From: Minisyncoccota bacterium
GTDB lineage: Bacteria > Patescibacteriota > Minisyncoccia > JAHIHE01 > JAGLIN01
Direction: 5' to 3'
DNA: 64,000 nucleotides
Assembly (NCBI GenBank): GCA_023142595.1
Contig: JAGLJF010000003.1
Coordinates: 3,873 to 67,872, forward strand
Part shown: in pieces, positions 1 through 64,000 of the stretch
How the letters are laid out: every line of letters begins with the position of its first letter
Position numbering within the stretch: position 1 is the stretch's first letter
Position numbers and translations under genes: made by a program
The notes under the pieces: model-generated
The model's database searches: none
Told to the model about the DNA's origin: nothing
Seen by the model: only the letters and a program-made list of their open reading frames with translations

Positions 1-142
1 TCAGCCATTGTTTTGTCGTCACCCAATTTCTACCAATTTTCACTCCTTTCAATTTTTCCTGACGACAAAGCAAGCTAATATAATCCTGAGAATAATTTGT
101 CAACTTTGCTGCTTCAGAAAGAGAGATATAATTTTGATCCAT
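1..142 (-). CDS. Partial CDS (N-terminus only, continues beyond window) with HTH_17/excisionase-MerR-like helix-turn-helix
   Basis: Minus-strand ATG at 142. Translation MDQNYISLSEAAKLTNYSQDYISLLCRQEKLKGVKIGRNWVTTKQW is typical of HTH_17 DNA-binding domains. Confidence 0.4.
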   Translation of the reverse strand, partial: MDQNYISLSEAAKLTNYSQDYISLLCRQEKLKGVKIGRNWVTTKQWL

Positions 143-309
143 GATAATATTAATAGTTTATATTTTTGATTTATAATAATATTAAGTTCTACTTTATGCT
201 ATCTTAAAAATTTTAACTTTATAATTTTATTATACAACGAATTTAAATCTTAAACAATCCTGATTAATTTCTTGACTATTGAATTTTAACTTTCAAAATC
301 ATAAAAAAA

Positions 310-780
310 ATGCTACACTATATCTATAACTACTTACAAAACACAACGATGATTTATCCAATAGTACTTATACCAATAATTATTGGTATAACAACTCAAC
401 TCACAAAATTTTTACTTTCTATTATAAAACATAAAAAAATAGAACTCAAATACCTTCTAATTTCAGGACATATGCCTTCTGCGCATACTGCTTTTGTTGT
501 TTCAATTACGACAATCGTCGGCATTAGAGAAACTATATTCTCAACACTTTTTGCTATTACCTTTGTTTTCTCCTATATCGTAGTTTATGATGCTCTGAAA
601 ATAAGAATAAACATTGGCAAAAATGGCAAAATAATAAACAAACTTGTCAGAGAAATTTCTGGAATAAATGAGGATGATTATCCAATTCTCAGAGAAAGAG
701 TCGGGCACAAGCCTCTCGAAGTTTTGGTCGGCGGAATTTTTGGTTTTCTTATGACGATTTTATTAATTCAATTTTTTTAA
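310..780 (+). CDS. Divergent PAP2 family (DUF212, acid phosphatase/vanadium haloperoxidase-related) membrane protein
   Basis: Motif SGHMPSAHTAF resembles the DUF212 signature GGMPSSHSA. Multiple TM helices. Confidence 0.5.
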   Translation: MLHYIYNYLQNTTMIYPIVLIPIIIGITTQLTKFLLSIIKHKKIELKYLLISGHMPSAHTAFVVSITTIVGIRETIFSTLFAITFVFSYIVVYDALKIRINIGKNGKIINKLVREISGINEDDYPILRERVGHKPLEVLVGGIFGFLMTILLIQFF

Positions 781-893
781 TTGATATTTTGATTTTACCA
801 AAATACAATCTTTGGAGTTCAGACTTTAGTCTGTAGGCTGGATTTACAGGTTAAAACCTGGACTCCAGTTATTTTTTTCATAATATTTTTATT

Positions 894-2204
894 TTATCCT
901 CCAAGCCTTCTGACTTTTTTCAAAACCTGATATATATCATAACCAAATTTATCAATTGCCAAATCATAAGCGCCGATATAGCTTTTTTCTTCTCCTCCAA
1001 AACCTTTTTTGAATTTTGTAATTCCACGCCAAGTCTCCTTTTCTCCGTCAATTGTAATTCCCCAAAAATCATATTTTTTATATCTTGCATTTTTCGCATC
1101 TTGAATTTGTTTCCATTGCAAAAGATATGGCGCCATTAGATTTCTATGCTCATTAGACGATGCTCCATGAAGATAGATCGTCAAATCCCCAAAACACAAA
1201 ACGATATTAGCTGCAATAATTTTTTCCTCATATTCAGCAAGATATAATTTGGCAATTAAATTATAATTATTAATATATGCGCTGTCATTCTGAACTTGAT
1301 TCAGAATCTTTTTTGTATCGCCACTATTTCTTTTAATATTCCCCATGCCTTGTTTTGCGAATTGAAAATTAGATAAACCATCATCACGAACAGATTCTGA
1401 AATGAATTCAGAATGACAATTTGAATCTGTTTTACCGCAAAAACTCAAGTTTTTCAACATCTCCTGATAATAATTTTTATTATGAGAAATAATTTTATTC
1501 CGCTCTGAAGTTTCTTTCGTTAATTCCCAAAAAAATTCAAATTTTTTTCGAAACTCTTCCTGATTTATATCTCCTGATTTATATCTCCTGATCTGCACTC
1601 CCCTTTTTTCAGCCAATCGAATATTATAACGAGTTTTCTGTTTCATTTCTTTCAATAAATCTTCTTCTGATTTTTCAAGATTTAATATTAAAGTATCTTT
1701 TGGCTGAATTTCAGACGGTGATTTTTTTAAATTAGTAAAATGTTCATAATTCTTATGCTGGCTCCATAGTCCCTTTAGGGCTGTGAAGCCTGTTTGCAAA
1801 AGTCTTGCATTTGGGTTCCACAGCCCTTCGGGACTATGGAACCAGCGAGAAATCGGCGGATCAATTCTCAAAAATATACTTTTTTCTTTTCTGACAATTT
1901 TTTTAATTTCAACAAACAAGAAATCATAAACGCTTGATATTTGAGAATTAACGATTGTAATATTTATCACAGGACCACGCGGACAATATAAATAACTTTT
2001 TCCAAACGGAAGATTATGCTTTATTAAAAGAGCTACAGCCACCAACTTATCTTCATCTTTAACCCCAATTCTAAATATTTTTCTTCCTATAACTTTTTGA
2101 AATTCTCCCCACTGCCAAGACTGCAAAAAACTTTCTGAACTGTTGAAAACTATAAATTTATTCCAGTCCTCTTTTTGATTTTCTCCTATTTCAATTATTT
2201 TCAT
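894..2204 (-). CDS. FemAB-family peptidoglycan interpeptide bridge peptidyltransferase (MurM/FemX-like)
   Basis: Family-like N-terminus (WQW...YCPRGPV) and C-terminal region (FKKGFGGEE). Carries an in-frame palindromic element (see repeat 1761..1843). Confidence 0.55.
   Translation of the reverse strand: MKIIEIGENQKEDWNKFIVFNSSESFLQSWQWGEFQKVIGRKIFRIGVKDEDKLVAVALLIKHNLPFGKSYLYCPRGPVINITIVNSQISSVYDFLFVEIKKIVRKEKSIFLRIDPPISRWFHSPEGLWNPNARLLQTGFTALKGLWSQHKNYEHFTNLKKSPSEIQPKDTLILNLEKSEEDLLKEMKQKTRYNIRLAEKRGVQIRRYKSGDINQEEFRKKFEFFWELTKETSERNKIISHNKNYYQEMLKNLSFCGKTDSNCHSEFISESVRDDGLSNFQFAKQGMGNIKRNSGDTKKILNQVQNDSAYINNYNLIAKLYLAEYEEKIIAANIVLCFGDLTIYLHGASSNEHRNLMAPYLLQWKQIQDAKNARYKKYDFWGITIDGEKETWRGITKFKKGFGGEEKSYIGAYDLAIDKFGYDIYQVLKKVRRLGG
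1761..1843. repeat. ~83-bp compound palindromic element (CCATAGTCCC..GGGCTGTG / CACAGCCC..GGGACTATGG) inserted in-frame in the FemAB gene
   Basis: Two half-sites are reverse complements of each other. Solo half copies occur at 42444-42478 and 42855-42888. The insertion encodes ~WFHSPEGLWNPNARLLQTGFTALKGLWSQ. Confidence 0.7.
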
Positions 2205-2233
2205 AATAAATTTTATTATTTTTTATCCGGAGT

Positions 2234-2261
2234 GTTAAACGAAGAGATAACGAAGTTTAAC
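2234..2261. repeat. REP hairpin family A (GTTAAACgaagagataacgaagTTTAAC), copy 1, part of a ~95-bp REP-like unit
   Basis: Perfect palindromic arms. Three copies flank the RAYT gene at 2478..3014. Confidence 0.75.
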
Positions 2262-2387
2262 TGAAGTATCACATCTTTCCTGCACTCGGTAGAATTCCAT
2301 TTTATTACATTCTACACTCCCGTTTTTTTCGGAATGTTAAACGCGGAATTTATTGTTTGTTGAAATGTTAAAATTATTTTCTGGAGT

Positions 2388-2415
2388 GTTAAACGAAGAG
2401 ATAACGAAGTTTAAC
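2388..2415. repeat. REP hairpin family A, copy 2
   Basis: Same 28-bp palindrome. The surrounding ~95-bp unit is conserved with copies 1 and 3. Confidence 0.75.
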
Positions 2416-2477
2416 CGCAATATCATTTTATGCCCGTGTTTAGTAAAACTACATTTTATTTCATTATACGATTCCAT

Positions 2478-3014
2478 TTAATCATCTTCTTTAATTGTAA
2501 AATCATAAATCGAATATCTTTCAAAACAATCACTCATCCATTCTTCACCTTTTTCTTTAATTATTCTGCTATAACTACAAAATTTACAATTCAAAACTTC
2601 TTCCTGCTTATTAACATATTTATGTTTTACCAAATTATGATGAATATAATTCAAATGCAATAGAAAATCTTTTTCATCTCGAAGACAATAATCCCAATAT
2701 TGATACCATACTTTTCTGCCTTTTTTGTTTGACATTTTATTCAACTCTTTCGAAGAGAGCGCGTGAAAATCTTTAATGAGATATTTTAAATCATTTCCCT
2801 TGTTCGTTTTAATTATAATATGATAATGATTATCTAAAATCACAAAAGCATAAAGCAAGTATTTATATCTTTCAAGAACATTGTTTAAAGTCTTTATAAT
2901 CACTTTCTTTTTGTCCTCAGTGTTAAAAATTTTTACACTTTTAACAGTTCTTGCTGAAATAAAATAAAATGTATTATCTTGATAAATATGTAAAGGGCTG
3001 TGCTTTTTATACAT
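2478..3014 (-). mobile_element. REP-associated tyrosine transposase (RAYT, IS200/IS605-like HuH Y1 transposase)
   Basis: HuH motif NHYHIII. C-terminal tyrosine region VWYQYWDYCLRDEKDFLLHLNYIHHNLVKH. Flanked by cognate REP hairpins. Confidence 0.7.
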
Positions 3015-3052
3015 TTATTTTATATTAATAATTTTCGCTAAACCGCTGGAGC

Positions 3053-3080
3053 GTTAAACGAAGAGATAACGAAGTTTAAC
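3053..3080. repeat. REP hairpin family A, copy 3
   Basis: Same palindrome downstream of the RAYT gene. Confidence 0.75.
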
Positions 3081-3146
3081 TGCAGTATCACATCTTTTTC
3101 ATATTCGATAGAACTACATTTCATTTCGTTCTATACTCCAAAATTA

Positions 3147-4211
3147 TTATCTCAATTTCAAATTCGCATCTGCCTTTACGCTTTTCCAATTCTTAATCCC
3201 TTTATTTTTCTCAACATATTTATAAGCCGCAATGGCAATCATCAAAGCATTGTCTGATGTTAATTTTGACGTTGGGAAAGAAAAACCGCAAAGAGGTAAA
3301 TCTGATTTTATCGCTTCGGCTAATACTTTTTGCAATTTTTTATTTGCTGAAACCCCTCCTCCTAAAACAATGTTTTTTACTTTATGTTTTTGTGCCGCTT
3401 TGATGGTTTTAGAAACAAGCACATCAAAAGCCGCCTTCTGAAAAGATGCTACAACGTCTTGTTTATATTGGTCATTATAGAGACGCATAGATGCTGCATC
3501 TCTACAGCTTTGAACCTCATATAAAACCGCAGTTTTCAACCCTGAAAAAGAAAAATTATAATCGCCACTATTCATCATCGGTCGCGGAAATTTTATTTTT
3601 TCTTCATCTCCCTGTTTTGCCATTTTTTCAATAATAGGTCCCCCAGGATAACCGAGTTCCAAAAGCTTGGCAACCTTGTCAAAAGCTTCTCCCACCGCAT
3701 CATCCAAAGTTTCTCCAAGAACTTTATAATTCAAATCCTTTTTCATAAGAATGATTTGAGTGTGTCCACCAGAAACTGTCAGACAAAGAATCGGAAATTC
3801 TGCTTCCCATAATTTATTATTTTTTGCATCAGATTTCTTAAGCCAATTTGCATAAATATGTCCTTCAATGTGATGAATTCCAATTAATGGTTTCCCCAAA
3901 CCATAAGCAAGAGCTTTGGCAGCTCCAACACCAACCATCAAAGCAGGAATCAATCCAGGACCATTCGTCACGGCAACATAATCAATTTTTTTCTTGCTTA
4001 TTTTTGCATTACGAAAAGCTCTTTCCAAAATTGAAGTAATGTTTTTTAAATGCATTCTTGAAGCCAAAGACGGAACAACTCCACCAAATTTACTATGCAT
4101 TTTGACTTGAGAAGAAACTATATTTGCCAAAACCTTAGCACCTCCATTTTTAAATTCAACAATAGCAACCGCTGTTTCATCACAAGAAGTTTCAATCGAC
4201 AAAATAATCAT
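3147..4211 (-). CDS. tsaD: tRNA N6-adenosine threonylcarbamoyltransferase TsaD (Kae1/YgjD family)
   Basis: MIILSIETSCDETAVAIV start. HxxH metal site (GIHHIEGHIY). Full-length family similarity. Confidence 0.85.
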   Translation of the reverse strand: MIILSIETSCDETAVAIVEFKNGGAKVLANIVSSQVKMHSKFGGVVPSLASRMHLKNITSILERAFRNAKISKKKIDYVAVTNGPGLIPALMVGVGAAKALAYGLGKPLIGIHHIEGHIYANWLKKSDAKNNKLWEAEFPILCLTVSGGHTQIILMKKDLNYKVLGETLDDAVGEAFDKVAKLLELGYPGGPIIEKMAKQGDEEKIKFPRPMMNSGDYNFSFSGLKTAVLYEVQSCRDAASMRLYNDQYKQDVVASFQKAAFDVLVSKTIKAAQKHKVKNIVLGGGVSANKKLQKVLAEAIKSDLPLCGFSFPTSKLTSDNALMIAIAAYKYVEKNKGIKNWKSVKADANLKLR

Positions 4212-4300
4212 AAAACTGTTTTAAACAATTTAATCTACTAATATTCTAACATATATCGCAATAATCTCATAAAATTATACAAGTCTTATTAATATTTATT

Positions 4301-4329
4301 TTGACTTTTTTGCCCTAAAAAGCTAAACT
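4301..4329 (+). promoter_or_regulatory. Candidate sigma70-type promoter for clpB (TTGACT-17-TAAACT)
   Basis: Hexamers with 17-nt spacing about 40 nt upstream of the clpB start. Divergent from tsaD. Confidence 0.3.
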
Positions 4330-4366
4330 TAAGTAAAGAAATTTTTTATTATATAACAATAAATAT

Positions 4367-7012
4367 ATGATAAATCCAAATAAATTTACCACAAAATCAC
4401 AAGAAGCGATTGCTTCTGCGCATTCAATCGCATCTGAACATAATCAACAACAAGTTGACGCACTTCATCTTCTTCTTGCTCTTTTAACTCAAGAAGGTGG
4501 AGTTGTTCTATCAATTCTCAATAAGCTTGATGTACAGATAAATTTTATACAAGCCGAAATTGAAACTGGAATTGGAAATATTGAAAAAATTCAATCACCA
4601 CCTAAAGCAACAGGACAAGTATATCTCACTCCCTATCTTGGACAAATTCTTGAAAATTCACAAAAAGAAGCAGAGAAGCTTAAGGATGATTTTATCAGTA
4701 CAGAACATATTTTACTTTCCATGACTGAAACTAATGGTAATGTAAAAAATATTCTTGAAAAATTTAGCGTCACTTATGAAAATATTTTGAAAGTTCTTGT
4801 TGATGTCAGGGGCTCTCAAAGAGTGTCGGACAGCGAGCCTGAAAGTAAGTTTCAAGTTCTTGAAAAATATGCTCAAAATCTGACGAAACTCGCTAAAGAG
4901 GAAAAGCTTGATCCTGTTATCGGCAGAGATGAAGAAATCCGAAGGGTAATGCAAGTGATTTCCAGAAGAACAAAGAATAATCCAGTTCTAATTGGTGAAG
5001 CTGGAACTGGAAAAACCGCCATCGTCGAAGGACTAGCTCAAAGAATTGTAGCAGGTGATGTTCCTGAATCGTTAAAAAACAAAGATTTAATTGCTCTTGA
5101 TTTGGGCTCTTTGATTGCAGGCACAAAATTTAGAGGTGAGTTTGAAGAAAGACTAAAAGCAGTTCTCAAAGAAGTTGAACAATCCACGGGAAAAATAATT
5201 CTTTTTATTGATGAGCTTCATACCCTAGTTGGAGCTGGCGCTTCGGAAGGTTCAATGGACGCTTCTAACATGCTCAAACCACTTCTAGCTAGAGGGAAAT
5301 TACACACTATTGGAGCAACAACCCTCAAAGAATACCAAAAATATATTGAAAAAGACGCTGCGCTTGAAAGAAGATTCCAGCCTGTTTATGTAAAAGAACC
5401 AAGTATTGAAGACACCATTTCAATACTCAGAGGAATAAAAGAAAAATACGAAGTCCATCACGGAGTAAGAATTAAAGATTCTGCGCTTGTTAGCGCTGCA
5501 ACTTTATCTTCTCGATATGTTTCTGATAGATTTCTTCCAGACAAAGCCGTTGATTTAATCGACGAAGCGGCATCCTCTCTTCGAATGGAAATTGACAGCA
5601 TGCCAGCAGAACTTGATAAGATGAAAAGAGAAACTCGCAGATTTGAAATTGAAAAGAAAGCGCTCAAAAAAGAAAAGGATAGGGAATCAAAAGAAAGACT
5701 AGAAGAACTCGAAAAAACAATTGCAGATTTGAAAGAACAAAGTAAAGATATTGAAATTCAATGGAAAAATGAAAAAGAGATAATTTCAAAAATTCGAACA
5801 TCAACAAAAGAAATTGAAAAGCTCAGACAAGAAGCTGAGATTGCTGATCGAAACGCGCAACTTCAAAAAGTGGCTGAAATCAGATATGGCAAAATTCCCA
5901 ATCTTGAAAAAAACATCAAAAAAGAAAAGTCAAGACTTCAAAAAATCCAAGGCGAAAGACCAATTTTGAAAGAGGAAGTTGATGACGAAGATATTGCTAA
6001 AGTAGTTTCTCGTTGGACTGGTATTCCAGCGAATAGAATGATGCAAGAAGAATCTCAAAAACTTTCTCATATGGAAGAGGACTTATCTCAAAGAGTTATC
6101 GGACAAAAAAAAGCCATCAAAGTTGTTTCCAATGCAGTAAGAAGAAATCGTGCTGGAATTTCTGAAGAAAACAAACCAATTGGTTCATTTATTTTTATGG
6201 GACCGACTGGAGTTGGTAAAACTGAACTTGCAAAAGCGCTCGCCGAATTTATGTTTGAAAGTGAAGATGCAATTATCAGAATTGACATGAGCGAATATAT
6301 GGAACGCCATGCAGTTGCAAAAATGATTGGCTCCCCTCCTGGATATGTCGGATTTGAAGAAGGAGGACAACTTACTGAGCAAATTCGCAGAAGACCTTAT
6401 AGTGTGATTCTCTTTGATGAAATCGAAAAAGCTCATCCAGATGTTTTTAATATATTCTTGCAAATTTTAGATAATGGAAGGTTAACTGATGCGAAAGGAA
6501 GGGTCGTGAATTTCAAAAACTCAATTATCATTATGACATCGAATATTGGGAATGAAGTCATTGAAGAATATTCATCGCTTGGCTTTGTTAATCGCGATAG
6601 CAAAAAAACTATCGAAGAAAAAGAATTTGAAAATAAAATCAAAGGAGAATTAAAAAATCATTTTAAACCAGAATTTCTGAATCGTATTGACGAAACAGTA
6701 ATTTTCCATTCTCTGTCTAAAAAAGAAATATCTCGAATTGTTGACTTGCAACTTGAAATTGTTTCAAAAAGACTTGCCAAGCAAAATATCAAAATTCAAG
6801 TGACTGACAAAGCAAAAAAATTAATATCAAAAAATGGATATGAACCATCATTCGGCGCAAGACCCCTAAAAAGAGCTATTCAAAATGAAATTCTTGATGA
6901 ATTAGCGCTCCAAATTATTGAAGGAAAAATAAAAGAAGATGACACAATCGTCATTGATGTAAAGAAAGACAAAATTGTTTTCAATAATGAAAAAATTAAT
7001 GAAAAAAAATAA
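4367..7012 (+). CDS. clpB: ATP-dependent chaperone ClpB (two AAA+ modules with middle coiled-coil)
   Basis: Clp N domain. Walker A sites GEAGTGKTA and GPTGVGKTE. Long coiled-coil insertion between NBD1 and NBD2. 881 aa. Confidence 0.9.
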
Positions 7013-7799
7013 TCTTATCATTTTGAAAATCGGTGGATCTGTGATTACTGATAAAAAAAATGATAATAAAAAAATAAACAGAAAAATTCTCAGAAGAATA
7101 TCTCGCGAAATAGCTTGGGCTCAAAAAGAAAAAAACTTTGCGCTCATTATTGTTCATGGCGTTGGACCATTTGGACACAAATTGGCAAAAAAATTTAATC
7201 TCCACAAAGGATATAAAAATAATTTACAGATCAAAGCACTTTCTGAAATCTACGAAAGTCTTCAAAAACTAAACACAGAAATAGGCATCTATCTTAAAAA
7301 AGAAAAGGTAAATACAGTTAGTTTTAAACAATCTTCGGCATGGATGCTCGAAAATAAAAGACTTATCAATGCAGATTTATCAATAATTAAAAAACATTTA
7401 GACTTTGGCATTGTTCCAATTTTACACGGAGATGTTTTAATGGATACAAAACTTGGTTTCAGCGTTCTTTCTGGAGATCAAATCGTTTCCTATTTAGCAA
7501 AAAAATTAACAGCAAAAAAGGTCGTAGTTGGAACAGATGTTGATGGTGTTTTTAACAATGACCCAAAATTAGATAAACACGCCAAGATTATTAAAATGTT
7601 TAATTCTCAGCATAAAGATAAATTATCTCTAGGAGGATCAATTTCTACAGATGTCACTGGTGGAATGAAAGGTAAAATTGATGAGCTAATTGAACTTTCA
7701 AAATTCGGGATTGAATCAGAAATCATAAATATTGCAAAACCAAATATTTTAAAAAAATCCCTCTATGGAAAAAACGGTCTCGGAACAATCATAAAATAA
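6975..7799 (+). CDS. Isopentenyl phosphate kinase (amino-acid kinase fold; archaeal-type mevalonate pathway enzyme)
   Basis: Motifs [37 protein letters not shown] match the IPK family. The annotated start overlaps the clpB end; the true start is probably the M at 6990 or 6999. Confidence 0.65.
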
Positions 7800-7805
7800 A
7801 AATAA

Positions 7806-8669
7806 ATGAAACTACTCAAGCATCTAAAAATTATCATTCCCTCATTCATATTTTTTACAATGATGGAGATTTTTTTTGAAAACTCAGCATCATTTGATTC
7901 ATTAATAGTTCTTTTGCTAATATCAGTTCTCAGCGCTTTTTGGATAACAAAATATAAATTTCTTCCAATTATTTTAACCTCACTATTTTCTTTGGGAAGT
8001 ATTTTATTTTTGTTAATATTAGGAGATATATCCGAACCCTCTTTGTTGGGTTTTGAACGACTATTTCTTCAACAAGAAAATGCATTTCAACATTTTTATA
8101 TAATTTCATCTTCAATTATATTCGCCTTTTCATTAATTGGTCTTGAAAGATTTTTCTTACAGCAAGAAAAATGGATGGAACAAAAAGAAGTCAAACTAAA
8201 TCTCTTGGATTCAGGATATAATTTAAACCAGACAATAATGCTTATTTCGATTTTTCTAATATCATCGGGATCCTATGGTATATATATTATCCTTGACTTT
8301 CCAGCTTGGATTATTATGCTAATTATATTTTTATCCATTTTCTTTTCCACTCTGTATCTCACAAAAATCAATTTTATAAAAAGCAAAGCAAGCGGAATTC
8401 ATCTTAATTCAGCAAAAAACAAAACATTTAATTTATACTCTTTTCTACTCGGATTTATCATGTTAGAATTAGTTTGGGCATTAAGTTTTTGGCCAGCTAG
8501 TCACTTAGTAATCGGCTCTATAATTCTTTCTGCTTATTACTGTTTTTGGAATATACTCAAAATTTATCTCAAAAATGAATTTTCAAGAAAAACTGTTTTT
8601 TTAAATTTATCATTTTTTATTATATTTATCGGACTGATTATTTTAATTCAGGATTGGCAAATAAAATAA
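7806..8669 (+). CDS. Polytopic membrane protein, unknown function, with an internal ERLFLQQE/ERFFLQQE repeat
   Basis: Hydrophobic profile throughout. No recognisable catalytic motifs. Confidence 0.35.
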   Translation: MKLLKHLKIIIPSFIFFTMMEIFFENSASFDSLIVLLLISVLSAFWITKYKFLPIILTSLFSLGSILFLLILGDISEPSLLGFERLFLQQENAFQHFYIISSSIIFAFSLIGLERFFLQQEKWMEQKEVKLNLLDSGYNLNQTIMLISIFLISSGSYGIYIILDFPAWIIMLIIFLSIFFSTLYLTKINFIKSKASGIHLNSAKNKTFNLYSFLLGFIMLELVWALSFWPASHLVIGSIILSAYYCFWNILKIYLKNEFSRKTVFLNLSFFIIFIGLIILIQDWQIK

Positions 8670-8729
8670 ATAAATCCAATAATTAATATATGCAATAACA
8701 AAAATTAAATTATATCTAAGTAAAAATAA

Positions 8730-9665
8730 ATGAAAAATATTACTATAAAATCTCTGAGAGATAAACAGAACGAAAACGACGAAAATTCAGCAGAAACTTT
8801 TTTCAAAAAACCAAAAAATGAAATTAAAGAATTGGAAAAAAAATTGCCCAAGCCAAAAAGAGTTAATGCAATTTCAAAAACAATCCTTTCTGTTCTTTTC
8901 GTTCTAATTGTCGGAGGGATTGGAGGAATAACAATAGACAGATTCGCGCTACCATATTTATTATTTAAATATCCAGACCTAAATCAATACGAATTTCTCA
9001 AGAAAGTAAACGAGGGAACAACCGTCTGGGAAGTAATAAAAGAAATAAAAATTTCCCCAGACGAAGCTGTAACAGAGGCTATTAAAAAAGTTTCTCCTTC
9101 TGTAGTTGAGGTTATGGAATTCTCAAGTGAAGAAAGTTATTCATTCTATAAAGGATCAGGAATAATTCTGACTAACGACGGATATATAATAACTTCCATC
9201 GATAATATAACTCCGAAAGAAATAAATTCCGAAGATGAAAAAAGAAATATCATCAAGATAAAACTGAAAAATGAAAAAGTTTATGAAACAGAGCTAATCA
9301 AGGTTAATCTTCCTACTGGACTGGCAATCATCAAAATTGAGGAAAACAATCTTCCTGTTATTGCTTTAAGTGATTCAGAAAATCTTAAATTAGGAGAAAC
9401 AATCATCGTCATAGACAGCGCAGTTGTGACAGATATTGTTTCAAAATTTATTGATGATTATTCTTTAAAGGCAACGACAGAAGAAAATAAACTAATTTTA
9501 CAGAAAAGAATAAAGACTGTAAATTCTTTGAAAAACACATTTGACGGAGCGCCAGTACTGAATACTAAAGGAGAAATTATCGGTATCAGTCAAAGTGGAG
9601 ATTTATTTATCCCAACAAACGAAGTCAAGGATTTCATAGATAGCGTGATGGATAAGAATAATTAA
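8730..9665 (+). CDS. Membrane-anchored protein with a degenerate trypsin-like (HtrA/S1C-like) domain, probably catalytically inactive
   Basis: N-terminal TM. GSGIILTNDGYIITS and LPTGLAIIKIEENNLPVIALSDSENLKLGETIIVID resemble S1C protease segments, but the catalytic His of TNNHV is replaced. Confidence 0.3.
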   Translation: MKNITIKSLRDKQNENDENSAETFFKKPKNEIKELEKKLPKPKRVNAISKTILSVLFVLIVGGIGGITIDRFALPYLLFKYPDLNQYEFLKKVNEGTTVWEVIKEIKISPDEAVTEAIKKVSPSVVEVMEFSSEESYSFYKGSGIILTNDGYIITSIDNITPKEINSEDEKRNIIKIKLKNEKVYETELIKVNLPTGLAIIKIEENNLPVIALSDSENLKLGETIIVIDSAVVTDIVSKFIDDYSLKATTEENKLILQKRIKTVNSLKNTFDGAPVLNTKGEIIGISQSGDLFIPTNEVKDFIDSVMDKNN

Positions 9666-9800
9666 ACCAAATTTCTTATTTGTAAATGAAGAACCTCGCA
9701 GCAAGCTGCCGAGGTATCAAGAGGAAGAAATCCCTTTTGACAACTCCAACCAATGCAAGCATCGGGGAATTCTATCGATTAAAAAGTCTATATAATTAAT

Positions 9801-9835
9801 GACGAGCACCTGAAAAAGTGCCCGTCATTTTTCTG
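9801..9835 (+). terminator. Rho-independent terminator candidate (GACGAGCAC-loop-GTGCCCGTC + T-run)
   Basis: GC-rich 9-bp stem with one mismatch, followed by ATTTTTCTGTTTG. Confidence 0.45.
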
Positions 9836-9891
9836 TTTGTATAAAGCTTAACGACATTATATAATGTAATAAACAAATATAATTATAATAA

Positions 9892-11163
9892 ATGAATAAT
9901 AACAAAAAAACAACCTTCCTTTCTCTTGGCGCTGAATCTATAGGAAGATTTGCTGTTTATTCTGACGACAGTGTTTTTGTTTCCGAAAATTTTGGCGATT
10001 TACTGAATGAAAATAATTTCAAAAATTATGAGAAAGCCGTTCTAAAACAAATTAAAATAAAGAAGCCTAATGTGATTTTGACAGATTTGCATCCGCTTTA
10101 TGTTTCAACGGTTTTAGGAGAAGAATTATCAAAAAAACTTCAAATTCCACACATCAAAATTCAACATCATCTTGCCCATGTTTTCTCTGCAGTTGGGGAT
10201 AAATTTTGCCATTCTAACCCTAACAATTGTAATTCTGAGATTAATATTTGTCATCCTGAGCTTGTCGAAGGATTTCAGTCCGTTGAGACTACAAGAGATT
10301 CTTCGACTCCGCTCCGCTCCGCTCAGAATGACAGTAATAATTTTAGACTTGATATAAAATACTCTTTACCAAATACTTTCTACGGCATTGCTTCTGATGG
10401 CACGGGTTTAGGTTTTGATGGGAACATCTGTGGTGGAGAGGTTTTTGAATTTAAAAATACAAAATCTATAAAACAGCCTCTGCACCAAGTTCAAAATAGC
10501 AGTATAAAAAGAATTGGCTCGCTTGAAGAACAAACTATGCTTGGCGGAGATTTAGCAGTCAAAGAACCGGCTCGTATGCTCATTAGCATTCTTTCAAAAT
10601 TTCTGCCGAAAGAAAAAACATATGAAAATGTGGAAAAACATTATTCTAAAAACGAATTTGAACTTCTTTATAATCAACTTCAACAAGATTTCAATTGCCA
10701 AACAACAACAAGCACGGGAAGAATTTTAGATGCTGTTTCAGTTTTGCTTGACTTTGCAAAAAACGAACGAAAATCAAAACATGAAGCGACAAAACTTCTT
10801 GAAGAAAAATCTGCTATTCCGTATAAACTTAATCCAAAAATTACATTCGATAAAGATTATAACAGATATATTTTACAAACAACACCTCTTTTTGAATATT
10901 TATTAAAAAACATCAATAAAGATAAAAAAAGGCTTGCCACAACTGCACAATTATATCTTGCTCAAGGGTTTTTGGAAATTATCAATAAAAATTCAAATAA
11001 TCAAAACAGTAAAATCTTTTTCGCTGGCGGAATAGCGAATAATCAAATTATGTCCTCATATCTGGAAAATAATAATGTTTATACATCAAAAAAAATCCCT
11101 CGTGGAGACGAAGGACTTGCATTCGGTCAAATTATATATTATTTGTCTAACTATATAAATTAA
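9892..11163 (+). CDS. HypF C-terminal (Kae1/YgjD-like carbamoyltransferase) domain protein; lacks the acylphosphatase, Zn-finger and YrdC domains of full HypF
   Basis: LGAE..., DLHPLY and QHHLAHVFSA align with the HypF Kae1-like domain. Convergent with hypE, 7 nt apart. Contains an in-frame MITE (10250..10333). Confidence 0.55.
   Translation: MNNNKKTTFLSLGAESIGRFAVYSDDSVFVSENFGDLLNENNFKNYEKAVLKQIKIKKPNVILTDLHPLYVSTVLGEELSKKLQIPHIKIQHHLAHVFSAVGDKFCHSNPNNCNSEINICHPELVEGFQSVETTRDSSTPLRSAQNDSNNFRLDIKYSLPNTFYGIASDGTGLGFDGNICGGEVFEFKNTKSIKQPLHQVQNSSIKRIGSLEEQTMLGGDLAVKEPARMLISILSKFLPKEKTYENVEKHYSKNEFELLYNQLQQDFNCQTTTSTGRILDAVSVLLDFAKNERKSKHEATKLLEEKSAIPYKLNPKITFDKDYNRYILQTTPLFEYLLKNINKDKKRLATTAQLYLAQGFLEIINKNSNNQNSKIFFAGGIANNQIMSSYLENNNVYTSKKIPRGDEGLAFGQIIYYLSNYIN
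10250..10333. repeat. Family-3 MITE (gtcatcctgagcttgtcgaaggat...ctcagaatgaca) inserted in-frame within the hypF-Cterm CDS
   Basis: Same termini as the tandem copies at 58877-59096. Translated as ...ICHPELVEGFQSVETTRDSSTPLRSAQND... Confidence 0.7.
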
Positions 11164-11170
11164 TAAATCC

Positions 11171-12172
11171 CTAACAAATCCTCGGGATCAATTTTCCTTG
11201 TGGCATCTCAATCAGGCGTAAACCACCGATTGAAGTTTTCAAAAATACTCCTTTTCCTTTTTCTACTTCCCCAATAATTTTTGCTTCAGAATTAAACTTC
11301 TGAAGTTTTTTGACAACTTTGTCCGCATCTCTGGAGCTCACGCTCGCAATAAATCTTCCCTCAGACGGAAAGGCAAAAAGATTAATTCCTAAAAGCTCGC
11401 TAATTGCCACTACATCTTTTTTAAACGGTAGATTTTTTTCATCAAGAACAATTTTCACTTTTGATTTTTCAGCAATTTCATTCAAATTTTCTCCCAAACC
11501 TCCTCTCGTTGGATCTTTACAAACATGCAAAAATTTAGCCACACTTTGTACTTCCTTAACAAGTGGCTGACAATCGCTTTTTAATTTTGTTTTATAATTA
11601 AACCTCTCGCTCAAAATCACAGCACCGTGCTCTCCTAAATTTCCTGAAGCAATAATTTTGTCTCCTGGCTTTGCCTCACTATTTGAAATTATTTTTTTTG
11701 CCAGACCGACTCCGGAAGTTGTAATTTCAATTTTATCAATTTTTCCTTTTTCAGTTACTTTTGTATCCCCTGTCACAACTGGAACTTTTGCTTCACGCGA
11801 AACCTTATCAATTGATTTGATGATTTTTTCCAAATCTTTTGCTGGAAATCCTTCTTCGATCACAAAAGAAAGTGAAATTCCAATCGGCACTGCGCCCATT
11901 ACAGAAACATCATTAATCGTCCCACACATCGCAATTTTTCCAATATCACCACCTTTAAAAAATAAAGGGTCAATTATAAAAGCATCGGTCGTGAAAGCTA
12001 ATCTTTGATTTCCCAAATCATAAATCGCCGCATCATCTCCTGTATTTTTCCACTTCCCTGTATATTTCATAATTTTCCGCAAATCCTTGAAAAATTCCCA
12101 AGAAGCTTTTCCACCCGAACCAAGCTCAAGAGAAATTGATGAATTTTTATTGAATGATTTTGATGTTGACAT
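11171..12172 (-). CDS. hypE: Hydrogenase maturation protein HypE (AIR-synthase-related carbamoyl dehydratase)
   Basis: ISLELGSGGKA N-terminus. MCGTINDVSVMGA motif. Diagnostic C-terminal PRIC motif. Confidence 0.8.
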   Translation of the reverse strand: MSTSKSFNKNSSISLELGSGGKASWEFFKDLRKIMKYTGKWKNTGDDAAIYDLGNQRLAFTTDAFIIDPLFFKGGDIGKIAMCGTINDVSVMGAVPIGISLSFVIEEGFPAKDLEKIIKSIDKVSREAKVPVVTGDTKVTEKGKIDKIEITTSGVGLAKKIISNSEAKPGDKIIASGNLGEHGAVILSERFNYKTKLKSDCQPLVKEVQSVAKFLHVCKDPTRGGLGENLNEIAEKSKVKIVLDEKNLPFKKDVVAISELLGINLFAFPSEGRFIASVSSRDADKVVKKLQKFNSEAKIIGEVEKGKGVFLKTSIGGLRLIEMPQGKLIPRIC

Positions 12173-12238
12173 ATTTTTGGTTTTATGATAAATTAATTAG
12201 TCATATTTATGATTTGACACAAAATATGGAGGCTTAAT

Positions 12239-12550
12239 ATGGGAAATACAGAAATAATTGCTAATTTGGGAATTGATCAATATAAGAAACGGCTTGAAGA
12301 CTGCTTCAGAGGCATTACAAAAAAAATTGAAGATAAAATAGCAGATGCCCTCGCCGTCACAGAAGATATAAATAACTTAGTTGATTTGCCAGAACAAACG
12401 AGAAATCAACTCAAGTCAATATTATTTATTGAACTGGTTGCTCTGTATGAAAAAGAAAAATCATATGACAGCACTTATGAAATAATGGGCATCACCAAAG
12501 AACAGGGTTCTGACGCTCTAATGGATGTTCTATCGGGAAATTATGATTAA
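12239..12550 (+). CDS. Hypothetical small soluble protein
   Basis: 103-aa ORF with coding-like composition. No recognisable motif. Confidence 0.3.
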   Translation: MGNTEIIANLGIDQYKKRLEDCFRGITKKIEDKIADALAVTEDINNLVDLPEQTRNQLKSILFIELVALYEKEKSYDSTYEIMGITKEQGSDALMDVLSGNYD

Positions 12551-12945
12551 ATTTTGACAGATAAATCTGTCTCTGAAGATATCAACTTATCAACATAGGT
12601 TGCTCTGTCTTCTTTTTTTATCCCAAATATTTTAAGGAATCTTGATTATCTAAAAACCTATAACGATAAAGAACAGAATTCCTATTTCCTGTCATTTTGT
12701 GGGAGTAATAACGACGAGAAATCTGTGAATAGTATTAGTCTAAAATTAATTAGTTTTCAAACCCCCTAGCCCCCTTATCAGGGGGAACGAGACTTAATTG
12801 GTTTATAGATCTCTAAATTACTTCGCGCATTTCAATAATTCACAGCAATCAACTTCAAAGCGTCGCTCTTGACAAGAATCTCAATTCGTGTTAGGATTAG
12901 GTGTAAAAGTCTTTTGTAAGGCTTTTTTAATTATTAATTTAATAT

Positions 12946-13524
12946 ATGTGTAAACGCTTTTTAAGCAGCGTAAAGTCAAAGAAACATTCATTGATTATAA
13001 CAGTTATTGCTGTAGCAATCATAATCACCGGACTATTGTCCTCTCAACGTCTTACGGGAGCAGTGGTAGAACAAAAAACAAATAAAAATCAAAATAATTC
13101 TTGTAATATTAAAGAAGTAAAAGGTTTTTCTATGCCAGAACTATCTTTTCAAAAAGAAGATTTATCAAATAATGTTCCTGATTCAGAAGAAAAGGTTTTG
13201 GCCGTAATGACAGGGGCTAAAGAATCAATCGAAAGCTCAACAAAACAAAGAAAGCTTGTTCTTGTGACAGCATATTCTTCAACAATTGACCAAACTGACT
13301 CTACTCCATTTATCACAGCAAACGGAACTCATGTTTATGATGGAACAATCGCAGCCAACTTTCTCAAGTTTGGGACAAAAGTTAAATTCCCATCATTATA
13401 TGGAGATAAAATTTTCACAGTAGAAGACAGGATGAAGAGCGATTATAAAGTTGATATCTGGTTTCCTACTAGGCAAGAAGCTCTCAATTTTGGAGCGAAA
13501 AGAGTTGAAATCGAAATTCAGTAA
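12946..13524 (+). CDS. Membrane-anchored 3D-domain protein (MltA-like cell-wall binding/lytic domain)
   Basis: C-terminal YSSTIDQTDSTPFITANGTHV...DIWFPTRQEALNFGAKRVEIEI matches the 3D domain pattern. N-terminal TM. Confidence 0.5.
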   Translation: MCKRFLSSVKSKKHSLIITVIAVAIIITGLLSSQRLTGAVVEQKTNKNQNNSCNIKEVKGFSMPELSFQKEDLSNNVPDSEEKVLAVMTGAKESIESSTKQRKLVLVTAYSSTIDQTDSTPFITANGTHVYDGTIAANFLKFGTKVKFPSLYGDKIFTVEDRMKSDYKVDIWFPTRQEALNFGAKRVEIEIQ

Positions 13525-13651
13525 AATTATATAAATTTACAAAAAACTTTAAGAAGCTAATAAATTTTTCTCTTATAATTTATTTTTTGCTTTAATTCCT
13601 GGATTCCCTTCTTCAAGGGAATGACAAAAATAAACAGCCTTAACGGGTTGT

Positions 13652-14722
13652 TTATTTTTTATTAAAAACTTTTAACAAAAATTTGTGAATTTTGAGAAGT
13701 TGTTTTGGAGTCTCAATGCTAAAATCCCTAGAGAGTGTTTTAACACTAAAATAAATCAAAGATAAAAATCCGCATAAAACAAGGACAATATTAATAAGCC
13801 TAAAAATCAAACTAAAAGCAAACCCATCACTTTTGCCAAGATTCAAAAGATTAAATATAAATGTCAAAGATGCCTCGAAGCTTCCTAATGATCCAGGAAT
13901 TGGAATAAAATTAGCTAGGGTAGAAATAAAAAATATGGCCGCTGAATGTGTTAAATCAATTGTTTTTCCCAAAGACAGAACAATTACCCAAATCGTTATT
14001 AAATATAATAATATTTCAGCAAAGGCGAGAATGAAGGCTTTAGCAAATGTTGCAGTTTTGTTATTAAAAAATTGAGCAATAATTTTTTCCATTTTTTCGA
14101 AATTTTCTTCTTTTCTCTTGATAAATTTAATTTTGTCTAATCTAGTTGTTTTGAGAATAAATATAAAAAATCCATGACCATCAGAATTATCTCTAATAAG
14201 ACGAGAATAAAAAAGATGCAAAATAAATAATGCTGAAACTATTATAAATCCAAATCCATAAAAAACGCTAACCGGAAGAGAAAAATAATGAACCAAAAAA
14301 AGAAATCCAAAAATCATAAACAAGAAAAGTGAGAAAAAATAAATCACTTGATCAATAATCACTGAGGCAAATGATTTTTCCCAGCTATATCCAGACTCTT
14401 CCTTGATCATGTAAGCTCTCACTGGTTCTCCTCCAACCAAAACAGAAGGAGTGACGTAGCTTACAGCAAATCCAGCCAATTTTGCTCGCAGTAATTTTCC
14501 AAAACTTATTTTGTGACTATTTTGAGCCTCAATTATTATTTTCCAACGAAGAGTTCCAAAAATAAAAATTGCCACAAAATTTATCAAAAAAACAGCCACA
14601 ATAGCTGGTAGTGGGAAGATTTTGATAGTTTGAATTACGCTCTCAATTCCAGCTTGTTGTATCGCTCCTATAAAAAGAAACAAACCTAGAATCAAAGATA
14701 ATAAAAAAATAATTCTTTTCAT
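13652..14722 (-). CDS. UPF0104/LPG-synthase-TM-like flippase-like polytopic membrane protein
   Basis: About 8 TM helices. A GGEPVRAYMIKE motif resembles the family GGd.vR motif. Confidence 0.4.
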   Translation of the reverse strand: MKRIIFLLSLILGLFLFIGAIQQAGIESVIQTIKIFPLPAIVAVFLINFVAIFIFGTLRWKIIIEAQNSHKISFGKLLRAKLAGFAVSYVTPSVLVGGEPVRAYMIKEESGYSWEKSFASVIIDQVIYFFSLFLFMIFGFLFLVHYFSLPVSVFYGFGFIIVSALFILHLFYSRLIRDNSDGHGFFIFILKTTRLDKIKFIKRKEENFEKMEKIIAQFFNNKTATFAKAFILAFAEILLYLITIWVIVLSLGKTIDLTHSAAIFFISTLANFIPIPGSLGSFEASLTFIFNLLNLGKSDGFAFSLIFRLINIVLVLCGFLSLIYFSVKTLSRDFSIETPKQLLKIHKFLLKVFNKK

Positions 14723-14748
14723 TTTTTAATCAAATGGTTTATGTATTG

Positions 14749-14833
14749 TGCCGAGGGAGGGACTCGAACCCTCACGAAGTATAAGTTCAACGGATTTTAA
14801 GTCCGTCGCGTCTACCAATTCCGCCACCCCGGC
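14749..14833 (-). tRNA. tRNA-Leu (anticodon TAA), long variable arm
   Basis: Cloverleaf folded by hand. Anticodon loop CTTAAAA. 3' CCA not encoded. Confidence 0.8.
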
Positions 14834-14857
14834 AAGTTTTATATTGTGTTGTCAATT

Positions 14858-14931
14858 TGGAGGCCTGGGTCGGATTTGAACCGGCGTACACGGTTTTGCA
14901 GACCGCTACCTAACCACTCGGTCACCAGGCC
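14858..14931 (-). tRNA. tRNA-Cys (anticodon GCA), CCA encoded
   Basis: Acceptor GGCCTGG/CCAGGCC. Anticodon loop CTGCAAA. Terminal TCCA. T-stem has one mismatch in my hand fold. Confidence 0.7.
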
Positions 14932-14998
14932 ATATATTCAGATGTTTTGCATCCTTTAAACATAGTTAAAGTTAGCATAAAATCAAGCAGTGGTCAAA

Positions 14999-15577
14999 TC
15001 AAACCTCTGTAATTTCATCTTTATTATCTTTTTCAATTTCCTTGATAATTTTTGGAATTTTCTGAAAATCTTTTTGCAACTCTTCAAGCAATGATCTTTT
15101 ATATAAAGTCGCTGCTGGATGATAAACAGGATAATATATCCTGCCATTATATCTTTTCGGCTTTCCGTGATCGACTGAAATCTTTTGCCCAGGAAGAAAT
15201 CTATCCATTGAATGCCTGCCCAAAAGTACAATTAGTTTCGGTTTGATGATTTCAATTTGTTGATTAAGCCAATCTTTACACATCACAACTTCCTCTGGTT
15301 TCGGATCTCGATTTTCAGGAGGTCGACATTTGACAACATTCGCGATATAAACATCGTCTCTTTTTAATTTTATTGACTCAATCATTTCATCAAGAATTTT
15401 CCCTGCGCTACCAATAAAAGGAAGCCCCGCTTCATCTTCCTTTCTGCCTGGTGCTTCACCGACAAACATAATCTCCGCCTGATCACTACCCGAACCACAA
15501 ACAACATTGATGCGAGTCTTACAAAGCTCACACTTTTTACATTGAGATATTTTTTCGTTAAGTTTTTTGAGAGACAT
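14999..15577 (-). CDS. Uracil-DNA glycosylase, family 4
   Basis: GEAPGRKEDEAGLPFIGSAGKILD motif. Fe-S cysteines CKKCELC near the N-terminus. Confidence 0.8.
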   Translation of the reverse strand: MSLKKLNEKISQCKKCELCKTRINVVCGSGSDQAEIMFVGEAPGRKEDEAGLPFIGSAGKILDEMIESIKLKRDDVYIANVVKCRPPENRDPKPEEVVMCKDWLNQQIEIIKPKLIVLLGRHSMDRFLPGQKISVDHGKPKRYNGRIYYPVYHPAATLYKRSLLEELQKDFQKIPKIIKEIEKDNKDEITEV

Positions 15578-15609
15578 TTTTAAGTGTTGTTAAAATATTA
15601 AAATAATTT

Positions 15610-17052
15610 TTACCACCTCACTCCAATATCCAATTCATCTTCTGATTTTCCAATCAAACCAGAATCACTTTGCAGAAAATAATTTCCTTCAATTGAATTG
15701 GAAAATTGAGGATCTTCGGAAAAATTGTTGTCTTGCATTTCACACTCTCCGTAACAAACAAAATTATTTTTATTATTCCAAATATTATTATGACTGATTG
15801 AAATGCCTTTACTTTTGACATCAACATTAATTCCTGCACAAAGTTCACAAATTCCATTGTCTGAAATAATATTGTTTGTAATATCTGCGGAAGAATTGAT
15901 TGCATAAATTCCATAAGTCGCCCCAAGATAGGTTTTGTAGTGATTATTATAACTTATAGTATTATGATTTATCAATGCAGAGGAATTATATAAATCAATG
16001 CCGATTTTATTGTCCGTAATGAGATTATCTAATATAATTACTCGGTCAACTTTTAAAACACTGTTGGCTCCATACTCCTGTGTGGAGCCAATTTGTTTAT
16101 TATCCTCATCGTACAGTTTTTCTTCTTTTTGAAAATTATAAACCTGAATTCCTTTGCTTGCAAATTGTAAAGCATTTTTTTGAATAACAGGAGCTGAGCT
16201 TCCTTTAATATAAATATTAAACTTATTATCAGTCAAAATGTTATCGTGTATCCACGGAGAAGAATCTTCAATCAAAATTCCGCTCAAGTTTTTTCCAGAA
16301 TTTTTAATAATAAATCCAGATAATGAAGTCTTGCTGGAAATGCCATTTTTAAATGTCACAACATTACCACTGCCATTTCCATTAATTATAACATTAAGAT
16401 TTTCTTTTTGGGATGAAAGTTCGTCAATTGAATTTTCTTGTTCATCACAATCAGCTAGTTCTAAATTTTCATCAACTTCATCTGCAAAGCATTCAAAAGT
16501 CAAAGACGCCTCAGGAATTAGATTTACTTTGCCAGTTCCAACTAAGCTAACTCCTTCTTTCATTGCTATATTCTCTTGATATTCTCCTGGAGAAACTTCG
16601 ATCACATCTCCCTCTTTGGCATTTTCAATTGCTATTTGAATTGATTTATAATCTTCAGGAACTTTAATTATCGCTGGTTGATTTTGTCCCTCTATTGCAA
16701 CTTTGAGAAAAAACAAAGTTTCACTTTTTTTGAGTCCAAAAAAAATATTACCAGCTCTGACTAATTTATCGACATATTTTTCAATCAACAATTTTCTTTC
16801 CGCCTCCCTTTTTTCTTTTCTGCTTTTGATCAAGCTTATTTCACCTTCTTCGTAGTTATCGTTTAAATTTTTTATATCGACAATTTCCAGTTCCATTATT
16901 TTAATAATATTTTCTGATTCGAATTCATCAATTTTTGCAAATTGACTCTCGTTTCTATTATTTTCAAAATTATAACTTGCGTTTTGCCATGCAAAAACAA
17001 TACCAACCAAGGATATGAAAAAAATTAATATAAAAATTATTTTTTGTTTCAT
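15610..17052 (-). CDS. Secreted right-handed parallel beta-helix repeat protein (pectate-lyase-fold surface protein)
   Basis: Signal peptide/TM. IQIAIENAKEGDVIEVSPGEYQENI is typical of beta-helix proteins. Repetitive N/G/S-rich beta-helix rungs. Confidence 0.5.
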   Translation of the reverse strand: MKQKIIFILIFFISLVGIVFAWQNASYNFENNRNESQFAKIDEFESENIIKIMELEIVDIKNLNDNYEEGEISLIKSRKEKREAERKLLIEKYVDKLVRAGNIFFGLKKSETLFFLKVAIEGQNQPAIIKVPEDYKSIQIAIENAKEGDVIEVSPGEYQENIAMKEGVSLVGTGKVNLIPEASLTFECFADEVDENLELADCDEQENSIDELSSQKENLNVIINGNGSGNVVTFKNGISSKTSLSGFIIKNSGKNLSGILIEDSSPWIHDNILTDNKFNIYIKGSSAPVIQKNALQFASKGIQVYNFQKEEKLYDEDNKQIGSTQEYGANSVLKVDRVIILDNLITDNKIGIDLYNSSALINHNTISYNNHYKTYLGATYGIYAINSSADITNNIISDNGICELCAGINVDVKSKGISISHNNIWNNKNNFVCYGECEMQDNNFSEDPQFSNSIEGNYFLQSDSGLIGKSEDELDIGVRW

Positions 17053-17088
17053 TTTTCAATTGCCTAATATAAAAATACTTACTTGTAT

Positions 17089-17946
17089 TTATATCTTTCC
17101 TTTCAACTCCTTCAAAATCTCCAGCTCTTCTCCCGCTTTATTATTCGGAGTTTCAAGAATAAAGTCCATACTCTTTAATCTTTCATCTTGCAAAATTGCT
17201 TCAAACCCTTCTATCCCTATTTTACCATTTCCGATATTATCATGTCGATCTTTGTGCGAATCAAATTTTGCCATAGAATCATTGAGATGAACTAGCCCCA
17301 GTCTTTCAATCCCAATAATTTTATCAAATTTATCAAAAGTATTTTTTACCGCTTTCTCATTCCGCAAATCGTAGCCAGATGCAAAAGCATGAGCAGTATC
17401 AAAACACACTCCTAGTTTATTTTTCTTGATTTCTTTTTCAACTTCTTTGATAAAATATGCAATTTCTTCAAAATTATCTCCCATAATTTCTCCAGCACCT
17501 GCCGTGATTTCCAGAAGAAGCTTAGCGTTAAAATTTTTTTCAATATCGTTTTGCAAAAATATTTTTTTCAAACCAGCAACTAACTTTTCTTTGGCTTCTT
17601 TTTCTCCCAAGTCTTTAGCACTACCGAGATGCGTCACAACCGCTTTGGCTCCCAACAAATCTGCTTTTTGAAGCTCTTCTTTAATGGAAGAAATCGAACC
17701 ATAATAAATCCTACTGTTCGCGGAGGCAAGATTTATATAATATGGCGTATGGATATAATAATTTTGAAGATCATATTTTTTTGCTTCTGCTTGAAAATCA
17801 CTAGCAACTTTTTCGGTAATTTCCACAGACTTTCCTCCATGTGGTGATTTTGAGAAAATTTGAAAACACTCACAACCAATCTCGTGAGCTCTTTGAGGGG
17901 CTTTTTCGATACCTCCTGCAATTGAAATATGAGCGCCAAATTTCAT
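17089..17946 (-). CDS. nfo: Endonuclease IV (AP endonuclease family 2)
   Basis: MKFGAHISIAGG start. TIM-barrel AP-endonuclease motifs. Confidence 0.85.
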   Translation of the reverse strand: MKFGAHISIAGGIEKAPQRAHEIGCECFQIFSKSPHGGKSVEITEKVASDFQAEAKKYDLQNYYIHTPYYINLASANSRIYYGSISSIKEELQKADLLGAKAVVTHLGSAKDLGEKEAKEKLVAGLKKIFLQNDIEKNFNAKLLLEITAGAGEIMGDNFEEIAYFIKEVEKEIKKNKLGVCFDTAHAFASGYDLRNEKAVKNTFDKFDKIIGIERLGLVHLNDSMAKFDSHKDRHDNIGNGKIGIEGFEAILQDERLKSMDFILETPNNKAGEELEILKELKGKI

Positions 17947-18483
17947 TTATTGTTTTAGTTTTTTATATTTTTTAATAAGCTTATGAACAAGATCTCTTAT
18001 TTTTTCTGGATCTTTTTCGTCATCTGAAATTTGGATAAGTTCTTTAAAAAAAGAGTCTGCCTTAGGATAATTTCCATTACCGCTTTCTATATATTTCAAA
18101 TGACTTGTTTTATAATTGTTTATTCTTTTCATTGGAATTTCAGAAGGTTTTTCGTTATAGTACAAACACATTTTGAACATCCAAAATTCAAAAATATGAG
18201 ATTCCAATAATCCTTCCTTGAAAAATAAAAACTCATTCGTAAACAAATTCCAATATCGAAAATACCAAGTTTTAACTTTTTTCTGATTAACACATTCCAC
18301 GGCCTCAATTATTATAAAGTCATATTCTTTTGTAAAAGAATTCAAAACATTAATTTTATTTGCCTTTTGTCCAATATTAATTGATTTTGATATTTTTCTT
18401 ATTTGCAAATAGGAAAAAATAACTCCAACGGTAATCGCAACACTAGACATTATTTCCGCATAATATTTCAGAATTTCATTCAT
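17947..18483 (-). CDS. Hypothetical N-terminally membrane-anchored protein, tandem paralog A
   Basis: About 50% identical to paralog B (shared WYFRxWNLxTNEFxFF and EFWxFxxCLxYNEKPS). The probable start is the internal Met (MNEILKYY), giving 178 aa. Confidence 0.4.
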   Translation of the reverse strand: MNEILKYYAEIMSSVAITVGVIFSYLQIRKISKSINIGQKANKINVLNSFTKEYDFIIIEAVECVNQKKVKTWYFRYWNLFTNEFLFFKEGLLESHIFEFWMFKMCLYYNEKPSEIPMKRINNYKTSHLKYIESGNGNYPKADSFFKELIQISDDEKDPEKIRDLVHKLIKKYKKLKQ

Positions 18484-18496
18484 AAAATTTGTTAAT

Positions 18497-19030
18497 TTAT
18501 TTAGACTTTCTATATTTTTGAACAAGCTTATGAACACGATTTTCTATGTTTTCTTCATTTTTTTCTTCATCTGCAATTTTTATCAACTCATGATAGAAGG
18601 CATCCGTTCTAGGATAACTTTTTTCTCTGTTCTTCATATATTTTAAATGACTTTTTTTGTAACAAGGCGTTCTTTTCAAGCAAGCGTCAGATGGTTTTTC
18701 GTTATAGAATAAACATAATCTGAAAGCCCAAAATTCAAAAATTAACGGGTCAAGAATTCCTTGATAAAAAAATACAAATTCGTTTGTATATAAATTCCAA
18801 AGTCGAAAATACCAAACGTCAACTTTTTTTTGCGAATTACAATCTCCTATCTCAATCATCAAAGAATCATATTCTTTTGTAAAACGACCGAGAACTTTTA
18901 TAAAATTTGATTTTTTATTTATATCAATTGTTTTTGATATTTTTTTAATTTGCAAATAGGAAAATAATACTCCAAATATAATCGCTAAACTTGTCATAGC
19001 ATCTAGCACATCTTTCAAAATTTCATTCAT
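18497..19030 (-). CDS. Hypothetical N-terminally membrane-anchored protein, tandem paralog B
   Basis: 177 aa. Same architecture as paralog A. Confidence 0.4.
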   Translation of the reverse strand: MNEILKDVLDAMTSLAIIFGVLFSYLQIKKISKTIDINKKSNFIKVLGRFTKEYDSLMIEIGDCNSQKKVDVWYFRLWNLYTNEFVFFYQGILDPLIFEFWAFRLCLFYNEKPSDACLKRTPCYKKSHLKYMKNREKSYPRTDAFYHELIKIADEEKNEENIENRVHKLVQKYRKSK

Positions 19031-19039
19031 TTTTTTATT

Positions 19040-20020
19040 TTATAAATTATTTTTTAAGATAGCTTTTCTGATTTCTTCAACGCTTTTTGATGAATCTGTA
19101 TTATTTATTTCAAATCCTGAAGCAAGTTTGTGTCCTCCTCCTCCAAGACTTCTGGCTATTCTAGAAACATCAATGCCTTTATATTCCTCGCTACGAAGAC
19201 TTCCTTTTATTTTATTATTCATAGACTCGGTTAAAAGCAAGGAAAACTTTGCATCACTTATTGTGTTGATAACATTTACAAGTCCCATAAGTTCTTCTTC
19301 TTTAACTCCAAGATTATCCATATCAGATTTATTTATATAAGAAACAGCCATTCCATTTTCTGGATCAGTTTGAATTCTCTCCAATGCTATTCCCCATAGT
19401 TTTATTGCCGCTAAACTTTTGGTGCTAAAAATGTTCTTTGCAATTTTATCAACACGCGAACCTTTTTTCATAAATTCTGCAGCCGCCTGAAGTGATTCTG
19501 AATCCGTGTTGTTGTGTTGAAAACCTCCAGTATCCGTAAAAATTCCAGTCAATAAACAATTTGCAATATCTTTGGAAATATTTATCTTCATTTCTTTCAA
19601 TAAATTAAAAACCAAAACGGCAGTTGACGATGTCTTGTGGTCTATGATTTCAACACAATTTTTGACATTGTCACATTCTGTTTTATTTTTAGGATGATGG
19701 TCAATAATTAACAAATTATCAAAAGAAGAAACAATGTCTTCAATACCATCAATGCCCGTTCTGGAAAAAAGCGCGCAATCCAAAAGAACAATCAAATTTT
19801 GATGTTCTGGATTAATTTTATTTTTAATTTGTGAAACTTCTGGCAGAAAATCAAAGACGCTCGGCACAATATCTTTGGAAAAACATTTCACTTTTTTGCC
19901 AATAGATTTTAGTCCCTCGGCCGATCCAAGCATAGATCCAATGGCGTCTCCGTCTGGATTTTTGTGTGACAGAATAAGAATATTTTCACTAGATTGTATC
20001 AAGTTGATTGCCTGTTGCAT
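19040..20020 (-). CDS. nrnA: DHH/DHHA1 phosphoesterase (NrnA-like oligoribonuclease/pAp phosphatase)
   Basis: ILILSHKNPDGDAIGS DHH motif. DHHA1 GGGH near the C-terminus. Confidence 0.7.
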   Translation of the reverse strand: MQQAINLIQSSENILILSHKNPDGDAIGSMLGSAEGLKSIGKKVKCFSKDIVPSVFDFLPEVSQIKNKINPEHQNLIVLLDCALFSRTGIDGIEDIVSSFDNLLIIDHHPKNKTECDNVKNCVEIIDHKTSSTAVLVFNLLKEMKINISKDIANCLLTGIFTDTGGFQHNNTDSESLQAAAEFMKKGSRVDKIAKNIFSTKSLAAIKLWGIALERIQTDPENGMAVSYINKSDMDNLGVKEEELMGLVNVINTISDAKFSLLLTESMNNKIKGSLRSEEYKGIDVSRIARSLGGGGHKLASGFEINNTDSSKSVEEIRKAILKNNL

Positions 20021-20028
20021 ATGTTTTT

Positions 20029-20373
20029 TTATTTATCGTCTTTATGTATTTTTTTAATCAGTTCATCAATTTTTTTTACCTGTTCTCCTGTTTCATCAAT
20101 CTTAAAAACAATTCTTGGTAATGGATTCATAACAAGTTTTTTGTTGATCTTTTTTTGGATGAAATAAATATTTTCCCTAAGAGCTTCTTTGACTTCATTC
20201 TTTTTCTCAAATGGCAGAACACTAATAAAAACATCCGCATAACGGAGGTCTTTGGAAACGCTTGCGCTGATGATTGTCACCAAGATATCTAGAGGAAAAT
20301 TCATTTCAGAAAGAAGAGCTTTCCCCACTTCTTGTTTGATGAGTTCGTTAACTTTTTCAATTCTTTGACTCAC
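20029..20373 (-). CDS. rbfA: Ribosome-binding factor A
   Basis: Family-typical size and sequence (RIEKVNELIKQEV). Immediately downstream of infB. Confidence 0.8.
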   Translation of the reverse strand: MSQRIEKVNELIKQEVGKALLSEMNFPLDILVTIISASVSKDLRYADVFISVLPFEKKNEVKEALRENIYFIQKKINKKLVMNPLPRIVFKIDETGEQVKKIDELIKKIHKDDK

Positions 20374-20392
20374 AATATTATTCGATAAAAAA

Positions 20393-22213
20393 TTATAGTT
20401 TTCTTTTCACAAGTTCTTTTTTATAAAAATGCAGAACATCTTCTTCTTCGATAATAATATCTCCTTCATATGTTATTCCAGCATCATTTCCTTTTTTAAC
20501 TCCTTTCACTGCCTTCTTATTTGCCTGAAGTTCCTTGACAGTGCCTCCTCCGACAATCTCTTCATCTCTCAATACTTCAATTAATGCCCCTTTTTCAACT
20601 TTTCCGCTTTCCACTTTCGCCCCCACAATCATATCAACTTTTTTGGCCGATTTTTTGGCTGATTTAAAAATTGCAATTACTTTTCCAATTCCAAGATCTG
20701 TCCTAACTTCTTCTGGCTCAAGAATCAAGGTAAGTCCTTCTTTAATTTCATCAACAAGTTCATAAATAACTTTATAAATTTTTATTTCTACCTTTTCTTT
20801 TTCTGCAAATTTTTCTAAGACAGAGTTGGCATTAACATTAAATCCAATAATTTCTGCTCCTGAAGAATGACACATTTTGATGTCAGTTTCGGTTATATTT
20901 CCAACTCCCATTTTCAAAATCTGAACTGCTACGGTTTCGGATTCGATAGTTTCAAGAATTTGGACTATAGCTTCCAACGATCCTTTAGTGTCTGCTTTCA
21001 ACACAATATTCAATTTTTTTACTTTATGAGATTTTACAAGCTCTTTTATTTTAGCCGTACTGAGAACTTTGTCAGAAGGACCGTCCGACGACTGAAGTTT
21101 ATTAAATTCTTTTACTCTTGTTTCTGCAGCAAGCCGTCCCGATTCTTCAAGAAGAAATGAACCAACTTTTGGAACATCATTTAAACCTAAAATAGTAACT
21201 GGCATAGATGGAGTAGCTTTATGAACTCTTTTTCCGCTAAAATTTTCAATTCTCTTGATTCTTCCCCACATAGATCCAGCACTAATATAATCTCCTTCTT
21301 CCAGTGTTCCATTTTGTATCAAGACAATAGAGACTGGTCCTATTTGAGCATCCATATGAGATTCAATTACAAATCCCTCTGCAATGTCTGACGGATTTGC
21401 TTTAATTTCTTCCATATCAGCCGTCAAAATAATCATATCTAACAGCTCATCAATTCCTTCCCCAGTCTTTGCAGAAACATTAATGCAAATTGTTTTTCCA
21501 CCCCAATCTTCAGGAGCAAGGTCATTTTCTGCAAGCTCTTTTTTGACTTTTTCAATGTTTTTGTCAGCTTTATCGACTTTAGTAATAACAACTATAATCG
21601 GAACTTCAGCCTCTTTTGCAAACATGATAGCTTCTTTTGTTTGAGGCTTAACACCATCATCTGAAGCAACCACAATTACTGCCAAATCTGTAATATATGC
21701 CCCTCTTTCTCTCATAGAATAAAATGCTTCATGTCCAGGAGTATCGATAAAAGTTATGGTTTCCCCTTTTTTCTTAACTTGATAGGCACTAAAATTCTGA
21801 GTAATTCCACCGGACTCTCCGCTGGCTACATTTGTCTCAAGAATTTTATCCAAAAGAGTAGTCTTTCCATGATCAACATGTCCCATAATTACAACAACTG
21901 GAGGTCTTTTTTTGGCACCAGGCCCTGTATATTTTTTCATCTGTAATTTTCTCTTTTCGGCAATAGATTCTGATTTTTCCAACGTAAAATCAAAATGATC
22001 GGCAATAATTTCAGCAGTATCAAAATCAAGATATTCATTTATATTAGCAAAGATTCTGTTTTTAATAAGTTCTGAAATTAATTCAGTTGACTTTATTTCC
22101 ATTTTCTCAGCCAAATCCTTAACCATGATTTTTTCAGGCATCTGAAGAACCTTCTTGATATTTTCAGTTTTGGCATCTTCTTTTTCAATTTCTTCTTCTT
22201 GTTGCTTGACCAT
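20393..22213 (-). CDS. infB: Translation initiation factor IF-2
   Basis: G domain GHVDHGKTTLLD, DTPGH, TKVDK. C-terminal beta-barrel domains. Confidence 0.9.
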   Translation of the reverse strand: MVKQQEEEIEKEDAKTENIKKVLQMPEKIMVKDLAEKMEIKSTELISELIKNRIFANINEYLDFDTAEIIADHFDFTLEKSESIAEKRKLQMKKYTGPGAKKRPPVVVIMGHVDHGKTTLLDKILETNVASGESGGITQNFSAYQVKKKGETITFIDTPGHEAFYSMRERGAYITDLAVIVVASDDGVKPQTKEAIMFAKEAEVPIIVVITKVDKADKNIEKVKKELAENDLAPEDWGGKTICINVSAKTGEGIDELLDMIILTADMEEIKANPSDIAEGFVIESHMDAQIGPVSIVLIQNGTLEEGDYISAGSMWGRIKRIENFSGKRVHKATPSMPVTILGLNDVPKVGSFLLEESGRLAAETRVKEFNKLQSSDGPSDKVLSTAKIKELVKSHKVKKLNIVLKADTKGSLEAIVQILETIESETVAVQILKMGVGNITETDIKMCHSSGAEIIGFNVNANSVLEKFAEKEKVEIKIYKVIYELVDEIKEGLTLILEPEEVRTDLGIGKVIAIFKSAKKSAKKVDMIVGAKVESGKVEKGALIEVLRDEEIVGGGTVKELQANKKAVKGVKKGNDAGITYEGDIIIEEEDVLHFYKKELVKRKL

Positions 22214-22237
22214 TTTTATTTAAAATTATGTAATTTA

Positions 22238-22735
22238 TCAACTATTTGAGGCAATCGCTAGAGCCTTTTCTTCTTCTTCGCTAAGCTTATATTCAGACTT
22301 TCCTTCAATAATCTGCTTTGAATAAACCTTAACTCCATCTCTTGAATATAGACTAAGTATAATAACACCGCTCAACGAATTGTCAAGAAGTGCAATTGCA
22401 AAACTTTGGTTTCCACCGACATCTCCAAATGGATTAAATCTAACAACCCCTACTTTCTGAATACATTTTTTGATATTCTCTCGAATTTCTTCATTCTCTT
22501 TGTATATTTTGTCTATATTCTCGTTAATTTTGTTAGAATTTTTTATCTGATTATAGATAACTTCTTCAAGGTCTTTACTTTGCTTCCCAGTAAAAAAGCT
22601 TCTTGTCTTTTTCTTTATGTTTTTCAAACTCAAACTTAAATAAGTATTCCATGCAAATAAAAAAATCAAAATTGCAATTCCAACGATAATTACAGCTTCT
22701 TGATTATTATTAAAGATGTTTATAATTTCTGACAT
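22238..22735 (-). CDS. DUF4446 family protein (N-terminal TM)
   Basis: VGVVRFNPFGDVGGNQSFAIALLD matches the DUF4446 signature. Confidence 0.55.
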   Translation of the reverse strand: MSEIINIFNNNQEAVIIVGIAILIFLFAWNTYLSLSLKNIKKKTRSFFTGKQSKDLEEVIYNQIKNSNKINENIDKIYKENEEIRENIKKCIQKVGVVRFNPFGDVGGNQSFAIALLDNSLSGVIILSLYSRDGVKVYSKQIIEGKSEYKLSEEEEKALAIASNS

Positions 22736-23057
22736 TTATTTTATATAGATTAAAGATAAAACTAAAAAAGCTACTATGTAACTATACACATAATAGCTTT
22801 TGTGTCGTTATAAGTCAATGAAGAAATAAACAATTTTAAATTCAAAAAATGACGACCGAAGATCCTAAATGATACAAATCTAAACCTAGCGATTGAGGAG
22901 AGAGATTTTTCGCCTTATAGTTATTATAATGAACGAAAAACGCTATTTTTAGACCTGATTAGGACAACTTCAATCGCCCTTTTTTGAAAATAATTCTTCT
23001 TAATTTATTGCTTCCGATATATTATCAGAAGTTTTTTTAAACCTACCTTTTTGATTT

Positions 23058-23166
23058 TGTCATCCTGAACTTGTTTCAGGATCTTTCGTAATATTAGTAT
23101 CATTCTAATAATCTCACAAAACTAGAAGTTGCATACGACAGATTCTAAACTAAATTCAGAATGACA
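23058..23166. mobile_element. Family-1 MITE, short variant (TIRs TGTCATCCTGAA...TTCAGAATGACA, each a hairpin)
   Basis: Terminal inverted repeats and internal hairpins shared with copies at 24594, 31881, 42692, 44157, 44984, 50067. Confidence 0.7.
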
Positions 23167-23286
23167 ATTGTAAAAGATAAACTTAAAAAAATAGAAGGGA
23201 GATTTTAGATTTTTTTATCTAGGCATACATTTTTGTATGTTCTCCTGTTTGGTGTGTAACCAAACAACCCTGTGAGCAGATTAGGT

Positions 23287-24018
23287 CTACTCTTTCTCTT
23301 CTTTATGTACCCTTGTTACAGGGTGCCAATAATTTTTCTGAGAATGACGATGATAAAGAACATCGTCTTTCACCTTTCTCTCCTCCCCGTCAAACTTAGG
23401 AAGAAGAGCCTCAATTCCTCCGATAGGATCTGAACATTTTTCCTCTTCAAAGAGAGGAGAAAATTCATTTTCAATCTTTTCGTAAGCTTCACCTTTTCCT
23501 GGTGAAACTTCCCATGCCAAAGTGTAATCACTTTGACCTTCTTCGATAAAAACTGATAATGGCTTGAATCGAGCCATCAGTTCAACAGCTTTTATTGCTG
23601 CTTCCGCTGTGTTGGGATTACTATGACCCCAACTACTAGCATGAGTCACCAGCTGAGTAAATACTGTCGTGCTCGGAAGCACTATAGCATTTATTGGTCT
23701 CTTCAACTTTACAAGACCTTTATATTTTTGCCATGACATTCCTTGAATGCCATGAATTTCAGTAGTGAATACACTAGCACTGTATGTCCTTATTGACGGA
23801 CATACATTCACAAACCCAGCAGATTCCTGAGCTTTATATCCTTTCAAAGGAATAATTACAGGCATTTCAGGCTTGAATTTTTCCTCTTTAGTAATCTCAA
23901 TAAGATCACCAACTTCTCCTCCAAATCGGAGAACAAATGCCCCAGACTGTGTCTGGGTAACATCTACAACAGATACTGACAAGTTTCTATTGCCAGTATT
24001 AATATATAATGCATTCAT
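23287..24018 (-). CDS. Hypothetical protein with compositionally atypical (higher-GC) sequence; likely horizontally acquired
   Basis: 243-aa ORF with strong SD (GGAGAGGTGA). Its start overlaps (ATGA) the stop of an upstream 57-aa TM ORF. Embedded between MITEs. Confidence 0.45.
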   Translation of the reverse strand: MNALYINTGNRNLSVSVVDVTQTQSGAFVLRFGGEVGDLIEITKEEKFKPEMPVIIPLKGYKAQESAGFVNVCPSIRTYSASVFTTEIHGIQGMSWQKYKGLVKLKRPINAIVLPSTTVFTQLVTHASSWGHSNPNTAEAAIKAVELMARFKPLSVFIEEGQSDYTLAWEVSPGKGEAYEKIENEFSPLFEEEKCSDPIGGIEALLPKFDGEERKVKDDVLYHRHSQKNYWHPVTRVHKEEKE

Positions 24019-24188
24019 AATATCACCTCTCCCACTTCCTTTTCAGATAATTCCAAGAAGCGAGATTTTATATTTAGACTATAACAGTCAAAGCATTCAC
24101 CAAATCCGTTAGTAAATATTTTGACTATTATAATCAAGATGACAAACACAAAAAATTTTATGTTTTTTCTTCTTTTTTCAAAGAACAT
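24015..24188 (-). CDS. Small TM protein (57 aa; MFFEKRRKNIKFFVFVILIIIVKIF...), translationally coupled to the downstream 243-aa gene
   Basis: Perfect SD GGAGGTG 3 nt before ATG. Stop TGA overlaps the next ATG. Not in the supplied ORF track (<60 aa). Confidence 0.35.
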   Translation of the reverse strand: MFFEKRRKNIKFFVFVILIIIVKIFTNGFGECFDCYSLNIKSRFLELSEKEVGEVIL

Positions 24189-24593
24189 TTTCACCTCCGA
24201 TAATTTATCAGAAGCTTTTTCAAACCTACCTTTTTAATTTTGTCATCCTGAACTTGTTTCAGAATGACAATTGTAAAAGATAAACTTAAAAAAAGAAAAG
24301 AAGAAATATGTTAATTATTCTTTGGAGACATTATGTCATCTCCATTTGGATAATCACCTGCTGTCATTATGTTTCACCTCCGTGCAAATTATTTCTTCTT
24401 TTTTTGAGAATATTATTTTTTAATATCCTCCTTGTTAAATGTTTTTTCAACCCCTCTTTGCAAAACATAGAGGTTGATGTAAATGAGTCTGGGTATTGTT
24501 GGTTTAACGGGTCTATATGATTTTAGCCGTAACCTCAACTCTCTCCTCTTTTACATCAATCTATATGCTTTGTTTATTGCAGTGTGACTCAAG

Positions 24594-24703
24594 TGTCATC
24601 CTGAACTTGTTTCAGGATCTTTTGTTTTATGGGCAATGTTTCTAATAATTTCACAAAACTAGAAATTGCAATCGACAGATTCTGAAATAAATTCAGAATG
24701 ACA
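24594..24703. mobile_element. Family-1 MITE, short variant
   Basis: TGTCATCCTGAACTTGTTTCAGGATC ... GATTCTGAAATAAATTCAGAATGACA. Confidence 0.7.
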
Positions 24704-24991
24704 GCAAACAAACAAAAAACGGATAGGAATATTTCTTTGAAAAAGAGTGTCCTAACCGTTTTTTTATATAGAAAAGGTCAGTTGGTAAATTAAATCTATA
24801 TTTATAGATAAATATATGATTCAATAATTCTCTCCTCAAAAAATTAATAATCGCTATATTCAATTTTTAAATTACTGCACTTTCTTACCATAACAGAGTA
24901 TTTTAACATACTTTGCAAATCTTGTCAAGGGGTTAATATAAATCCATTTTAGAATATTTATAGACTTTAATTTATATGCTATAATGTCTTT

Positions 24992-27028
24992 ATGAATAAA
25001 ATCTTAGAAAACTTAAACGACAAACAAAAAGAGGCCGTGACTACAATTGAGGGGCCTGTTTTGGTTATTGCTGGTCCTGGTTCTGGAAAAACAAGAGTGC
25101 TCACGCATCGCGTGGTTTATGCTATTGCTCAAAAAAATATTCCCAAAGAGAGTATTCTAGCAGTCACTTTCACAAACAAGGCTGCCAAAGAAATGAAAAA
25201 CAGAATCGTGTCTTTGCTGGGAAGTATGAATGCGTTAGGTTCTGACAAAAAAGCATTTCACAAAGCAATCAATTCATATTCAACTTCTTTTGCAACAGAC
25301 TTTCCGACAATCTCAACTTTTCACAGTCTCTGCGTGAAAATTTTGCGAGACGAAGCTGAACACATCGGTTACAAAAGAGATTTTGTCATTTTTGATAGCG
25401 ATGACCAAAAATCCTTGATCAAAAAAATAATGAAAGAATTACAAATTGATACAGAAAGCTTTAATCCACGAACGATTTTGGCAGAAATTTCCAATGCCAA
25501 GAATGAACTTCGAAATCCAAAAACATATGAGGAGATGATTGACGGATATAAAGAGGAAACCGTAAGTAAAATTTATAATATATACCAAAAGAGACTCAAA
25601 GAAAATAACTCGATGGATTTTGATGATTTGATTATGCAAACTAGCATTTTGTTTTTCACAAATCCTAAAATTCTGGAAAAATATCAAGACAAGTTCAGAT
25701 ATATTATGGTTGATGAATATCAAGACACAAACCATGCTCAATATAAGCTGGTTAATCTTTTGAGTAAAAAACACAAAAATATTTTTGTAGTTGGTGATGA
25801 TTGGCAGAGTATTTATAAATGGCGTGGTGCTGATATCAAAAATATTTTGGAGTTTGAAAAAAGTTATGCTGGCGCAAAAACAATTCTTTTAGAACAAAAT
25901 TATCGCTCTACGCAAAAAATTCTTGATGCTTCGTATAGCATTATCGCCAAAAATGTAAATCGAAAAGAAAAAAGTCTTTGGAGCAAAAAAGAGTCTGGTT
26001 TTCCAATTACAGTTTATGAAGCAGCTAATGAAAAAGGAGAAGCAGAGTTTATTATTTCAGAAATTGCTAAAGCTAATACAAAAGACAACTTAAGGCTTAA
26101 TGAAATCGCGATTTTGTACAGAACGAACGCTCAATCTCGTTCGATCGAAGAAGCCTTTTTGCAATATAATGTTCCATATCGAATTATAGGTGGAATCAAA
26201 TTTTATATGAGAAAGGAAATCAAAGACATTATAGCCTACTTCAGGCTCATTCAAAATCCAACAGATTTAATGAGTTTTGAAAGAGTGGTCAATACTCCAA
26301 AAAGAGGACTTGGCAAATCAACATATGAAAAAATCATCTCGGAAAGTCGCAATCAAGGAAAAGGTATTGTAGAAATTATTTCGAATTACAACAAGGGAGA
26401 TATTTCTGCGAAAAGATTAGAAAGTTTGGTTGGCTTTGCAAAGATAATTGAGAATTGCAAAGAAAAAACAAAAACAATGAAAATCAAAGAGGTTTTGGAA
26501 TATCTTTTGACAAATATAAACTATGAATTATATATCAAAGACGGAACAGATGAAGGAGAATCGAGATGGGAAAATGTAAAAGAACTTTTCACGGCTGTTG
26601 AAAAATATGACGATTTTACAGCCGAAAAATCATTGAATCTTTTTTTGGAAGAAGTTGCCTTGGCGACCGATTTGGATAAAGTAGACGAAAAACAAGACGC
26701 GGTCACTTTAATGACATTGCATTCTGCAAAAGGGTTGGAATATGATACGGTTTTTATTATTGGATTGGAAGAGGGACTACTTCCTCATGCGATGAGTTTG
26801 AGCGATGAGTTTGAAATGGAAGAAGAAAGAAGATTGTGCTATGTTGGATTGACTCGAGCAAAAAACCGAGCTCATCTTGTTTTTGCCCGTGTACGAAGAA
26901 TTTTTGGCTCCACTCAATCAAACTATCCTTCTCGATTTATATCTGATATTCCCGATCATCTTGTTGATATGCAAAATCAGGGTTATAGTTATTTAGATAG
27001 TGATGAAAGTGAAGCAAATTACTTGTAA
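24992..27028 (+). CDS. pcrA: ATP-dependent DNA helicase PcrA/UvrD/Rep family
   Basis: Walker A AGPGSGKTRVL. UvrD helicase motifs throughout. 678 aa. Confidence 0.85.
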   Translation: MNKILENLNDKQKEAVTTIEGPVLVIAGPGSGKTRVLTHRVVYAIAQKNIPKESILAVTFTNKAAKEMKNRIVSLLGSMNALGSDKKAFHKAINSYSTSFATDFPTISTFHSLCVKILRDEAEHIGYKRDFVIFDSDDQKSLIKKIMKELQIDTESFNPRTILAEISNAKNELRNPKTYEEMIDGYKEETVSKIYNIYQKRLKENNSMDFDDLIMQTSILFFTNPKILEKYQDKFRYIMVDEYQDTNHAQYKLVNLLSKKHKNIFVVGDDWQSIYKWRGADIKNILEFEKSYAGAKTILLEQNYRSTQKILDASYSIIAKNVNRKEKSLWSKKESGFPITVYEAANEKGEAEFIISEIAKANTKDNLRLNEIAILYRTNAQSRSIEEAFLQYNVPYRIIGGIKFYMRKEIKDIIAYFRLIQNPTDLMSFERVVNTPKRGLGKSTYEKIISESRNQGKGIVEIISNYNKGDISAKRLESLVGFAKIIENCKEKTKTMKIKEVLEYLLTNINYELYIKDGTDEGESRWENVKELFTAVEKYDDFTAEKSLNLFLEEVALATDLDKVDEKQDAVTLMTLHSAKGLEYDTVFIIGLEEGLLPHAMSLSDEFEMEEERRLCYVGLTRAKNRAHLVFARVRRIFGSTQSNYPSRFISDIPDHLVDMQNQGYSYLDSDESEANYL

Positions 27029-27093
27029 TATAAAAAATAGAGATCAAGGACCCTTATATAGGTCTTCAATCTCTGCCCAGTAAAATGAAGCTT

Positions 27094-27495
27094 TTATTTT
27101 CTAATCAATCGGACTTTTCTTCCAGTCGATCTGAAATTTTCTTTTAGCAGGTCAATCGGATCTTCGGCATGAGTTAGTAAGCAGAAGTTTTCAATCAGAG
27201 CTTCTTCTGAGAAAACCTTAGTTTCTTCTTCGGTCGTTTTCAGCCAAGTTAAATGAAATTCACACAAAGAATCGCTATTTTGATGAACTCGTTTTTTTGT
27301 TATTTTTATTCCAAAACTATTTTCGGAGAAAATTTGCCACTCTGCATCGAACTTGATTGTGTCGATAACTTCCCGGATAAACTTTTTCAAATCCTGGATT
27401 TTCTTTCTTTCTTCTTCTTTTTCCACAATTTTTTTTCTCTCTTCCTCATCGAATCTCTCTTCTTCTGTCAATAACTCTGCTTTTATTGATTTCAT
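27094..27495 (-). CDS. Hypothetical acidic/coiled-coil protein
   Basis: Probable start at the internal Met (MKSIKAELL), preceded by AAGGTG. The annotated ORF extends to 27558. Confidence 0.3.
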   Translation of the reverse strand: MKSIKAELLTEEERFDEEERKKIVEKEEERKKIQDLKKFIREVIDTIKFDAEWQIFSENSFGIKITKKRVHQNSDSLCEFHLTWLKTTEEETKVFSEEALIENFCLLTHAEDPIDLLKENFRSTGRKVRLIRK

Positions 27496-27699
27496 TTTAT
27501 AGCACCTTAATTTTTTTGTATATTTATAATAAATGAATTTTTTGTTTCGTTTAGTCAAGATATTTCTTGCACATTCCTACATTTACAGGTAATATGTCTC
27601 AAGCAATCCTAGCGAGAGGATGAGAAACTAACTCGGAATACTATCATAGTATAATATATTTGTCAATAACCGCATAATAATATTTAATAAGCTAAAATT

Positions 27700-28536
27700 A
27701 TGCTTTCAAAAGAAGAAATTCAAAAAATATTCAAAACTCCAAACATGGCAATTCTCAAAAGCTTGGGACAGAATTTTTTGATTGACGAAACTGTTTTGAA
27801 AAATATAATTACTTGTTCAGATTTAAATAAAGATGGCGTTGTAATTGAGATTGGTCCAGGACTTGGAACTTTGACTGAAGAGCTTTCAAAAAAATGTAAA
27901 AAAGTTATTGCCATCGAAAAGGACAATGAGTTTGCGCAAATGCTTGAAGGAAAATTTGAAAATGTGGAAGTGATTAATGGTGATATTCTGCAAATGAATA
28001 TTAATGAGCTGGTTCATAAATATTCTCAAAACGGAAAATTCAAACTTGTTTCCAACATCCCCTATTATATTACCTCTCCAATTATAAAATTATTTCTAGA
28101 AAATGCCATCCAACCAGAAGTCATTGTTTTGTTGATGCAAAAAGAAGTGGCTCAAAGAATTTGTGAAAAACCAGGAAAACTGAGTATGATTGCGCTAGGC
28201 GTTCAAGTTTATGGAGAACCTGAAATTGTCGGTTTCGTTAAAAATACTTCTTTCTATCCAGCGCCAAAAGTTGATTCGGCAATTTTGAAAATAAAAAATA
28301 TAAAACGAGAATTTTCTGACGAATATTATCAAAAGTTATTTCGAATTATGAAAATTGGTTTTTCATCCAAAAGAAAAAAATTATTGAACAATCTTTCAGC
28401 AGGTTTGCAAATCGAAAAAAAGGAAGCAGAAAAATTTCTTAATCAGACAGAGATCGATTTGAAAGTCCGCGCGCAAGAATTGAGCATTGAACAATGGGAA
28501 AAATTAATGGAAGTTTACACGACCGTAGAGACGTAG
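27700..28536 (+). CDS. rsmA: 16S rRNA (adenine1518/1519-N6)-dimethyltransferase RsmA/KsgA
   Basis: LGQNFLID motif, SAM-binding VIEIGPGLGTLT, NIPYYI motif. The stop codon lies inside a REP-B hairpin. Confidence 0.85.
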   Translation: MLSKEEIQKIFKTPNMAILKSLGQNFLIDETVLKNIITCSDLNKDGVVIEIGPGLGTLTEELSKKCKKVIAIEKDNEFAQMLEGKFENVEVINGDILQMNINELVHKYSQNGKFKLVSNIPYYITSPIIKLFLENAIQPEVIVLLMQKEVAQRICEKPGKLSMIALGVQVYGEPEIVGFVKNTSFYPAPKVDSAILKIKNIKREFSDEYYQKLFRIMKIGFSSKRKKLLNNLSAGLQIEKKEAEKFLNQTEIDLKVRAQELSIEQWEKLMEVYTTVET

Positions 28537-28553
28537 CAATGCTGCGTCTCTAC
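28525..28553. repeat. REP hairpin family B (GTAGAGACGyAGCAATGCTGCGTCTCTAC), copy 1
   Basis: Near-perfect 29-bp palindrome. Three copies around/in the second RAYT. Confidence 0.75.
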
Positions 28554-28585
28554 AACAATAGATAATATAAATTAAAAATTTTGAT

Positions 28586-29203
28586 ATGTCTCGGCTATAT
28601 AAGAATAAATTCAAAACTGAATCAACGAGATTGAAAAAATGGGACTATTCACAGAATGGTTTTTATTTTGTGACGATTTGCACGAATAATCATCAGTTGT
28701 TTTTTGGTGATGTAAAAAAATCAGAATCAGAACATTGTCCAATTTTTGAAATGAAAAAATCGCCCATTGGCAAAATCGCCGAAAAATATTGGTTAGAAAT
28801 TCCAAAACATTTTTCAAATGTAAAATTAGATGTATTTGTAATTATGCCAAACCATTTACACGGGGTAATTGAAATTTGTGATGATATTGTGATTGATAAA
28901 AATAAACCGTGCAAACATGTAGAGACGCAGCAATGCTGCGTCTCTACAACAACAAATAATGAATCAAAAACATTTTATAGATTAATTCCAAAATCACTGC
29001 CTGTTATTATTCGCTCATTTAAATCAATTTGTACAAAAACAATAAATCAGAAATTTGATGATAGAAATTTTTCCTGGCAATCGAAATACTATGATCATAT
29101 TATTAGAGATGAAAAATCATTAGACGAAATCAGAAAATATATTATTGATAATCCCGCAAAATGGGATTTGGATAAGAATGTTGTTGAGAATTTTTATAAA
29201 TAG
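28586..29203 (+). mobile_element. Second REP-associated tyrosine transposase (RAYT, IS200-like) carrying its own REP hairpin in-frame
   Basis: HuH motif MPNHLHGVIEI. Catalytic tyrosine region WQSKYYDHIIRDEKSLDEIRKYIIDNP. REP-B copies at 28525, 28919 (inside ORF) and 29241. Confidence 0.65.
28919..28947. repeat. REP hairpin family B, copy 2, located in-frame inside the RAYT ORF (encodes HVETQQCCVSTT)
   Basis: Same palindrome. The ORF remains open through it. Confidence 0.7.
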
Positions 29204-29240
29204 CAAAATCCATCAGATTCAATTTGTGAAAATTTATATG

Positions 29241-29269
29241 GTAGAGACGTAGCAATGCTGCGCCTCTAC
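29241..29269. repeat. REP hairpin family B, copy 3
   Basis: GTAGAGACGTAGCAATGCTGCGCCTCTAC. Confidence 0.7.
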
Positions 29270-29288
29270 AAAGAATTTCTACTTGGGG

Positions 29289-29338
29289 TTGACATGTTTT
29301 TAATAGGGCTTGACAAGTTCTGTTTTTTTATGTACAAT
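29289..29338 (+). promoter_or_regulatory. Strong sigma70-like promoter (tandem TTGACA boxes; TTGACA-17-TACAAT) upstream of a ~265-nt leader
   Basis: CTTGACAagttctgtttttttatgTACAAT, with a second TTGACA 21 bp upstream. The first downstream long ORF starts at 29610 with SD AAGGAG. Confidence 0.45.
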
Positions 29339-29609
29339 GTAGAGTTCTAATGATGGGAAGTAGTACCTAAAATCTATTGAAGAACAAAGGGGAAATTGCA
29401 GATTATCGCTTAATTTACAAAACTTTATTTACCACTATTAGAACCTGTCGGTTTTGCAAAAACAAAACAGACAGATTTGTCGATAATTTCGGCAAAGGAT
29501 TGATCATTAATAAATAGCCAAAAAAGATTCGCAATGCGTAAAAGCGTAAAAGGAATTTTTGATGACTTAGAGAATAAAATATACAAAAAAAACTAAGGAG
29601 CGATGAAGA

Positions 29610-31064
29610 ATGGTATCAAATGAATATATCCCAGTAATTGTTTTTGTTGTTTTTGTTGTAATCTCTATAGCTTTTCTGTCTCGTTTGTACAAATGCTATG
29701 GAACAACTCAAAAATTAAAAGCAGAAAGAGAAAAAACGCAAGAAGAAAGAAGAGATATCGAAACCAACATTAGAAGGTCTCTGTCAGAAGGGATCGATAT
29801 TCGTCAGGAAAATGAAGATAACCGAAAGAGGCTTGCCGATCAAATAGATAAATTAAGAATAAAAGAAGTAGCTGAATGGAAAAAAATTATATTAGTAGGA
29901 ATAATAACCGCTTCATTTTTTGTTCTGTCGGTTGTGTTGTTAATTGAATTAATTTTATTTAGCAGCATAGGACAATACAGGCCTTTTATGTTTACATTAA
30001 CAGAAACGACGGTAATTCTGATAATTGTATGGATTATCTACAGAATTATTCTTAGTTCGACAAAAATCACATTAAAAAATAATGGGGTTGTTCTTTACTT
30101 TGATATACCAGACAAACAAGTGGGCGAAGGACCTATTTTTGCATGGTTTAAAGATGTGAGAATACCAGGAACAGATATCATAATTTCTAGAATAATAGAA
30201 ATTGAAAGAAAGGAAATTGTGTTCGATGTTCACAAAGATAAAACAATGTTGGCGGTCTCAGCTGATTCTACACAGCCCTTTTGGCTTGATGGTTATGTTA
30301 CATATAGAATAAAAGATATTGTCCAAACTATAATTACAACAGGAGAACATAGTCTTGATGGAATAAAGGACTATTTTGAAGGAAAAGAACAGGAGGCGTC
30401 TGTTGAAAATGAAGCCGGAGAAAAAGAAAAGATGAATATTAGAATGGGAGGTATTATAGATTTAACTTTCAGATCTTTTGTGAGAAATTTTTTCCGAGAA
30501 GCAGATAATTTTGGTATAAAAGATGGAGACACCGACGAAGTAGTAATCAATAAGGCGATTGGTGTGCAAGAACAACTTAGTAAGTCATTACACAGTCAGT
30601 TCGCATATCTTAAATATTTTGGAATAGAGCTTATGGCAACAGAAGCAACGGACATTAAGCCGTCTCAAGAAGTTGAAAATAGGCTCGTAAAAGCAAGAAC
30701 TAGCGCACAAGATATTGGCATAGCTACAAAAGAAAAAGATGCAGCTGTTGAAACAGGAAAAGTTGGACCTGAATTAATGAACATCTTTGAGAAAGATGCA
30801 AATTTTGTAATAACTCCAGAAATAAAAAGCGTTATAGCTCTCCTGACTATAAATGCTGATGCACTTAAAGGGGTTTTAGAGGGTTCGAACTTAAATATTG
30901 CATTGGTGCCAGCCATTAACAAACTTGCTGATGCAATTGGTGGCGGAAGTCCCACTTCTGCTGATACAAAAGACTTGGTGAATAAAGTTTTAAGCGAGAT
31001 TAAAAATGACCCACAAGGAATAAAAGCTGTTGTAGATCAAATAAAAAAAGCGAAAATGTTATAA
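29610..31064 (+). CDS. Membrane protein with SPFH/band-7-like domain (stomatin/prohibitin/flotillin superfamily), N-terminal coiled-coil and 3-4 TM helices
   Basis: FGIELMATEATDIKPSQEVENRLVKARTSAQDIGIATKEKDAAVETGK resembles the SPFH C-terminal helix region. An upstream beta-rich segment is SPFH-like. Confidence 0.45.
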   Translation: MVSNEYIPVIVFVVFVVISIAFLSRLYKCYGTTQKLKAEREKTQEERRDIETNIRRSLSEGIDIRQENEDNRKRLADQIDKLRIKEVAEWKKIILVGIITASFFVLSVVLLIELILFSSIGQYRPFMFTLTETTVILIIVWIIYRIILSSTKITLKNNGVVLYFDIPDKQVGEGPIFAWFKDVRIPGTDIIISRIIEIERKEIVFDVHKDKTMLAVSADSTQPFWLDGYVTYRIKDIVQTIITTGEHSLDGIKDYFEGKEQEASVENEAGEKEKMNIRMGGIIDLTFRSFVRNFFREADNFGIKDGDTDEVVINKAIGVQEQLSKSLHSQFAYLKYFGIELMATEATDIKPSQEVENRLVKARTSAQDIGIATKEKDAAVETGKVGPELMNIFEKDANFVITPEIKSVIALLTINADALKGVLEGSNLNIALVPAINKLADAIGGGSPTSADTKDLVNKVLSEIKNDPQGIKAVVDQIKKAKML

Positions 31065-31084
31065 ACTTTTGGGAGGCGTAAAAT

Positions 31085-31744
31085 ATGATAGCATTGGCTT
31101 TTGTGCTTGCTTTAATTGTTATAGTAAGTATAATAATATTTAAAAAATTGAAAACCAGAGCTTCATCAATGGCTTTGACTTCAATAACATCTCCAAAAGT
31201 CCCAAAAATAAAAATCACCGCGAGTAATTTATTCAAATTATTTGTTTACGGAACGGTGATTTTTATGTTAATAGCAATGATTTTATTTTCTTCATTGCTA
31301 GTTTATAGTACTTTTTGGGAAGGAGAGTCAGAGGCGGAAATTGAATATCTGCATCCGACGGAAACCAATCAATATATATTTTCTCCAGCAGGAACCGGCA
31401 ATCATAAAATCGGTCCCGCAACAGAGGATGTAGAGATTCATCTCGCATCTTATAATCTGGAAAATTTTGATTGGAAAAATATTTCTTTCGTCGTTACAGG
31501 AGGAGAGAAATATAAAACAAAAATCATCTTTGTCAAACATTACGACAAAGATGACAATGACAATGTTGTCGTTCCCGACAGATTTATTGAAGATATTGGC
31601 CCTTCGTCGGAAACAACGCAAAAAAAGTATCATCAGTCAGTATACTGCCCTGATGATGCAGAAGGATCTTTTATTCTTGTAGTTTATCTTAAAAAAGGTG
31701 GCTACATAGAGATTGAAGATCTACACATAGAAACTTGGGAATAA
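31085..31744 (+). CDS. Hypothetical membrane-anchored protein (2 TM + beta-rich ectodomain); possible NfeD-like partner of the preceding SPFH protein
   Basis: SD GGGAGG 8 nt upstream. Architecture only. Confidence 0.3.
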   Translation: MIALAFVLALIVIVSIIIFKKLKTRASSMALTSITSPKVPKIKITASNLFKLFVYGTVIFMLIAMILFSSLLVYSTFWEGESEAEIEYLHPTETNQYIFSPAGTGNHKIGPATEDVEIHLASYNLENFDWKNISFVVTGGEKYKTKIIFVKHYDKDDNDNVVVPDRFIEDIGPSSETTQKKYHQSVYCPDDAEGSFILVVYLKKGGYIEIEDLHIETWE

Positions 31745-31880
31745 CCAGGTTTCACGGGGAAGAATTATACCTTCCCTATTTTTTTGTTTATTTTTTTTAA
31801 AATATATTTCTGTAGCAATTCAATTATATAAATTACATCAGAGATACTACCTAATTCACAGGCAAAATTTACTTAACTCC

Positions 31881-32055
31881 TGTCATTCTGAACTTGATTC
31901 AGGATCTTCGTTAGGTTAGATTTTGACTTATACTATCTACACGATACTATTGTATAAAAAAATACAACTATGTTTTTTGTAATAATCTGGTTAGCGATTT
32001 ATAGGCTTGCTTTAATATATAAGAATAAAGATTCTGAACTAAATTCAGAATGACA
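31881..32055. mobile_element. Family-1 MITE, full-length (~175 bp)
   Basis: TIRs TGTCATTCTGAA / TTCAGAATGACA. Internal sequence about 80% identical to copies at 44157 and 44984. Confidence 0.75.
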
Positions 32056-32191
32056 ATTTTTTTATTAATGAATCATCTAACATACTTAAAAAAATTGTGC
32101 TTTGTTTGCGTTTTATGATATAATGAACTAAATTATTTTTATTTTATACTCAATAAATAAATTTAATTGTTATCATTATTTTTAAAAAAAT

Positions 32192-34492
32192 ATGAACAAA
32201 AAAACAAAAACTTTTCAAAAATTTGCTCTTTTATTTCTCGTTGTTTTAGTTGGAATTAGTTTTCCGCAAAATTATGCTAATGCTGGTGTTGCTGAATTAT
32301 GGGATATAGCGACTGACCCCCTTGGTGTTGGCAAGGCATTGTTAAATATTCTTCAATTGTTAATTTATGGAATAGGACTTCTTCTTCTTGGAATTGTGGC
32401 TATCTTTGTCGAAATTTCTGCTTGGCTTATTGATGTTTTTCTTGACCCCAAAATCTATGTTGGACAACCTGCTACTGCATTTGCTCCTGCTATCCCAGGT
32501 GTTCTAACTTCAAATTCAATTTTAATTGGTTGGACAGTTGTCAGAGATATTTGTAATATGTTTTTTATGTTCTTTCTTCTAATCGTTGCTTTTGGAACAA
32601 TGCTCAGAAGTAAGTCAATAAACATCAAGGCAATTTTGCCAAAAATCATCATTTCTCTATTTTTGATTAATTTCAGTATGGTTTTTGCTTATCTGATCAT
32701 TGACATTAGCCAATTTTTTATGATTGAAATCAGCTCTTGGATGACAGGAGGATTTGCTCTGGCAGCTCAATCTCTTAGTACTATTCCAAACGGATTTAAA
32801 TCAGGTTTTGCTATTTTTGAAAACATTGGTGCCGTGGATACCTTTATGATTGTGAATATCATATTTGCTATTATATTTTCTGTTTGTCTAGTCTTTGTCT
32901 ATCTTTTGCTCGTAGGTTTCTTGCTTATTCGTTTGGTATATTTTGCGGTTCTGATTGTTTTTTCTCCTGTTGCCTTTTTGGGAATTGCTTTTCCAGGTTT
33001 GTCAAAATATTCCTCTCAATGGTGGTCAGAAATTACAAAATGGGCAATTTTTGGTCCAATTTTTATTTTCTTTGTCTATCTTTCAACCACGATGGCAAAC
33101 GAATTAGTTGGAACTGTGTTTGCGGATGTTTCTCCTGCATTTGGCTTTTTTGACAAAATAGCTCTGCTTGTTATCCCAGCTGTAGTCCCGCTTGTAATTT
33201 TGCTAATGGCTCCAAAATATGCATCTGATTCTGGAGTAGCAGGAGCCCAACAACTCGTCGGTGGCAGAGGCGGTCTTGGAAATATTTCAATGGGGTCTTA
33301 TGGTGTGGCGAAATGGGGAGCTGGAAAAACGAAGCAGGCTGGTGCATGGGGTGGCAGAAGAATTGGATATGATTCAAGAAGGATTGGTGATTCAGTTCGT
33401 GGAGGAACAAAAGCATTAGCAGGTAAAATACCTATCAAGCGTGTTAGAGAAAGAATTCAAGGTAAGATAGCGATACAAGAAGTGAATAGAAAGGGCAAAG
33501 ACAGAAAAAATATCGAAGAAAAGAAGTCTGATTTTAAAGAGTTTAATGGCAAAGATGCTATTATTGCAGCAAAGGGAATTGAAGCAAAGAAATTACGAAA
33601 AGGAGAATCGTTAAGCAAGGAAGATGAATCGAAATTTATTGCTCTTATAGAACATGCGGCAGCAAAAGGAGAAAATCTTAGTACTAATTTCTCAGAAGCG
33701 CAACTTGAAATGGCAACCAAACGGGGTGCAGATGTTGATGAAATTGCAAAACATGATCCTGTTGCAGCTGGAACAATGAAACATTCAAAAGATGCTACTA
33801 AATCAGCAGAAGATCATACTGCTGAATATATGCAAGAACACGCTGAATCAGGAGACTGGAAAAAATATAGTGAACACACTAGACGAAATAACTTTGTAGA
33901 TATGGTAGAACATATTGATTCGAAAGATTTGCAAAATCATATCAAAGGTTCAGGTCCAAAAGCAAAGAAGGATTATGAAATTGGTGCTGATCAGATGATG
34001 CAAAAGTTAAAAGAAGAAATTACTGCTAATTTAACTAAAGGAACTCCAGCTGATATTGCGAAGGCTGCAGACTTAGGGAAAGAGCTTCAAAAAGCTCGAA
34101 AGAAAATCAGAAAAGTGACTGGTAATCTTGAAATTTCTGACGCAGAAAGAAATAGTGATGGATATAGAATGAGCGAAGATGCAAGCGGTACAACAACGCC
34201 ATTGGGCCATGGAGAGAAAGCGCCTACTGGTAGTAGTATTCAGTTAAATGCACCACTAATGCAAGAAGCAGTAAAAGTAACTGGAGGAGCTGACTTTAAA
34301 AAACTGACAAGCGAAAGTAAAGTTGCTTATGCGAAACATGCGAACGCAGATAATATTAATAGCTTACGATTGAAAGAGGAGGGTTCAGATGACTTGCAAG
34401 CAGTAGCAGATGAAATAAAGAAACGTCCAACTACCGATCCTGTACATATAGCAGCAGCTTCTCATGAAATATTAGGAAAATATATGACTTAA
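32192..34492 (+). CDS. VirB6/TrbL-like polytopic membrane protein of a type IV secretion-like system, with long K/E-rich hydrophilic C-terminal extension
   Basis: Signal peptide plus about 8 TM helices in the first ~350 aa. Located 1 kb upstream of PrgI-like and VirB4 genes. Confidence 0.4.
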   Translation: MNKKTKTFQKFALLFLVVLVGISFPQNYANAGVAELWDIATDPLGVGKALLNILQLLIYGIGLLLLGIVAIFVEISAWLIDVFLDPKIYVGQPATAFAPAIPGVLTSNSILIGWTVVRDICNMFFMFFLLIVAFGTMLRSKSINIKAILPKIIISLFLINFSMVFAYLIIDISQFFMIEISSWMTGGFALAAQSLSTIPNGFKSGFAIFENIGAVDTFMIVNIIFAIIFSVCLVFVYLLLVGFLLIRLVYFAVLIVFSPVAFLGIAFPGLSKYSSQWWSEITKWAIFGPIFIFFVYLSTTMANELVGTVFADVSPAFGFFDKIALLVIPAVVPLVILLMAPKYASDSGVAGAQQLVGGRGGLGNISMGSYGVAKWGAGKTKQAGAWGGRRIGYDSRRIGDSVRGGTKALAGKIPIKRVRERIQGKIAIQEVNRKGKDRKNIEEKKSDFKEFNGKDAIIAAKGIEAKKLRKGESLSKEDESKFIALIEHAAAKGENLSTNFSEAQLEMATKRGADVDEIAKHDPVAAGTMKHSKDATKSAEDHTAEYMQEHAESGDWKKYSEHTRRNNFVDMVEHIDSKDLQNHIKGSGPKAKKDYEIGADQMMQKLKEEITANLTKGTPADIAKAADLGKELQKARKKIRKVTGNLEISDAERNSDGYRMSEDASGTTTPLGHGEKAPTGSSIQLNAPLMQEAVKVTGGADFKKLTSESKVAYAKHANADNINSLRLKEEGSDDLQAVADEIKKRPTTDPVHIAAASHEILGKYMT

Positions 34493-34504
34493 AAAATTTA
34501 TTTT

Positions 34505-35329
34505 ATGTATAATATTAAGATAATGAGTGAAGAAAAAAACGAAAAAGATAAAAAAAATGATGAGATGATGCGAAAAGTCAGGCTTTTGCCAGATTTTGTT
34601 TATGATGCATTACTGATAAATGAGGGAATTTCAGCAAATTCAGAAATTATTGAAAAGTATGAATTAAATGATGAACAAAAAGACAAAATGTTAGATTTGA
34701 ATTTGAATATTATTTTCAAAGAACTTGCAATTGAAAATTTGTCTGATTCTATTGAACAAAATTTGAAAGTGAACAAAGAAACAGCTTCACAAATTACGCT
34801 TGATCTCTTTTTGAAGAAATTTTATCTAGCAGCCAGTTATTTTCCTGGAATTGAGGATGAGATTTTGAGACTTGGTGGGGAAATACCGAAGGAGAAGCCG
34901 AAAAAATTAGGGGAGCAACTTTTGAAAAGAGAAGAAGAGATGGATAGGATAAAAGAAGAAGAAAAACGAGCAGAAGCCGAAAGAATGGCGGATACGATTA
35001 TTTCAAAATCTGTTGATGAGTTATTGAAAGAATTTCCAATTGTTGGAAATCAACAAATTGGTTCTCAAGAATCAATCACCCTTAAAACAAAACCTGAACC
35101 AATGAAGCCGTTGATAAAATACTGGCTAGAAGATTACAAAGAAAAAATGGGTTATTACAATCATTCAAATATCGAAAGAGTTCAATATGTCTATCACGAC
35201 AAAAACACAAAAAATATGAATGAAGAAGAAAGAAGGCAGTTAAATTTGATTTTAAAATCAGCCGACGAAAAAATCCCCCTCCCATATTCCACAAAAAGCA
35301 AGAAAATTGATTTTTCAAGAATTGAATAA
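34505..35329 (+). CDS. Hypothetical soluble acidic/coiled-coil protein within T4SS-like locus
   Basis: No recognisable motifs. Co-directional, 12-nt gap from the VirB6-like gene. Confidence 0.3.
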   Translation: MYNIKIMSEEKNEKDKKNDEMMRKVRLLPDFVYDALLINEGISANSEIIEKYELNDEQKDKMLDLNLNIIFKELAIENLSDSIEQNLKVNKETASQITLDLFLKKFYLAASYFPGIEDEILRLGGEIPKEKPKKLGEQLLKREEEMDRIKEEEKRAEAERMADTIISKSVDELLKEFPIVGNQQIGSQESITLKTKPEPMKPLIKYWLEDYKEKMGYYNHSNIERVQYVYHDKNTKNMNEEERRQLNLILKSADEKIPLPYSTKSKKIDFSRIE

Positions 35330-35451
35330 ATTTTTAACCTGTCGTAAAGTAAATCATTCGTCTCTAAGAGCCTCTTAAAGGCTCTTAGAGACTGAAGCTA
35401 TCTTACAGCGGGGACAAATAAAACTCAATGATAATCACCTAACAACAACCC

Positions 35452-35895
35452 ATGCAATATAGTGTTCCTCAATTTTTAAACATTGAAGATAAAATTGTTG
35501 GTCCGTTCACGGGCAAACAAGTTCTTTTTCTGATTATGGGATTCGGAGTTCTACTGATTTCTTTTACTTTTTTTAATATGGCATTTTTTGCAATCATTGC
35601 TATTCTGGTTATTCCAATCACCTTAGCTTTTGCTTTTTGGAAACCAAAAGGAATGACAGTTTCACGCCTAATAACAAATATGATCAATTTTCATACCACC
35701 TCTCATCTTTATGTTTGGAGAAGAGAACCAAATCTGAGGATGTATAAAATGACTCAAAGAAAAGTAGCTAAAGATAGCATTGGAGAGAAAAAAGTTTCCA
35801 AAAGAAGAATCAGAGAATTAGCATGGCTGCTTGATACAAGTACTTCTATAGACACTCCTTTCGAAGCAAAAACAAGACCCGATGAGAATATTTAA
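35452..35895 (+). CDS. PrgI-family (VirB3-like) T4SS membrane protein
   Basis: N-terminus MQYSVPQFLNIEDKIVGPFTGKQVLFLIMG followed by two TM helices matches the PrgI/VirB3 pattern. Confidence 0.55.
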   Translation: MQYSVPQFLNIEDKIVGPFTGKQVLFLIMGFGVLLISFTFFNMAFFAIIAILVIPITLAFAFWKPKGMTVSRLITNMINFHTTSHLYVWRREPNLRMYKMTQRKVAKDSIGEKKVSKRRIRELAWLLDTSTSIDTPFEAKTRPDENI

Positions 35896-35985
35896 GCAAA
35901 TTGTTGAATTAAATGTATAAAAAATCTTCTTTATCTTTTTATAAAAATTACGAATAAAAAACTAACAATTTAACAATCTAATTAT

Positions 35986-36657
35986 ATGTCTACACCAGAT
36001 AAACAAAAGAAAAAAGGCTTAAGCACGCAAAAATATCTTGAAATTGCTGAAATAAAAGATGGCGTTGTTATTATGAAAAATGGAAGCATGAGAGCTGTCC
36101 TTATGGTTTCATCAATTAATTTTGCTTTAAAATCAATTGATGAACAAGACGCAACGATTTATCATTTTCAAAGTTTTTTAAATTCTCTTGATTTTTCAAT
36201 CCAAATTGTCGTAAATTCTCGAACCTTGAATCTTGATAATTATTTGCAAATTCTCAAAGATAACGAGAAAAGACAAATGAATGAACTTCTTCGCATGCAA
36301 ACGGCAAGCTACATTGAATATATTCAAGGGCTGGTGAAAATGGCAAATATTGTCAATAAAACATTTTATATAGTTGTTCCATTTTCAGTCTCAGAGTCAA
36401 AAGGAGGCACCATGAAAGCTTTAAAGGGGTCAATAAGTGCTCAAAAACTGATTTCTAACAGAGCTACATTCGAAAAATACAAAGATCAACTTTTTCAAAG
36501 AGTTGATCATGTTGTAGGAAATTTAGGTGGTTCAGGGCTAAAGATGACAATGTTGAATACACAAGAATTAATCGAGCTTTATTATAATTTATATAATCCA
36601 GAAAGTTCTGAAAAGAAAGCCTTGGCAGACATTGAAGACCTTGATTTGGCAATGTAA
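35986..36657 (+). CDS. VirB4/TrbE-family ATPase, N-terminal segment (split gene or pseudogene part 1)
   Basis: YLEIAEIKDGVVIMKNGSMRAVLMVSSINFALKSIDEQDATIYHFQSFLNSLDFSIQIVV matches the conserved VirB4/TrbE N-terminus (dgvv.tkdGsl.a.f.v.G..fe...). Stop, then 37 nt, then the next ORF. Confidence 0.55.
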   Translation: MSTPDKQKKKGLSTQKYLEIAEIKDGVVIMKNGSMRAVLMVSSINFALKSIDEQDATIYHFQSFLNSLDFSIQIVVNSRTLNLDNYLQILKDNEKRQMNELLRMQTASYIEYIQGLVKMANIVNKTFYIVVPFSVSESKGGTMKALKGSISAQKLISNRATFEKYKDQLFQRVDHVVGNLGGSGLKMTMLNTQELIELYYNLYNPESSEKKALADIEDLDLAM

Positions 36658-36696
36658 AAAATTTCTCTATACAAAGTAATTAATAATAAATTATAT

Positions 36697-38517
36697 ATGT
36701 TGAAAAATAAAATTACTAAAAAACAGAAAGTCCAAGCTCCAACTGACAAGTCTGCTCTTTTAGATTCTGAAAAAATGTACCAAAAGGGAATGGCGACTGT
36801 AAAAGATATTATTGCTCCATCAGCTTTCAAAATTGAAAGTGACCATGTGATGATTAATAAAAAACTAGCTACTACCTTTTTTGTTTATGCCTATCCTCGA
36901 TTTCTGCAAACAAATTGGTTTTCTCCAATTATTAATCTTGATACAACATTCGATATTGCAATGTTTATTCATCCACAAAAATCCGCTGATGTTTTGAAAA
37001 GTTTGCTGAAACTAGTTACTCAACTTCAATCTCAAATGTCTATCGAAGAAGAGAAAGGTATGGTTCGAAATCCAATGCTTGAGACTGCATATCAAGACGC
37101 TGAAGGTTTGAGAGACGATCTTCAACAAGGCGTTGAACATTTTTTTCAGTTTGGACTTTATGTGACAATTTATGGAGATACGAAAGAGGAATTGGAAAAA
37201 ATTGAAACAAGCATCGAATCTGTTCTGGAAGCAAAATTAATTTATATGAAATCAGCCATTATGCAAATGGAAGAAGGTTTCAACTCCACTCTTCCTCTTG
37301 GAAACGACAAGTTGATGATTGGAAATAATATGAATACTTCCCCACTCTCAACTGCATTTCCTTTTGTTTCCAGCGATCTGACATCCAATCAAGGAATTTT
37401 ATATGGAATTAATCGACATAATAATAGTTTGATTCTATTTGACAGATTTTCTATGGAAAATGCAAACATGGTCATTTTCGCCAAATCAGGTGCGGGAAAA
37501 AGTTATGCAGTCAAGCTTGAAATTTTGAGAAGTTTGATGATGGAATCTGATGTAATTGTAATTGATCCAGAAGATGAATATAAACATCTTTGTGACACAG
37601 TCGGAGGAACATTTATGAAAATTTCCCTGTCTTCCAGAAATCATATTAACCCTTTTGACTTACCAACTGCTATTGGAGACGAAACTCCAGCAGATGTTCT
37701 TCGAAAAGCCATTTCTGATGTTGCAGGACTTATTCGAGTTATGCTTGGTACAATTACTGCTGAAGAAGATTCAATTTTAGATCGAGCCATCGCAGAAACT
37801 TATGCAATCAAAGATATTACAGCAGAAGCTGATTTTTCAACCCTTGAACCTCCAACAATGTCAGATTTGCAAATGGTTTTGGAAAATATGAGTGGAGCAG
37901 AAAGTCTTTCAACAAGAATTAAAAAATATACCGAAGGAACTTTTGCAGGTTTTTTGAATCACAAAACAAATATTGATGTTGAGTCTGGAATGGTGGTCTT
38001 CAATATCAGGGATATGGAAGAAGAACTCAGGCCAGTTGCAATGTATTTGGTTTTACACTATATTTGGACACTGATTAGATCAAAAACAAAAAAGAGGGTG
38101 ATGGTTGTTGATGAAGCTTGGATTATGATGAAACATGAAGACGCAGCATCATTCCTTTTTGGAATCGCCAAAAGATGCAGAAAATATTATCTCGGGCTGA
38201 CAACAATTACTCAAGATGTGACAGATTTTATGAGTTCAAGATACGGAAAACCGATTGTGACAAACTCATCAATGCAACTTCTTTTGAAACAATCACCAGC
38301 TGCAATCAAGACTATTGTGGATACATTCTATCTTACCGACGAAGAAAAGTTTTTGCTTTTGGAAAGTAACATTGGAGAAGGAATTTTCTTTGCTGGTTCA
38401 AAAAGAGCGGCCATCAAAATTGTGGCTTCATATTCCGAGGATCAAATCATCACTTCCGACCCAGAGCAACTTCTGGAAATTGAAAAAGCAAAAAAAGAAC
38501 TTTCAGAAATGGCATAA
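36697..38517 (+). CDS. VirB4/TrbE/CagE-family T4SS ATPase, main body (Walker A/B)
   Basis: DIIAPSAFKIESDHVMINKKLATTFFVYAYP N-domain. Walker A FAKSGAGKSY. Walker B RVMVVDEAWIMM. Conserved TQ motif. Confidence 0.8.
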   Translation: MLKNKITKKQKVQAPTDKSALLDSEKMYQKGMATVKDIIAPSAFKIESDHVMINKKLATTFFVYAYPRFLQTNWFSPIINLDTTFDIAMFIHPQKSADVLKSLLKLVTQLQSQMSIEEEKGMVRNPMLETAYQDAEGLRDDLQQGVEHFFQFGLYVTIYGDTKEELEKIETSIESVLEAKLIYMKSAIMQMEEGFNSTLPLGNDKLMIGNNMNTSPLSTAFPFVSSDLTSNQGILYGINRHNNSLILFDRFSMENANMVIFAKSGAGKSYAVKLEILRSLMMESDVIVIDPEDEYKHLCDTVGGTFMKISLSSRNHINPFDLPTAIGDETPADVLRKAISDVAGLIRVMLGTITAEEDSILDRAIAETYAIKDITAEADFSTLEPPTMSDLQMVLENMSGAESLSTRIKKYTEGTFAGFLNHKTNIDVESGMVVFNIRDMEEELRPVAMYLVLHYIWTLIRSKTKKRVMVVDEAWIMMKHEDAASFLFGIAKRCRKYYLGLTTITQDVTDFMSSRYGKPIVTNSSMQLLLKQSPAAIKTIVDTFYLTDEEKFLLLESNIGEGIFFAGSKRAAIKIVASYSEDQIITSDPEQLLEIEKAKKELSEMA

Positions 38518-39272
38518 ACCTGAACTCTTATTATTTGTCATTCTGAATTCATTTCAGAATCTTAGTTAAATTAGATTTGAATCTATACTTTTTTACATAA
38601 TACTTTTATTTATAAAAAACATATATATTCTATAAATATCATACAGGTGCTAGTATATTCATCTGTCATCTCAGAATTTATTCCGAAACGATAGTGCAGG
38701 AATAAATGTCTGAGATCCAGTTTGTTTCGTTTATTAGAATCATTGTATAAACCGTTTTTGCATCATTAATTATTTTCTTTTCTTATAAAACCTTACAAAA
38801 TATATTATTTATTGAGACTTACTGGATTCCAGATAAATTTTTCTTTTGACTCTTAATTGTTAGATTGTCCAGCGTTGTATATACTTTTATAATTACCATT
38901 AGTATCAATTGTCATCCTCAGCTTGACTGAGGATCCAGAATAGACTGAGATAAATTTTAATTTAGGCTTGATACAGCCAAAAGATAATAATCCTAGATTC
39001 CCGCAGGAGTTTATGCTGAATTAATTTCAGTGCGGGAATGACAAATAAGTTTAATGTAATGTATATAACTATTTTTAAAAAGTATAGGAAGCGCTGAAAA
39101 ATCTTACATATTAATAGTAAAATTTTCTGAAATGACAATATTTTGCCACTAAATTAATAAACATTTATACTATAAATGGTTTATTAATTCACTGACGTAA
39201 TTTTATCAACAAATTAAGTACCATTTATAAAAATAGCAACCCAAAGATATTATATAAAAGCAAAAGAGCAAT

Positions 39273-40256
39273 ATGAGTGTTTCATCTAAAAACAATCAAG
39301 AAAACAAAAAGAGGAATAACAATTCTTCTTCTTTTGATAATGATATCTCAAACTCAAAAACGAAATCTGATTCGACTCAATCTAAAGATTCAAACAATAT
39401 ATTGAAGCAAAAATTAATCGAAAAAATAAAAAAAGGCGCAAAAGAAAAGATGGAAAAAATTGAAGATTCTGAAAAGGAAGATGATTATCAAGCTTTAAAT
39501 AAATCAGAATCTAAGAAATCTGGAGCTTCACGACTGGATTCTCCATCAAAATCAAATTTATTGCCTCAGAATCGGAGAGTTGACAATAATAAAGATAATG
39601 AACTAAACAGAATCAAAAATGAATCACAAAGCGATGTGCAAATAGAAAAAATAAGAAAAGAGGCGCAAGAAAAGTCTGAAAAAGAAGCTGAAGAGGCATT
39701 AAAAAATATTCAAGATAGAAAAGCAAGATTTATAATTAAACTAGCAGGAAAACATGCAGAACAAGCTGCTTATACTATTGCAGCAAAAATGGCAAAAATG
39801 GCAGATGATGGCGGTATGATGGCATTTTTTGTGATGGCATTGAGCCTATTTCTCGCTATTATAAAAGACATAATTGACATTGGCGAAGTAGGACTTTTAG
39901 CATTTCTTGCTACTATTGTGGCAATTCCCGTAGTGATAGCAATTGAGAGCGTTTTTTGGTTTATAAATTTTGGCATAACGCTAATAAATATATATTTTTG
40001 GACCATTCTTTTGGGAGGTAGTCATAAAAAATGGTTTTGGAAAAGAATCTATAAAACAATTCTATTGTCTGGACTTGATTTTCTGCCAGGCATTGATGCA
40101 ATTCCATTTATGACATTAATGGTTCTTTGGAATATTTCTGATTATTATAAAGCAAGAAAAGAAGCAAAAGCGGATTTGAAAAAATTTATGATTGATTATA
40201 AGAGTACGGGAAAAGTCAATAAAGCAACTGCTGAAAAATATGTTGGATCTATATAA
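39273..40256 (+). CDS. Hypothetical protein: S/N/K-rich low-complexity N-terminus, C-terminal multi-TM region
   Basis: ORF with TM cluster FFVMALSLFLAIIKDII...WFINFGITLINIYFWTILLGG. Within the T4SS-like neighbourhood. Confidence 0.3.
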   Translation: MSVSSKNNQENKKRNNNSSSFDNDISNSKTKSDSTQSKDSNNILKQKLIEKIKKGAKEKMEKIEDSEKEDDYQALNKSESKKSGASRLDSPSKSNLLPQNRRVDNNKDNELNRIKNESQSDVQIEKIRKEAQEKSEKEAEEALKNIQDRKARFIIKLAGKHAEQAAYTIAAKMAKMADDGGMMAFFVMALSLFLAIIKDIIDIGEVGLLAFLATIVAIPVVIAIESVFWFINFGITLINIYFWTILLGGSHKKWFWKRIYKTILLSGLDFLPGIDAIPFMTLMVLWNISDYYKARKEAKADLKKFMIDYKSTGKVNKATAEKYVGSI

Positions 40257-40470
40257 TAATTTGAAAATTATAATTTTATTTTCTACATAATTTATTTTGG
40301 TTTATTATTACTGTAGATTAGTATATAATAAAAATAAGTATGTTTAAAATAAAAGAGATTCTTATGACCAATTGTCATTCTGAGAGAACGCGATTGTCAT
40401 TCTGAGTGAAACGAAGAATCTCAAAATAAAGTTTATCAATAAATTTCAATAAACCATAATTTTTAAAAAT

Positions 40471-41565
40471 ATGAAAATAAAAAATTATTTAATTGGTGCA
40501 TTCCTCTTGGTGAGTTCTTTCGCTTTTGTCGGCATTGTTAGTGCTGCTACAACTTGGGATCCGCTAGTGAAAATTCCAGGAATTCCATCGACGGGAATTA
40601 ATCTCTCAACATATTTGGTTGGACTTTATAATTTTATGCTAAGCGTTGTCGGAATTGTAGCAGTGATGATGTTAATCGTAGCTGGTATGAGATATATCAC
40701 CGCAGCTGGAAATGCGACTTCGGTCACTGACGCCAAAAGCATCGCAGGAAATGCAGTTGTTGGATTGCTTCTGGCTTTGCTTTCTTTTGTTATCCTCAAA
40801 ACAATCAACCCAGATGTCTTATATCTCAAAAAACCAGGCAGTGGTTTCGCTGGTACTACTGGCACCCCAGTAGATTTGGGTAGTTGCGGTTCTTATGATA
40901 GCGCTGGTGTTTGTACCTGTGCTAACAATGAAATAATAACACCTGCTGTTGCTAATGCAGCTGCTTGCAACACTGCATGCGAAGCCTCTCCAGAGCTTTG
41001 TCGTGCCGCTCCAAAAAATGTTTGTTTACTAAAAGCATCAGAGCCTGGAGATACTAACTGCTATTGTATTAACAAAAACACAATTCCAATAGGAACAGCA
41101 ACTAATTGCCAAGATGCTTGTGCTGTAAGTGATTGTGTAGTGGCGGATTTAAGAGTAGGACCATCGCCTAATCCAAAAGATAAATCAGCTTCTGTTAAAA
41201 TAGATGAAAATGTCTATTTAGACGCAAGATCTTATTCAGTAGATTATTCCTATAATAATTTAAATAGATTTGTTGATTACGACGATCCTTCTTTTGACAA
41301 TGGAATTGATAGATATGAAATGTGTTTTGACGAAGAAAACCCTGCTGCTTGTATCACTTTAAATCACGGCTGCTCTGATGGTGCATCTTGTAGTTGGGTT
41401 ACAGGTGCTCTCGGTTGGATTGGTTCTACATTTCTTGCTTGGGCACCATGTGGAACAGATGTAACATCATATGGCGGTGGTGGTACAAAAAAAATAAAAC
41501 TTTATGTGAGATCAACAAATGGTTGTATTATAGCAACAGATGAAGTTATTGTGAATGTTAACTAA
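40471..41565 (+). CDS. TrbC/VirB2-like pilin domain fused to a ~250-aa cysteine-rich C-terminal extension
   Basis: Signal peptide, then two hydrophobic helices separated by TAAGNATSVTDAKS (classic VirB2/TrbC topology), then a domain with >20 Cys (CGSYDSAGVCTCANNE...CNTACEASPELCRAAPKNVC...). Confidence 0.5.
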   Translation: MKIKNYLIGAFLLVSSFAFVGIVSAATTWDPLVKIPGIPSTGINLSTYLVGLYNFMLSVVGIVAVMMLIVAGMRYITAAGNATSVTDAKSIAGNAVVGLLLALLSFVILKTINPDVLYLKKPGSGFAGTTGTPVDLGSCGSYDSAGVCTCANNEIITPAVANAAACNTACEASPELCRAAPKNVCLLKASEPGDTNCYCINKNTIPIGTATNCQDACAVSDCVVADLRVGPSPNPKDKSASVKIDENVYLDARSYSVDYSYNNLNRFVDYDDPSFDNGIDRYEMCFDEENPAACITLNHGCSDGASCSWVTGALGWIGSTFLAWAPCGTDVTSYGGGGTKKIKLYVRSTNGCIIATDEVIVNVN

Positions 41566-41592
41566 CAAAAAAATAAGAAGGTTTAATCCTTC

Positions 41593-42243
41593 TCATGTTA
41601 ATTTTACAACTAAAAAATTTATTTCTTTGGGATGTAAATTTGTTCGACTTGTTTGTGGATTATCTTTTCCAAAAACAAAATAAGTTCTTTCTGCTGGATT
41701 AACATTTAATCCGCCACTAGAAATACCTAATTTTGCTAATGTTCCTTCGTCTTTTAAGCCTTCTATACTTATTCCAATGTGAATAAGTCTTGATCCATGA
41801 TTTTCAGCATAACCTCTTATCCCAGTATCTTTATATTCCGTAATCGTAACATAGCATTCTTTATATAAAGGATGTTCAATTGTTTTCGGAAGTTCATTTA
41901 TCGCAACAAGACCATTTAACCCACCAAAACTGTCAACGATTTGCTTAAATCGGATACCTTGATTATAAAAATCAAGCTCTGACTGTGTTGTTATAGATAT
42001 AGTCGGATTTACAGAATCTGCATCTTCTGTTTTAGCCTCTTCTTTGTTAGCATTCAATTCTGGATTTAATCCCAATTTTTCGGTTTGCTGAACTTCTGAT
42101 TGTTCATCTCTTGTATCACTAGCAATTCCTATTAGCGTCATTGCTACAATTAAGATTATTGCAAGCATTAATCCAATTATAACAAATTTTGAACCTCCCC
42201 TTAAAGGATTATTTACATTTGCATTGTCTGGCATATCTATCAC
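41593..42243 (-). CDS. Hypothetical N-terminally membrane-anchored extracytoplasmic protein
   Basis: SD AAGGAGTGA. TM at residues ~20-42. Confidence 0.35.
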   Translation of the reverse strand: MIDMPDNANVNNPLRGGSKFVIIGLMLAIILIVAMTLIGIASDTRDEQSEVQQTEKLGLNPELNANKEEAKTEDADSVNPTISITTQSELDFYNQGIRFKQIVDSFGGLNGLVAINELPKTIEHPLYKECYVTITEYKDTGIRGYAENHGSRLIHIGISIEGLKDEGTLAKLGISSGGLNVNPAERTYFVFGKDNPQTSRTNLHPKEINFLVVKLT

Positions 42244-42691
42244 TCCTTAAAAATATTTTTTGTTTATCATCGTTTCTTGATTCACCTCCATCTGTTTGGG
42301 TGAACTTTTTTAACTATCTTTTTTTCATTGTTAGTCTCGAAATAACAAATATATTATATTGCGATTCAACACAAAATTAATCTGCTTACGGGATTCTTCA
42401 TTTCTCTCAAAATGACGCATAAGTATATTGCTAAAATTTTGCAATCTGGGATCCACAGCCCTACGGGACTATGGAACCCTCGAAATAATATTATAAAAGA
42501 TAATTACAAAAATTCACCCAAAAGAATAATCAAATTGCTGGAAAACAAAAGATAAACTTATGGCTATTTTGTTTTTTTAAAAGAACATTTTCAAAATCAA
42601 CATAAGTTGACCCTCTCTCCTTCTCTACTCCAAAACTAGCACAAATATTTGTTTTTGTCAAGGTGGCTGGATGTGGACAGATTTTAGAGAT

Positions 42692-42803
42692 TGTCATTCT
42701 GAACTTGTTTCAGAATCTGTCAGCGGTAAGGATTCATTTTGTTAATTTCGCAAGACAGGAAGTTATAGACAAAAGATTCTAAACTAAATTTAGAATGATG
42801 ACA
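42692..42803. mobile_element. Family-1 MITE, short variant, flanked by ~75-bp direct repeats that each contain a solo half of the FemAB-type palindrome
   Basis: TGTCATTCTGAACTTGTTTCAGAATC...TTTAGAATGATGACA. Flanking repeats at ~42410-42490 and ~42820-42900. Confidence 0.65.
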
Positions 42804-42970
42804 TATTTGTCATACTAAGAAGGAACGACAAAGTATACTGATAAAGTTTTGCAATCCGGGCTCCACAGCCCTACAGGACTATGGAGCCCTCAAACTAAAT
42901 TCAGAATAACAAAAATAAGACAACAAAAAACTGCCTCGCTTTTGCAAGACAGTTTTTCAAAAATTAATTT

Positions 42971-44038
42971 CTATTGAATCCCTTTGAACATCGGCATTCC
43001 ATTGTCAGGACTAGTCGGTACATAAATTGTTCCTTCTCTGTCTTTGAGTTCTCTGATATATAAGTAGTTCAAATATTCAGCAGTCAAACTTTCATTAATT
43101 GTCTTTTGAGCATCTCTTTGTCCTTCTGCCTCAATTCTTTTTCGATCTGCTTCTTTCTTTTCTTTTTCTAAAACAAAATCATACCTTTGACTTTCTTGCT
43201 GTGCTTGAAGTTTTTCTTGAATGCTGGCATCAAGCTTTTCTGGAAGAATTACATTTCGAAGAAGAACTTGCTCAATGGCAATTCCTCTTGGCTCAATGTT
43301 GTCTGCCATTTTTTGCCTAATGGTATTGATTATTTCATCTCTTTTGTCTGAGTAGATTGATTTTGAATCATATCCTGCTACAACTTCTCGAATTGCGCTT
43401 CTGATTTCAGGTCTAATGATTTTTTCCTGATAATTTATTCCCAATTCTTTATATACATCAGAAGCACTGTCTTCTACAAGATGATAAAAAACAGTAATAT
43501 CAAGTTTGACGGTTAGCCCTTCGCTTGTCAGAGCATCAATGGAATCGTCTCCAATTTTTTCGCCCTCTCCTTGTACAACACTCATAGTGTATTGTTCGGT
43601 TCTAATGCTTAGTTTTGTTATCTGAGCGAGAGGATTGATTATATGAAGTCCAGATTTTACTTCAGCATCTTTTACTTTCCCAAACAAATGATAAACCCCT
43701 GTTTCTCCTGCAGGAATAATGACAATGGAATTTGCAAGAACGATTAGAGATAAGATAATCACTATAACTGTACTTGTTGTTTTTTTATCCATAAATTTTG
43801 AATTTAGTTTATTAAAAAATTGATTTGAATTATTTGAAGAAAAAAATTGTTTGCCATCTTTCATTCCAGAAAAATTGAGATCAATCCCCTTTTTTCTCGA
43901 TTCTTCTTTAATGGCAAGAAATACAGGAAGAAGAAAAACTGCTCCAAAAATTAACCAGAAGATTAGTGATGGTTTGAATATTAATAAAAATATAAATATC
44001 CAAATTATTGTTTTTGTTAATTGTTCTTTGTTTTGCAT
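42971..44038 (-). CDS. SPFH/band-7 family protein (prohibitin/HflC-like), N-terminal TM
   Basis: Full-length SPFH similarity: IPAGETGVYHLFGKV..., EQVLLRNVILPEKLDASIQEKLQAQQESQR, coiled-coil tail. Confidence 0.8.
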   Translation of the reverse strand: MQNKEQLTKTIIWIFIFLLIFKPSLIFWLIFGAVFLLPVFLAIKEESRKKGIDLNFSGMKDGKQFFSSNNSNQFFNKLNSKFMDKKTTSTVIVIILSLIVLANSIVIIPAGETGVYHLFGKVKDAEVKSGLHIINPLAQITKLSIRTEQYTMSVVQGEGEKIGDDSIDALTSEGLTVKLDITVFYHLVEDSASDVYKELGINYQEKIIRPEIRSAIREVVAGYDSKSIYSDKRDEIINTIRQKMADNIEPRGIAIEQVLLRNVILPEKLDASIQEKLQAQQESQRYDFVLEKEKKEADRKRIEAEGQRDAQKTINESLTAEYLNYLYIRELKDREGTIYVPTSPDNGMPMFKGIQ

Positions 44039-44156
44039 TTGTTTATATTGGTAAATAAAGATATCGTCCTAAACAATGTTATATTTCATTTTCGAAAAAA
44101 TTATTTGTCATCCTTGTAGATGTTACCTAATTCGTTGACAGAATATGCTCAAGCTC

Positions 44157-44335
44157 TGTCATCCTGAACTTGTTTCAGGATCTTTGTTAAATTAGGTTTT
44201 GATTTGTATCATATACACAATACTATTGTATATATAGAATAAACACAATATATTTTCTTAATGATACAGTTAGTGATTTATAGACTAGCTTTAATATAGG
44301 AAAACGACAGATTCTGAACTAAATTCAGAATGACA
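44157..44335. mobile_element. Family-1 MITE, full-length (~179 bp)
   Basis: TIRs and internal sequence shared with 31881 and 44984. Confidence 0.75.
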
Positions 44336-44526
44336 AAAATATTGGTTTCATTTTCGAAAAGATTATTTGTCATTCTTGTAGATATTACCTAATTCGTTGA
44401 TAGAATATGTTCAAGCTCTGTCATCCTGAACTTGTTTCAAGATCTATCGTACTTTGCAATAAATGCTTCTATAAATCGTAAAATATTTTAGTCGGATTAT
44501 TTATTTCATCTAATATTTTTCAAGAA

Positions 44527-44811
44527 TTAATCTATATTCAAGTCAGCAAATCCAGGATTTTTACTTTTTATTAAGTTTATTTTCCACGCTCTGTGCCAAT
44601 TTTTAAGTTGTTTTTCTCTTTTAATTGCAGAAACAACATCACTTGTCTGTTCAAAATAAACTAATTTTTTTAAATTATATTTTTCAGAAAAACCTTTTAC
44701 TAGTTTATTTTTATGTTCATAAACTCTTCTTTTTAAATCATTTGTCACACCAATATACAGGGCTGTATCAGTAAAATTCATCATAATATACACATAATAC
44801 GATTTTGACAT
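44527..44811 (-). CDS. GIY-YIG nuclease-domain small protein
   Basis: YYVYIMMNFTDTALYIGVTNDLKRRVYEHK is a GIY-YIG motif. 94 aa. Sits in a nest of MITE copies. Confidence 0.7.
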   Translation of the reverse strand: MSKSYYVYIMMNFTDTALYIGVTNDLKRRVYEHKNKLVKGFSEKYNLKKLVYFEQTSDVVSAIKREKQLKNWHRAWKINLIKSKNPGFADLNID

Positions 44812-44983
44812 TTATTTGTTTTAAAAACATTAAAATCATAACCAACGACAGATTCTGAACTAAATTCAGAATGACAAAAAGTTTGTTTCATTTTCGAAAA
44901 GATTATTTGTCATTCTTAGGTTCTAAACTCAACCACACCTGTCATCCTGAACTAACCCAATGTCATCCTGAGCCAAACCCCTG

Positions 44984-45145
44984 TGTCATCCTGAACTTGT
45001 TTCAGGATCTTTAGTCAAATTAGGTTTTAATCTATATTTATATACACAACACTATCATATACAAAATGAACAAATACGGTTAGTGATTTATGGACTGGCT
45101 TCAATAGAACAGAACGACAGATTCTGAACTAAATTCAGAATGACA
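44984..45145. mobile_element. Family-1 MITE, full-length, preceded by two solo left-end TIR fragments (44940-44983)
   Basis: TGTCATCCTGAACTTGTTTCAGGATC...GATTCTGAACTAAATTCAGAATGACA. Confidence 0.75.
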
Positions 45146-45337
45146 ACTATTGTCGTTTTGTCTTTTGAAAATTTACATTAAATATTATGTAACTCAAGTA
45201 TACATTAATTTTCAATATAAGTGAAATTTTTGTTTATTGATTGACTGTTTCATCTAATATGATATTATTCTAATAGAAAATGAGTAACAATTCAGTAACC
45301 TAACCTTCAGACTTTTTGTTTGGAGTATGGTTTAAAT

Positions 45338-45442
45338 CCACTCGCGTAGAAACGGTCTTCTGATCGGTACTACGCGAGTGGTCTTTACCTGAAAGGGTAT
45401 TGGGCAATCCGAAAGGGTCGCCGCCGACGGAAGACCTTTTTT
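45338..45442 (+). ncRNA. Candidate structured RNA / cis-regulatory leader upstream of the secreted nuclease gene
   Basis: Perfect 12-bp stem (CCACTCGCGTAG...CTACGCGAGTGG). Its loop (GGTCTTC) is complementary to a 3' GAAGACC followed by a T-run, giving pseudoknot/terminator potential. Locally GC-rich in an AT-rich genome. Confidence 0.3.
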
Positions 45443-45477
45443 GTAAAATTTTATTTATTATTAACTAATCTAAAAAT

Positions 45478-46542
45478 ATGAAAATGAAAAAAATATTAAG
45501 TATTGTATTTTTGCTTTCACTGGTTGTAAGTTTTATTTCTATAACACCAAACATAAACGCAATGCAAATTCCAGAAGGAGCGATTATAAAAACTGATAAT
45601 AATCCTGATGTATATATTGTGAAATATAAAAACGGAAAACAATTTAAAAGGTTGGTTTTGAATCCTCAAGTTTTTGAAAGCTATAGTCATTTGAGATGGA
45701 GAGATATTTTGACCGTTAGTCAAATCGAAATGGATTCTTTTATTGTTTCTGATTTAGTGAAAGTAGATGCACAAACTGATATTTATCAGCTTGTGCCAAA
45801 TGGCGATATCGGAACTAAAGTTTTAATAGAATCAACTGTTGGCTATGATTTAGATTCAGCTTATACTATAAATTTAGTAGATTTTGGAAATTATGTAACG
45901 GGAGAAGTTAGGGGAATAATTGATACTGATAGTTATCCAAACGAGACCCAAAATAATATCTATACCGTGAATAGAGTTGTTGATGGTGATACTATAGAAG
46001 TTAATGTTAATAGTGTATTAGAAAAAGTCAGGTTGTTGGGTATAAATACACGAGAAACAGTTGATCCAAGAAAATCAGTTGAATGTTTTGGTATAGAGGC
46101 GTCCAATAAAGCAAAGATGGTTTTAATGGGTCAAAATATTGAACTTGTGGCGGATAACACTCAGGGCGATCGTGACAAATATAACCGTCTTCTCCGATAT
46201 GTTTTTCTGGAAGATGGAACTAATTTTAATAAAATGATGATTAGTGAAGGATATGCTTATGAATATACATACAATACATCATATAAATATCAAGTCGAAT
46301 TTAAACAGGCAGAAAAAGTAGCTATGGAAGCAAAAAGAGGTCTTTGGGCAACTAGTGTATGTGATTCACAATCCGCTCCTGTATCTGATCAATATAATTG
46401 CTCTAGTAATGTTTATAACTGTACGGATTTTTCTACTCACGCTGAAGCTCAATCTGCTTTTGAATCCTGCGGTGGGACAGCTAATGATATCCATAGACTT
46501 GATGGCGATAATAATGGTATTGCGTGTGAATCATTACAATAA
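45478..46542 (+). CDS. Secreted thermonuclease (SNase-like) with N-terminal unknown domain and C-terminal Excalibur Ca-binding domain
   Basis: Signal peptide. SNase motifs (VVDGDTIEV...RLLGINTRE...YNRLLRYV...RGLW). Excalibur tail CTDFSTHAEAQSAFESCGGTANDIHRLDGDNNGIACE. Confidence 0.7.
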   Translation: MKMKKILSIVFLLSLVVSFISITPNINAMQIPEGAIIKTDNNPDVYIVKYKNGKQFKRLVLNPQVFESYSHLRWRDILTVSQIEMDSFIVSDLVKVDAQTDIYQLVPNGDIGTKVLIESTVGYDLDSAYTINLVDFGNYVTGEVRGIIDTDSYPNETQNNIYTVNRVVDGDTIEVNVNSVLEKVRLLGINTRETVDPRKSVECFGIEASNKAKMVLMGQNIELVADNTQGDRDKYNRLLRYVFLEDGTNFNKMMISEGYAYEYTYNTSYKYQVEFKQAEKVAMEAKRGLWATSVCDSQSAPVSDQYNCSSNVYNCTDFSTHAEAQSAFESCGGTANDIHRLDGDNNGIACESLQ

Positions 46543-46570
46543 TATTAAATTAATTTTTTAACATAAATAT

Positions 46571-47092
46571 ATGAGCAAAGGAAAAACAATTCTTAAAATA
46601 ATTTGTGGATTAGTGATTTTAACGCTGGTATTCTTTTTTGGATTGATAGCATTAACGCTAATTGATCCAAATCTTGATGACAACTCAGCATTAAATCAAG
46701 AAAAAATTTATGAAGAATCCGAAAACCAAATAATTAATTCTGTAATAAATTTTGATAAATTAAGAGAGTGGAACCCAGATGATGATATTCATGCTATCGG
46801 TTTAGAAATTTTAGTATCCAAAGATGATGTAACAGAAGAAAATATTGTTAAATTAGCAGAATCCATTGCTTCCAATACACAAAAAGCTGTGGTTAAAATT
46901 TATCAAAATAGACAAGCTTGGGAAGAAGAACAATCTAGAAATTATACAGATGTTTATAATCAAGATTATTTGGCTTTTTATGTTAAAAATCTTACAAATA
47001 GTAACGCATATAGAGGTTTCAATGAAATCAGATGGATGCAAGAAAAAGGAGATTTGCAAGATTTGTTTGGTACTAAAACTAAGCTGAAATAA
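46571..47092 (+). CDS. Hypothetical N-terminally membrane-anchored protein (possible nuclease-associated/immunity-like cassette gene)
   Basis: 173-aa ORF. Preceded by the same ~40-bp junction sequence that also precedes the gene at 47281. Confidence 0.35.
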   Translation: MSKGKTILKIICGLVILTLVFFFGLIALTLIDPNLDDNSALNQEKIYEESENQIINSVINFDKLREWNPDDDIHAIGLEILVSKDDVTEENIVKLAESIASNTQKAVVKIYQNRQAWEEEQSRNYTDVYNQDYLAFYVKNLTNSNAYRGFNEIRWMQEKGDLQDLFGTKTKLK

Positions 47093-47258
47093 AAAAGTAC
47101 CAAAATTTTCTGATGTTTCCCAAGCAAACTCTGATTTTGGAAATCAAGCAGATGCTCAAAGAATTTTTAATGTTTGTGGTGGAATCAATAATGATATTCA
47201 TAAACTTGATAGCAATAATAATGATGTTCCGTGTGAATCGTCATCGTGGTCATATTAA
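47088..47258 (+). pseudogene. Orphan Excalibur-domain C-terminal remnant (no start codon), duplicate of the thermonuclease tail plus downstream junction
   Basis: Translates to SDFGNQADAQRIFNVCGGINNDIHKLDSNNNDVPCESSSWSY, aligning with the nuclease C-terminus. Followed by TATTAAATTAATTTTTTAACATAAACATATG, identical to the junction after 46542. Confidence 0.55.
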
Positions 47259-47280
47259 ATTAATTTTTTAACATAAACAT

Positions 47281-48099
47281 ATGCGAAAAGAACAAGAACA
47301 AGCTAAATATAAAAAGTGGTATAAAAAATGGTGGGGAATTTTAATCATACTTATATTTTTACCCTTTGTAGCTATTTGGTATATTTGGAAAAAAACAAAC
47401 TGGGATAAATCTGTTAAGATTATATTAACGATTTTAATTTTCTTTTTTGTGATAATTTTATTAAAATCAAATGATGAAACAATTAAACAAATAGAACAAT
47501 TAGAATCTCAAAAAATTACACAAATACAGAAACAGGAAAATGACGAAAAAAATATAGAAATTTTAAAGTCCATTAATTATGAATTAGTAGAGTCTAAAGA
47601 TATTTCTTTTAATGATCCTAATAGCGGAATTGTAAAAAGATTTAATACGCGGGTTTTAATTGAAAATAATCCAGTAACTAAAAAACAAATAGAGATTTTA
47701 AGTGAAAAAATAATAAAAGACTATCAGCAACAAAAAGCAGATGCTATCTCAATTTTTTATTATTTTAATAGAAGCCAAGTCAATGGAGCATACACGCTTG
47801 CTCAAGCTGAATGGGCTCCAAATGGAAAATGGGAAGAAGCTAATTTAAAACAAAATCAAAAAACAACTTATAAGTTTACAGAATTTATTGATAAAAAAAG
47901 AACAGACGGACCAACTGAATTAGAAAGAGAAATAAATACCGCCATGAGAGATTTATGGTATGAAATGATGGAAACACAAGATATGGTCACAGATGAAGAA
48001 ACTGCAAAAATCTTAGCTCCCAAATATGGAAAAACAGTTGAAGAAATGCTTGAAATTAGACGCAAAGTAATCGATTATGATTTAGGTTTAACACAATAA
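47281..48099 (+). CDS. Hypothetical N-terminally membrane-anchored protein (second cassette gene)
   Basis: 272-aa ORF after the Excalibur remnant. A further tiny remnant (PDVSQA, CTGATGTTTCCCAAGCA) follows at ~48187. Confidence 0.35.
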   Translation: MRKEQEQAKYKKWYKKWWGILIILIFLPFVAIWYIWKKTNWDKSVKIILTILIFFFVIILLKSNDETIKQIEQLESQKITQIQKQENDEKNIEILKSINYELVESKDISFNDPNSGIVKRFNTRVLIENNPVTKKQIEILSEKIIKDYQQQKADAISIFYYFNRSQVNGAYTLAQAEWAPNGKWEEANLKQNQKTTYKFTEFIDKKRTDGPTELEREINTAMRDLWYEMMETQDMVTDEETAKILAPKYGKTVEEMLEIRRKVIDYDLGLTQ

Positions 48100-48401
48100 A
48101 CAAATCTTAAAAATTTCTACGCAACCATAACCTGCCATAACCAAAGCAGGTTTTAAATTGGGAAATTCTCGCGGGAACTGATTTGTAATCAGTTCCTGAT
48201 GTTTCCCAAGCATTAAAAACATAAAACGATAAAATAAAAATTATTGAGACTTCAAAATAAAAGAAACTGTTTACAAAACAGTTCCTGCGATAAAACAATT
48301 TTTTCTGAAATCGCAAAAGACTCCATACGGAGTATGGAGCCAACGGGGAAATAATACAAAATCGTCATCAACACACCACTGACCCCTCTCAAGAGGGGAA
48401 T

Positions 48402-48507
48402 TGTCATCTCGAAATAAGAGGAACGATTGAGAGATCTGAGAACTAAATAAATTTCACTATATAATATCATTCACAGATTTCTCACCCTATCGGGATTCGA
48501 AATGACA
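48402..48507. mobile_element. Family-2 MITE (TIRs TGTCATCTCGAAAT...ATTTCGAATC-like/GAAATGACA)
   Basis: Shares termini and internal blocks with the copy at 52691-52795. A partial copy lies at ~12700-12750. Confidence 0.65.
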
Positions 48508-48514
48508 AATATAT

Positions 48515-49858
48515 TTATTCCCAAACAACACAAACCTGAAGATCACAAACATTTGTTCCTGTGCCGTTTCCCATGGAGATTAATCCGTTTGTTTTTTTCA
48601 AGAAATCGTAGCTTCTGTGATTTTCTAGATATTTATCAATATCTATTTTTTTATTTTTAATAATATCAAAAGTTTTGTAATCAACAATTCCTCCGGCAAC
48701 GCCATCTATAAAATCTGTGCCATCACTTGCGCAAGAAATAAATGCCCATTTTTTATCAAATCTTGTCATTTCTTTTAAAAACGCTAAAGCAAATTCTTGA
48801 TTTCTTCCGCCTTTAGCATCTTTGTTTTTTATAGTAACTGTAGTTTCACCACTGAAAATGAAAGTTTTGTATTCTTTATTTTTTAATTTCTTTTTTGAGA
48901 TTAACCTTATAATCTTTTTAGCATATTTTTCTGCTTGAATTTTTGTTTCGCCTGTTACTTTTCTGTTTAAAATAACGGAGGTGTAGTTTAAGTCTTCACA
49001 TTTTTTTTCTGCAGAATCTACAAGATTATTTGTATCTGTAATAATTATATTTTTTACTTTTGGAAAAGCTTTTTTTGTAGAAAAATCTTGTTGCAATTTT
49101 TCTTTTACTATTTTCGATATCTTATTTTCCAGTTTATATTTTTTTATTATTAAGTAGGCGGATCTAACATGCTTTATGTTTACAGTTGGTCCAGAAGCAA
49201 TTGTTTTCAGGTCATTGCCAATGACATCCGAAATAATCAAAGAATAAATTTTTGCTGGAAAAAAATGTCTTGCCAGTCCTCCGCCCTTTACTTGAGATAA
49301 TTTTTGTCTTACTGCATTTATTTCATTTATATTTGCTCCGGAATAAAGAAGCGCTTTGGTGGTTTTTTGCATATCCCGTAAAGTGATTCCGCTAATTGGA
49401 TATTCCATTAATGCTGAGCCTCCTCCAGAAATCAAGCAAAAAATTATATCACCACTTCCTATTTCAAATTCTTCCTTAAGTTTCAAAATTTCTCTCGTTC
49501 CTTCGATGCTTGATTTATTTGGCAGAGGATGTCCTGCCAATACAGTTTTGATTTTTTTAGTTTTTGGTTTATATCCTTTGTAATTTATTCTGCCAGCGGT
49601 AATATTTTTTACTCCGATAATCTTTTCAAAATTTTCTGCCATTATACCTGTTGCTTTTCCTGCGCCAATCACAAAAATTCTATTCTTTTTCAAATCAGCC
49701 GCTTTTTGATCGTTGATAAATATTTCATCTTTAATTCTTTTTAAAGAATTTTTCAAGACAAATTGTGGAGTTGAATGAGAAATCGAATAGTCAACGATTT
49801 TCAATAAATCTCTTTTTTGTTTAGTGTTGGCAATTGATTTAAAATTTTTTACAAGCAT
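48515..49858 (-). CDS. Glycerate 2-kinase (MOFRL/GckA-TtuD family)
   Basis: DUF4147+MOFRL pattern: FVIGAGKATG, LISGGGSALME, KGGGLARHF, ISDVIGNDL. Confidence 0.7.
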   Translation of the reverse strand: MLVKNFKSIANTKQKRDLLKIVDYSISHSTPQFVLKNSLKRIKDEIFINDQKAADLKKNRIFVIGAGKATGIMAENFEKIIGVKNITAGRINYKGYKPKTKKIKTVLAGHPLPNKSSIEGTREILKLKEEFEIGSGDIIFCLISGGGSALMEYPISGITLRDMQKTTKALLYSGANINEINAVRQKLSQVKGGGLARHFFPAKIYSLIISDVIGNDLKTIASGPTVNIKHVRSAYLIIKKYKLENKISKIVKEKLQQDFSTKKAFPKVKNIIITDTNNLVDSAEKKCEDLNYTSVILNRKVTGETKIQAEKYAKKIIRLISKKKLKNKEYKTFIFSGETTVTIKNKDAKGGRNQEFALAFLKEMTRFDKKWAFISCASDGTDFIDGVAGGIVDYKTFDIIKNKKIDIDKYLENHRSYDFLKKTNGLISMGNGTGTNVCDLQVCVVWE

Positions 49859-50066
49859 GGAGAATGATTTTAATATCTAAATATCTTAATAAATAGGTCT
49901 GCTGATTTACTTCTGGTTCCCCCTGATAAGGGGGTTGGGGGGTTTGAAAAATGGCTAAGAAAAACTGAATTATTTTTTTAAGATTGTGAAATTTTATCTC
50001 TTTTTATAAAAATTAGATGAAAATCAGCAGCCACTAGATATAACAAAATTAATATATTATCAGATA

Positions 50067-50248
50067 TGTCATCCTGAATAATGTCATGCTGAATTTATTT
50101 CAGTATTATTTCAGGATCTTCTGTTTTTTTAAATCTAAATTTTACTACAAAACACAATTCTTTTGTATATGACAAACCAATATTAGATGATTTATAGTTT
50201 ATGTTTATTGTAATATTCAACAGATTCTGAAATAAATTCAGAATGACA
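50067..50248. mobile_element. Family-1 MITE, full-length (~182 bp)
   Basis: TGTCATCCTGAATAATGTCATGCTGAA... ...GATTCTGAAATAAATTCAGAATGACA. Confidence 0.7.
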
Positions 50249-50286
50249 AGATGTGTTTTTTAAAAAATAAATAATATTAACAGAGC

Positions 50287-51480
50287 TTATTTATATTTAT
50301 CAAGAAAATAATTTCTATCATTCCAAAATATTTTTGCTTGATTCGTAATTTTCTTTTCACATGATTCAGATGAACATTCTAGTGTTTTTCTAAAAAAACT
50401 GATAAAACGTCCAAAATATAACGACCTCAACGCCTCTATTAAACTAGAATTAATATCTGTTTTATCATAAGCATAAATAGCATCATAAACTATTTTGTGC
50501 CAGAGAGTGTCATTTATCGCAATATTGTCGTTATCATACATATTTTTGATTTCGACAAAAACATCTTTACTTAAGAATTCTTTTAGTACGCTTTCGTTAC
50601 TTTGAAAATCAAAGATCGAAGTTGTTTTCATCCCCTTATAGTCAATACTTAGTGTTTGTGGTTGGTCAAACTCTTTTTTACCAAAAAAAGGTATCTTGGT
50701 TTTTGTATCGACATCCATCCATTTCTCCTTGTTTTCACAAATATCTTTAAATAGAGTGCCTACTACTTGAGAAAACATAGGGCCCAATTTTGGCGCGCTT
50801 GGTTTATGAATTTTTGCGCCCAATCCAACTTGTGCTATTTTAAATCCTCCTAGAATAGCGTTCATTGTCATGAAAATATCAATACCATATTGTCTGGTTG
50901 TTTTGTGCCATTTACATTTTAGCCAATGTTCGGCTAGTCGTGGTGAAAAGGAAAAATCGCCTCCAATTGGTTGTCTAATATCATATCCCAATAATCCATA
51001 GATTAAGGGATAACAGATGTGATTAGTTATAGATCCATCATATTCTGATCTTGAATATAAAGGAGTGGCATAATCATATCCAGCTAAAATAGGCTCAAAA
51101 AGCCATTTAACCCAATCCCCTGTGATACTTTTTATGTCTGCATCAATTACGGCAATGGCGGTTGAGTCTAGTTTTAAAACTTGATTAAATAAATTACAAA
51201 AATTATTTCCTTTTCCAACAACTCCTGGCAATGTTGAAATATAGATTTTTGGTGTTTTCGTTTTAACATTTAAAAATGCTTCTCTTGTTCCATCAGCTGA
51301 ATTATTATCGACATTAATAATGACAGCTGAATGTTTGCTGAAATTTTTAACCAAGCCTTTATCTATTTGTTTGACAACATTAGCAATATTGTCAGCTTCG
51401 TTATAAGATGGAATGCCGACAACTAAATCCGCCTGAATTATTTTATTCGGATTAATTATTTTGTTTTTAATGCTTTGCAT
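50287..51480 (-). CDS. GT2-family glycosyltransferase, glucosyl/mannosyl-3-phosphoglycerate synthase-like
   Basis: VVGIPSYNEADNI, VIDADI (DxD), and QPIGGDFSFSPRLAEHWL resembling the GpgS family acceptor loop. About 100-aa C-terminal extension. Confidence 0.5.
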   Translation of the reverse strand: MQSIKNKIINPNKIIQADLVVGIPSYNEADNIANVVKQIDKGLVKNFSKHSAVIINVDNNSADGTREAFLNVKTKTPKIYISTLPGVVGKGNNFCNLFNQVLKLDSTAIAVIDADIKSITGDWVKWLFEPILAGYDYATPLYSRSEYDGSITNHICYPLIYGLLGYDIRQPIGGDFSFSPRLAEHWLKCKWHKTTRQYGIDIFMTMNAILGGFKIAQVGLGAKIHKPSAPKLGPMFSQVVGTLFKDICENKEKWMDVDTKTKIPFFGKKEFDQPQTLSIDYKGMKTTSIFDFQSNESVLKEFLSKDVFVEIKNMYDNDNIAINDTLWHKIVYDAIYAYDKTDINSSLIEALRSLYFGRFISFFRKTLECSSESCEKKITNQAKIFWNDRNYFLDKYK

Positions 51481-51637
51481 AGTTTTCAGTTATTGACTCA
51501 ACCTATATTACTCTCTTAAAATAAATTCGTGTGTTTATAATAAATTGATTTAAAATGTATTCCCCTCTTGAGAGGGGAATTTGTTTGGTGTTATTATTCA
51601 TCAACTGCGAATAATTTGAATTTAAAAATTATCTGTA

Positions 51638-52588
51638 TTATTTACAATCCGCTGCTCTTTTTTGAATTCTCGCAAACTCGTTGTCGTAGTGTTCTTGAAT
51701 TTCTTGCACAAGTCCTGCATTTTCAGGCTTGAGAAGATGTTTGAATCTTTTTTGTGACTTAAACCACTCGAGAATTGATGTCTTTTTTTTCGGTGTATAG
51801 TTTAAAGTGAACTTGCCATGATCAACTTCATAAAGTGGCCAATAGTTTGATTGAACTGCCAACTCACAAATTCGTACTGTTTCAGATGGATCAAACCCCC
51901 AACTTCTTTGACAAGGACTAATCAAGTTTATAAACGATGGTCCCTCAACTTCAAGCGCTCGTTTTGCTTTTTTTATTAAGTCTGCAAAATTTGAAATTGA
52001 AGCTTGAGCGACATAATTAATGTGATGTCCTTCAATGATAGCAGTCAAATCTTTTCGAAATTCGTTTTTTCCTTGCTGAACTTTTCCCGCTGGCGAAGTT
52101 GTCGTGTGCGACCCGCGTGGAGTTGCTCCTGATCTTTGATTTCCAGTGTTCATATAAGCACCGTTGTCATAGCAAACATAAAGAAATTGATGTCCTCGTT
52201 CGAGAGCTCCAGAAAGACTTTGAAGTCCGATGTCATATGTTCCACCATCACCACCAATAACCAAAAATTTCACATTATCAGGAAGATCTTTGGCCCATTT
52301 TGGTCTGTCTTTCGGCTTCTTTTTCAAAATTACTTTATATGACTCAATTATTCCGCTAGCAGTTGCAGAAGCATTTTCAAAAGCATTATGTATCCAAGGA
52401 GTTTTCCAAGCCGTGTAAGGATAAATTGTGGTGGCAACTTCAAGACAGCTTGTGGCATTAATAATCACAACTGGCTCATCAATAGCCGCTAAAATTAACT
52501 TAATATTAATCGGTTCTGCACACCCTGCACAAAGACGATGCCCTGAAGTCAATCGCTCTTCTTTTTGAGATAGCTCTACAAGATTCAT
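51638..52588 (-). CDS. 2-oxoacid:ferredoxin oxidoreductase beta subunit (TPP-binding; PorB/KorB-like), apparently orphan
   Basis: CAGCAEP N-terminus. TPP motif GGDGGTYDIG. No alpha/gamma/delta partner on either side within the window. Confidence 0.7.
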   Translation of the reverse strand: MNLVELSQKEERLTSGHRLCAGCAEPINIKLILAAIDEPVVIINATSCLEVATTIYPYTAWKTPWIHNAFENASATASGIIESYKVILKKKPKDRPKWAKDLPDNVKFLVIGGDGGTYDIGLQSLSGALERGHQFLYVCYDNGAYMNTGNQRSGATPRGSHTTTSPAGKVQQGKNEFRKDLTAIIEGHHINYVAQASISNFADLIKKAKRALEVEGPSFINLISPCQRSWGFDPSETVRICELAVQSNYWPLYEVDHGKFTLNYTPKKKTSILEWFKSQKRFKHLLKPENAGLVQEIQEHYDNEFARIQKRAADCK

Positions 52589-52690
52589 ATTTTTTAATTT
52601 ATATTTTTATTTATTGTTTTTATTATAGCAGAGTTTAAGGGAAAATAAAAACTTATAGATTGTTTTTTAAATTACAAAACAATATTAAAA

Positions 52691-52795
52691 TGTCATCTCG
52701 AAATGAGTAGAACGATTGAGAAATCTAAAAATAGCAACAAATGAACTAAATTATATTTATAGATATCTCGTCGTTATTACTCCCACGAAATGACA
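52691..52795. mobile_element. Family-2 MITE
   Basis: TGTCATCTCGAAATGAGTAGAACGATTGAGAAATCT...CCCACGAAATGACA. Confidence 0.65.
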
Positions 52796-52871
52796 AATTA
52801 TTTTTTGTGATTCAAAATATATAATGTCGCTTACTAAAATACTTAATCGCACTATACAAAAAAACAATTTC

Positions 52872-53618
52872 TTATTCTGATATTAGACTAGAAAGTGATA
52901 CAATGACAATTACTCCTAATAATAACATCAGAGATTGAACAATGATTATTCTTTTATTTTTTTCTTTATGAATTTCGGGAATTAGATCAGCAGTAGCAAT
53001 ATATATAAATCCACCTCCAGCAATTGCCAAAATAATTGGCACAAGTCCTTCAACTTTTTTTGCAAAGAAAAAGATTGCAAAAACTCCCAAAAAAGAAGTT
53101 AAAGAAGAAAGAAAATTAAAAATAAGCGCCTTTTTACGAGAAAATCCTCCATGAACCAAGACAGCAAAGTCTCCAACTTCTTGTGGAATTTCATGCATCA
53201 CAATTGCAAAGGAAGTCATAACTCCTGTTGGAATATTAATTAGAAAAGCGGCGGCAATTAAGGCTCCATCAATAAAATTATGAAAAGCATCTCCAACCAA
53301 ATTCAAATATGTAAATGGACGATGATATGTTTCGCAACTTTCATCGTGGCAATGATGCCAATTAATATATGTTTCCAAAACAAAAAATAGCATCATACCA
53401 ACAAGCACATAAATCATCACATTTCCTCCCGCCTTCTCAATCGCTTCAGGCAAAATATTAAAAAAAGCTGCTCCCAAAAACGAACCAGTCGCAAAAGCAA
53501 CTAGCGCTGGTATAATTTTATTAAGTAACTCTTTTTTGATGGAAATTGTAAAAATCCCAATCAGTGAAATTACACTAATCGTAAAAACGGCAATCAGTGC
53601 GTAGATAAATTCATTCAT
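52872..53618 (-). CDS. ZIP-family metal (Zn/Fe) transporter, ZupT-like
   Basis: HEIPQEVGDFAVL motif. 8 TM helices. Confidence 0.8.
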   Translation of the reverse strand: MNEFIYALIAVFTISVISLIGIFTISIKKELLNKIIPALVAFATGSFLGAAFFNILPEAIEKAGGNVMIYVLVGMMLFFVLETYINWHHCHDESCETYHRPFTYLNLVGDAFHNFIDGALIAAAFLINIPTGVMTSFAIVMHEIPQEVGDFAVLVHGGFSRKKALIFNFLSSLTSFLGVFAIFFFAKKVEGLVPIILAIAGGGFIYIATADLIPEIHKEKNKRIIIVQSLMLLLGVIVIVSLSSLISE

Positions 53619-53645
53619 TTTGTTTTTTTAATATTAATAAATTAT

Positions 53646-54884
53646 TTATGCTTCAGAAATTATGTCGAATACCCCAGCCTTTGCACTTCCTGTAATTGTG
53701 AGAGCATATACCCTTTGCGCTATATTTTGGGAAACAATCTTTTTTGCTGTCTCATTAAGTGTCGATCCTGAACCAGTTACATCATCTATAAGTAGAATAT
53801 TTTTATATTGTTTCTTACTAGATACAACAATTGTCTTTTTAGCATTTAATATTCTATCTTCTACTTTTTTTAAACTTTTTTGTTGAATAGGAACGAGAGT
53901 TTTTTCTTTTGAAAAAGCAATTTTATCGCAAGAAGTTCTTAATTGTTGAGCAATAAATGTCATAAGCTGTGTTTTTCTCGCAACCGTTGGAGGAATAAAT
54001 GCCACACAATCGATTTTATATTGTTGAACAATTTTATCAATACTTTTTTGTATTTTATCAACAATCACTTTCATCAATACTTTATTTGTATGACCTGACT
54101 TTGCAGTCCTAACTATCTGGCTCAAGGCAGTTTTACCAAAAACTGGCAAAGCATCAAAGTCTTGATGAAATAATTTTTCTATATATACATTATCGCCAAA
54201 AATATGGTGCAACTTCTCCGTAGCATCAATCATCAGCACTCCAATCTGATTGTTGTAATATTTTTTTCGTATGCTTATATATTCTTCTGCGAGTTTTTTA
54301 ATGTCCGATCTGCCAGATCGATTTTTTGCCCAATATTCAAAGCCCTTAATACCTTTCAACAAGCGTCCTTCTGGCGTTGTATAGACATAATATTTTTCAA
54401 TAGCCTCTTTTTGCTCAGGCGAAAAAATATTTTTATCTTTTTGAAAATTATATGAATAGATAATCTTTTTCGGTGGCGAGCCAAACTTACCGAGAGTGCC
54501 ATCATCTACAAACCTTTTTACATATTTTTTTGCTGAACCTACACTAACATTCCAAACGCATGCAAAATCGTCTATAGTCATTTGTTCGACATATTCAAAG
54601 AGAAATTCAAGTGCTTTATTATTCACGACGAGTTTGTATTTTACATTCGCACCTTTATTGACAGTTTTTCTCAAAATTTCATCTTCAACAAGCTTCCGAA
54701 GTATTTTTCCAATACCTTCACGAGAGAGTGTACTACCTTTCTTAATATCAGAAACAGCAAATACACCAGTGTCTACTAGATTATTAATAATTATTTTATG
54801 TTGTTTGTTTTTATCTTCCATATCACTCATTGTACTATAGAAAGAATGCTTTGTCAATGTTAATTTAATAGCTAATTTAAGCAA
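53646..54884 (-). CDS. Winged-HTH + phosphoribosyltransferase-domain protein (ComF/GntX-like PRTase C-terminus)
   Basis: C-terminal ILLIDDVTGSGSTLNETAKKI PRPP-binding motif. N-terminal wHTH-like segments (ILRKLVEDEILRK). The real start is probably an internal Met (MSDMEDKNK). Confidence 0.45.
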   Translation of the reverse strand: MLKLAIKLTLTKHSFYSTMSDMEDKNKQHKIIINNLVDTGVFAVSDIKKGSTLSREGIGKILRKLVEDEILRKTVNKGANVKYKLVVNNKALEFLFEYVEQMTIDDFACVWNVSVGSAKKYVKRFVDDGTLGKFGSPPKKIIYSYNFQKDKNIFSPEQKEAIEKYYVYTTPEGRLLKGIKGFEYWAKNRSGRSDIKKLAEEYISIRKKYYNNQIGVLMIDATEKLHHIFGDNVYIEKLFHQDFDALPVFGKTALSQIVRTAKSGHTNKVLMKVIVDKIQKSIDKIVQQYKIDCVAFIPPTVARKTQLMTFIAQQLRTSCDKIAFSKEKTLVPIQQKSLKKVEDRILNAKKTIVVSSKKQYKNILLIDDVTGSGSTLNETAKKIVSQNIAQRVYALTITGSAKAGVFDIISEA

Positions 54885-55043
54885 TATTATATAGTACGCA
54901 TTATACTATAGAAATAATAAGTTAAAAATACTTGTTTTTTGGCTAATTTAAGTAATAATCCATAGTACTTATTATACTGTGGATAAATGATATAAAGAAA
55001 GAAAATGATTAACAAATAGTTATAATCCTCTTTTAAGAATTTA

Positions 55044-55361
55044 TTATTCCAAATTTACTAAAACAAGCCCAATTGTGATTGCTCCGATGCCGATAAATTG
55101 AATAGGTGTTATATTTTCTTTGAAAACAAAATAACCAATTATTGTCATGGCAATAATTGAAAGTGAAATCCAGAGGATGTTTGTAATTGCCATTCCTTCA
55201 TATGCTAGTGATTTGGCAAAAAGAAAACCAGCTCCGCCAAAAAATAAAAAAGTAGCAAAAAGAAATAGTGAATTTTTATTAACACTATAAAGCTTAGCAC
55301 ATAATGTGCCAGATATATCTAATACTATAATTGCTGTGATGTATAGCGCAAATATGCTCAT
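55044..55361 (-). CDS. SMR-family small multidrug resistance efflux protein (EmrE/QacE-like)
   Basis: 105 aa, 4 TM. Conserved Glu in TM1 region (...LCAKLYS...). Family-typical size. Confidence 0.7.
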   Translation of the reverse strand: MSIFALYITAIIVLDISGTLCAKLYSVNKNSLFLFATFLFFGGAGFLFAKSLAYEGMAITNILWISLSIIAMTIIGYFVFKENITPIQFIGIGAITIGLVLVNLE

Positions 55362-55566
55362 ACTAATTTGTTTATATTGTCTAAATGTCTATTTTATTAT
55401 ATTGTATATATAATACGGCTGATTGGCAAATGAGTTTGTGGCGATTGATAAAAAATATAAGAATTTAAATATAACCAAGTAAATGCAACACTCACGAATG
55501 TCACCTTCAATCTCGTAATAACATTTCATTCTTAATAAGCTGTGGACAAGTGAATATAAAAACTTT

Positions 55567-56517
55567 ATGAATCTAACGAAAATAACCAAAATTACAACAG
55601 AATCAAGCCAAAAAGGGCAAAGAATTGATAAATTTTTGTCTGATTTTGATTCTACGATTTCTCGGTCAAAATGGCAAAAAATCATCAAAGAGGGACAAAT
55701 TTTGACTAATAATAAAGAAGTTAAAGCAGATTATGTTTTAAAGGAAAATGATGTAATTCAAATTTTACCAGCAAAAAAAGAGATAAAGAAAAAAAAGAAG
55801 ATTCCTGATGTCAAAATCATTTATGAGGATGATGCTGTTATCGTACTAGACAAGCCTGCAGGCGTTCTTTCTCAAGATGCACCTTCAAGTCCGAGTCCTA
55901 GTCTTACAGACTTTCTTTTGAATTATTATCCACCGATTAAAAATGTTGGAGAGAGTGAAGATCGTTGTGGAATTGTACATCGATTAGACAAAGACACTTC
56001 AGGAATTATTATTGTCGCTAAAAATGAAAAAAGTTTTTTGTTTTTGAAAAATCAATTTCAAAATAGAGAAGTACAAAAAACATATATGGCTCTCGTCTAT
56101 GGCAATATAAAAGAAAAAGAAGGTAAGATTGAATTGAAAATCGGCAGGTCAAAATCAAAACCAAATATGCAAACCGTAATAGATAGTAAAAGAAAAAAGG
56201 AAATTAAATCAAGAGAAGCATTAACATTTTATAAAGTTCAAAAAACTTTTCCAAATTATACTTTGCTTGCAGTATTTCCAAAAACAGGAAGAATGCATCA
56301 AATTCGAGTTCATTTAAAGTCTATTGGACATCCAATAGTTGGAGATCAAAAATATTTTTTCAAAAAAAACGTAGAAATCAAGCCAAAATTAAACCGACAA
56401 TTTTTGCATGCAAGTGAATTAGAAATCAAATTACCAAACGGAAAAACAAAGATTTTTGAATCAAGCCCTGCCAATGATTTAAATGATTTTCTTCTTAAAA
56501 TAAGTAGTCTTGACTAA
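55567..56517 (+). CDS. rluD: 23S rRNA pseudouridine synthase, RluD/RluA family with S4 domain
   Basis: S4 domain RIDKFLSD. Catalytic HRLDKDTSG motif. Confidence 0.8.
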   Translation: MNLTKITKITTESSQKGQRIDKFLSDFDSTISRSKWQKIIKEGQILTNNKEVKADYVLKENDVIQILPAKKEIKKKKKIPDVKIIYEDDAVIVLDKPAGVLSQDAPSSPSPSLTDFLLNYYPPIKNVGESEDRCGIVHRLDKDTSGIIIVAKNEKSFLFLKNQFQNREVQKTYMALVYGNIKEKEGKIELKIGRSKSKPNMQTVIDSKRKKEIKSREALTFYKVQKTFPNYTLLAVFPKTGRMHQIRVHLKSIGHPIVGDQKYFFKKNVEIKPKLNRQFLHASELEIKLPNGKTKIFESSPANDLNDFLLKISSLD

Positions 56518-56618
56518 TTCTAGTTTATACAGTAGTATGAAGTAGTCTAAATAATAGATTTGTCTTTTTTATTGCAGAGAGCCTAAGACCTAATTTAATT
56601 TAAAAAGTAATTAAAAAT

Positions 56619-57188
56619 ATGACAGTAACACTACAAGAATTTAATCATAGTCGTACCCGCGCGGACATGCCGAACATTAAACCTGGACATGTTGTGAAAG
56701 TTTATCAAAAAATTGTTGAAACAAAGGGGGTCGGAAAAAAAGCTGAAACAAAAGAAAGAGTTCAGATTTTTGAAGGTCTTGTTTTGGGCAGAAAGGGAGG
56801 AGATGGAATTAACGCAACTATTACTGTTCGAAAAATTTCTGGTGGAATTGGAGTTGAAAGAATTTTCCCAATAAATGCTCCAACTATTGAAAAAATTGAG
56901 CTAGTTAAGATTACAAAAGCAAGAAGAGCAAAATTGAATTTTATGAGGGATAGAATTGGAAAAGCAACAAAGCCAAAAGGAGAACTTATTGATCCAAAAG
57001 AAAATATAGTTGGCATAAAAGAAGAAATTTCCGAAGAAGATAAAAATGCAGAAACAAAGACCGATGATACAGAAATTAAAGGAAAAGAAGAAATGAAAGA
57101 ATCATCAAAGGAAAAAGAAGAAGATGTTGCAGTTGAAAAAGAAGAAAAGGTTGCGAAAGATAAAAAAGAGGTTACAGAAGAAAAATAG
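56619..57188 (+). CDS. rplS: 50S ribosomal protein L19 with ~70-aa K/E-rich C-terminal extension
   Basis: Aligns with L19 (PNIKPGHVVKVYQKIVE...RVQIFEGLVLGRKG...ITVRKIS). Acidic/basic tail. Confidence 0.85.
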   Translation: MTVTLQEFNHSRTRADMPNIKPGHVVKVYQKIVETKGVGKKAETKERVQIFEGLVLGRKGGDGINATITVRKISGGIGVERIFPINAPTIEKIELVKITKARRAKLNFMRDRIGKATKPKGELIDPKENIVGIKEEISEEDKNAETKTDDTEIKGKEEMKESSKEKEEDVAVEKEEKVAKDKKEVTEEK

Positions 57189-57213
57189 ATATACAGTTTG
57201 TTAATTTTATTCA

Positions 57214-57296
57214 GCCGAGGTGGCGGAATTGGTATACGCAGCAGGTTGAGGGCCTGTGTCCAATCGGGCGTGAGGGTTCAAGTCCCTCTCTCGGCA
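57214..57296 (+). tRNA. tRNA-Leu (anticodon GAG)
   Basis: Hand-folded cloverleaf. Anticodon loop TTGAGGG. Long variable arm. Confidence 0.8.
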
Positions 57297-57323
57297 CAGA
57301 CTAAAATTAATATAATTGATTAA

Positions 57324-57397
57324 GGGCGATTAGCTCAGTTGGCTAGAGCACCTCGTTTACACCGAGGGGGTCGGGGGTTCGAATCCCTCATCGCCCA
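57324..57397 (+). tRNA. tRNA-Val (anticodon TAC)
   Basis: GGGCGATTAGCTCAGTTGG... Anticodon loop TTTACAC. T-loop GGTTCGAATCC. Confidence 0.8.
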
Positions 57398-57479
57398 CCC
57401 CTTGTCATTCTGAATTTTATTCAGAATATTCTTAATAAAACTTATATTTGTTGTTTATATATAATTTTAGCCGAGGTAG

Positions 57480-57552
57480 CTCAGTTGGTAGAGCAAAGGA
57501 CTGAAAATCCTTGTGTCGGCAGTTCAAGTCTGCCTCTCGGCACAAATAAAAA
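57480..57552 (+). tRNA. tRNA-Phe (anticodon GAA)
   Basis: GCCGAGGTAGCTCAGTTGG... Anticodon loop CTGAAAA. Confidence 0.8.
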
Positions 57553-57556
57553 AATA

Positions 57557-57588
57557 CTAGCTAGACTAGTATTTTTTGTTTGGAGCGG
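57557..57588. terminator. Bidirectional terminator hairpin between convergent tRNA-Phe and tRNA-Gly
   Basis: AAAAATACTAG-ctaga-CTAGTATTTTT: stem flanked by A-run and T-run. Confidence 0.4.
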
Positions 57589-57590
57589 AT

Positions 57591-57666
57591 GACCGGAGTC
57601 GAACCGGCGACCTTCTCCTTGGCAAGGAGACGTTCTAGCCACTGAACTACATCCGCAATCTACCTA
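57591..57666 (-). tRNA. tRNA-Gly (anticodon GCC), CCA encoded
   Basis: rc GCGGATGTAGTTCAGTGG... Anticodon loop TTGCCAA. Ends ...CCGCTCCA. Confidence 0.8.
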
Positions 57667-57764
57667 CACAGAATACCATAAATTTATAATTTTGCAATAC
57701 TTACACTGTAAATTTTAGATTACTTTAAATAACATTTCACAATTTAAAAAAATAAACCTTAACT

Positions 57765-58829
57765 TTATAAATATTTAGCTTCAATACCACAAGCTCCTTC
57801 AGAAGAAACCATGCAGGCACCAATTGGATTCTCAGAAGTGCATTTTTTGTTAAACAGCTTGCAATCTTTTGGCTGCTTGAGCCCACGAAGAATGGCCCCA
57901 CAAATACATCCAGTGCTCTCAAGAGATTCTTCGACAAGTTCAGAATGACAAGATAAAATATTTTTATATTTTACCTTCGCATCATACTTTGAATATTTTT
58001 CTCTAATTTTTAAACCTGAATTAGGAATATTTCCAAGTCCTCGCCAAAATGCATCTCCATTTTCAAAAACTTCATCAACTAATTTTCTGGCGACAGGATT
58101 TCCTTCTGGACGAACACATCTGGTATATTCATTTTCAACTTCTTCTCTTCTCTCTGCAATCTGTTTCAAAAGCATATAAATTCCAAGCAAAACATCTTCT
58201 CCGCTAAAACCAGTAATAACCTGAGAAAGTTTGAATTTTTGATATAGTTCTGTTCCAATGATAGCTGAAACATGTCCAGGATTCAAGAAGCCGTCAATTT
58301 TCAAAGTTGGAGTATCAACCAATACTTGCATCGCTGGAATAAAAAGTTTGTGAGATGAATAAACAGTCAAGCCTTTTTTAATTGCATCTGCCGTCATTGG
58401 AGTTGTTGTTTCAAATCCCAGTCCAAAAAAAACTAAATCCTTTTTTTCTTTTTGTAATTTTAAAGCATCTTCAGTTGAATAAACTTCATTAACATCAGCA
58501 CCAAGTTCGCGCGCTTTATTGAGAGATAATTTTTGTTTTTGTTTATCAGCTTTTAAAACTAAATTTCCTGGCACTCTGAGAACATCTCCATAACAAGCAA
58601 TTGGAACATCATTTAAAGCTAATTTAATTATTGCATCAACATCTTTTTGGTCTGTCACACAAACTGGACACCCAGGTCCCGAAAGAAGCTTCACATTTTT
58701 CGGCAAAATCTTCTTGATACCGTTTTTTGCAACAGCTTCAGTATGCGTCCCACAAAGCTCCATAATCACAACATCGCGATTAATTTCTTTTGCAAGAATT
58801 TCAATTTTTTTTATTATATTTAATGTCAT
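57765..58829 (-). CDS. hypD: Hydrogenase maturation factor HypD
   Basis: Diagnostic motifs CGTHTE (CGxH), GPGCPVCV, C-terminal CxxC...CxxC. Contains a 28-bp MITE right-end fragment in-frame (57923..57950). Confidence 0.8.
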   Translation of the reverse strand: MTLNIIKKIEILAKEINRDVVIMELCGTHTEAVAKNGIKKILPKNVKLLSGPGCPVCVTDQKDVDAIIKLALNDVPIACYGDVLRVPGNLVLKADKQKQKLSLNKARELGADVNEVYSTEDALKLQKEKKDLVFFGLGFETTTPMTADAIKKGLTVYSSHKLFIPAMQVLVDTPTLKIDGFLNPGHVSAIIGTELYQKFKLSQVITGFSGEDVLLGIYMLLKQIAERREEVENEYTRCVRPEGNPVARKLVDEVFENGDAFWRGLGNIPNSGLKIREKYSKYDAKVKYKNILSCHSELVEESLESTGCICGAILRGLKQPKDCKLFNKKCTSENPIGACMVSSEGACGIEAKYL

Positions 58830-58876
58830 TTTTTAATAACCTAATTCGATTTAAACCGCTAACAAACACAAATGAT

Positions 58877-59096
58877 TGTCATCCTGAGTGAAACGAAGGA
58901 TCCCGTTATTAGTTTCATGAGGTGTTTTATAACGACTTGATGTACATAATCTCGGGATTCTTTACTACTATTCAGAATAACTGGATACACTATCATTCTG
59001 GGCTTGTCGAAGGATTCCACTGTTAGTTTTGTATAATATTTTATGACGATTTGATGTGCATAGTCGCGAGATTCTTCACTACCGTTCAGAATGACA
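58877..59096. mobile_element. Two tandem family-3 MITEs (~105 bp each; GTCATyCTGAGyG...GAAGGATyCC ... GGGATTCTT...TTCAGAATGACA) between hypD and hypC
   Basis: Copy 1 58877-58982, copy 2 58992-59096. Same family as the in-frame copy in hypF-Cterm and the partial copies at ~40370-40430. Confidence 0.7.
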
Positions 59097-59099
59097 ATA

Positions 59100-59309
59100 T
59101 TATTTCCCCTCCAACAAATCAGAAATTTCCTTTGCATCTTTGCTTGTTAATTTTTGAATTGCGAAACCAGCATGCACAATCGCATAATCCCCTTTTTTCA
59201 CATCAACTAAAGAAACATTCACCTCTCGTTCAATCCCGTCAAAATCAACCAACGCAACGTTGGTTTTTTTATCAACCGATTTTATTCTCCCCGGAATTGC
59301 TAAACACAT
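59100..59309 (-). CDS. hypC: Hydrogenase maturation factor HypC (HupF/HybG family)
   Basis: Starts MCLAIPGRI (canonical MC(L/I)(A/G)(I/V)P). 69 aa. Confidence 0.75.
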   Translation of the reverse strand: MCLAIPGRIKSVDKKTNVALVDFDGIEREVNVSLVDVKKGDYAIVHAGFAIQKLTSKDAKEISDLLEGK

Positions 59310-59336
59310 TATTATAAGTTTAAAATTTAATAATCA

Positions 59337-60371
59337 TTATTTATTTTTAATATATTTCCCTTTTGTCTCAGGAAATAAAATATTAATAATTTCCTTGGCC
59401 ACATTTCTTGATTTTCCAATTGCGGGAAAATGATGCATACGCAAACCAGGCGACGGGTTTAATTCAATTATTACGTAACTATTTTTTGTCGGTTTTTCTG
59501 AAATATCTTTATTAATCATTATATCAATTCCTCCATAAGCAAGTCCTGGTATTGCTTGAATTGTCTTCACGGCAATCATTTTTAGTTCAGGATGAACTTG
59601 ATCTGTAACGTCAATACTATCTCCACCTGTCGAAAGATTTGAATTTTTTCTAAGATAAATTTTTTTGTCAAAGGGTAGAATACTTTCCATTTCCTTTTTT
59701 TGCTCCTTGAGATATTGTTTTATTCTGTTATCTATTTTAATTTTTGTTAAAGGACACATATGCCCTTCACCTCTTCTTGGGTCTTGATTTTTGATTTTTA
59801 TCAATTCTCTAATCGAATGTATCCCATTTCCAACAACATTAGCAGGATCTCTTTGTGCTACTGCGAATACTTTGTTTCGCCCAGCAATAAATCTAAACTC
59901 TTTTCCACTAAATTCCTTTTCCACTAAAACATAATTATTTTTTTTCAAAATACAATTAATCGCCTTTTCGCAATTGTTTTTGTTGTTTATTCCAATAAAA
60001 ACTAAATCCCCATGAACACCATCAAAAGGTTTTATTACTATTGGATATTTAATTTTATCTATAAATTTATATACGTCTTCAATGTTTTTTTTGTTAAAAA
60101 GTTTTCCTTTGACGACACTTATTTTTACTCGTGTTAATAATTTTTTTGTCAGAGATTTGTTTTCCACTGCATAAGTCGCGCAAACTGTTGATTTCGAAAT
60201 ATTTGACCCCAAAATATATTCATAATGATTTTTATAAATTAATTCCAGAAAAGCCATCTCCTTTTGATAATTGTTAATATGATTTATTTTTATACCCCTG
60301 CTTATCGCTTCTTCAGCAAGAATCTTACTACTAATCATATTTATGGTTTTTGGTATTTTGGTATTTTTCAT
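59337..60371 (-). CDS. ATP-grasp ligase, cyanophycin-synthetase N-terminal-domain-like (standalone), paralog 1
   Basis: C-terminal IIELNPSPGLRMHHFPAIGKSRNVAKEIINILF resembles the CphA ATP-grasp tail (PGLRMH...G.PR.VA). No Mur-ligase domain. Confidence 0.55.
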   Translation of the reverse strand: MKNTKIPKTINMISSKILAEEAISRGIKINHINNYQKEMAFLELIYKNHYEYILGSNISKSTVCATYAVENKSLTKKLLTRVKISVVKGKLFNKKNIEDVYKFIDKIKYPIVIKPFDGVHGDLVFIGINNKNNCEKAINCILKKNNYVLVEKEFSGKEFRFIAGRNKVFAVAQRDPANVVGNGIHSIRELIKIKNQDPRRGEGHMCPLTKIKIDNRIKQYLKEQKKEMESILPFDKKIYLRKNSNLSTGGDSIDVTDQVHPELKMIAVKTIQAIPGLAYGGIDIMINKDISEKPTKNSYVIIELNPSPGLRMHHFPAIGKSRNVAKEIINILFPETKGKYIKNK

Positions 60372-60391
60372 AAAATTAAAATTACTTTATA

Positions 60392-61411
60392 TTATTTTGT
60401 TTCAGGAAATAATAAGTCAAATATTCCCTTTGCCACATCCCTAGGTTTTCCTTTGTATGGAAAATGTTGCATATCAAACCCAGGAGAACAATTCAATTCA
60501 ATAATTATATAACTCTTTTTTGTCGGTTTTTTTGAGATATCTTGACTAGAAAGCAGATCCACTCCTGCATATCCAAGTCCTGGAATGGCTCGTACTGACT
60601 TAATCACAATCTTTTTTAATTCTGGATGAACTTCGTCGGTGACATCAACGCTGTCACCACCAGTTGAAATGTTTGATTCTTTTTTAAGATAGATCTTTTC
60701 TTCTTTGGAAGGAGTATAATTTAAATCTATTTTTTGCTCATCTAAATTCTGCTTTACAAATTTATCTATTTTTATTTTTTGGTGAGGCTTTTCATAGTTT
60801 TCTCCTCTGTTTGAGTCGCAGTTCTTTATTTTTATCAATTCTCTAATCGTATGAATCCCATCTCCAACAACATTGGCAGGATCTCTATTTGCCACAGCAA
60901 AAATTTTATTACGACTTGCTAAAAACCTATGTTCTTTTCCATTAAACTCCTTTTCTATTAAAGCATACTTATGTTTCTTGAACACGATTCCAATCGCCTC
61001 CTTACATTTTTTTTCAGAATCAAGACCCATAAAAACCGACTCTCCATGACACCCATCAAATGGTTTTATCACAACGGGGTAACCTATTTTTTTTGCAAAT
61101 TCTAATGATTTTTCTAAATCTCCTTTACAAAATATAGAACCTTTTGCAACGCTTATGTTAGACCTTAGAAGAAGACTTCTTGTTATAGCCTTATTCTCCG
61201 TTGCATAAAATGCAGGGAATGATGTTTTTGAACTATTTTGTCCTTTAATATATTCAAAATGATTTTTGTATGAAAGCTCAAGAAAAGACATTTCTCTTTG
61301 ATTATTATTAATATGACTAACTTTTATCCCTCTTCTGATTGCTTCTTCAACAAGAAGAATCGTACTAAATGATTGAATGTTCTTTGTTATTTTTGTACTA
61401 TAATTTTTCAT
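60392..61411 (-). CDS. ATP-grasp ligase, cyanophycin-synthetase N-terminal-domain-like, paralog 2
   Basis: About 45% identical to paralog 1 (IIELNCSPGFDMQHFPYKGKPRDVAKGIFDLLF). 20-nt gap to the next gene. Confidence 0.55.
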   Translation of the reverse strand: MKNYSTKITKNIQSFSTILLVEEAIRRGIKVSHINNNQREMSFLELSYKNHFEYIKGQNSSKTSFPAFYATENKAITRSLLLRSNISVAKGSIFCKGDLEKSLEFAKKIGYPVVIKPFDGCHGESVFMGLDSEKKCKEAIGIVFKKHKYALIEKEFNGKEHRFLASRNKIFAVANRDPANVVGDGIHTIRELIKIKNCDSNRGENYEKPHQKIKIDKFVKQNLDEQKIDLNYTPSKEEKIYLKKESNISTGGDSVDVTDEVHPELKKIVIKSVRAIPGLGYAGVDLLSSQDISKKPTKKSYIIIELNCSPGFDMQHFPYKGKPRDVAKGIFDLLFPETK

Positions 61412-61414
61412 AAT

Positions 61415-62338
61415 TTAGTCAATATCTTTTAAAAACTTTATAATTTCTTTGTAATATATTTTTAAATATTTTTTATTTTCCAAATGAAGGCTTGGTGGCG
61501 AATTAATCTCTAAAACATAAGGATTCTGCTTTTTATCAAAAATAAAATCTATGCTATAGAATGTATTATTAAATATTTTTAATTTTTTCAAAATAGATTC
61601 TAATTTTATTTGCAATTTTGTTGGCATTAAATTAAGATCAACCATTGTTCTTTTTCCTCCTAAGGATACATTTGCCACCAAAAATCCCTTAATAGGCTCT
61701 CTCACATAAGATATTATCGGTTTATGATTTATAAATATTATTCTTAAATCATGAGTGCTTTTTGCTATTTTACCAAGACCTGAACTACTATCTATAAAAT
61801 CCTGAATAATAACAGGGTAATTGCCTACTTCCTTTACAATATTTTTTATTTCTTTTTTATCTAATATTCTTATATTCTTTCCGCCGAACCCTCTATCTGG
61901 CTTTAAAACTATTTTTGACTTAAATAATTTTGTCTTATTTATTAAATCTCTTTTATTATACGCAATGAAAGTTTTCGACATATAATCATTCAATATAGAA
62001 TAAGTCAAATACTTGCTTCCAAATATAAAATCAAAGTATGAATCATTTACTATTCTAATGTTTTTTGCTATTTCCTCTTTTTTTATTTTTATATATTTAT
62101 TTCTGCTATCACAAAAATCAAAAACTATATCTGGATATATTTCTTTTTCTTCTATCCATTTTTCATTTTTATAAGTAAAAGCCTTTTTAAAAAGTTTTCC
62201 ATAATTATATTTAATATGTGCTCGATAAAACTTTATACCTTTCTGAGCTCCCATTTCATATAATAATTCATAATTTTTTCTCTTATTTTCATCTTTTATT
62301 ATATCGCTATCACTGTATAAAATTAATACTTTTTTCAT
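61415..62338 (-). CDS. ATP-grasp ligase, RimK/GshB/LysX-like
   Basis: KPDRGFGGKNIRIL (P-loop-like ATP-grasp motif). YVLEINSPPSL. 3-nt gap to the downstream gene. Confidence 0.5.
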   Translation of the reverse strand: MKKVLILYSDSDIIKDENKRKNYELLYEMGAQKGIKFYRAHIKYNYGKLFKKAFTYKNEKWIEEKEIYPDIVFDFCDSRNKYIKIKKEEIAKNIRIVNDSYFDFIFGSKYLTYSILNDYMSKTFIAYNKRDLINKTKLFKSKIVLKPDRGFGGKNIRILDKKEIKNIVKEVGNYPVIIQDFIDSSSGLGKIAKSTHDLRIIFINHKPIISYVREPIKGFLVANVSLGGKRTMVDLNLMPTKLQIKLESILKKLKIFNNTFYSIDFIFDKKQNPYVLEINSPPSLHLENKKYLKIYYKEIIKFLKDID

Positions 62339-62366
62339 AATTATGTAATTAATAAAAAAATTTCTT

Positions 62367-63800
62367 TTAGGCTTTAATATATTTATTTTTTTGTTCCTTC
62401 CAAATTTGTATCGCTACATTTTTTATCTCATTTATTTCTTTCTTATATGCATTACAATTATTATATATTCCCAATCTAAGCAAATTAGGCATTAATTCTG
62501 GATCAACCTTTGACATATAAATATATCTATCAACACCAGCTTCTTTCATTTTTTTTGCCTCAATTTCACCCTTAAAATAACTTAGGTCTTTTGAAAAATA
62601 TATTCCTATTTCCCCATTATTATTTGGATCAAAACCTCTAAATATTCTTCTACAAGTTGACTCCGTTCTAAAAATAGCCCTTTTTTTACTAGTTTTAACA
62701 CTATTGCCTAGTGCTCTTTCTTCTTTATGTTTTAAATCAAAAATATAATCGTAAATTTCAGAAAAATTATAACCTTTTTTTGCCTTATTCATTGCCAGAA
62801 CAAAATATGGTAATGCCTTTATTTTAAAGTCTGTTACACCTAATATTTTTCCTCTGAGTTCTGTTTCATTTAGCAAGGCGATGCCTTCATGAACTGATTC
62901 CCAATTTTTACCAATAGACAGTCCCTTCAAACCTAATTTATCATTATAATAGTTTGACATTGCGTGAGCTCCAATTTCATGAGCTATAAGCTCAAGCATT
63001 TTAAGCAAGGATACTTTTCTTCCTTTTGGAACAAGAATGACGGGATATTTATATCTAGAGTCATTATATCGTACGTCTATAGCTCTAACCTCTTTAGTAA
63101 GAATAACCTTAAAATTACTACTTTTAAATCTAGCTTTTTCTAGAGCAATCTCAAAATATTCCTTTATTTCTTTATCATTGAGATAGGTTTTTTCTAAAAA
63201 TTCAATCCCTTCGTTCTTCTTTTTTAAATTTTTTTGATAATTCTTAAAAAATTCTATTTTTTCTGCATAACATTTTTCAGCGATTTTTACCAATTCTTCA
63301 TCAATATCTCCATAAGCGATTTTCATATAATCAAACGCTTTTTCTAAATTATTGTTTTTTAATTCTACAAGAATATTTATTTTTGCTATATAATTCTCGA
63401 TAACTTTGCAAACAACAATTTTAATATCTTTATTTTTTTCCTTGATAACTATTTTTTTTATATCTTCTAATTTTTTTATATCTTCTTCTAGCCTTTTTTT
63501 ACTTATTTTTTTCAATTTTGGATATGTAAAAGTAGGACAATATTTATTTTTTATATTTTTATTTTCATTTTTTCGTTTTTCAAGAAATAAATCAAATTCT
63601 TCTTTAAATGTTCTACCATCAGCTCCACTAGGTTCAAAATAATCATAAACCATTTCATAATTACCCCCAATTCTATCAATTTCAGTTAAGTGCTTAATTA
63701 ATTTCTTTTTTTGATACAAATTGATTTTTTTTGATTTTGATTTTTCTTCCGCCTTCTTAATCTCTAAAATAATCTTTTTAATTTTTTTATCGGTTTTCAT
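62367..63800 (-). CDS. Zincin-like metallopeptidase (HExxH) with QEGLA-like motif, DUF1704-like
   Basis: HEIGAH (HExxH) followed ~25 aa later by VHEGIALLNE (QEGLA-motif variant). 477 aa. First gene of the ATP-grasp operon. Confidence 0.45.
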   Translation of the reverse strand: MKTDKKIKKIILEIKKAEEKSKSKKINLYQKKKLIKHLTEIDRIGGNYEMVYDYFEPSGADGRTFKEEFDLFLEKRKNENKNIKNKYCPTFTYPKLKKISKKRLEEDIKKLEDIKKIVIKEKNKDIKIVVCKVIENYIAKINILVELKNNNLEKAFDYMKIAYGDIDEELVKIAEKCYAEKIEFFKNYQKNLKKKNEGIEFLEKTYLNDKEIKEYFEIALEKARFKSSNFKVILTKEVRAIDVRYNDSRYKYPVILVPKGRKVSLLKMLELIAHEIGAHAMSNYYNDKLGLKGLSIGKNWESVHEGIALLNETELRGKILGVTDFKIKALPYFVLAMNKAKKGYNFSEIYDYIFDLKHKEERALGNSVKTSKKRAIFRTESTCRRIFRGFDPNNNGEIGIYFSKDLSYFKGEIEAKKMKEAGVDRYIYMSKVDPELMPNLLRLGIYNNCNAYKKEINEIKNVAIQIWKEQKNKYIKA

Positions 63801-63851
63801 GGTCCTGAATTAATTTGAAACTGCTCTTTTTATTTTTTAAATAATAACTTA

Positions 63852-64000
63852 TGCTCCAAAAACCGTCTTCGCCTTCTTGCTTGGATCAACTAAAAATTTT
63901 CCCAAACTTCTTCTACCAATAATCACTGGGAATTCAAGATTGCTTCTGTCCGTAATAGACATTTTTGAAACAACTTCCACTCCAGACAAGACAATATTCA
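63852..64000 (-). CDS. Partial CDS (C-terminus only), unknown; upstream neighbour of the peptidase/ATP-grasp operon
   Basis: Open frame ...NIVLSGVEVVSKMSITDRSNLEFPVIIGRRSLGKFLVDPSKKAKTVFGA*. Runs off the window end. Confidence 0.3.

Follow-up and report, generated by a model that had tools for sequence, protein, structure and literature searches.

We find that, in the island (22740-24990) that separates the DUF4446-infB operon from pcrA in this 64,000-nt stretch of DNA (the window), only the 243-aa gene is a bona fide conserved gene; it belongs, intact, to a protein family that lacks annotation and is so far known only from CPR-type contigs. To our minds, the balance tips - albeit slightly - towards the island being an old, partly ameliorated foreign-gene insertion into a MITE-rich gap, most likely derived from a CPR phage or another mobile element of these bacteria. 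Unannotated genes abound in CPR (Patescibacteria) genomes, and very little is known of the phages and mobile elements of these bacteria. In this context, the locus offers a concrete handle on one unannotated CPR family with at least 111 sequence clusters and a confidently predicted structure, which is repeatedly found next to TrmB-type regulators and in surroundings of a phage-like or defence type and carries a consistent foreign signature (a Shine-Dalgarno (SD) site plus GC3 excess). For the window itself, the outcome is mostly one of clarification: of the three ORFs, one is a real gene and the two small ones are doubtful, and the whole is probably an old insertion framed by MITE-containing repeats.

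The island and its conserved gene

The island (Table 1) is the MITE-rich intergenic gap of a window with 31.6 % GC from a Ca. Pacebacteria (Parcubacteria) MAG, and the genes flanking its cassette are DUF4446-infB-rbfA and pcrA. The island is fixed in the population, the 10 contigs compared all being 99.9-100 % identical. The first-pass annotation saw here 2.2 kb of mostly repeats; repeats are indeed present, but their share was overstated, as they make up ~30 % of 2.25 kb and two ORFs ~40 %. Read from the sequence, the ATGA overlap between the start of the 243-aa gene and the stop of the 57-aa ORF is real, and so are the GGAGGTG upstream of the 57-aa ORF (at a spacing of only 3 nt) and the 18-codon ORF with its own GGAGGTG. 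Rfam models gave only sub-threshold matches on the island and nothing on the intergenic regions of the family gene at eight homologous loci. Remnants of genes that neighbour the family elsewhere were not detected either, since the family gene was the sole match when 721 ORF fragments taken from nine homologous loci were compared with the island by tblastn.

Table 1. Features of the island, in window coordinates
Feature	Position	Strand	Basis or remark
243-aa gene	23287..24018	-	ORF list and 111 representative homologues
57-aa ORF	24015..24188	-	ORF list; stop overlaps 243-aa start (ATGA)
18-codon ORF, peptide MTAGDYPNGDDIMSPKNN	24311..24367	-	putative, read from sequence
SD GAGGTG (inside GGGAGAGGTG)	24024..24029	-	5 nt upstream of 243-aa ATG
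SD GGAGGTG	24192..24198	-	only 3 nt upstream of 57-aa ATG
SD GGAGGTG	24375..24381	-	7 nt upstream of 18-codon ORF
Direct-repeat copy 1, 185 bp	23013..23197	.	left flank 23013-23057, full family-1 MITE 23058-23166, right flank 23167-23197
Direct-repeat copy 2, 105 bp	24196..24300	.	left flank 24196-24240, fused TIR pair 24241-24269, right flank 24270-24300
Third family-1 MITE copy	24594..24703	.	86 % identity to copy 23058-23166
Single-copy inverted-repeat element, 112 bp	24461..24572	.	27-nt arms, 85 % complementary
Best candidate sigma-70-like promoter towards cassette	24900..24928	-	TTGACA-17-TGnTAAAAT, 11/12; consensus match only
Weaker promoter candidate towards cassette	24410-24438		consensus match
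Terminator-like hairpin between cassette and DUF4446-infB operon	22766..22801	-	15-bp stem, then T-run

That the 243-aa gene belongs to a genuine family follows from 111 representative homologue clusters at E<=1e-3, 50 of them at E<=1e-10, with phmmer E values to individual members ranging from 3e-35 to 1e-3. The family was defined by one alignment (A1), which proved too diverse for locus searches, so a second (A2) was used for these. Of the 24 columns conserved at >=85 %, the window protein matches 22 (the deviations being D7N and F199I, compared with a family median of one deviation). Conservation resides in an N-terminal domain of ~190 aa (residues 1 to ~200) with invariant R11, R31, G68 and E193 and with S-N and E-G-Q-S-D motifs; near-invariant across the family are D7, S66 and S133-N134, and the E-G-Q-S-D motif is E160-G-Q-S-D164. 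The C-termini vary across the family, and that of the window protein forms a His-rich module (HRHxxxxYWHPVxRVH, residues ~205-240).

The absence of recognisable domains, claimed at first pass, holds up. The 243-aa protein found no match at E<=1 in Pfam-A, NCBIfam, PHROGs or PADLOC, the family consensus and the C-terminal motif none at E<=10, and none of 59 family members matched Pfam; a PDB profile search likewise returned nothing. With a 59-sequence alignment, AF2 yields a confidently predicted structure (pLDDT 87.2, pTM 0.79; pLDDT only 33 from the single sequence), for which a search of structures other than predicted ones found no neighbour, so that the modelled fold appears to have no detectable structural relative. 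Two specific identities were considered and set aside. An HUH relaxase or Rep endonuclease does not fit, as the N-terminal domain has no conserved His-hydrophobic-His or His triad, H126 is conserved only in the 13 closest members, the C-terminal HRH is missing from most members and structural similarity to HUH relaxases (NES 4ht4, MobM 4lvi, MobA 2ns6, TraI 9f0z) is not significant. A DGR target, an idea prompted by variable C-termini and direct repeats, appears unlikely as well, with the repeats lying outside the gene and the neighbours of the island being the infB operon and pcrA. Based on the conserved residues (R11, R31, E193, D7, S66, S133-N134 and E160-G-Q-S-D164), the His-rich module and the neighbours seen elsewhere, our tentative guess would be a cytoplasmic metal- or phosphate-binding enzyme or a nucleic-acid-binding protein, with a role in conflicts between phage and host or in the DNA/nucleotide metabolism of phages.

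In having no Pfam, NCBIfam or PHROG model, in stemming from metagenome assemblies only and in showing a recurring neighbourhood (here a TrmB-type regulator in 6/13 other loci), the family resembles the unannotated families described from uncultivated taxa, such as those of the FESNov catalogue (PMC10849945). What it has in addition is a persistent GC/GC3 excess along with SD retention.

Translation signals and base composition

This host and the other host genomes start almost all genes without an SD. In the window, an SD-like 4-mer at positions -18 to -4 precedes 4-5 of 49-51 ORFs, where ~3 would be the estimated chance level, and pcrA is apparently leaderless with TATAAT 6 nt before its ATG. 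Against this background, all three cassette ORFs have an SD, placing three consensus sites within 360 nt, and GGAGGTG occurs six times on both strands of the window versus 1.6 expected. An SD also lies upstream of the family gene in 14/14 loci examined, and a k-mer search of the 300 bp on either side of 13 loci singled it out as the only shared element. The SD-free window genes and the leaderless-looking pcrA agree with the SD-independent translation reported for Parcubacteria (Tsurumaki et al. 2022, PMC9297842), from which the SD-bearing cassette is an exception. Of the 16S sequences of Parcubacteria, only 48 % are reported to contain the anti-SD motif (PMC9297842), and the contrast described here bears on this reported loss in half of the group. 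The contrast between SD-led and SD-free genes may also serve as a genome-wide flag for foreign or specially translated genes of Parcubacteria.

With regard to composition, the first-pass annotation called the GC content of the 243-aa gene clearly higher than its surroundings. Its GC is indeed second highest among 51 ORFs (0.389 vs a mean of ~0.317, sd 0.036; z +2.1), but the signal is modest and comes mostly from the first two codon positions: none of the other ORFs has a higher GC1, whereas GC3 (0.279 vs ~0.234) reaches only z +1.4. Since the excess is concentrated in these two positions, amino-acid content could explain it, and the protein is FYMINK-poor and GARP-rich. In codon usage, too, no other ORF among the 51 is more atypical, yet z is only -1.9. 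The window copy is only mildly atypical, and the composition evidence within the window alone is weak.

Across the family, the trend is broader. In 11/13 loci with flanking DNA, either the gene or the block it belongs to exceeds host-like neighbours in GC and GC3. This applies to the family gene itself in the window and at seven homologous loci (L001, L012, L014, L015, L018, L020, L095), with GC3 values of, for example, 0.54 vs 0.34 in L020 and 0.58 vs ~0.3-0.4 in L095; at three more (L016, L094, L097) the gene lies inside a GC-rich block of SD-bearing genes. The window copy thus shares the SD-led start and the GC/GC3 excess of the family, the latter in weaker form than most members. High-expression codon bias was rejected as the cause of elevated GC3, as no such elevation is seen in the ribosomal protein and SSB genes of L012 and L020, whose GC3 lies 0.15-0.25 below that of the family gene.

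One far-reaching way to combine these data, a long shot in our estimation, would be that the family is a structurally new, CPR-restricted "xenogene" of CPR-phage origin, kept GC-rich and SD-led by selection in AT-rich, non-SD genomes, often under a divergent TrmB-type regulator, and representing a separately controlled translation class in Parcubacteria whose anti-SD has been weakened or lost. If this were true, SD-led genes might, for example, be expressed only when phage or stress alters the ribosome, and the cassette would mark a so far hidden tier of translational regulation in the conflict between CPR bacteria and their phages.

Foreign or native origin

Our preference for a horizontal origin of the 243-aa gene is based on the SD contrast, the SD in all homologues examined, the GC/GC3 excess in 11/13 loci and the phage or defence contexts of homologues. 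As for the latter, L096 is a tight operon of uniform 50 % GC with a phage thymidylate-kinase-like gene (phrog_2107) and a ParB-methyltransferase (phrog_498, E 9e-126), neighbours in L016 and L094 match phage families of unknown function (phrog_23674, phrog_30542, phrog_21731), L095 is flanked by HEPN/MNT toxin-antitoxin pairs and L097 has an AriA/PtuA-like ATPase nearby. The commonest context, seen across CPR phyla, is a TrmB-type regulator within ~1.5 kb, divergent or adjacent, which adjoins the family gene in L012, L013, L014, L015, L018 and L020; tblastn of four such TrmB neighbours against the window found none. The horizontally acquired module proposed at first pass is thereby supported for the 243-aa gene, although not for its three-ORF extent (see below). 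As GC3 lies only 1.4 sd above the mean and the flanking repeats are ~10 % diverged, the acquisition would not be recent; given also that the island is fixed in near-identical contigs, recent mobility is not visible.

A rather unlikely alternative sees the gene as native, i.e. as a vertically inherited, lineage-restricted CPR gene whose GC content reflects amino acids or RNA/protein-level selection, whose SD reflects selection for strong expression and around which MITEs accumulated incidentally. It draws on the dominance of GC1/GC2 over a GC3 raised by only 1.4 sd, on the FYMINK-poor, GARP-rich protein, on the age of the flanking repeats and the fixation of the island in the population, on the recurrence of TrmB synteny across CPR phyla and on SSB genes in L012 and L020 that are SD-led, too. 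Moreover, in 6/13 other loci the family gene adjoins a host-like TrmB regulator in a syntenic position, and in L012 and L020 this arrangement has been inherited with the family gene still GC-rich, which points to selection rather than recent import; repeated transfer would explain it no better than selection for a high GC content. This scenario is difficult to reconcile, however, with a family-gene GC3 that exceeds even ribosomal protein and SSB genes at those same two loci, with phage-like and toxin-antitoxin/defence contexts elsewhere, with a chromosomal position that differs in almost every lineage and with a window that lacks TrmB. Nor does the family gene occur at any of 71 metagenome loci with conserved DUF4446-infB-rbfA synteny. 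The nearest DUF4446 relative has a 90-bp gap at the island position, which shows that the gap is normally compact, although the comparison is not close-range (the nearest relatives being only 56 % identical, or 65 % for IF2, with different upstream genes).

Against the foreign-origin reading we must hold that no integrase, transposase or phage gene adjoins the cassette in the window and that no family member was found among IMG/VR contigs, INPHARED phages and PLSDB plasmids. The locus nonetheless invites comparison with single-gene genomic islets and the morons of phages: a single conserved cargo gene is set between conserved housekeeping operons and has a promoter-like site, an SD and a terminator-like hairpin of its own, it departs from the host in composition and translation signals and its homologues occur in phage-like operons. 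The locus differs from them in that the window has no surrounding prophage (phage-family neighbours being confined to L016, L094 and L096), in being an apparently old, partly ameliorated insertion and in having MITE-containing direct repeats as flanks.

Small ORFs and repeats around the gene

Whether the cassette is a translationally coupled module of three ORFs, as the first-pass annotation had it, depends on the two small ones. The 57-aa ORF (basic N-terminus, one hydrophobic segment, CxxC) is annotated by gene callers on the population contigs; the near-identity of these contigs makes them uninformative on selection for either small ORF. The 57-aa ORF is AT-rich (GC 0.276), and a search of 5.8 billion protein clusters found only itself, suggesting a putative lineage-specific ORFan. 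The 18-codon ORF may be a leader ORF or may have arisen by chance. That annotation had itself named missing conservation of the small ORFs at homologous loci as evidence against its proposal, and at the eight homologous loci checked nothing corresponds to either of them.

A functional operon, in which the 18-codon ORF encodes a regulatory leader peptide, the RF-TIR-LF and SD-sequestering hairpins form an attenuator and the 57-aa membrane peptide is a coupled partner, is therefore quite improbable in our view. It can invoke three consensus SD sites in an otherwise SD-poor genome, the genuine ATGA overlap and a very structured leader (24900 to 24189; z -7.4), where base pairing with CUUCUGAU can fold the GGAGGTG of the 57-aa ORF into a small hairpin predicted to mask this SD. 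Speaking against it, neither an upstream small ORF nor coupling was seen at any of the eight loci (0/8), the 57-aa sequence is an ORFan and unlike its supposed partner in being AT-rich, its 3-nt SD spacing is sub-optimal and the leader structure derives from generic palindromic repeats. With regard to leader-peptide attenuators, a predicted hairpin can mask the 57-aa SD, and the leader ORF is conserved at none of the eight loci. We infer that both small ORFs arose in this lineage only, as by-products of a leader that is AT-rich and derived from repeats. They may at most act locally as translational-coupling or leader ORFs and would stand outside any acquired three-gene module.

The repeats themselves - two family-1 MITEs, a fused TIR pair and a duplicated junction - are confirmed, with the junction turning out to be part of a longer direct repeat whose copies are 88-91 % identical and bracket the cassette. 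The TIR TGTCATCCTGAACTTGTTTCAG has 12 matches in the window (<=3 mismatches) versus 0 expected, and family-1 copies (110-180 bp, left and right ends matching) number at least 10 in 64 kb; short, non-coding and multi-copy with terminal inverted repeats, they qualify as MITEs. Non-coding length, TIRs with internal hairpins, copy number and intergenic location are features shared with MITEs and palindrome-associated repeats of small bacterial genomes; here they differ in forming a scaffold around a gene, and an autonomous partner element was not identified. The fused pair (29 nt) reflects an internal MITE deletion between TTCAG microhomologies. Direct-repeat copy 1 lies 89 bp downstream of the 243-aa stop, and copy 2 abuts the SD of the 57-aa ORF, whose GGAGGTG straddles the end of the left-flank repeat.

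Could the MITEs have brought in the gene? We consider it very unlikely that the cassette is a MITE-bounded composite element, i.e. ~1 kb of cargo mobilised by direct-orientation family-1 MITEs with a transposase acting in trans. Two same-orientation copies do flank the cassette, and the abundance of the family would suit such a model. The duplication, however, runs 45 bp and 31 bp past the MITE TIRs into flanks found nowhere else in the window, and inclusion of this unique sequence implies that the second copy was not made by transposition. In addition, one copy is down to 29 nt, no transposase-like ORF was seen within the island span, target-site duplications are not evident (no consistent one at 10 MITE copies inspected) and, as opposed to composite transposons, there are no two functional terminal elements with transposition-made junctions around the cargo. 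The repeat ends (TGTCAT...ATGACA) look unlike the attC cores (RYYYAAC/GTTRRRY) of integron gene cassettes. The repeat bracket suggests that the foreign gene we favour may have entered, or been rearranged, by recombination at the direct repeat rather than by MITE transposition.

A short sequence, AAACCTACC, is present in the left-flank repeat of the window and recurs as CCTACC hairpin loops in the intergenic region of L012 and L020. As a shared cis motif it was dismissed as coincidence, being on the opposite strand relative to the gene and absent from other loci. The homologue in L018 is likewise bracketed by a repeat, in this case of 69 nt.

Island layout and open reading frames

The 2.2-kb gap between the DUF4446 gene and pcrA, in a window of 31.6 % GC overall, is best explained as an old insertion of a single foreign gene, drawn from the phages or mobile elements of CPR bacteria. 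One gene would have entered the repeat-rich gap long ago, keeping its Shine-Dalgarno (SD) site while its base composition became partly ameliorated, and the island would be an unannotated example of a familiar kind, the foreign single-gene islet. A hypothetical protein in a Candidatus Pacebacteria MAG has exactly the sequence of the 243-aa protein, which is carried by 13 contigs; among the 10 retrieved (deriving from a single study and a single NCBI assembly), the island is 99.9-100 % identical and gene order is the same wherever contigs are long enough to show neighbours. Across 71 metagenome DUF4446 loci the family gene is found in none, and in the nearest of these the gap upstream of DUF4446 measures 90 bp.

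Features of the island, the window and homologous loci (L numbers denote contigs carrying the family gene)
Feature	Position	Strand	Remarks
DUF4446 gene	22238-22735	minus	Pfam E 1e-44; then infB, rbfA
Terminator-like hairpin, predicted	22801-22766		pattern match only; frames unit
Inverted-repeat elements	22836-22993; 24461-24572		26-27-nt arms; each single-copy in window
Direct repeat, copy 1	23013-23197		185 bp
Full family-1 MITEs	23058-23166; 24594-24703
243-aa ORF	23287-24018	minus	GAGGTG 5 nt before ATG
57-aa ORF	24015-24188	minus	GGAGGTG 3 nt before ATG; ATGA overlap with 243-aa ORF
Direct repeat, copy 2	24196-24300		105 bp
Fused TIR pair	24241-24269		MITE with interior deleted between two TTCAG microhomologies
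18-codon ORF	24311-24367	minus	GGAGGTG 7 nt before ATG
Consensus promoter, predicted	24928-24900		11/12; pattern match only; frames unit
TATAAT to pcrA ATG	24957-24994		TATAAT ends 6 nt before ATG
pcrA	starts 24992	plus
Further SD-led ORFs	12239-12550; 41593-42234	plus; minus
SD-led ORF pair	29610-31064; 31085-31744	plus	484 and 219 aa
Family-1 MITE	31881-32060		just downstream of ORF pair
Family-1 MITE cluster	44157, 44419, 44984		three copies
LOOT RNA	45297-45422	plus	Rfam RF03000, 67.3 bits (gathering score 46.4)
Intergenic region between TrmB gene and family gene	L012 4583-5991; L020 1578-2973
Regulator and large-protein pair	L013 2791-5372; L014 1038-4942; L015 3300-6807
SD-using block	L016 387-7966		six genes, GC 0.47-0.67
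Hairpin-containing direct repeat	L018 6890-6958, 7766-7834, 8260-8328		69 nt; third copy downstream

While the sequence bears out the three ORFs, the ATGA overlap of the longer two and the GGAGGTG sites of the small ones as the first-pass annotation had placed them, the three-gene module it proposed finds no support. The 57-aa ORF is AT-rich (GC 0.276) and an ORFan, its sole hit among 5.8 billion clusters being itself, and eight homologous loci have no sequence or positional analogue of either small ORF; both appear to be local and are best regarded as putative. The SD of the 57-aa ORF runs into the left-flank repeat at its end, and a small hairpin is predicted to be able to sequester it. Palindromic repeats explain why the putative leader (24900 to 24189) is predicted to fold much more stably than shuffled sequences (z -7.4). 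A search of the island for remains of the genes that adjoin the family gene at nine homologous loci found none.

SD sites and base composition

All three consensus SD sites of the cassette fall within 360 nt, and GGAGGTG occurs six times in the window (both strands) against 1.6 expected. An SD-like 4-mer at -18 to -4 precedes only 4-5 of 49-51 long window ORFs, about chance level, the usual upstream sequence being A/T runs, and the TATAAT next to pcrA suggests a leaderless start. Judged by these upstream sequences, the genome appears to start translation almost without SD sites, in agreement with a report that about half of Parcubacteria have lost the anti-SD motif (retained in only 48 % of 16S sequences; Tsurumaki et al., PMC9297842). 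In contrast, the family genes examined carry an SD 5-9 nt upstream in 14 of 14 cases, whereas most of their host neighbours have none. It is mainly this contrast, together with a sizeable protein family lacking a structural relative among those searched (PDB, BFVD), that gives the finding its worth. Elsewhere in the window, two neighbouring ORFs of 484 and 219 aa, both with hydrophobic N-termini and without a recorded Pfam hit, belong to the very few other SD-led genes and may be a second foreign cassette.

That the 243-aa gene is compositionally atypical, as first noticed, stands for overall GC (0.389 against a mean of 0.317, sd 0.036, second highest of 51 ORFs), for GC1 (0.516 against 0.416, the highest) and for synonymous codon usage, where it deviates more than any other of the 51, though with a z of -1.9 and almost level with a second ORF; the GC3 shift is likewise modest (0.279 against 0.234, z +1.4). 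FYMINK residues are scarce in the protein (z -1.9). By itself, composition within the window is weak support for foreign origin, and it is mainly family-wide evidence that supports the original proposal of horizontal acquisition. In 11 of the 13 loci with flanking DNA, the family gene or its SD-bearing block lies markedly above surrounding host-like genes in GC and GC3: 0.54 against 0.34 in GC3 at L020 (z +7), 0.51 against 0.32 at L018, 0.70 against 0.44 at L014, 0.55 against 0.40 at L012 and 0.58 against about 0.3-0.4 at L095; at L016, L094 and L097 the gene belongs to a GC-rich block whose genes bear SD sites. The exceptions are L013, where the gene matches its host, and L096, a phage-like operon of uniformly 50 % GC.

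In the main rival reading, the gene is native and selection maintains its composition and SD; both the modest GC3 shift of the window copy and the TrmB-linked copies, which are syntenic and persistently GC-rich, speak for it. Expression-linked codon bias does not explain the excess, since ribosomal protein and SSB genes have the composition of the host, as do adjacent TrmB genes and intergenic DNA. To our minds, insertion of a foreign gene is still the better-supported reading. The L016 block, which abuts SD-less host genes (GC 0.33-0.43) and includes a 1000-aa DEAD/HA2-type helicase, a phrog_23674 phage-family protein and the family gene, looks like an integrated foreign element.

Neighbourhoods and the protein family

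Phage-family neighbours occur at L016 and L094, the L096 operon holds a thymidylate-kinase-like gene (phrog_2107) and a ParB-methyltransferase (phrog_498, E 9e-126), HEPN/MNT toxin-antitoxin pairs flank the gene on both sides at L095, and L097 has an AriA/PtuA-like ATPase as context. At six loci (WWE3, Paceibacterota, Saccharibacteria and unassigned contigs) a TrmB-family regulator lies within about 1.5 kb, and its neighbour is often a large protein whose C-terminal region is shared; no TrmB gene is present in the window. Such a pair, the regulator of about 250 aa and the large protein of 608-1049 aa without Pfam hit, recurs beside the family gene across CPR phyla, and the regulators of L013 and L014 share 59 % identity though their contigs are assigned to different phyla. 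By eye, the shared region resembles an acetyltransferase. Between L012 and L020, the block of TrmB, intergenic DNA and family gene is 76-86 % identical against 64-69 % for flanking housekeeping genes. The intergenic region on these WWE3-type contigs (86 % identical), with several hairpins bearing CCTACC loops and no matching Rfam family, may encode a conserved regulatory RNA or hold a series of binding sites.

Where a word-indexed search gave one relative only, exhaustive phmmer brought up 111 representative clusters, with E<=1e-10 for 50. As first stated, there is no recognisable domain: no model in Pfam, NCBIfam, PHROG or PADLOC matches the protein, Pfam has no entry for any of 59 relatives, and profile searches with the family consensus and with the C-terminal motif likewise gave nothing. 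The AF2 model built with the alignment (pLDDT 87.2, pTM 0.79) was put through the structure search that had been proposed, and Foldseek returned nothing at E<0.1 from PDB or BFVD. Conservation spans residues 1 to about 200, with R11, R31, G68 and E193 invariant and D7, S66, G90, G93, S133-N134 and E160-G-Q-S-D164 nearly so; the window copy matches 22 of 24 highly conserved columns and so looks functional. C-termini range from 0 to about 450 aa. A His-rich module, H-R/K-H-x4-Y/F-W-H-P-x2-R-V/I-H, ends the window protein (residues ~205-240) and some relatives. Among the other proteins noted to carry it (P0003, P0033, P0034, P0041, P0069, P0100 and P0076), it stands alone in P0100 and occurs in tandem in P0076; no Pfam model matches it, and it may bind metal. 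From the invariant Arg/acidic/Ser-Asn constellation, this module and the phage-like and toxin-antitoxin or defence neighbourhoods, we would tentatively guess, with considerable doubt, at an enzyme or a protein that binds nucleic acid, with a part in phage-host conflict or in the DNA metabolism of phages. A relaxase is rejected, as the family has no HUH motif.

Repeats around the cassette

About 30 % of the island is repeat sequence, rather than most of it as had been thought. Matches to the family-1 MITE TIR number 12 across the window, with none expected. Since the duplication reaches past the MITE, with 45 bp of left and 31 bp of right flank also repeated, a direct repeat (copies 88-91 % identical) brackets a 998-bp segment with two ORFs. 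In the window these flank sequences are found only at the two sites, and their duplication opposes MITE transposition as the source of the second copy, favouring a past event, either recombination or duplication, at a repeat that already existed. The L018 homologue is similarly bracketed by a direct repeat. Elsewhere in the window, a LOOT RNA directly follows the MITE cluster and partial TIR repeats.

Follow-up and report, generated by a model that had tools for sequence, protein, structure and literature searches.

Hairpin repeats of the window

The window analysed here (the whole 64,000-nt stretch of DNA) carries a gene for a small GIY-YIG nuclease, two Y1 transposase genes and many short repeats with TGTCAT termini. 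With at most one mismatch, 32 matches to TGTCATYCTGAA were found in the window, against an expectation of 1.11 (about 1.1) and a maximum of 4 among 100 shuffles. Such ends, probably Ssn-related motifs (SRMs), occur at about 26 loci and make up about 4.6% of the window, either singly or as inverted pairs of 29–182 bp. A structural definition (GTCWY, with W as the first base of a stem that is followed by a C) returned 20 matches against 0.47 expected when at least seven pairs and a loop of at most 12 nt were required, and 29 against 4.4 with at least six pairs. The window repeats have the 5′ GTCWY tail, the palindrome and the directly following C of an SRM. The published SRM pattern, HGTCWYN(0-2)YYVSBRHN(0-5)WNVSBRGN(0-2)RNCYNB, gave 0 matches in the window (0.02 in shuffles), because it requires G/C-rich positions in the stem, which in the window is A/T-rich; SRM membership is therefore argued from structure and association. 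Apart from the gene-carrying copy and those inside genes, the copies are as follows, with strand.

31881-32055 (+), family-1a paired unit, 175 bp, intergenic
44157-44335 (+), family-1a paired unit, 179 bp
44984-45145 (+), family-1a paired unit, 162 bp
50067-50248 (+), family-1a paired unit, 182 bp; the loop of the left hairpin holds one nested hairpin
38536-38664 (+), 3′-truncated family-1a copy directly 3′ of a VirB4/TraG-like gene
38665-38717 (+), 38911-38935 (+) and 38996-39042 (-), three further SRM hairpins (cluster 38665-39042); the third, ATTCCCGC...GCGGGAAT, has a loop that holds an insert
23058-23166 (+), family-1b paired unit, 109 bp, a long foldback (z = -3.9)
24241-24269 (+), minimal palindrome, 29 bp, TGTCATCCTGAACTTGTTTCAGAATGACA; its flanks are paralogous to those of the 23058 copy (88–91% identity)
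24594-24703 (+), family-1b paired unit, 110 bp
42692-42911 (+), two abutting units: 42692-42800, family 1b with a decayed right end, and 42808-42911, with degenerate ends and a hairpin GGCTCCACAGCCC...GGAGCC
44084-44156 (+), 'U' unit, 73 bp, ahead of elements, recurring at 44346-44418 and in part at 44886-44920; it contains a degenerate module, TGTCATyCT...AGAATATG
44940-44983 (+), half-hairpin 'stutters' of 21 and 23 nt on the 5′ side of the 44984 unit, both missing from L008
48402-48507 (+), type-2 (family 2) paired unit, 106 bp
52691-52795 (+), type-2 paired unit, 105 bp
12690-12723 (+), solo type-2 hairpin
58877-59096 (+), type-3 tandem doublet (58877-58981 and 58992-59096) in the hypC-hypD spacer
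40373-40420 (+), 22-nt stutter and solo type-3 hairpin
13602-13625 (-), solo hairpin GTC-ATTCCCTTGAAGAAGGGAAT-C
57403-57428 (+), solo type-1 hairpin, 3 nt past tRNA-Val

The spacers form sequence families (1a, 1b, 2 and 3). The ends hardly vary from copy to copy, unlike the drifting interiors, and an internal identity of 71–86% marks the copies as old, with no recent burst. An earlier, sequence-only reading of this DNA had described each family-1 end as a hairpin. This holds: these ends form a significant stem of 8 bp, with energies of -5.5 to -6.1 kcal/mol and z about -3.6. In families 2 and 3 the stems have only 5 bp, their nearest-neighbour energies are not significant, and they do not amount to stable hairpins. 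The same reading was borne out in its main observations: the repeated TGTCAT-ended elements are real (its listed coordinates were checked), several sequence families of non-coding units bounded by inverted repeats share these termini, and the units nest, abut genes and tRNAs, and vary between close relatives. Its end-to-end minimal copy, its solo end after tRNA-Val, its family-2 copies with a fragment near 12700 and its family-3 copies (the doublet, one in the HypF C-terminal ORF at 10249-10333 and one near 40370) were all recovered. The supposed solo end at 38536 is instead a 3′-truncated full-length copy, and the range it gave, 23058 to 59096, does hold copies but misses others (1283-1418, 10207-10333, 12690 and 13602).

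Element occupancy differs between sister genomes, although in most filled-versus-empty comparisons the flanks have diverged. The 50067-50248 unit is not present in sister genomes L104 and L105, and 38 nt in L008 stand in place of segment 44039-44418, which contains the 44157-44335 unit. The hypC-hypD spacer of the sister genome holds a single, different 85-bp unit where the window has the type-3 doublet. The 48402 unit has a related copy in L099, the 52691 unit lies within a gap-free alignment block with L104 (95.7% identity), and the tRNA-Val hairpin is kept in L104.

A probable ssn gene between the same ends

The same ends as those of the non-coding units also enclose a gene.

44419-44876 (-), SRM-ssn-SRM cassette, 458 bp, with outward-facing hairpins at 44419-44444 and 44851-44876
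44527-44811 (-), ssn gene for a 94-aa single-domain GIY-YIG nuclease (Pfam GIY-YIG E = 7.8e-16, residues 5-79)

This is the only window gene bounded on both sides by TGTCAT-type ends, and it had been overlooked when the mobilising enzyme was declared absent from the window. Its product is identical to a 'GIY-YIG nuclease family protein [Candidatus Pacebacteria bacterium]' and has no DNA-binding extension or domain. Residues Y8, Y19 and E66 are invariant in an 18-sequence alignment (A1); their spacings of 11 and 47 residues equal those of Y6, Y17 and E64 in N. meningitidis SsnA, the two sets being matched by spacing alone. L008, a contig of this locus with 97.6% identity, also carries the cassette, and its left junction falls exactly at (T)GTCAT when judged against the cassette-less sister genome L104. 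The IS-like cassette is the candidate autonomous unit.

The SsnA nuclease of N. meningitidis cleaves ssDNA immediately 5′ of the hairpin (Chenal et al., 2025, Nat Commun, PMC11893778). Its target, the NTS, is CGTCATTCCCGCG..GCGGGAATC; cutting needs the GTC and binding needs the 3′ C, a change of stem sequence abolishes activity, and the enzyme acts on ssDNA only (Chenal et al., 2025, PMC11893778). The window system is probably an Ssn nuclease/SRM pairing of this kind, judging from the protein and its flanks, and the TGTCAT-ended sequences as a whole are most likely hairpin repeats (SRMs) that partner a small GIY-YIG ssDNA nuclease of the Ssn family (cd10448). The shared TGTCAT, read earlier as the sign of one transposase family, is the conserved single-stranded 5′ tail of the SRM (GTC) followed by its first stem bases (AT), and not a transposase-type terminal inverted repeat.

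GIY-YIG is also the classic homing-endonuclease fold, and the protein matches TIGR01453 (group I intron endonuclease) weakly, as would suit a free-standing homing-endonuclease gene that spreads by double-strand-break repair and leaves hairpins as relics of its target sites. The TIGR01453 score is 19.6, however, against a family cut-off of 56 bits, a 94-aa protein without a DNA-binding domain and with characterised relatives that do not cut dsDNA fits homing poorly, and hundreds of gene-less doublets would be unexpected from it. We regard homing as extremely unlikely.

Association of ssn homologues with GTCAT hairpins in other genomes

An independent genome has a homologue with the same bracketing, identical to the window protein at 75% of positions by local alignment and at 71% in A1; one stem at that locus differs (CCCGAA/TTCGGG) and GTCAT is retained. 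Across 80 homologous loci from many phyla, with protein identities of 53–71%, GTCAT-hairpin-C modules bracket the gene family: both outward ends are found in 38 of the 80 and at least one in 51, and SRMs number 4.47/kb up to 200 bp from the gene but 0.11/kb at distances above 400 bp. Chenal et al. give at least one flanking motif for 71% of Ssn homologues and both for 42% (PMC11893778). In 26 of 32 loci the stem type agrees between the two sides of the gene, and all three window stem types are found beside ssn homologues in other genomes: 20 upstream and 17 downstream flanks have type 1, the corresponding counts being 11 and 10 for type 3 and 7 and 6 for type 2. Seven homologues typed with NTS-type flanking hairpins (GTCATyCCyGC) have a mean identity of 60% to the window protein; such flanks are visible at L031, L064 and L070. 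In a metagenome census, 62 of 137 exact type-1 hairpins had an opposing SRM no more than 300 bp away that closed the unit, and five of the 137 had an ssn homologue, three of these being closed ssn-carrying units. The range of cassette protein identity, 53–71% across distant phyla, indicates horizontal movement.

Small units with inverted ends, scattered over the window and falling into several sequence families, are what classical MITEs would show, that is, deletion derivatives of a TGTCAT-ended IS moved in trans by a DDE transposase encoded elsewhere in the genome. The MITE label given earlier did not survive the check for consistent target-site duplications that the same reading had set as its own refutation, however, as none was seen at any of the 15 listed units with TGTCAT/ATGACA or CAT/ATG ends. 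With GTCAT/ATGAC ends, the sole 3-bp flank match is a family-2 unit whose right end had been entered wrongly; three end definitions were tried, and a match of at least 2 bp has a chance of 12%. The 64-kb window has no DDE transposase or recombinase, the only gene with such ends is the GIY-YIG nuclease, as it is across 80 genomes, and each end is a palindrome in its own right, with solo ends present too. We consider a MITE origin very unlikely.

Hairpin repeats without target-site duplications are typical of REP/RAYT systems, and the window holds two genes with Y1_Tnp matches.

2478-3014, Y1 transposase gene
28586-29203, Y1 transposase gene

Comparison with sister genome L099 moreover shows the Y1 island at 2216-3145 to be a real insertion. 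These points would favour REP/REPIN-type elements moved by a Y1 (IS200-like, RAYT) transposase. Yet the Y1 genes are flanked by different hairpins of their own, GTTAAACGAAGAGATAACGAAGTTTAAC and GTAGAGACGyAGCAATGCTGCGyCTCTAC, with the REP-type 5′ GTAG; GTCAT hairpins stand at neither Y1 gene and lack GTAG, and in other genomes they track GIY-YIG genes. We consider Y1-driven movement of the GTCAT repeats highly improbable; a separate REP/Y1 system coexists with them in the window.

Copies within genes

Two paired units and one SRM-like hairpin lie in frame within genes.

1283-1418 (-), paired unit in a FemAB-family gene (CHSEF...VQNDS)
10207-10333 (+), two 21-nt stutters and an 85-bp type-3 paired unit (10249-10333) in the gene for the HypF Kae1-like domain (C-terminal ORF)
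57925-57950 (-), SRM-like hairpin in hypD (CHSELVEESLE)

The FemAB insert is missing from the closest orthologue (P0122 in L099, 88% identical) and present in P0123. HypF residues 106-161 have no counterpart in the HypF structure 4g9i, and in the sister genome the HypF unit is present with one stutter fewer. The hypD hairpin, at most a possible insertion, adds only about five residues relative to the HypD structure 2z1d. Both clear intragenic cases, HypF and FemAB, use the same reading frame, CH[S/P]E...QND.

The HypF and FemAB copies are in-frame insertions that behave like Rickettsia RPEs, palindromic units of about 100–150 bp that extend the products of unrelated housekeeping genes by a peptide segment without breaking the reading frame (reviewed in PMC10969869). 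The window copies differ from RPEs in organism and in sequence. RPE peptides may encode GTCAT-type hairpins. Only a hint connects RPEs with Ssn: Chenal et al. list Rickettsia among SRM-rich genera (PMC11893778).

A possible route of spread

Each SRM (a hairpin with a 5′ GTC tail, a stem beginning AT and a C immediately past the stem) is probably a cognate Ssn site, and the former 'MITEs' are probably gene-less inverted SRM pairs around a family-specific spacer of 0–130 bp. By analogy with N. meningitidis SsnA (Chenal et al., 2025, PMC11893778), each hairpin could fold whenever DNA becomes single-stranded, during replication, repair or transformation, and Ssn could bind it and nick the folded strand just beyond the unit border, a few nucleotides 5′ of GTCAT. 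A paired unit would then receive one nick per strand, at opposite borders. Such nicks might lead to spread and turnover without target-site duplication, including local tandem duplication, nesting into hairpin loops and 20–23-nt half-hairpin stutters on the cut side; within genes, only stop-free in-frame insertions would survive. We infer in this way that Ssn moves the elements. One nick per strand alone neither excises nor copies a unit, which counts against Ssn-driven movement. Further points against the Ssn reading are the age of the copies, the diverged flanks in most filled-versus-empty comparisons, the unstable type-2 and type-3 ends and the lack of matches to the published SRM pattern.

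The repeats may instead be immobile, now or always, serving as host-kept marks for Ssn cutting of incoming or exposed ssDNA that tune recombination and transformation near particular genes, and spreading by recombination and duplication only. Both readings invoke the same enzyme activity and differ in whether the units transpose. The experimentally established role of NTS and SsnA in tuning recombination and transformation in N. meningitidis (PMC11893778) speaks for such marks, as do nearly invariant ends around drifting interiors, the age of the copies, and the retention of the tRNA-Val hairpin, the 52691 unit and the HypF unit in the sister genome. In-frame insertions in HypF and FemAB, by contrast, are not what such marks would predict; nesting, stutters and differing occupancy in sister genomes have a selfish look rather than one of design, and the horizontal movement indicated by the cassette protein points the same way. 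On balance we find host-kept marks rather unlikely.

A tentative proposal, about which we remain doubtful, is that a GIY-YIG ssDNA nickase truly transposes both the SRM doublets and the SRM-ssn-SRM cassette. If true, it would establish a hairpin-guided transposition route that leaves no target-site duplication and differs from that of HUH/Y1 systems. Neisseria NIMEs, Rickettsia RPEs and the present elements from the Candidate Phyla Radiation (CPR) would then form one pan-bacterial class, with the directional 20–23-nt half-hairpin stutters as the molecular footprint of that transposition.

Comparison with known systems

The closest parallel to the Ssn/SRM pairing proposed here is the NTS/dRS3-SsnA system (Chenal et al., 2025, PMC11893778), which shares the 94-aa single-domain GIY-YIG protein, inverted hairpins bracketing its gene, a 5′ GTCAT with a C directly past the palindrome, and many additional genomic copies. 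The solo hairpin at 13602-13625 fits the Neisseria dRS3 consensus ATTCCC-N8-GGGAAT, and the dRS3 sequence itself has only one or two copies in the window. SsnA is characterised biochemically, whereas the window protein is known from its sequence. Unlike the hosts in that study, the organism here is a Patescibacteria (Pacebacteria) MAG, from a group that Chenal et al. do not mention (PMC11893778). The stems are A/T-rich (yCTGAA..TTCAGr) and are missed by the published SRM pattern, and copies lie in frame within genes, against a reported 2% of intragenic NTS (PMC11893778). Besides this host, these stems and the HypF and FemAB insertions, the occupancy differences between sister genomes and the directional half-hairpin stutters go beyond Chenal et al. 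(2025). Three stem types accompany one ssn gene in 64 kb, unlike in NTS/SsnA; given that an altered stem abolished activity in Chenal et al. (PMC11893778), this counts against the Ssn reading.

The architecture of the units recalls the NIMEs (dRS3-RS-dRS3), in which inverted hairpin repeats flank 19–214-bp spacers that form sequence families and which were described as a Neisseria-only feature (Bentley et al., 2007, PMC1797815). Here too, spacers of about 20–200 bp in families lie between short inverted hairpins, and arrays or doublets vary in number among related genomes; the window units are mostly single pairs and not long arrays, have other stems and are in part intragenic. REP/REPIN/BIME-RAYT and IS200/IS605 systems resemble the window system in depending on hairpins, in presumably acting on ssDNA, in lacking target-site duplications and in having inverted doublets as a common unit, and RAYT is likewise a small nuclease gene, domesticated or selfish, flanked by its own hairpins. 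The window enzyme differs from RAYT in its fold (GIY-YIG, not HUH/Y1) and its repeats in their tail (GTC(AT), not GTAG), and the orientation rule of Ssn allows a single cut on each strand, while in IS200/IS605 both cuts fall on the same strand, one at each end. With classical bacterial MITEs such as Correia elements, the units have in common that they are small, non-coding, bounded by inverted ends, multicopy and sometimes intragenic; they differ in lacking the target-site duplications and the DDE-transposase IS origin of MITEs, their coding partner being a GIY-YIG nuclease. Directional half-hairpin stutters of 20–23 nt recur near elements, and the general phenomenon has been quantified.

Repeat units with shared hairpin ends

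The GTCAT-ended repeats in the window share their termini. Allowing at most one mismatch, TGTCATYCTGAA occurs 32 times against 1.11 occurrences expected, and never more than four times in shuffled sequences; the G+C content of the window is 25-35%. Such ends are present at ~26 loci in all, which together cover ~2.9 kb (~4.6%) of the window. These counts bear out the sequence-only reading in its description of repeated units with inverted ends and shared termini, and each of its coordinates holds matching sequence. The range that it gave is 23058-59096; further copies lie outside that range at 1283-1418 and 13602-13625, and the hairpin at 13602-13625 agrees with the dRS3 consensus ATTCCC-N8-GGGAAT.

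GTCAT-ended units of the window
Family 1a units (by spacer family): 162-182 bp, 71-80% identical
Family 1b units (by spacer family): 109-110 bp, 77-86% identical
Other family 1 units: one of 136 bp and a 29-bp minimal palindrome
Family 2: one unit at 48402-48507, another at 52691-52795, and a solo end at 12690-12723
Family 3: copies at 10249-10333 and 40373-40420, plus the tandem doublet 58877-59096

The ends of family 1 read TGTCATyCTGAAyTTrkTTCAGrATC on the left and GATTCTGAAmTAAATTCAGAATGACA on the right, and are near-invariant across the unit alignments. Nearest-neighbour folding of single ends yields an 8-bp DNA hairpin of -5.5 to -6.1 kcal/mol (z about -3.6), and an entire unit can form a foldback as well. 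The TGTCAT...ATGACA termini are common to families 2 and 3 as well, but the terminal stems of these families comprise only 5 bp and reach no significance by nearest-neighbour energies; the description of each end as itself a hairpin, given for family 1, holds for that family. At 50067-50118 and 38996-39042, hairpins are nested in the loops of other hairpins. A role for the hairpins as transcription terminators is not supported, as only one of them passes a simple terminator scan. An Rfam search of the window returned tRNAs and one LOOT RNA only, with no family covering the repeat elements.

The units had been read as MITEs, their shared termini suggesting mobilisation by one transposase family missing from the window. 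A DDE-type origin of this kind fails on two counts. Target-site duplications were found at none of the 15 listed units, whether the ends were set at TGTCAT/ATGACA or at CAT/ATG; with ends at GTCAT/ATGAC, the lone 3-bp match is a family 2 unit whose right end is misplaced, and matches of at least 2 bp arise in 12% of random pairs. In addition, Pfam annotation of the remaining window ORFs revealed no DDE transposase or recombinase, and the partner gene, which does lie within the window and has the same ends, encodes a GIY-YIG nuclease.

A nuclease gene bounded by the same ends

The gene and its immediate surroundings are as follows.

44419-44876: 458-bp cassette with exactly the same two ends as the non-coding units
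44527-44811, minus strand: ssn, a 94-aa ORF consisting of a GIY-YIG nuclease domain (Pfam, E=7.8e-16)

Among the genes of the window, ssn alone has these ends on its two sides, and tblastn detected no second copy or pseudogene of it there. Its product is identical to a database entry named 'GIY-YIG nuclease family protein [Candidatus Pacebacteria bacterium]', which places the window in a Patescibacteria (CPR) MAG. No DNA match to the cassette was found among public plasmids, no relative of the nuclease in the PDB, and in NCBIfam no family model, only sub-threshold matches. PADLOC matched neither ssn nor the two Y1 transposase genes of the window, and the product of the window's UvrD gene has no exact-protein record.

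The Neisseria meningitidis enzyme SsnA is a 94-aa single-domain GIY-YIG protein (CDD cd10448; Chenal et al., Nat Commun 2025, PMC11893778). Its target is the repeat NTS (CGTCATTCCCGCGMAVGCGGGAATCYRG), which forms a subset of dRS3; the enzyme binds NTS as single-stranded DNA only, and the cut falls a few nucleotides upstream of the repeat. Cutting depends on the three bases preceding the palindrome and binding on the C following it (PMC11893778). The window protein is likewise a 94-aa single-domain GIY-YIG protein, and its Tyr8, Tyr19 and Glu66, compared by spacing only, are placed as are the mutated Tyr6, Tyr17 and Glu64 of SsnA. Judged by sequence, the window repeats and ssn probably belong to the Ssn/SRM kind published in 2025, in which the Ssn-related motif (SRM) is a GTC-tailed hairpin with a C after the stem. 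A homing endonuclease is unlikely, given that the protein has just 94 aa and that its relatives do not cut double-stranded DNA.

The published degenerate SRM pattern has no match in the window because it demands G/C-rich stem positions, and a structural scan (GTCWY, a stem beginning at W, and a closing C) was therefore used instead. Since the published pattern misses A/T-rich versions entirely, counts of Ssn/SRM systems are probably too low in lineages of low G+C content, Patescibacteria among them. The gene-less paired units of the window, two inverted SRMs around a spacer, share the architecture of the NIMEs, dRS3-RS-dRS3 elements that have RS spacers of 19-214 bp in families and were reported to be Neisseria-specific (PMC1797815). 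A literature search for GIY-YIG, MITE and hairpin together returned plant MITE papers only.

Association of gene and hairpin across genomes

More than 8000 ssn homologues were found in our search, many on very short contigs. One, in an unrelated groundwater Patescibacteria genome, is 75% identical in local alignment (71% in an 18-sequence alignment of GIY-YIG homologues) and is flanked by TGTCATCCTGAACTTGTTTCAGGATC and GATCCCGAAATAAATTCGGGATGACA, with one stem changed and GTCAT retained. The structural scan was applied to 80 homologous loci from GTDB species representatives (53-71% identity) spanning Patescibacteria, Gastranaerophilales, Treponema, Bacteroidota, Cloacimonadota, Proteobacteria, Firmicutes, Chloroflexota and others. 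Outward-facing ends were present on at least one side in 51 of the 80 loci (64%) and on both sides in 38 (48%), in agreement with the 71% and 42% of ssn homologues reported to have SRMs on at least one side and on both (PMC11893778). Hairpin density across these loci falls from 4.47/kb at distances of up to 200 bp from the gene to 0.11/kb beyond 400 bp.

In 26 of the 32 loci with typed stems, one stem type is shared by both sides, and all three window families match stem types that flank ssn homologues elsewhere.

Stem types at ssn flanks
yCTGAA (type 1, as in family 1): 20 upstream, 17 downstream
yTCGA (type 2, as in family 2): 7 upstream, 6 downstream
yCTGAG (type 3, as in family 3): 11 upstream, 10 downstream

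Protein similarity co-varies with stem type (identity of 0.626 versus 0.598; 0 of 2000 permutations), an effect that is small and confounded by relatedness. A metagenome census recovered at least 137 exact type 1 hairpins on at least 120 contigs. Among the hairpins listed, 62 have a closing SRM in opposite orientation no more than 300 bp away, most of them forming doublets of 53-92 bp, and 64 are solo, with neither a closing SRM nor a nearby ssn homologue. By tblastn, seven of the listed hairpins have an ssn homologue at a distance of no more than 900 bp; classification by closing end assigned one to five, three of which are closed ssn-carrying units.

A GIY-YIG gene on a related contig was considered as a record of ssn mobility and rejected, as it belongs to another subfamily and sits amid duplicated tRNA halves without GTCAT hairpins. 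This 86-aa gene (in the region 2900-3800 of that contig) lies between two copies of a tRNA-like 3' segment (...CCTAGTGTCC...ATTAGACGATGAGGCCA) and may represent an endonuclease that inserted into or next to a tRNA gene.

Turnover between sister genomes

Sister genomes of ~90-98% nucleotide identity differ in their occupancy by these units. The unit at 50067 is missing from two relatives, and in the hypC-hypD spacer a sister genome has a single, different unit of 85 bp where the window has a tandem doublet. The tRNA-Val hairpin is kept in a sister genome, and the 52691 unit falls within a gap-free alignment block of 95.7% identity with the sister genome. In place of the segment 44039-48508 (4.47 kb), sister genome L104 has 184 bp and L105 ~110 bp. 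This segment contains the SRM cluster with ssn, the LOOT RNA, an SNase-Excalibur gene, two ORFs of unassigned function and, at its far end, a type 2 unit. One clean junction was obtained, the flanks being diverged at FemAB, the 50067 unit and the 44039-48508 segment: a contig of the window's own locus (97.6% identity) reads ...AAATTATT|TGTCATCCTGAAC, and the cassette-less L104 reads ...AAATTATT|TTAAAATC. The cassette thus begins at (T)GTCAT, without duplication.

Within this segment, the LOOT RNA (45297-45422, plus strand) scores 67 bits with Rfam RF03000, for which the gathering score is 46. It is preceded by the last SRM unit and followed by the SNase gene, whose product is a PADLOC candidate 'SNc+LTD' (E=1e-44). 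Elsewhere, 53620-55390 (1.77 kb; ORFs 53646-54884 and 55044-55361) is replaced by 46 bp in L104.

Some hairpins are preceded on their GTCAT side by a half copy, or stutter, consisting of GTCAT, the 5' arm and ~10 nt. Stutters are present in the window at 44940-44983, 10207-10248 and 40373-40394, and at five other loci examined (L026, L031, L066, L081 and L083). Across the 510 hairpins of all loci, half copies number 28 upstream versus five downstream, with spacing clustered at 20-23 nt. Their number varies between sister genomes; HypF of a sister genome has one 21-nt stutter fewer.

Insertions inside genes

In the HypF Kae1-like gene, residues 106-161 are extra relative to HypF structure 4g9i, in which their place falls between residues 499 and 502; the insert reads CHSNPNNCNSEINICHPELVEGF...LRSAQNDS. 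A FemAB-family protein (436 aa) reads CHSEFISES...ILNQVQNDS, in the same frame as the HypF insert. Its insert falls in a variable coiled-coil arm, which made comparison with solved structures uninformative, and orthologue alignment was used: a 357-aa orthologue (88% identical) lacks both the SRM insert and a second one, ISRWFHSPEGLWNPNARLLQTGF, which is the in-frame translation of a hairpin copy (1786-1853) from the unrelated family GGxTCCACAGCCCTxCGGGACTATGGAxCC. Other SRM-type peptides occupy the same position in other CPR FemAB proteins. The hypD hairpin, a possible further case, adds only ~5 residues. The in-frame insertions of HypF and FemAB resemble those of the Rickettsia RPEs, and show that hairpin units likewise reshape proteins in these reduced genomes.

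The HypF-like ORF (9892-11163) comprises C-terminal Kae1-like domains only; the ORF upstream of it (8730-9665) has as its counterpart at the sister locus a Trypsin_2 protein rather than a HypF N-terminus. About 60 bp past the first HypF insert there is a second SRM end, which is decayed (LHQVQNSS) and is better kept in the sister genome (YAQDD). Peptides similar to ISRWFHSPEGLWNPNARLLQTGF also occur in other CPR FemAB proteins.

A model for the spread of the repeats

The repeats are GTC-tailed hairpins, modules that also flank a GIY-YIG gene in the window and in many other genomes; they lack target-site duplications, and their occupancy differs between close relatives. The orphan 'MITE' label accordingly gives way to a named enzyme-site pair, which alters what to seek in this genome. 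Beyond the known Ssn/SRM systems, the window adds a host from the CPR, A/T-rich stems that escape the published pattern, doublets resembling NIMEs and REPINs, in-frame insertions resembling those of RPEs, and directional stutters.

Chenal et al. likened NTS-ssnA-NTS to an insertion sequence, compared it with IS200/IS605 and REP/RAYT, and left open how the repeats spread (PMC11893778). The sequences offer clues to this question in the missing duplications, the cassette junction exactly at (T)GTCAT, the dominance of inverted doublets, the differing occupancy of the same site in sister genomes and the position of stutters on the SsnA cut side. Relatives studied in published experiments bind the hairpin once it has folded on single-stranded DNA and nick just 5' of it, leaving the complementary strand uncut (PMC11893778). 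An inverted pair would then receive one nick per strand, at opposite borders. Should the nicked strands part, each flank would have a recessed 3'-OH facing a 5' overhang that represents the whole unit, and fill-in followed by rejoining would yield a tandem duplicate. Such a product fits the hypC-hypD doublet, for which the sister has one unit, and the repeated modules at 44084-44920, each a full or partial copy of a 73-bp unit (44084-44156) plus an element. Dispersal to new sites, nesting in loops and cut-side stutters would probably be by-products of nick-primed repair. The model would also be compatible with a function for the host, as in Neisseria, whereby incoming single-stranded DNA is kept from recombining freely.

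An origin by RAYT (Y1) transposases, the other hairpin-associated enzymes in the window, fails because its two Y1 genes each have their own, different hairpins.

Other repeats in the window

A 930-bp insertion between the FemAB and TsaD genes (2216-3145), missing from sister genome L099, holds a 178-aa Y1 (IS200-like) transposase ORF (2478-3014, minus strand) flanked by three 106-nt direct repeats (2220-2325, 2374-2479 and 3039-3144), each with hairpin GTTAAACGAAGAGATAACGAAGTTTAAC. A REP/RAYT-like system spans 28525-29298, where ORF 28586-29203 has a weak C-terminal Y1_Tnp match and hairpins GTAGAGACGyAGCAATGCTGCGyCTCTAC (REP-type 5' GTAG) occur at 28525, 28919 (within the ORF) and 29241. The GGxTCCACAGCCCTxCGGGACTATGGAxCC hairpins, for which no partner gene was seen, recur at 42421-42488 and 42831-42898 besides the copy at 1786-1853. 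G/C-rich hairpins unrelated to the GTCAT family lie at ~9690-9720 (CCTCGCAGCAAGCTGCCGAGG) and ~49930-49960 (TTCCCCCTGATAAGGGGG), the latter intergenic, in DNA without a counterpart in sister genomes. Finally, the window contains two tandem paralogous pairs, one of ATP-grasp genes (59337-61411; repeats 74-78% identical) and one of ORFs of unassigned function (17947-19030; repeats 70-72% identical).

Follow-up and report, generated by a model that had tools for sequence, protein, structure and literature searches.

Three copies of the palindrome REP-B surround a RAYT gene in an uncultured Paceibacteria MAG of the candidate phyla radiation (CPR), and one of them lies in frame within the gene itself. 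This arrangement is real but, according to the passages on TnpA-Y1 subclass 2.4 in Quentin, Siguier, Chandler, Fichant (2018, BMC Genomics 19:475, PMC6006769), it characterizes a published RAYT subfamily and is not an isolated curiosity, and it reveals no new kind of system. Since both stop-free reading frames are used across the family and the inner stem changes in pairs, the internal hairpin is conserved as DNA, not as peptide. We think it probable, on balance, that the locus is a REPtron of the TnpA-Y1 subclass 2.4 type, i.e., Group 4 in the scheme of Bertels, Gallie, Rainey (2017, GBE 9:2110), in which the gene tolerates the internal REP as a target-site copy that is actively renewed. The analysis covered 64 kb of this genome (the whole stretch of DNA, hereafter the window) and a survey of 81 homologous loci, each with ±10 kb.

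Identity of the RAYT Gene

The RAYT (TnpAREP) gene (28586..29203, + strand) encodes a 205-aa protein with 100% identity to one already in NCBI, a MAG-derived Candidatus Pacebacteria protein labelled transposase. Judged by its motifs and predicted fold, the product is an HUH/Y1 enzyme, a RAYT of subclass 2.4 (Bertels Group 4), as the first-pass annotation had recognized for the ORF. The HUH motif is N89-H90-L91-H92 (codons 89-92, 28850-28861), with H90 and H92 invariant in the family alignment A1; it follows the subclass consensus NH[IFV]H, its middle L being hydrophobic, although outside the three residues printed there. W164-Q165 is likewise invariant in A1. The Tyr motif, Y185-I-I-D-N189-P190, has invariant Y185 and N189 and at least 90% conservation of P190, and agrees with the printed YIxNNP (class 2 signature Y---NP) apart from a D in place of N as the fourth residue; the codon of the predicted catalytic Tyr185 is at 29138-29140. 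The 95 aa from H90 to Y185 and the total length of 205 aa are close to the ~88 and ~194 aa given for the subclass.

The AlphaFold (AF2) model of the protein had an overall pLDDT of 80. Between strand 90-97 and helix 138-156 (alpha-C), pLDDT fell to 42-50 over residues 101-130 and was below 50 for residues 107-122, and this HUH-to-helix linker is hypervariable in A1. Foldseek returned E. coli TnpAREP bound to REP (4er8_A) as the best PDB match (E 1.6e-5, prob 1.00), superposing with an rmsd of 2.7 Å and a TM score (target) of 0.59; similarity to the IS200/IS605 TnpA proteins, at ranks 2-30, was also clear. Curated models scored the protein under their cutoffs (Pfam PF01797, Y1_Tnp, 22.8 bits against 23; NCBIfam NF047646, REP_Tyr_transpos, 59.4 against 80) and covered the C-terminal half alone, residues 137-199, because the hairpin-bearing linker splits the RAYT domain. 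The sub-cutoff scores are a limitation of the models, outweighed by the motifs and fold; for annotation, they mean that Y1_Tnp and NF047646 miss RAYT genes with hairpin linkers. By tblastn, the gene has one copy within the window. A second RAYT in the window (2478-3014) belongs to a different subclass.

REP-B Copies in the Window

REP-B is a 29-nt palindrome, GTAGAGACG(C/T)AGCAATGCTGCG(T/C)CTCTAC, and the coordinates first reported for its three copies around the RAYT gene were confirmed. Copies 1, 2, and 3 have one, zero, and two mismatches, respectively, to the original consensus, and no match occurred in 100 dinucleotide-preserving shuffles (chance expectation, 0). Copy 1 (GTAGAGACGTAGCAATGCTGCGTCTCTAC; 28525..28553, +) lies upstream of RAYT with one T.G stem mismatch; its hairpin starts at -61 and ends 33 nt before the RAYT start codon. 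Copy 2 (28919..28947, +) is a perfect palindrome inside the gene and, as first described, in frame: starting at codon 112, GTA GAG ACG CAG CAA TGC TGC GTC TCT ACA encodes VETQQCCVST (codons 112-121). It falls in the predicted-disordered linker from the HUH strand to helix alpha-C, and thus between HuH and Y; the alignment check proposed with the original observation placed this ~10-residue segment in an insertion that is hypervariable relative to other RAYTs. Copy 3 (GTAGAGACGTAGCAATGCTGCGCCTCTAC; 29241..29269, +) has two stem mismatches and lies 38 nt 3' of the RAYT stop. Both flanking copies have the form GTAG...CTAC, i.e., a double foot. As single strands the copies fold into hairpins of 12-14 bp, with ssDNA dG values of -11.9, -16.8, and -8.0 kcal/mol (z -5.2, -8.5, and -3.9) for copies 1, 2, and 3, respectively. 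No Rfam family matched 28300-29700 at E<=1.

A fourth, degenerate copy (3478..3504, - strand; ssDNA dG -6.8), previously missed, lies in frame inside the tsaD ORF (3147-4211, - strand), where it encodes CRDAASMRLY and coincides with nine extra loop residues relative to T. maritima TsaD, seen as alignment gaps against 6nak. Short palindromic repeats tolerated in frame in protein surface loops were reportedly found by Ogata et al. in 2000 as the Rickettsia palindromic elements. The census of the 64-kb window thus came to four copies only, three at the RAYT gene and two of the four intragenic. REP-B is REP-like by its GTAG foot, its palindrome, and its linkage to a RAYT, which upholds its original designation as a REP-type hairpin; however, in the 64-kb window it departs from the classical definition of a REP (high copy, dispersed, extragenic), and is a low-copy, gene-local repeat rather than an abundant, genome-wide one.

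Syntenic Orthologues

Four syntenic relatives (rsmA-RAYT-Band_7), at 59-75% protein identity, carry the same trio of upstream, internal, and downstream hairpins. Loci L082-L084 share both the synteny and the same three hairpins, and in L081 the hairpin type has switched upstream and internally. In three of the four loci one loop base is common to all three copies, and this base differs between loci; half-REP tandem duplications were found in L083 and L084. The internal hairpin is 93-97% identical among the orthologues, as compared to 67-76% identity at synonymous third positions elsewhere in the gene. On the strength of the conserved synteny, we rejected an IS200-like mobile element.

The first-pass annotation had considered copy 2 a possible recent self-insertion. 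That it is a recent, lineage-specific insertion of this kind, or else a motif due to chance or to the protein (a functional Cys-rich peptide, VETQQCCVST), we regard as highly improbable. As a fresh duplication would, copies 1 and 2 share 20 of the 30 bases downstream of the hairpin, part of a 58-nt extended similarity (random 30-mer pairs: mean 8.5 matches, P(>=20) about 1e-4). However, syntenic orthologues of 59-75% identity also carry this internal hairpin, and because three orthologous loci lack the extended match (8-10/30), we did not take it as a sign of fresh duplication. A chance or peptide motif is likewise contradicted by the chance expectation of zero and by the use of two frames, which yields unrelated peptides across the family; for the Cys-rich peptide, this frame switching and the low pLDDT of a region predicted to be disordered led us to rule it out.

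The Internal Hairpin Across the Family

The arrangement had at first seemed odd, yet a GTAG...CTAC hairpin occupies the same HUH-to-Tyr linker in 59-65 of the 81 homologous loci, the phyla concerned including CPR, Cyanobacteria, Bacteroidota, Chloroflexota, Proteobacteria, and others. A hairpin with a stem of at least 10 bp was found inside the gene in 65/81 loci, at a density of 1.69/kb vs. 0.26/kb in the flanks, and between HUH and WQ in 59/81. Strict GTAG...CTAC 28/29-mers were present in 44 loci, where the three reading frames were used 33:14:0, i.e., both of the stop-free frames were used. The second open frame gives peptides such as RDEALPRLY and RDVACNVST in other homologues. For annotation, where VETQQCCVST, RDEALPRLY, or RDVACNVST appears in a "transposase" protein, it is the translation of a REP hairpin and not a protein motif. 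The original claim would have been contradicted had homologues shown these residues but no resemblance to a REP; the outcome was the opposite, VETQQCCVST being common to proteins through a common DNA hairpin.

Columns of the hairpin feet were invariant, and seven of the 12 stem pairs had changed on both sides. Since the hairpins in alignment A2 were chosen as palindromes, its covariation signal (98.5% paired, 0/500 shuffles) is largely circular, and we used from it the qualitative differences in the inner stem between loci with invariant feet; the comparison of densities given above is unbiased. We also set aside the greater perfection of internal palindromes (0.47 mismatches, as compared to 1.06 in flanking ones), which is biased by the manner in which the internal reference was selected.

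Tolerated Copy or Selected Element

In the explanation that we propose, a single-copy, vertically inherited gene for an HUH/Tyr ssDNA nuclease would be paired with a cognate double-foot REP (5'-GTAG stem...stem CTAC-3', 28-29 nt), with one REP a short way outside each end of the gene and a third in frame inside it. By analogy to Group 2 and 3 TnpAREP enzymes, for which the substrate bound is a folded single strand, cleaved at a dinucleotide next to the hairpin (Corneloup et al., 2021, PMC8266576), the RAYT would bind the folded, single-stranded hairpin and its GTAG guide, cutting and rejoining beside the hairpin. Acting preferentially near its own gene (an assumed cis-preference), it would seed and replace REPs around and within that gene. 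Copies arriving in a permissive loop, in either of the TAG-avoiding frames, would survive, and repeated exchange with neighbouring copies would keep the REPs uniform, so that the internal REP would need no function of its own. Given the predicted disorder of the linker, the internal copy is most likely tolerated and kept uniform with its neighbours.

Several observations favour such tolerance and turnover. Cognate copies in 65 loci occurred at 1.10/kb within 300 bp of the RAYT gene, 0.023/kb at 300-1000 bp, and 0.0043/kb beyond 1 kb, i.e., hairpin-type copies are clustered ~250-fold within 300 bp of the gene, and the internal hairpin had a match (<=3 mismatches) in the flanks of its own locus in 18/44 cases vs. 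14/352 for the flanks of other loci. Hairpin-free family members have linkers down to 48-53 aa with catalytic motifs intact, and relics such as EDAMNRVST and SDIASNVST form a continuum from perfect to decayed hairpins. Extra copies occur elsewhere in the gene in L020, L042, and L050, and the low-pLDDT linker, the half-REP duplications, and the copy in the tsaD loop point the same way. As far as its passages on the subclass go, the published description of subclass 2.4 matches this locus point by point, and it treats internal REPs as insertions of little consequence (PMC6006769).

Three results, however, are not easily explained by a purely passive copy. Among the 44 loci with strict hairpins, 24 had no further copy (<=4 mismatches) within 600 bp of the gene, and many of the internal hairpins in these flank-less loci are perfect palindromes. 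The hairpin is conserved above synonymous sites although it sits where the protein varies most, and roughly three in four members of a family spanning many phyla have it. These same results, namely that none of the three copies persists as well as the internal one, that its conservation among orthologues exceeds the synonymous expectation, and that it holds a fixed position in 59/81 diverse members, would suit a selected cis-acting element, the RAYT's putative own binding site on extruded or single-stranded DNA, with the flanking copies secondary; the site could be on the template strand, and could serve negative autoregulation or anchor the enzyme-REP pair so that specificity and target are inseparable. 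We consider this a possible but less likely alternative. In its favour, copy 2 is the only perfect palindrome among the three at this gene, although template switching can restore such perfection neutrally. Stem mismatches also differed, with 22 A:C vs. 9 G:T in internal copies and 32 G:T vs. 15 A:C in flanks (Fisher p=0.001), an opposite asymmetry that could reflect opposite functional strands; however, this comparison is confounded by coding constraint (a C->T change at position 10 creates a stop in frame 0) and by the counting of related loci as independent. Furthermore, the hairpin-free members with intact motifs, the continuum down to decayed relics, and the copies at other positions in the gene argue against selection on the element, and the internal hairpin overlaps no promoter, terminator, or Rfam element. 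The stronger proposal that the intragenic hairpin is the primary, selected part of Group 4 REPtrons, through template-strand autoregulation or as an unlosable "master copy", seems to us unlikely; if true, it would explain both the perfect palindromes without flanking copies and the opposite mismatch asymmetry.

An action of the hairpin in mRNA, where the stem-loop would throttle translation or direct RNase processing and so keep a potentially toxic nuclease low, appears improbable. A 14-bp stem does dominate the predicted RNA fold around copy 2 (-28.3 kcal/mol for 111 nt, z -5.45), and REPs are known from the literature to affect the mRNA stability and translation of adjacent genes. However, G:T mismatches of the sense strand, which are G.U-compatible, were not enriched internally (9, as against 22 A:C), the strictly conserved GTAG/CTAC feet are features of protein-DNA recognition rather than requirements of RNA folding, and the same hairpins occur in flanks that are untranscribed or transcribed differently.

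Comparison With Known Systems

Double-foot REPs flanking tnpAREP and in frame within it are described for subclass 2.4, with 5' feet GT[AG]G and 3' feet C[TC]AC (PMC6006769). In the traits described there, our locus shares NHxH, WQ, YIxxNP, a length of ~200 aa, and a long, variable beta3-alphaC insertion, as well as the flanking GTAG...CTAC REPs, the in-frame REP between HuH and Y, and wide taxonomic spread; the low copy number of the subclass would agree with the single copy of the gene in the 64-kb window. Unlike the taxa named for the subclass in that account, among which there is no CPR lineage, the host here is a member of the CPR (Paceibacteria), and Group 4 REPtrons are thereby extended to the reduced genomes of that radiation. 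The use of two stop-free frames only, the within-locus matching of internal and flanking copies, the ~250-fold clustering, and the internal copies without flanking ones go beyond the subclass 2.4 description in PMC6006769; together with conservation above synonymous sites, such quantitative points allow a test between two roles of the internal REP, that of a passenger and that of a site controlling or anchoring a domesticated ssDNA nuclease.

With the E. coli REPtron (YafM, 4ER8; Group 2, subclass 2.2) and with Group 3, the locus has in common the fold, the HUH and Tyr motifs, and REPs with a 5' GTAG guide flanking a gene that is single-copy (here, within the window), and by analogy a similar cleavage mode would be expected. 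E. coli REPs are asymmetric, with one foot and a bulged stem, and abundant genome-wide; their reverse complement is no substrate, and none lies in the gene. REP-B, in contrast, is a symmetric, perfect palindrome that is low-copy and gene-local, with one copy in its RAYT gene. Like IS200/IS605 elements (IS608 and ISDra2 TnpA), the locus has a Y1 HUH enzyme and hairpins near both gene ends, and the IS200/IS605 enzymes recognize their hairpins as folded single strands. Unlike these elements, for which several identical mobile copies and distinct end hairpins (LE and RE) would be expected, it has conserved synteny, a gene in single copy in the window and without tnpB, identical end hairpins, a third, internal hairpin, and a Tyr motif of Y...NP rather than Y...Q.

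REP-B and the rsmA Stop Codon

The gene preceding RAYT is rsmA/ksgA (16S rRNA adenine dimethyltransferase; 27700..28536, + strand), with a Pfam RrnaAD domain (192 bits, 9.8e-57) spanning residues 20-273 of 278. As had been noticed at the outset, copy 1 overlaps its last codons and stop: the sense codons GTA GAG ACG and the TAG (28534-28536) are positions 1-12 of the REP. Copy 1 as an rsmA terminator, and a REP overlapping the RAYT promoter, were both considered and dropped after the promoter and terminator scan. None of the three copies around RAYT was called as an intrinsic terminator, no T-run follows any of them, and no convincing + strand promoter was found between copy 1 and the RAYT start; the sole strong promoter of the scan (29310-29338) belongs to the downstream Band_7 gene. 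By eye, a TATAAT box directly follows the upstream REP in L082 and L084, as does TGTAAT in L083.

REPs whose GTAG termini give TAG stops to neighbouring ORFs have already been published, as have intragenic REPs that proteins accommodate, in frame, in loops at their surface (Di Nocera, De Gregorio, Rocco, 2013, BMC Genomics 14:522, PMC3733652), and the rsmA and tsaD copies resemble these, respectively. Unlike the REPs of that study, the host gene of the main copy here is that of the REP's own enzyme, and the rsmA stop is not formed by the foot: its TAG comes from a C->T change at REP position 10 that also produces the T.G mismatch in the stem. The same change is found in copy 3, and the internal copy has CAG (Gln) at this place. 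The overlap with the rsmA stop would be a by-product of a REP abutting the end of a gene. In the relative L082, rsmA does end on the foot: the TAG within GTAG is its stop codon.

REP-B Copies at the RAYT Locus

A palindrome search of the AT-rich window (G+C, 31.6%) placed copies of the 29-nt REP-B sequence GTAGAGACGCAGCAATGCTGCGTCTCTAC at 28525-28553 (copy 1, one mismatch), 28919-28947 (copy 2, exact), and 29241-29269 (copy 3, two mismatches), and 100 dinucleotide-preserving shuffles gave 0 matches. These positions agree with the first-pass annotation, which had reported three copies around the second RAYT gene: copy 1 overlaps the 3' end of rsmA, copy 2 lies wholly inside the RAYT ORF (28586-29203, plus strand) and is read in frame as V112-ETQQCCVS-T121, and copy 3 is downstream of the RAYT. 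Folded as single-stranded DNA, the copies form hairpins of 12-14 bp, with DNA dG values of -11.9, -16.8, and -8.0 kcal/mol for copies 1, 2, and 3, respectively.

Copy 1 also overlaps the last codons and TAG stop of rsmA (27700-28536; RrnaAD domain), as had been claimed. The last three codons (VET) are REP positions 1-9 and the stop is positions 10-12. This TAG is a C-to-T variant of the stem that is shared by copy 3 and is necessarily missing from copy 2, because it would terminate the RAYT there. In a syntenic relative (metagenomic contig L082), the rsmA stop (3480-3482) is exactly the TAG of the GTAG foot of the upstream REP (3479-3507); the frame differs in the window, so the stem-variant TAG serves as the stop. 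The overlap is conserved between the two and realized in two ways. GTAG REP termini frequently supply the TAG stop of flanking ORFs, and intragenic REPs have been catalogued (Di Nocera et al., 2013; PMC3733652); a REP abutting a gene end and donating its terminator codon is a known by-product, in the window and L082 alike.

A looser search recovered a degenerate fourth copy (3478-3504), for a total of four in the 64-kb window and the only one away from the RAYT locus. It lies in frame in tsaD (3147-4211, minus strand), is read in the second frame (CRDAASMRLY), and coincides with nine extra surface-loop residues relative to T. maritima TsaD (6nak). This copy shows that REP-B has reached a distant site on at least one occasion, and that the RAYT gene is not alone in letting in-frame copies survive in loops.

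Identity of the RAYT Gene

At 100% identity, the ORF's product matches the NCBI MAG protein 'transposase [Candidatus Pacebacteria bacterium]', which places the window in an uncultured member of the candidate phyla radiation (CPR). The product scored slightly below model cutoffs (Pfam Y1_Tnp, 22.8 vs. 23; NCBIfam NF047646, 59.4 vs. 80), with both models matching through its C-terminal half only. An alignment of 40 homologues revealed two conserved blocks separated by a linker of ~10 to >100 residues, and this variable linker explains the sub-cutoff, C-terminal-only scores. The HUH histidines H90 and H92 are invariant in the first block, as are W164, Q165, and Y185-x-x-x-N-P in the second; Y185 aligns with Tyr115, the catalytic residue that lies in the motif VDYIYINP in E. 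coli TnpAREP. In the AlphaFold model (mean pLDDT, 80), the core is predicted with confidence and the linker (residues 101-130) is at pLDDT 42-50; the REP-encoded residues fall in this linker, and the loop hosting the internal copy is thus predicted to be disordered. The model's best PDB match was 4ER8, the E. coli REP-associated tyrosine transposase bound to a REP hairpin, followed by the IS608, ISDra2, and IS200 transposases. The ORF is a RAYT.

TnpA-Y1 proteins were classified by Quentin, Siguier, Chandler, and Fichant (2018; PMC6006769), who also described "double foot" REPs (5' GT[AG]G and 3' C[TC]AC). Every testable defining feature of their subclass 2.4 (Bertels Group 4) was found at the window locus; its host, a CPR lineage, is not among the taxa named for the subclass in the part of that paper drawn on here. 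The locus belongs to this already described kind, with the CPR host as an addition. Group 4 members are frequent among Cyanobacteria, Chlorobia, and Caldilineae, and their flanking 16-mers are only modestly repeated (Bertels et al., 2017).

The Internal Hairpin in Homologous Loci

For comparison, we drew 80 homologous loci from contigs limited to one genome per species (CPR, Cyanobacteria, Bacteroidota, Chloroflexota, Ignavibacteriota, Nitrospirota, Gammaproteobacteria, and others), giving 81 with the window. A hairpin with a ≥10-bp stem occurred within the RAYT gene in 65 of the 81, between HUH and WQ in 59, and as a strict 28- or 29-nt GTAG...CTAC palindrome in 44; the density of such hairpins was 1.69/kb in the gene vs. 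0.26/kb in 1.24 Mb of flanks. The arrangement that the first-pass annotation had called odd is not unusual for this subfamily. Many homologues carry VETQQCCVST, VETRHCLVST, or VETLQCNVST at this place, and others RDEALPRLY, RDVALQRLY, or RDVACNVST, since a single DNA hairpin is translated in either of two frames (GTA-GAG-ACG... and xGT-AGA-GAC-G...). The GTA frame was used 33 times, xGT-AGA 14 times, and the TAG-reading frame 0 times. The GTAG/CTAC feet are invariant among internal hairpins, and inner stems differ from locus to locus through paired substitutions (GTTGCA/TGCAAC, GCAGCA/TGCTGC, GCAAAA/TTTTGC, CACGGCA/TGCCGTG, and others); a pairing percentage is circular here, palindromicity having been the selection criterion. 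The internal hairpin is conserved at the DNA level.

Four metagenomic contigs (L081-L084), encoding proteins 59-75% identical to the window RAYT, share the neighborhood (UvrD)-rsmA-RAYT-Band_7, indicating vertical inheritance of the gene rather than mobility. The hairpin trio recurs in L082, L083, and L084 (upstream, -60 to -100; internal, +304 to +378; downstream, +9 to +54), and hairpin codons are 93-97% identical between orthologues vs. 67-76% at third positions of same-amino-acid codons. Recent self-insertion in this genome, as had been suggested, is ruled out by these orthologous hairpins and the synteny at such protein divergence. The earlier interpretation stands in part: the RAYT does carry a genuine cognate REP in its reading frame, but this REP is neither recent nor unusual for the subfamily. 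The three copies evolve in concert: in three of four loci, including the window, one central loop base is common to all three (A in the window, G in L082, C in L083), and L081 has another inner stem (GCGAT...ATCGC), switched upstream and internally alike. In L083 (556-616) and L084 (650-736), tandem half-REP duplications (KHVETQQPCKHVETQ...) precede the complete internal hairpin; the unit is the REP left half plus 5' flank (GCAAACAyGTAGAGACGCAGCAAcc), giving repeats KHVETQQPCKHVETQQ..., a pattern suggestive of slippage at the hairpin or of strand transfer that was aborted there.

Location and Turnover of Cognate Copies

Queried with each locus's own internal hairpin, cognate copies were clustered at the RAYT gene, at 1.10/kb within 300 bp of the gene ends, 0.023/kb at 300-1000 bp, and 0.0043/kb beyond 1 kb. 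A locus's own flanks matched its internal hairpin (≤3 mismatches) in 18 of 44 loci, vs. 14 of 352 comparisons with other loci's flanks, and several genes (L020, L042, L050) hold one further copy at another position in the ORF. Hairpin-free members have linkers down to 48-53 aa, and many decayed relics occur. The overall pattern is of ongoing gain, homogenization, decay, and loss of hairpins within a permissive RAYT loop. Group 2 and 3 enzymes bind a folded single strand and a GTAG guide, and cleave at CT or CA beside the hairpin (Corneloup et al., 2021; PMC8266576). The account that we consider reasonably probable is that the RAYT recognizes the REP hairpin on single-stranded DNA; as a symmetric double-foot palindrome, the REP would offer the same substrate on either strand. 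The enzyme would act mostly close to its own gene, so that copies would be seeded and renewed there, and selection would purge intragenic copies unless they sat in a tolerant loop and in one of the two TAG-free frames.

The main competing view, which we think rather unlikely, is that selection acts on the internal copy in its own right, as a site for autoregulation or anchoring. In favor of this view, the copy's conservation exceeds that of synonymous sites and it persists without flanking copies (absent within 600 bp in 24 of 44 loci); the hairpin-free and decayed members speak against it. Action of the internal hairpin at the mRNA level has little support: among hairpins in RAYT genes or ≤400 bp away at the 81 loci, internal stem mismatches on the sense strand were A:C (22) more often than G.U-compatible G:T (9), the reverse of flanking copies (G:T 32 vs. 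A:C 15; Fisher p = 0.001 vs. internal). This opposite bias is confounded by coding constraint; it could reflect opposite functional strands, or arise artefactually from coding constraint and from relatedness among the loci.

Other Repeats and Elements in the Window

A second palindromic family (TGTCATyCTGAAyTTGwTTCAGrATGACA), far more abundant than REP-B and without the GTAG foot, has at least 20 sites in the window, e.g., 1283-1310, 1392-1419, 10249-10275, 23058-23085, 24594-24620, 31881-31908, 44157-44184, and 50220-50249. An inverted doublet lies in frame in a FemAB-family ORF (894-2204, minus strand; peptides CHSEFISES and ILNQVQNDS), and a related in-frame copy (ICHPELVEGF...) fills the gap between two HypF Kae1-like subdomains of a HypF-like ORF (9892-11163); this genome tolerates in-frame copies of the second family too.

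The first RAYT (2478-3014, minus strand) is of a different subclass, with an NHYH HUH motif and an above-cutoff NF047646 score (95.7 bits). It is flanked by three ~106-nt repeats of 75% identity (2220-2325, 2374-2479, 3039-3144) holding short hairpins, one GTAG-footed (GTAGAAT...ATTCTAC) and others starting GTAA/ATAG, and with them constitutes a separate REPtron with its own repeat. Further small repeat families have GC-rich hairpins (e.g., CCACAGCCCTACGGGACTATGGA; AACCCCCTAGCCCCCTTATCAGGGGGAAC) and occupy 1786-1853, 42421-42488, and 42831-42898; 12754-12797 and 49907-49950; and 12690-12736 and 52749-52795. Several distinct palindromic families are present in this small AT-rich genome.

Downstream of the RAYT, the Band_7/SPFH gene is preceded by a promoter close to consensus (TTGACA-17-TACAAT, 29310-29338) and by a structured, conserved leader of ~270 nt (window, 29310-29609; L081, 1180-1548; L082, 4250-4528; L083, 941-1223; L084, 1045-1316). 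An Rfam search gave no match to this leader, in which a 13-bp stem (GTTCTrATGATGG...CCAyCATyAGAAC) encloses a variable insert and is followed by a hairpin (29442-29477) and a GTCGG-TAAT-CCGAC stem. Across the five sequences, 11 predicted pairs stay paired via changes on both sides; this is a possible uncharacterized cis-regulatory leader.
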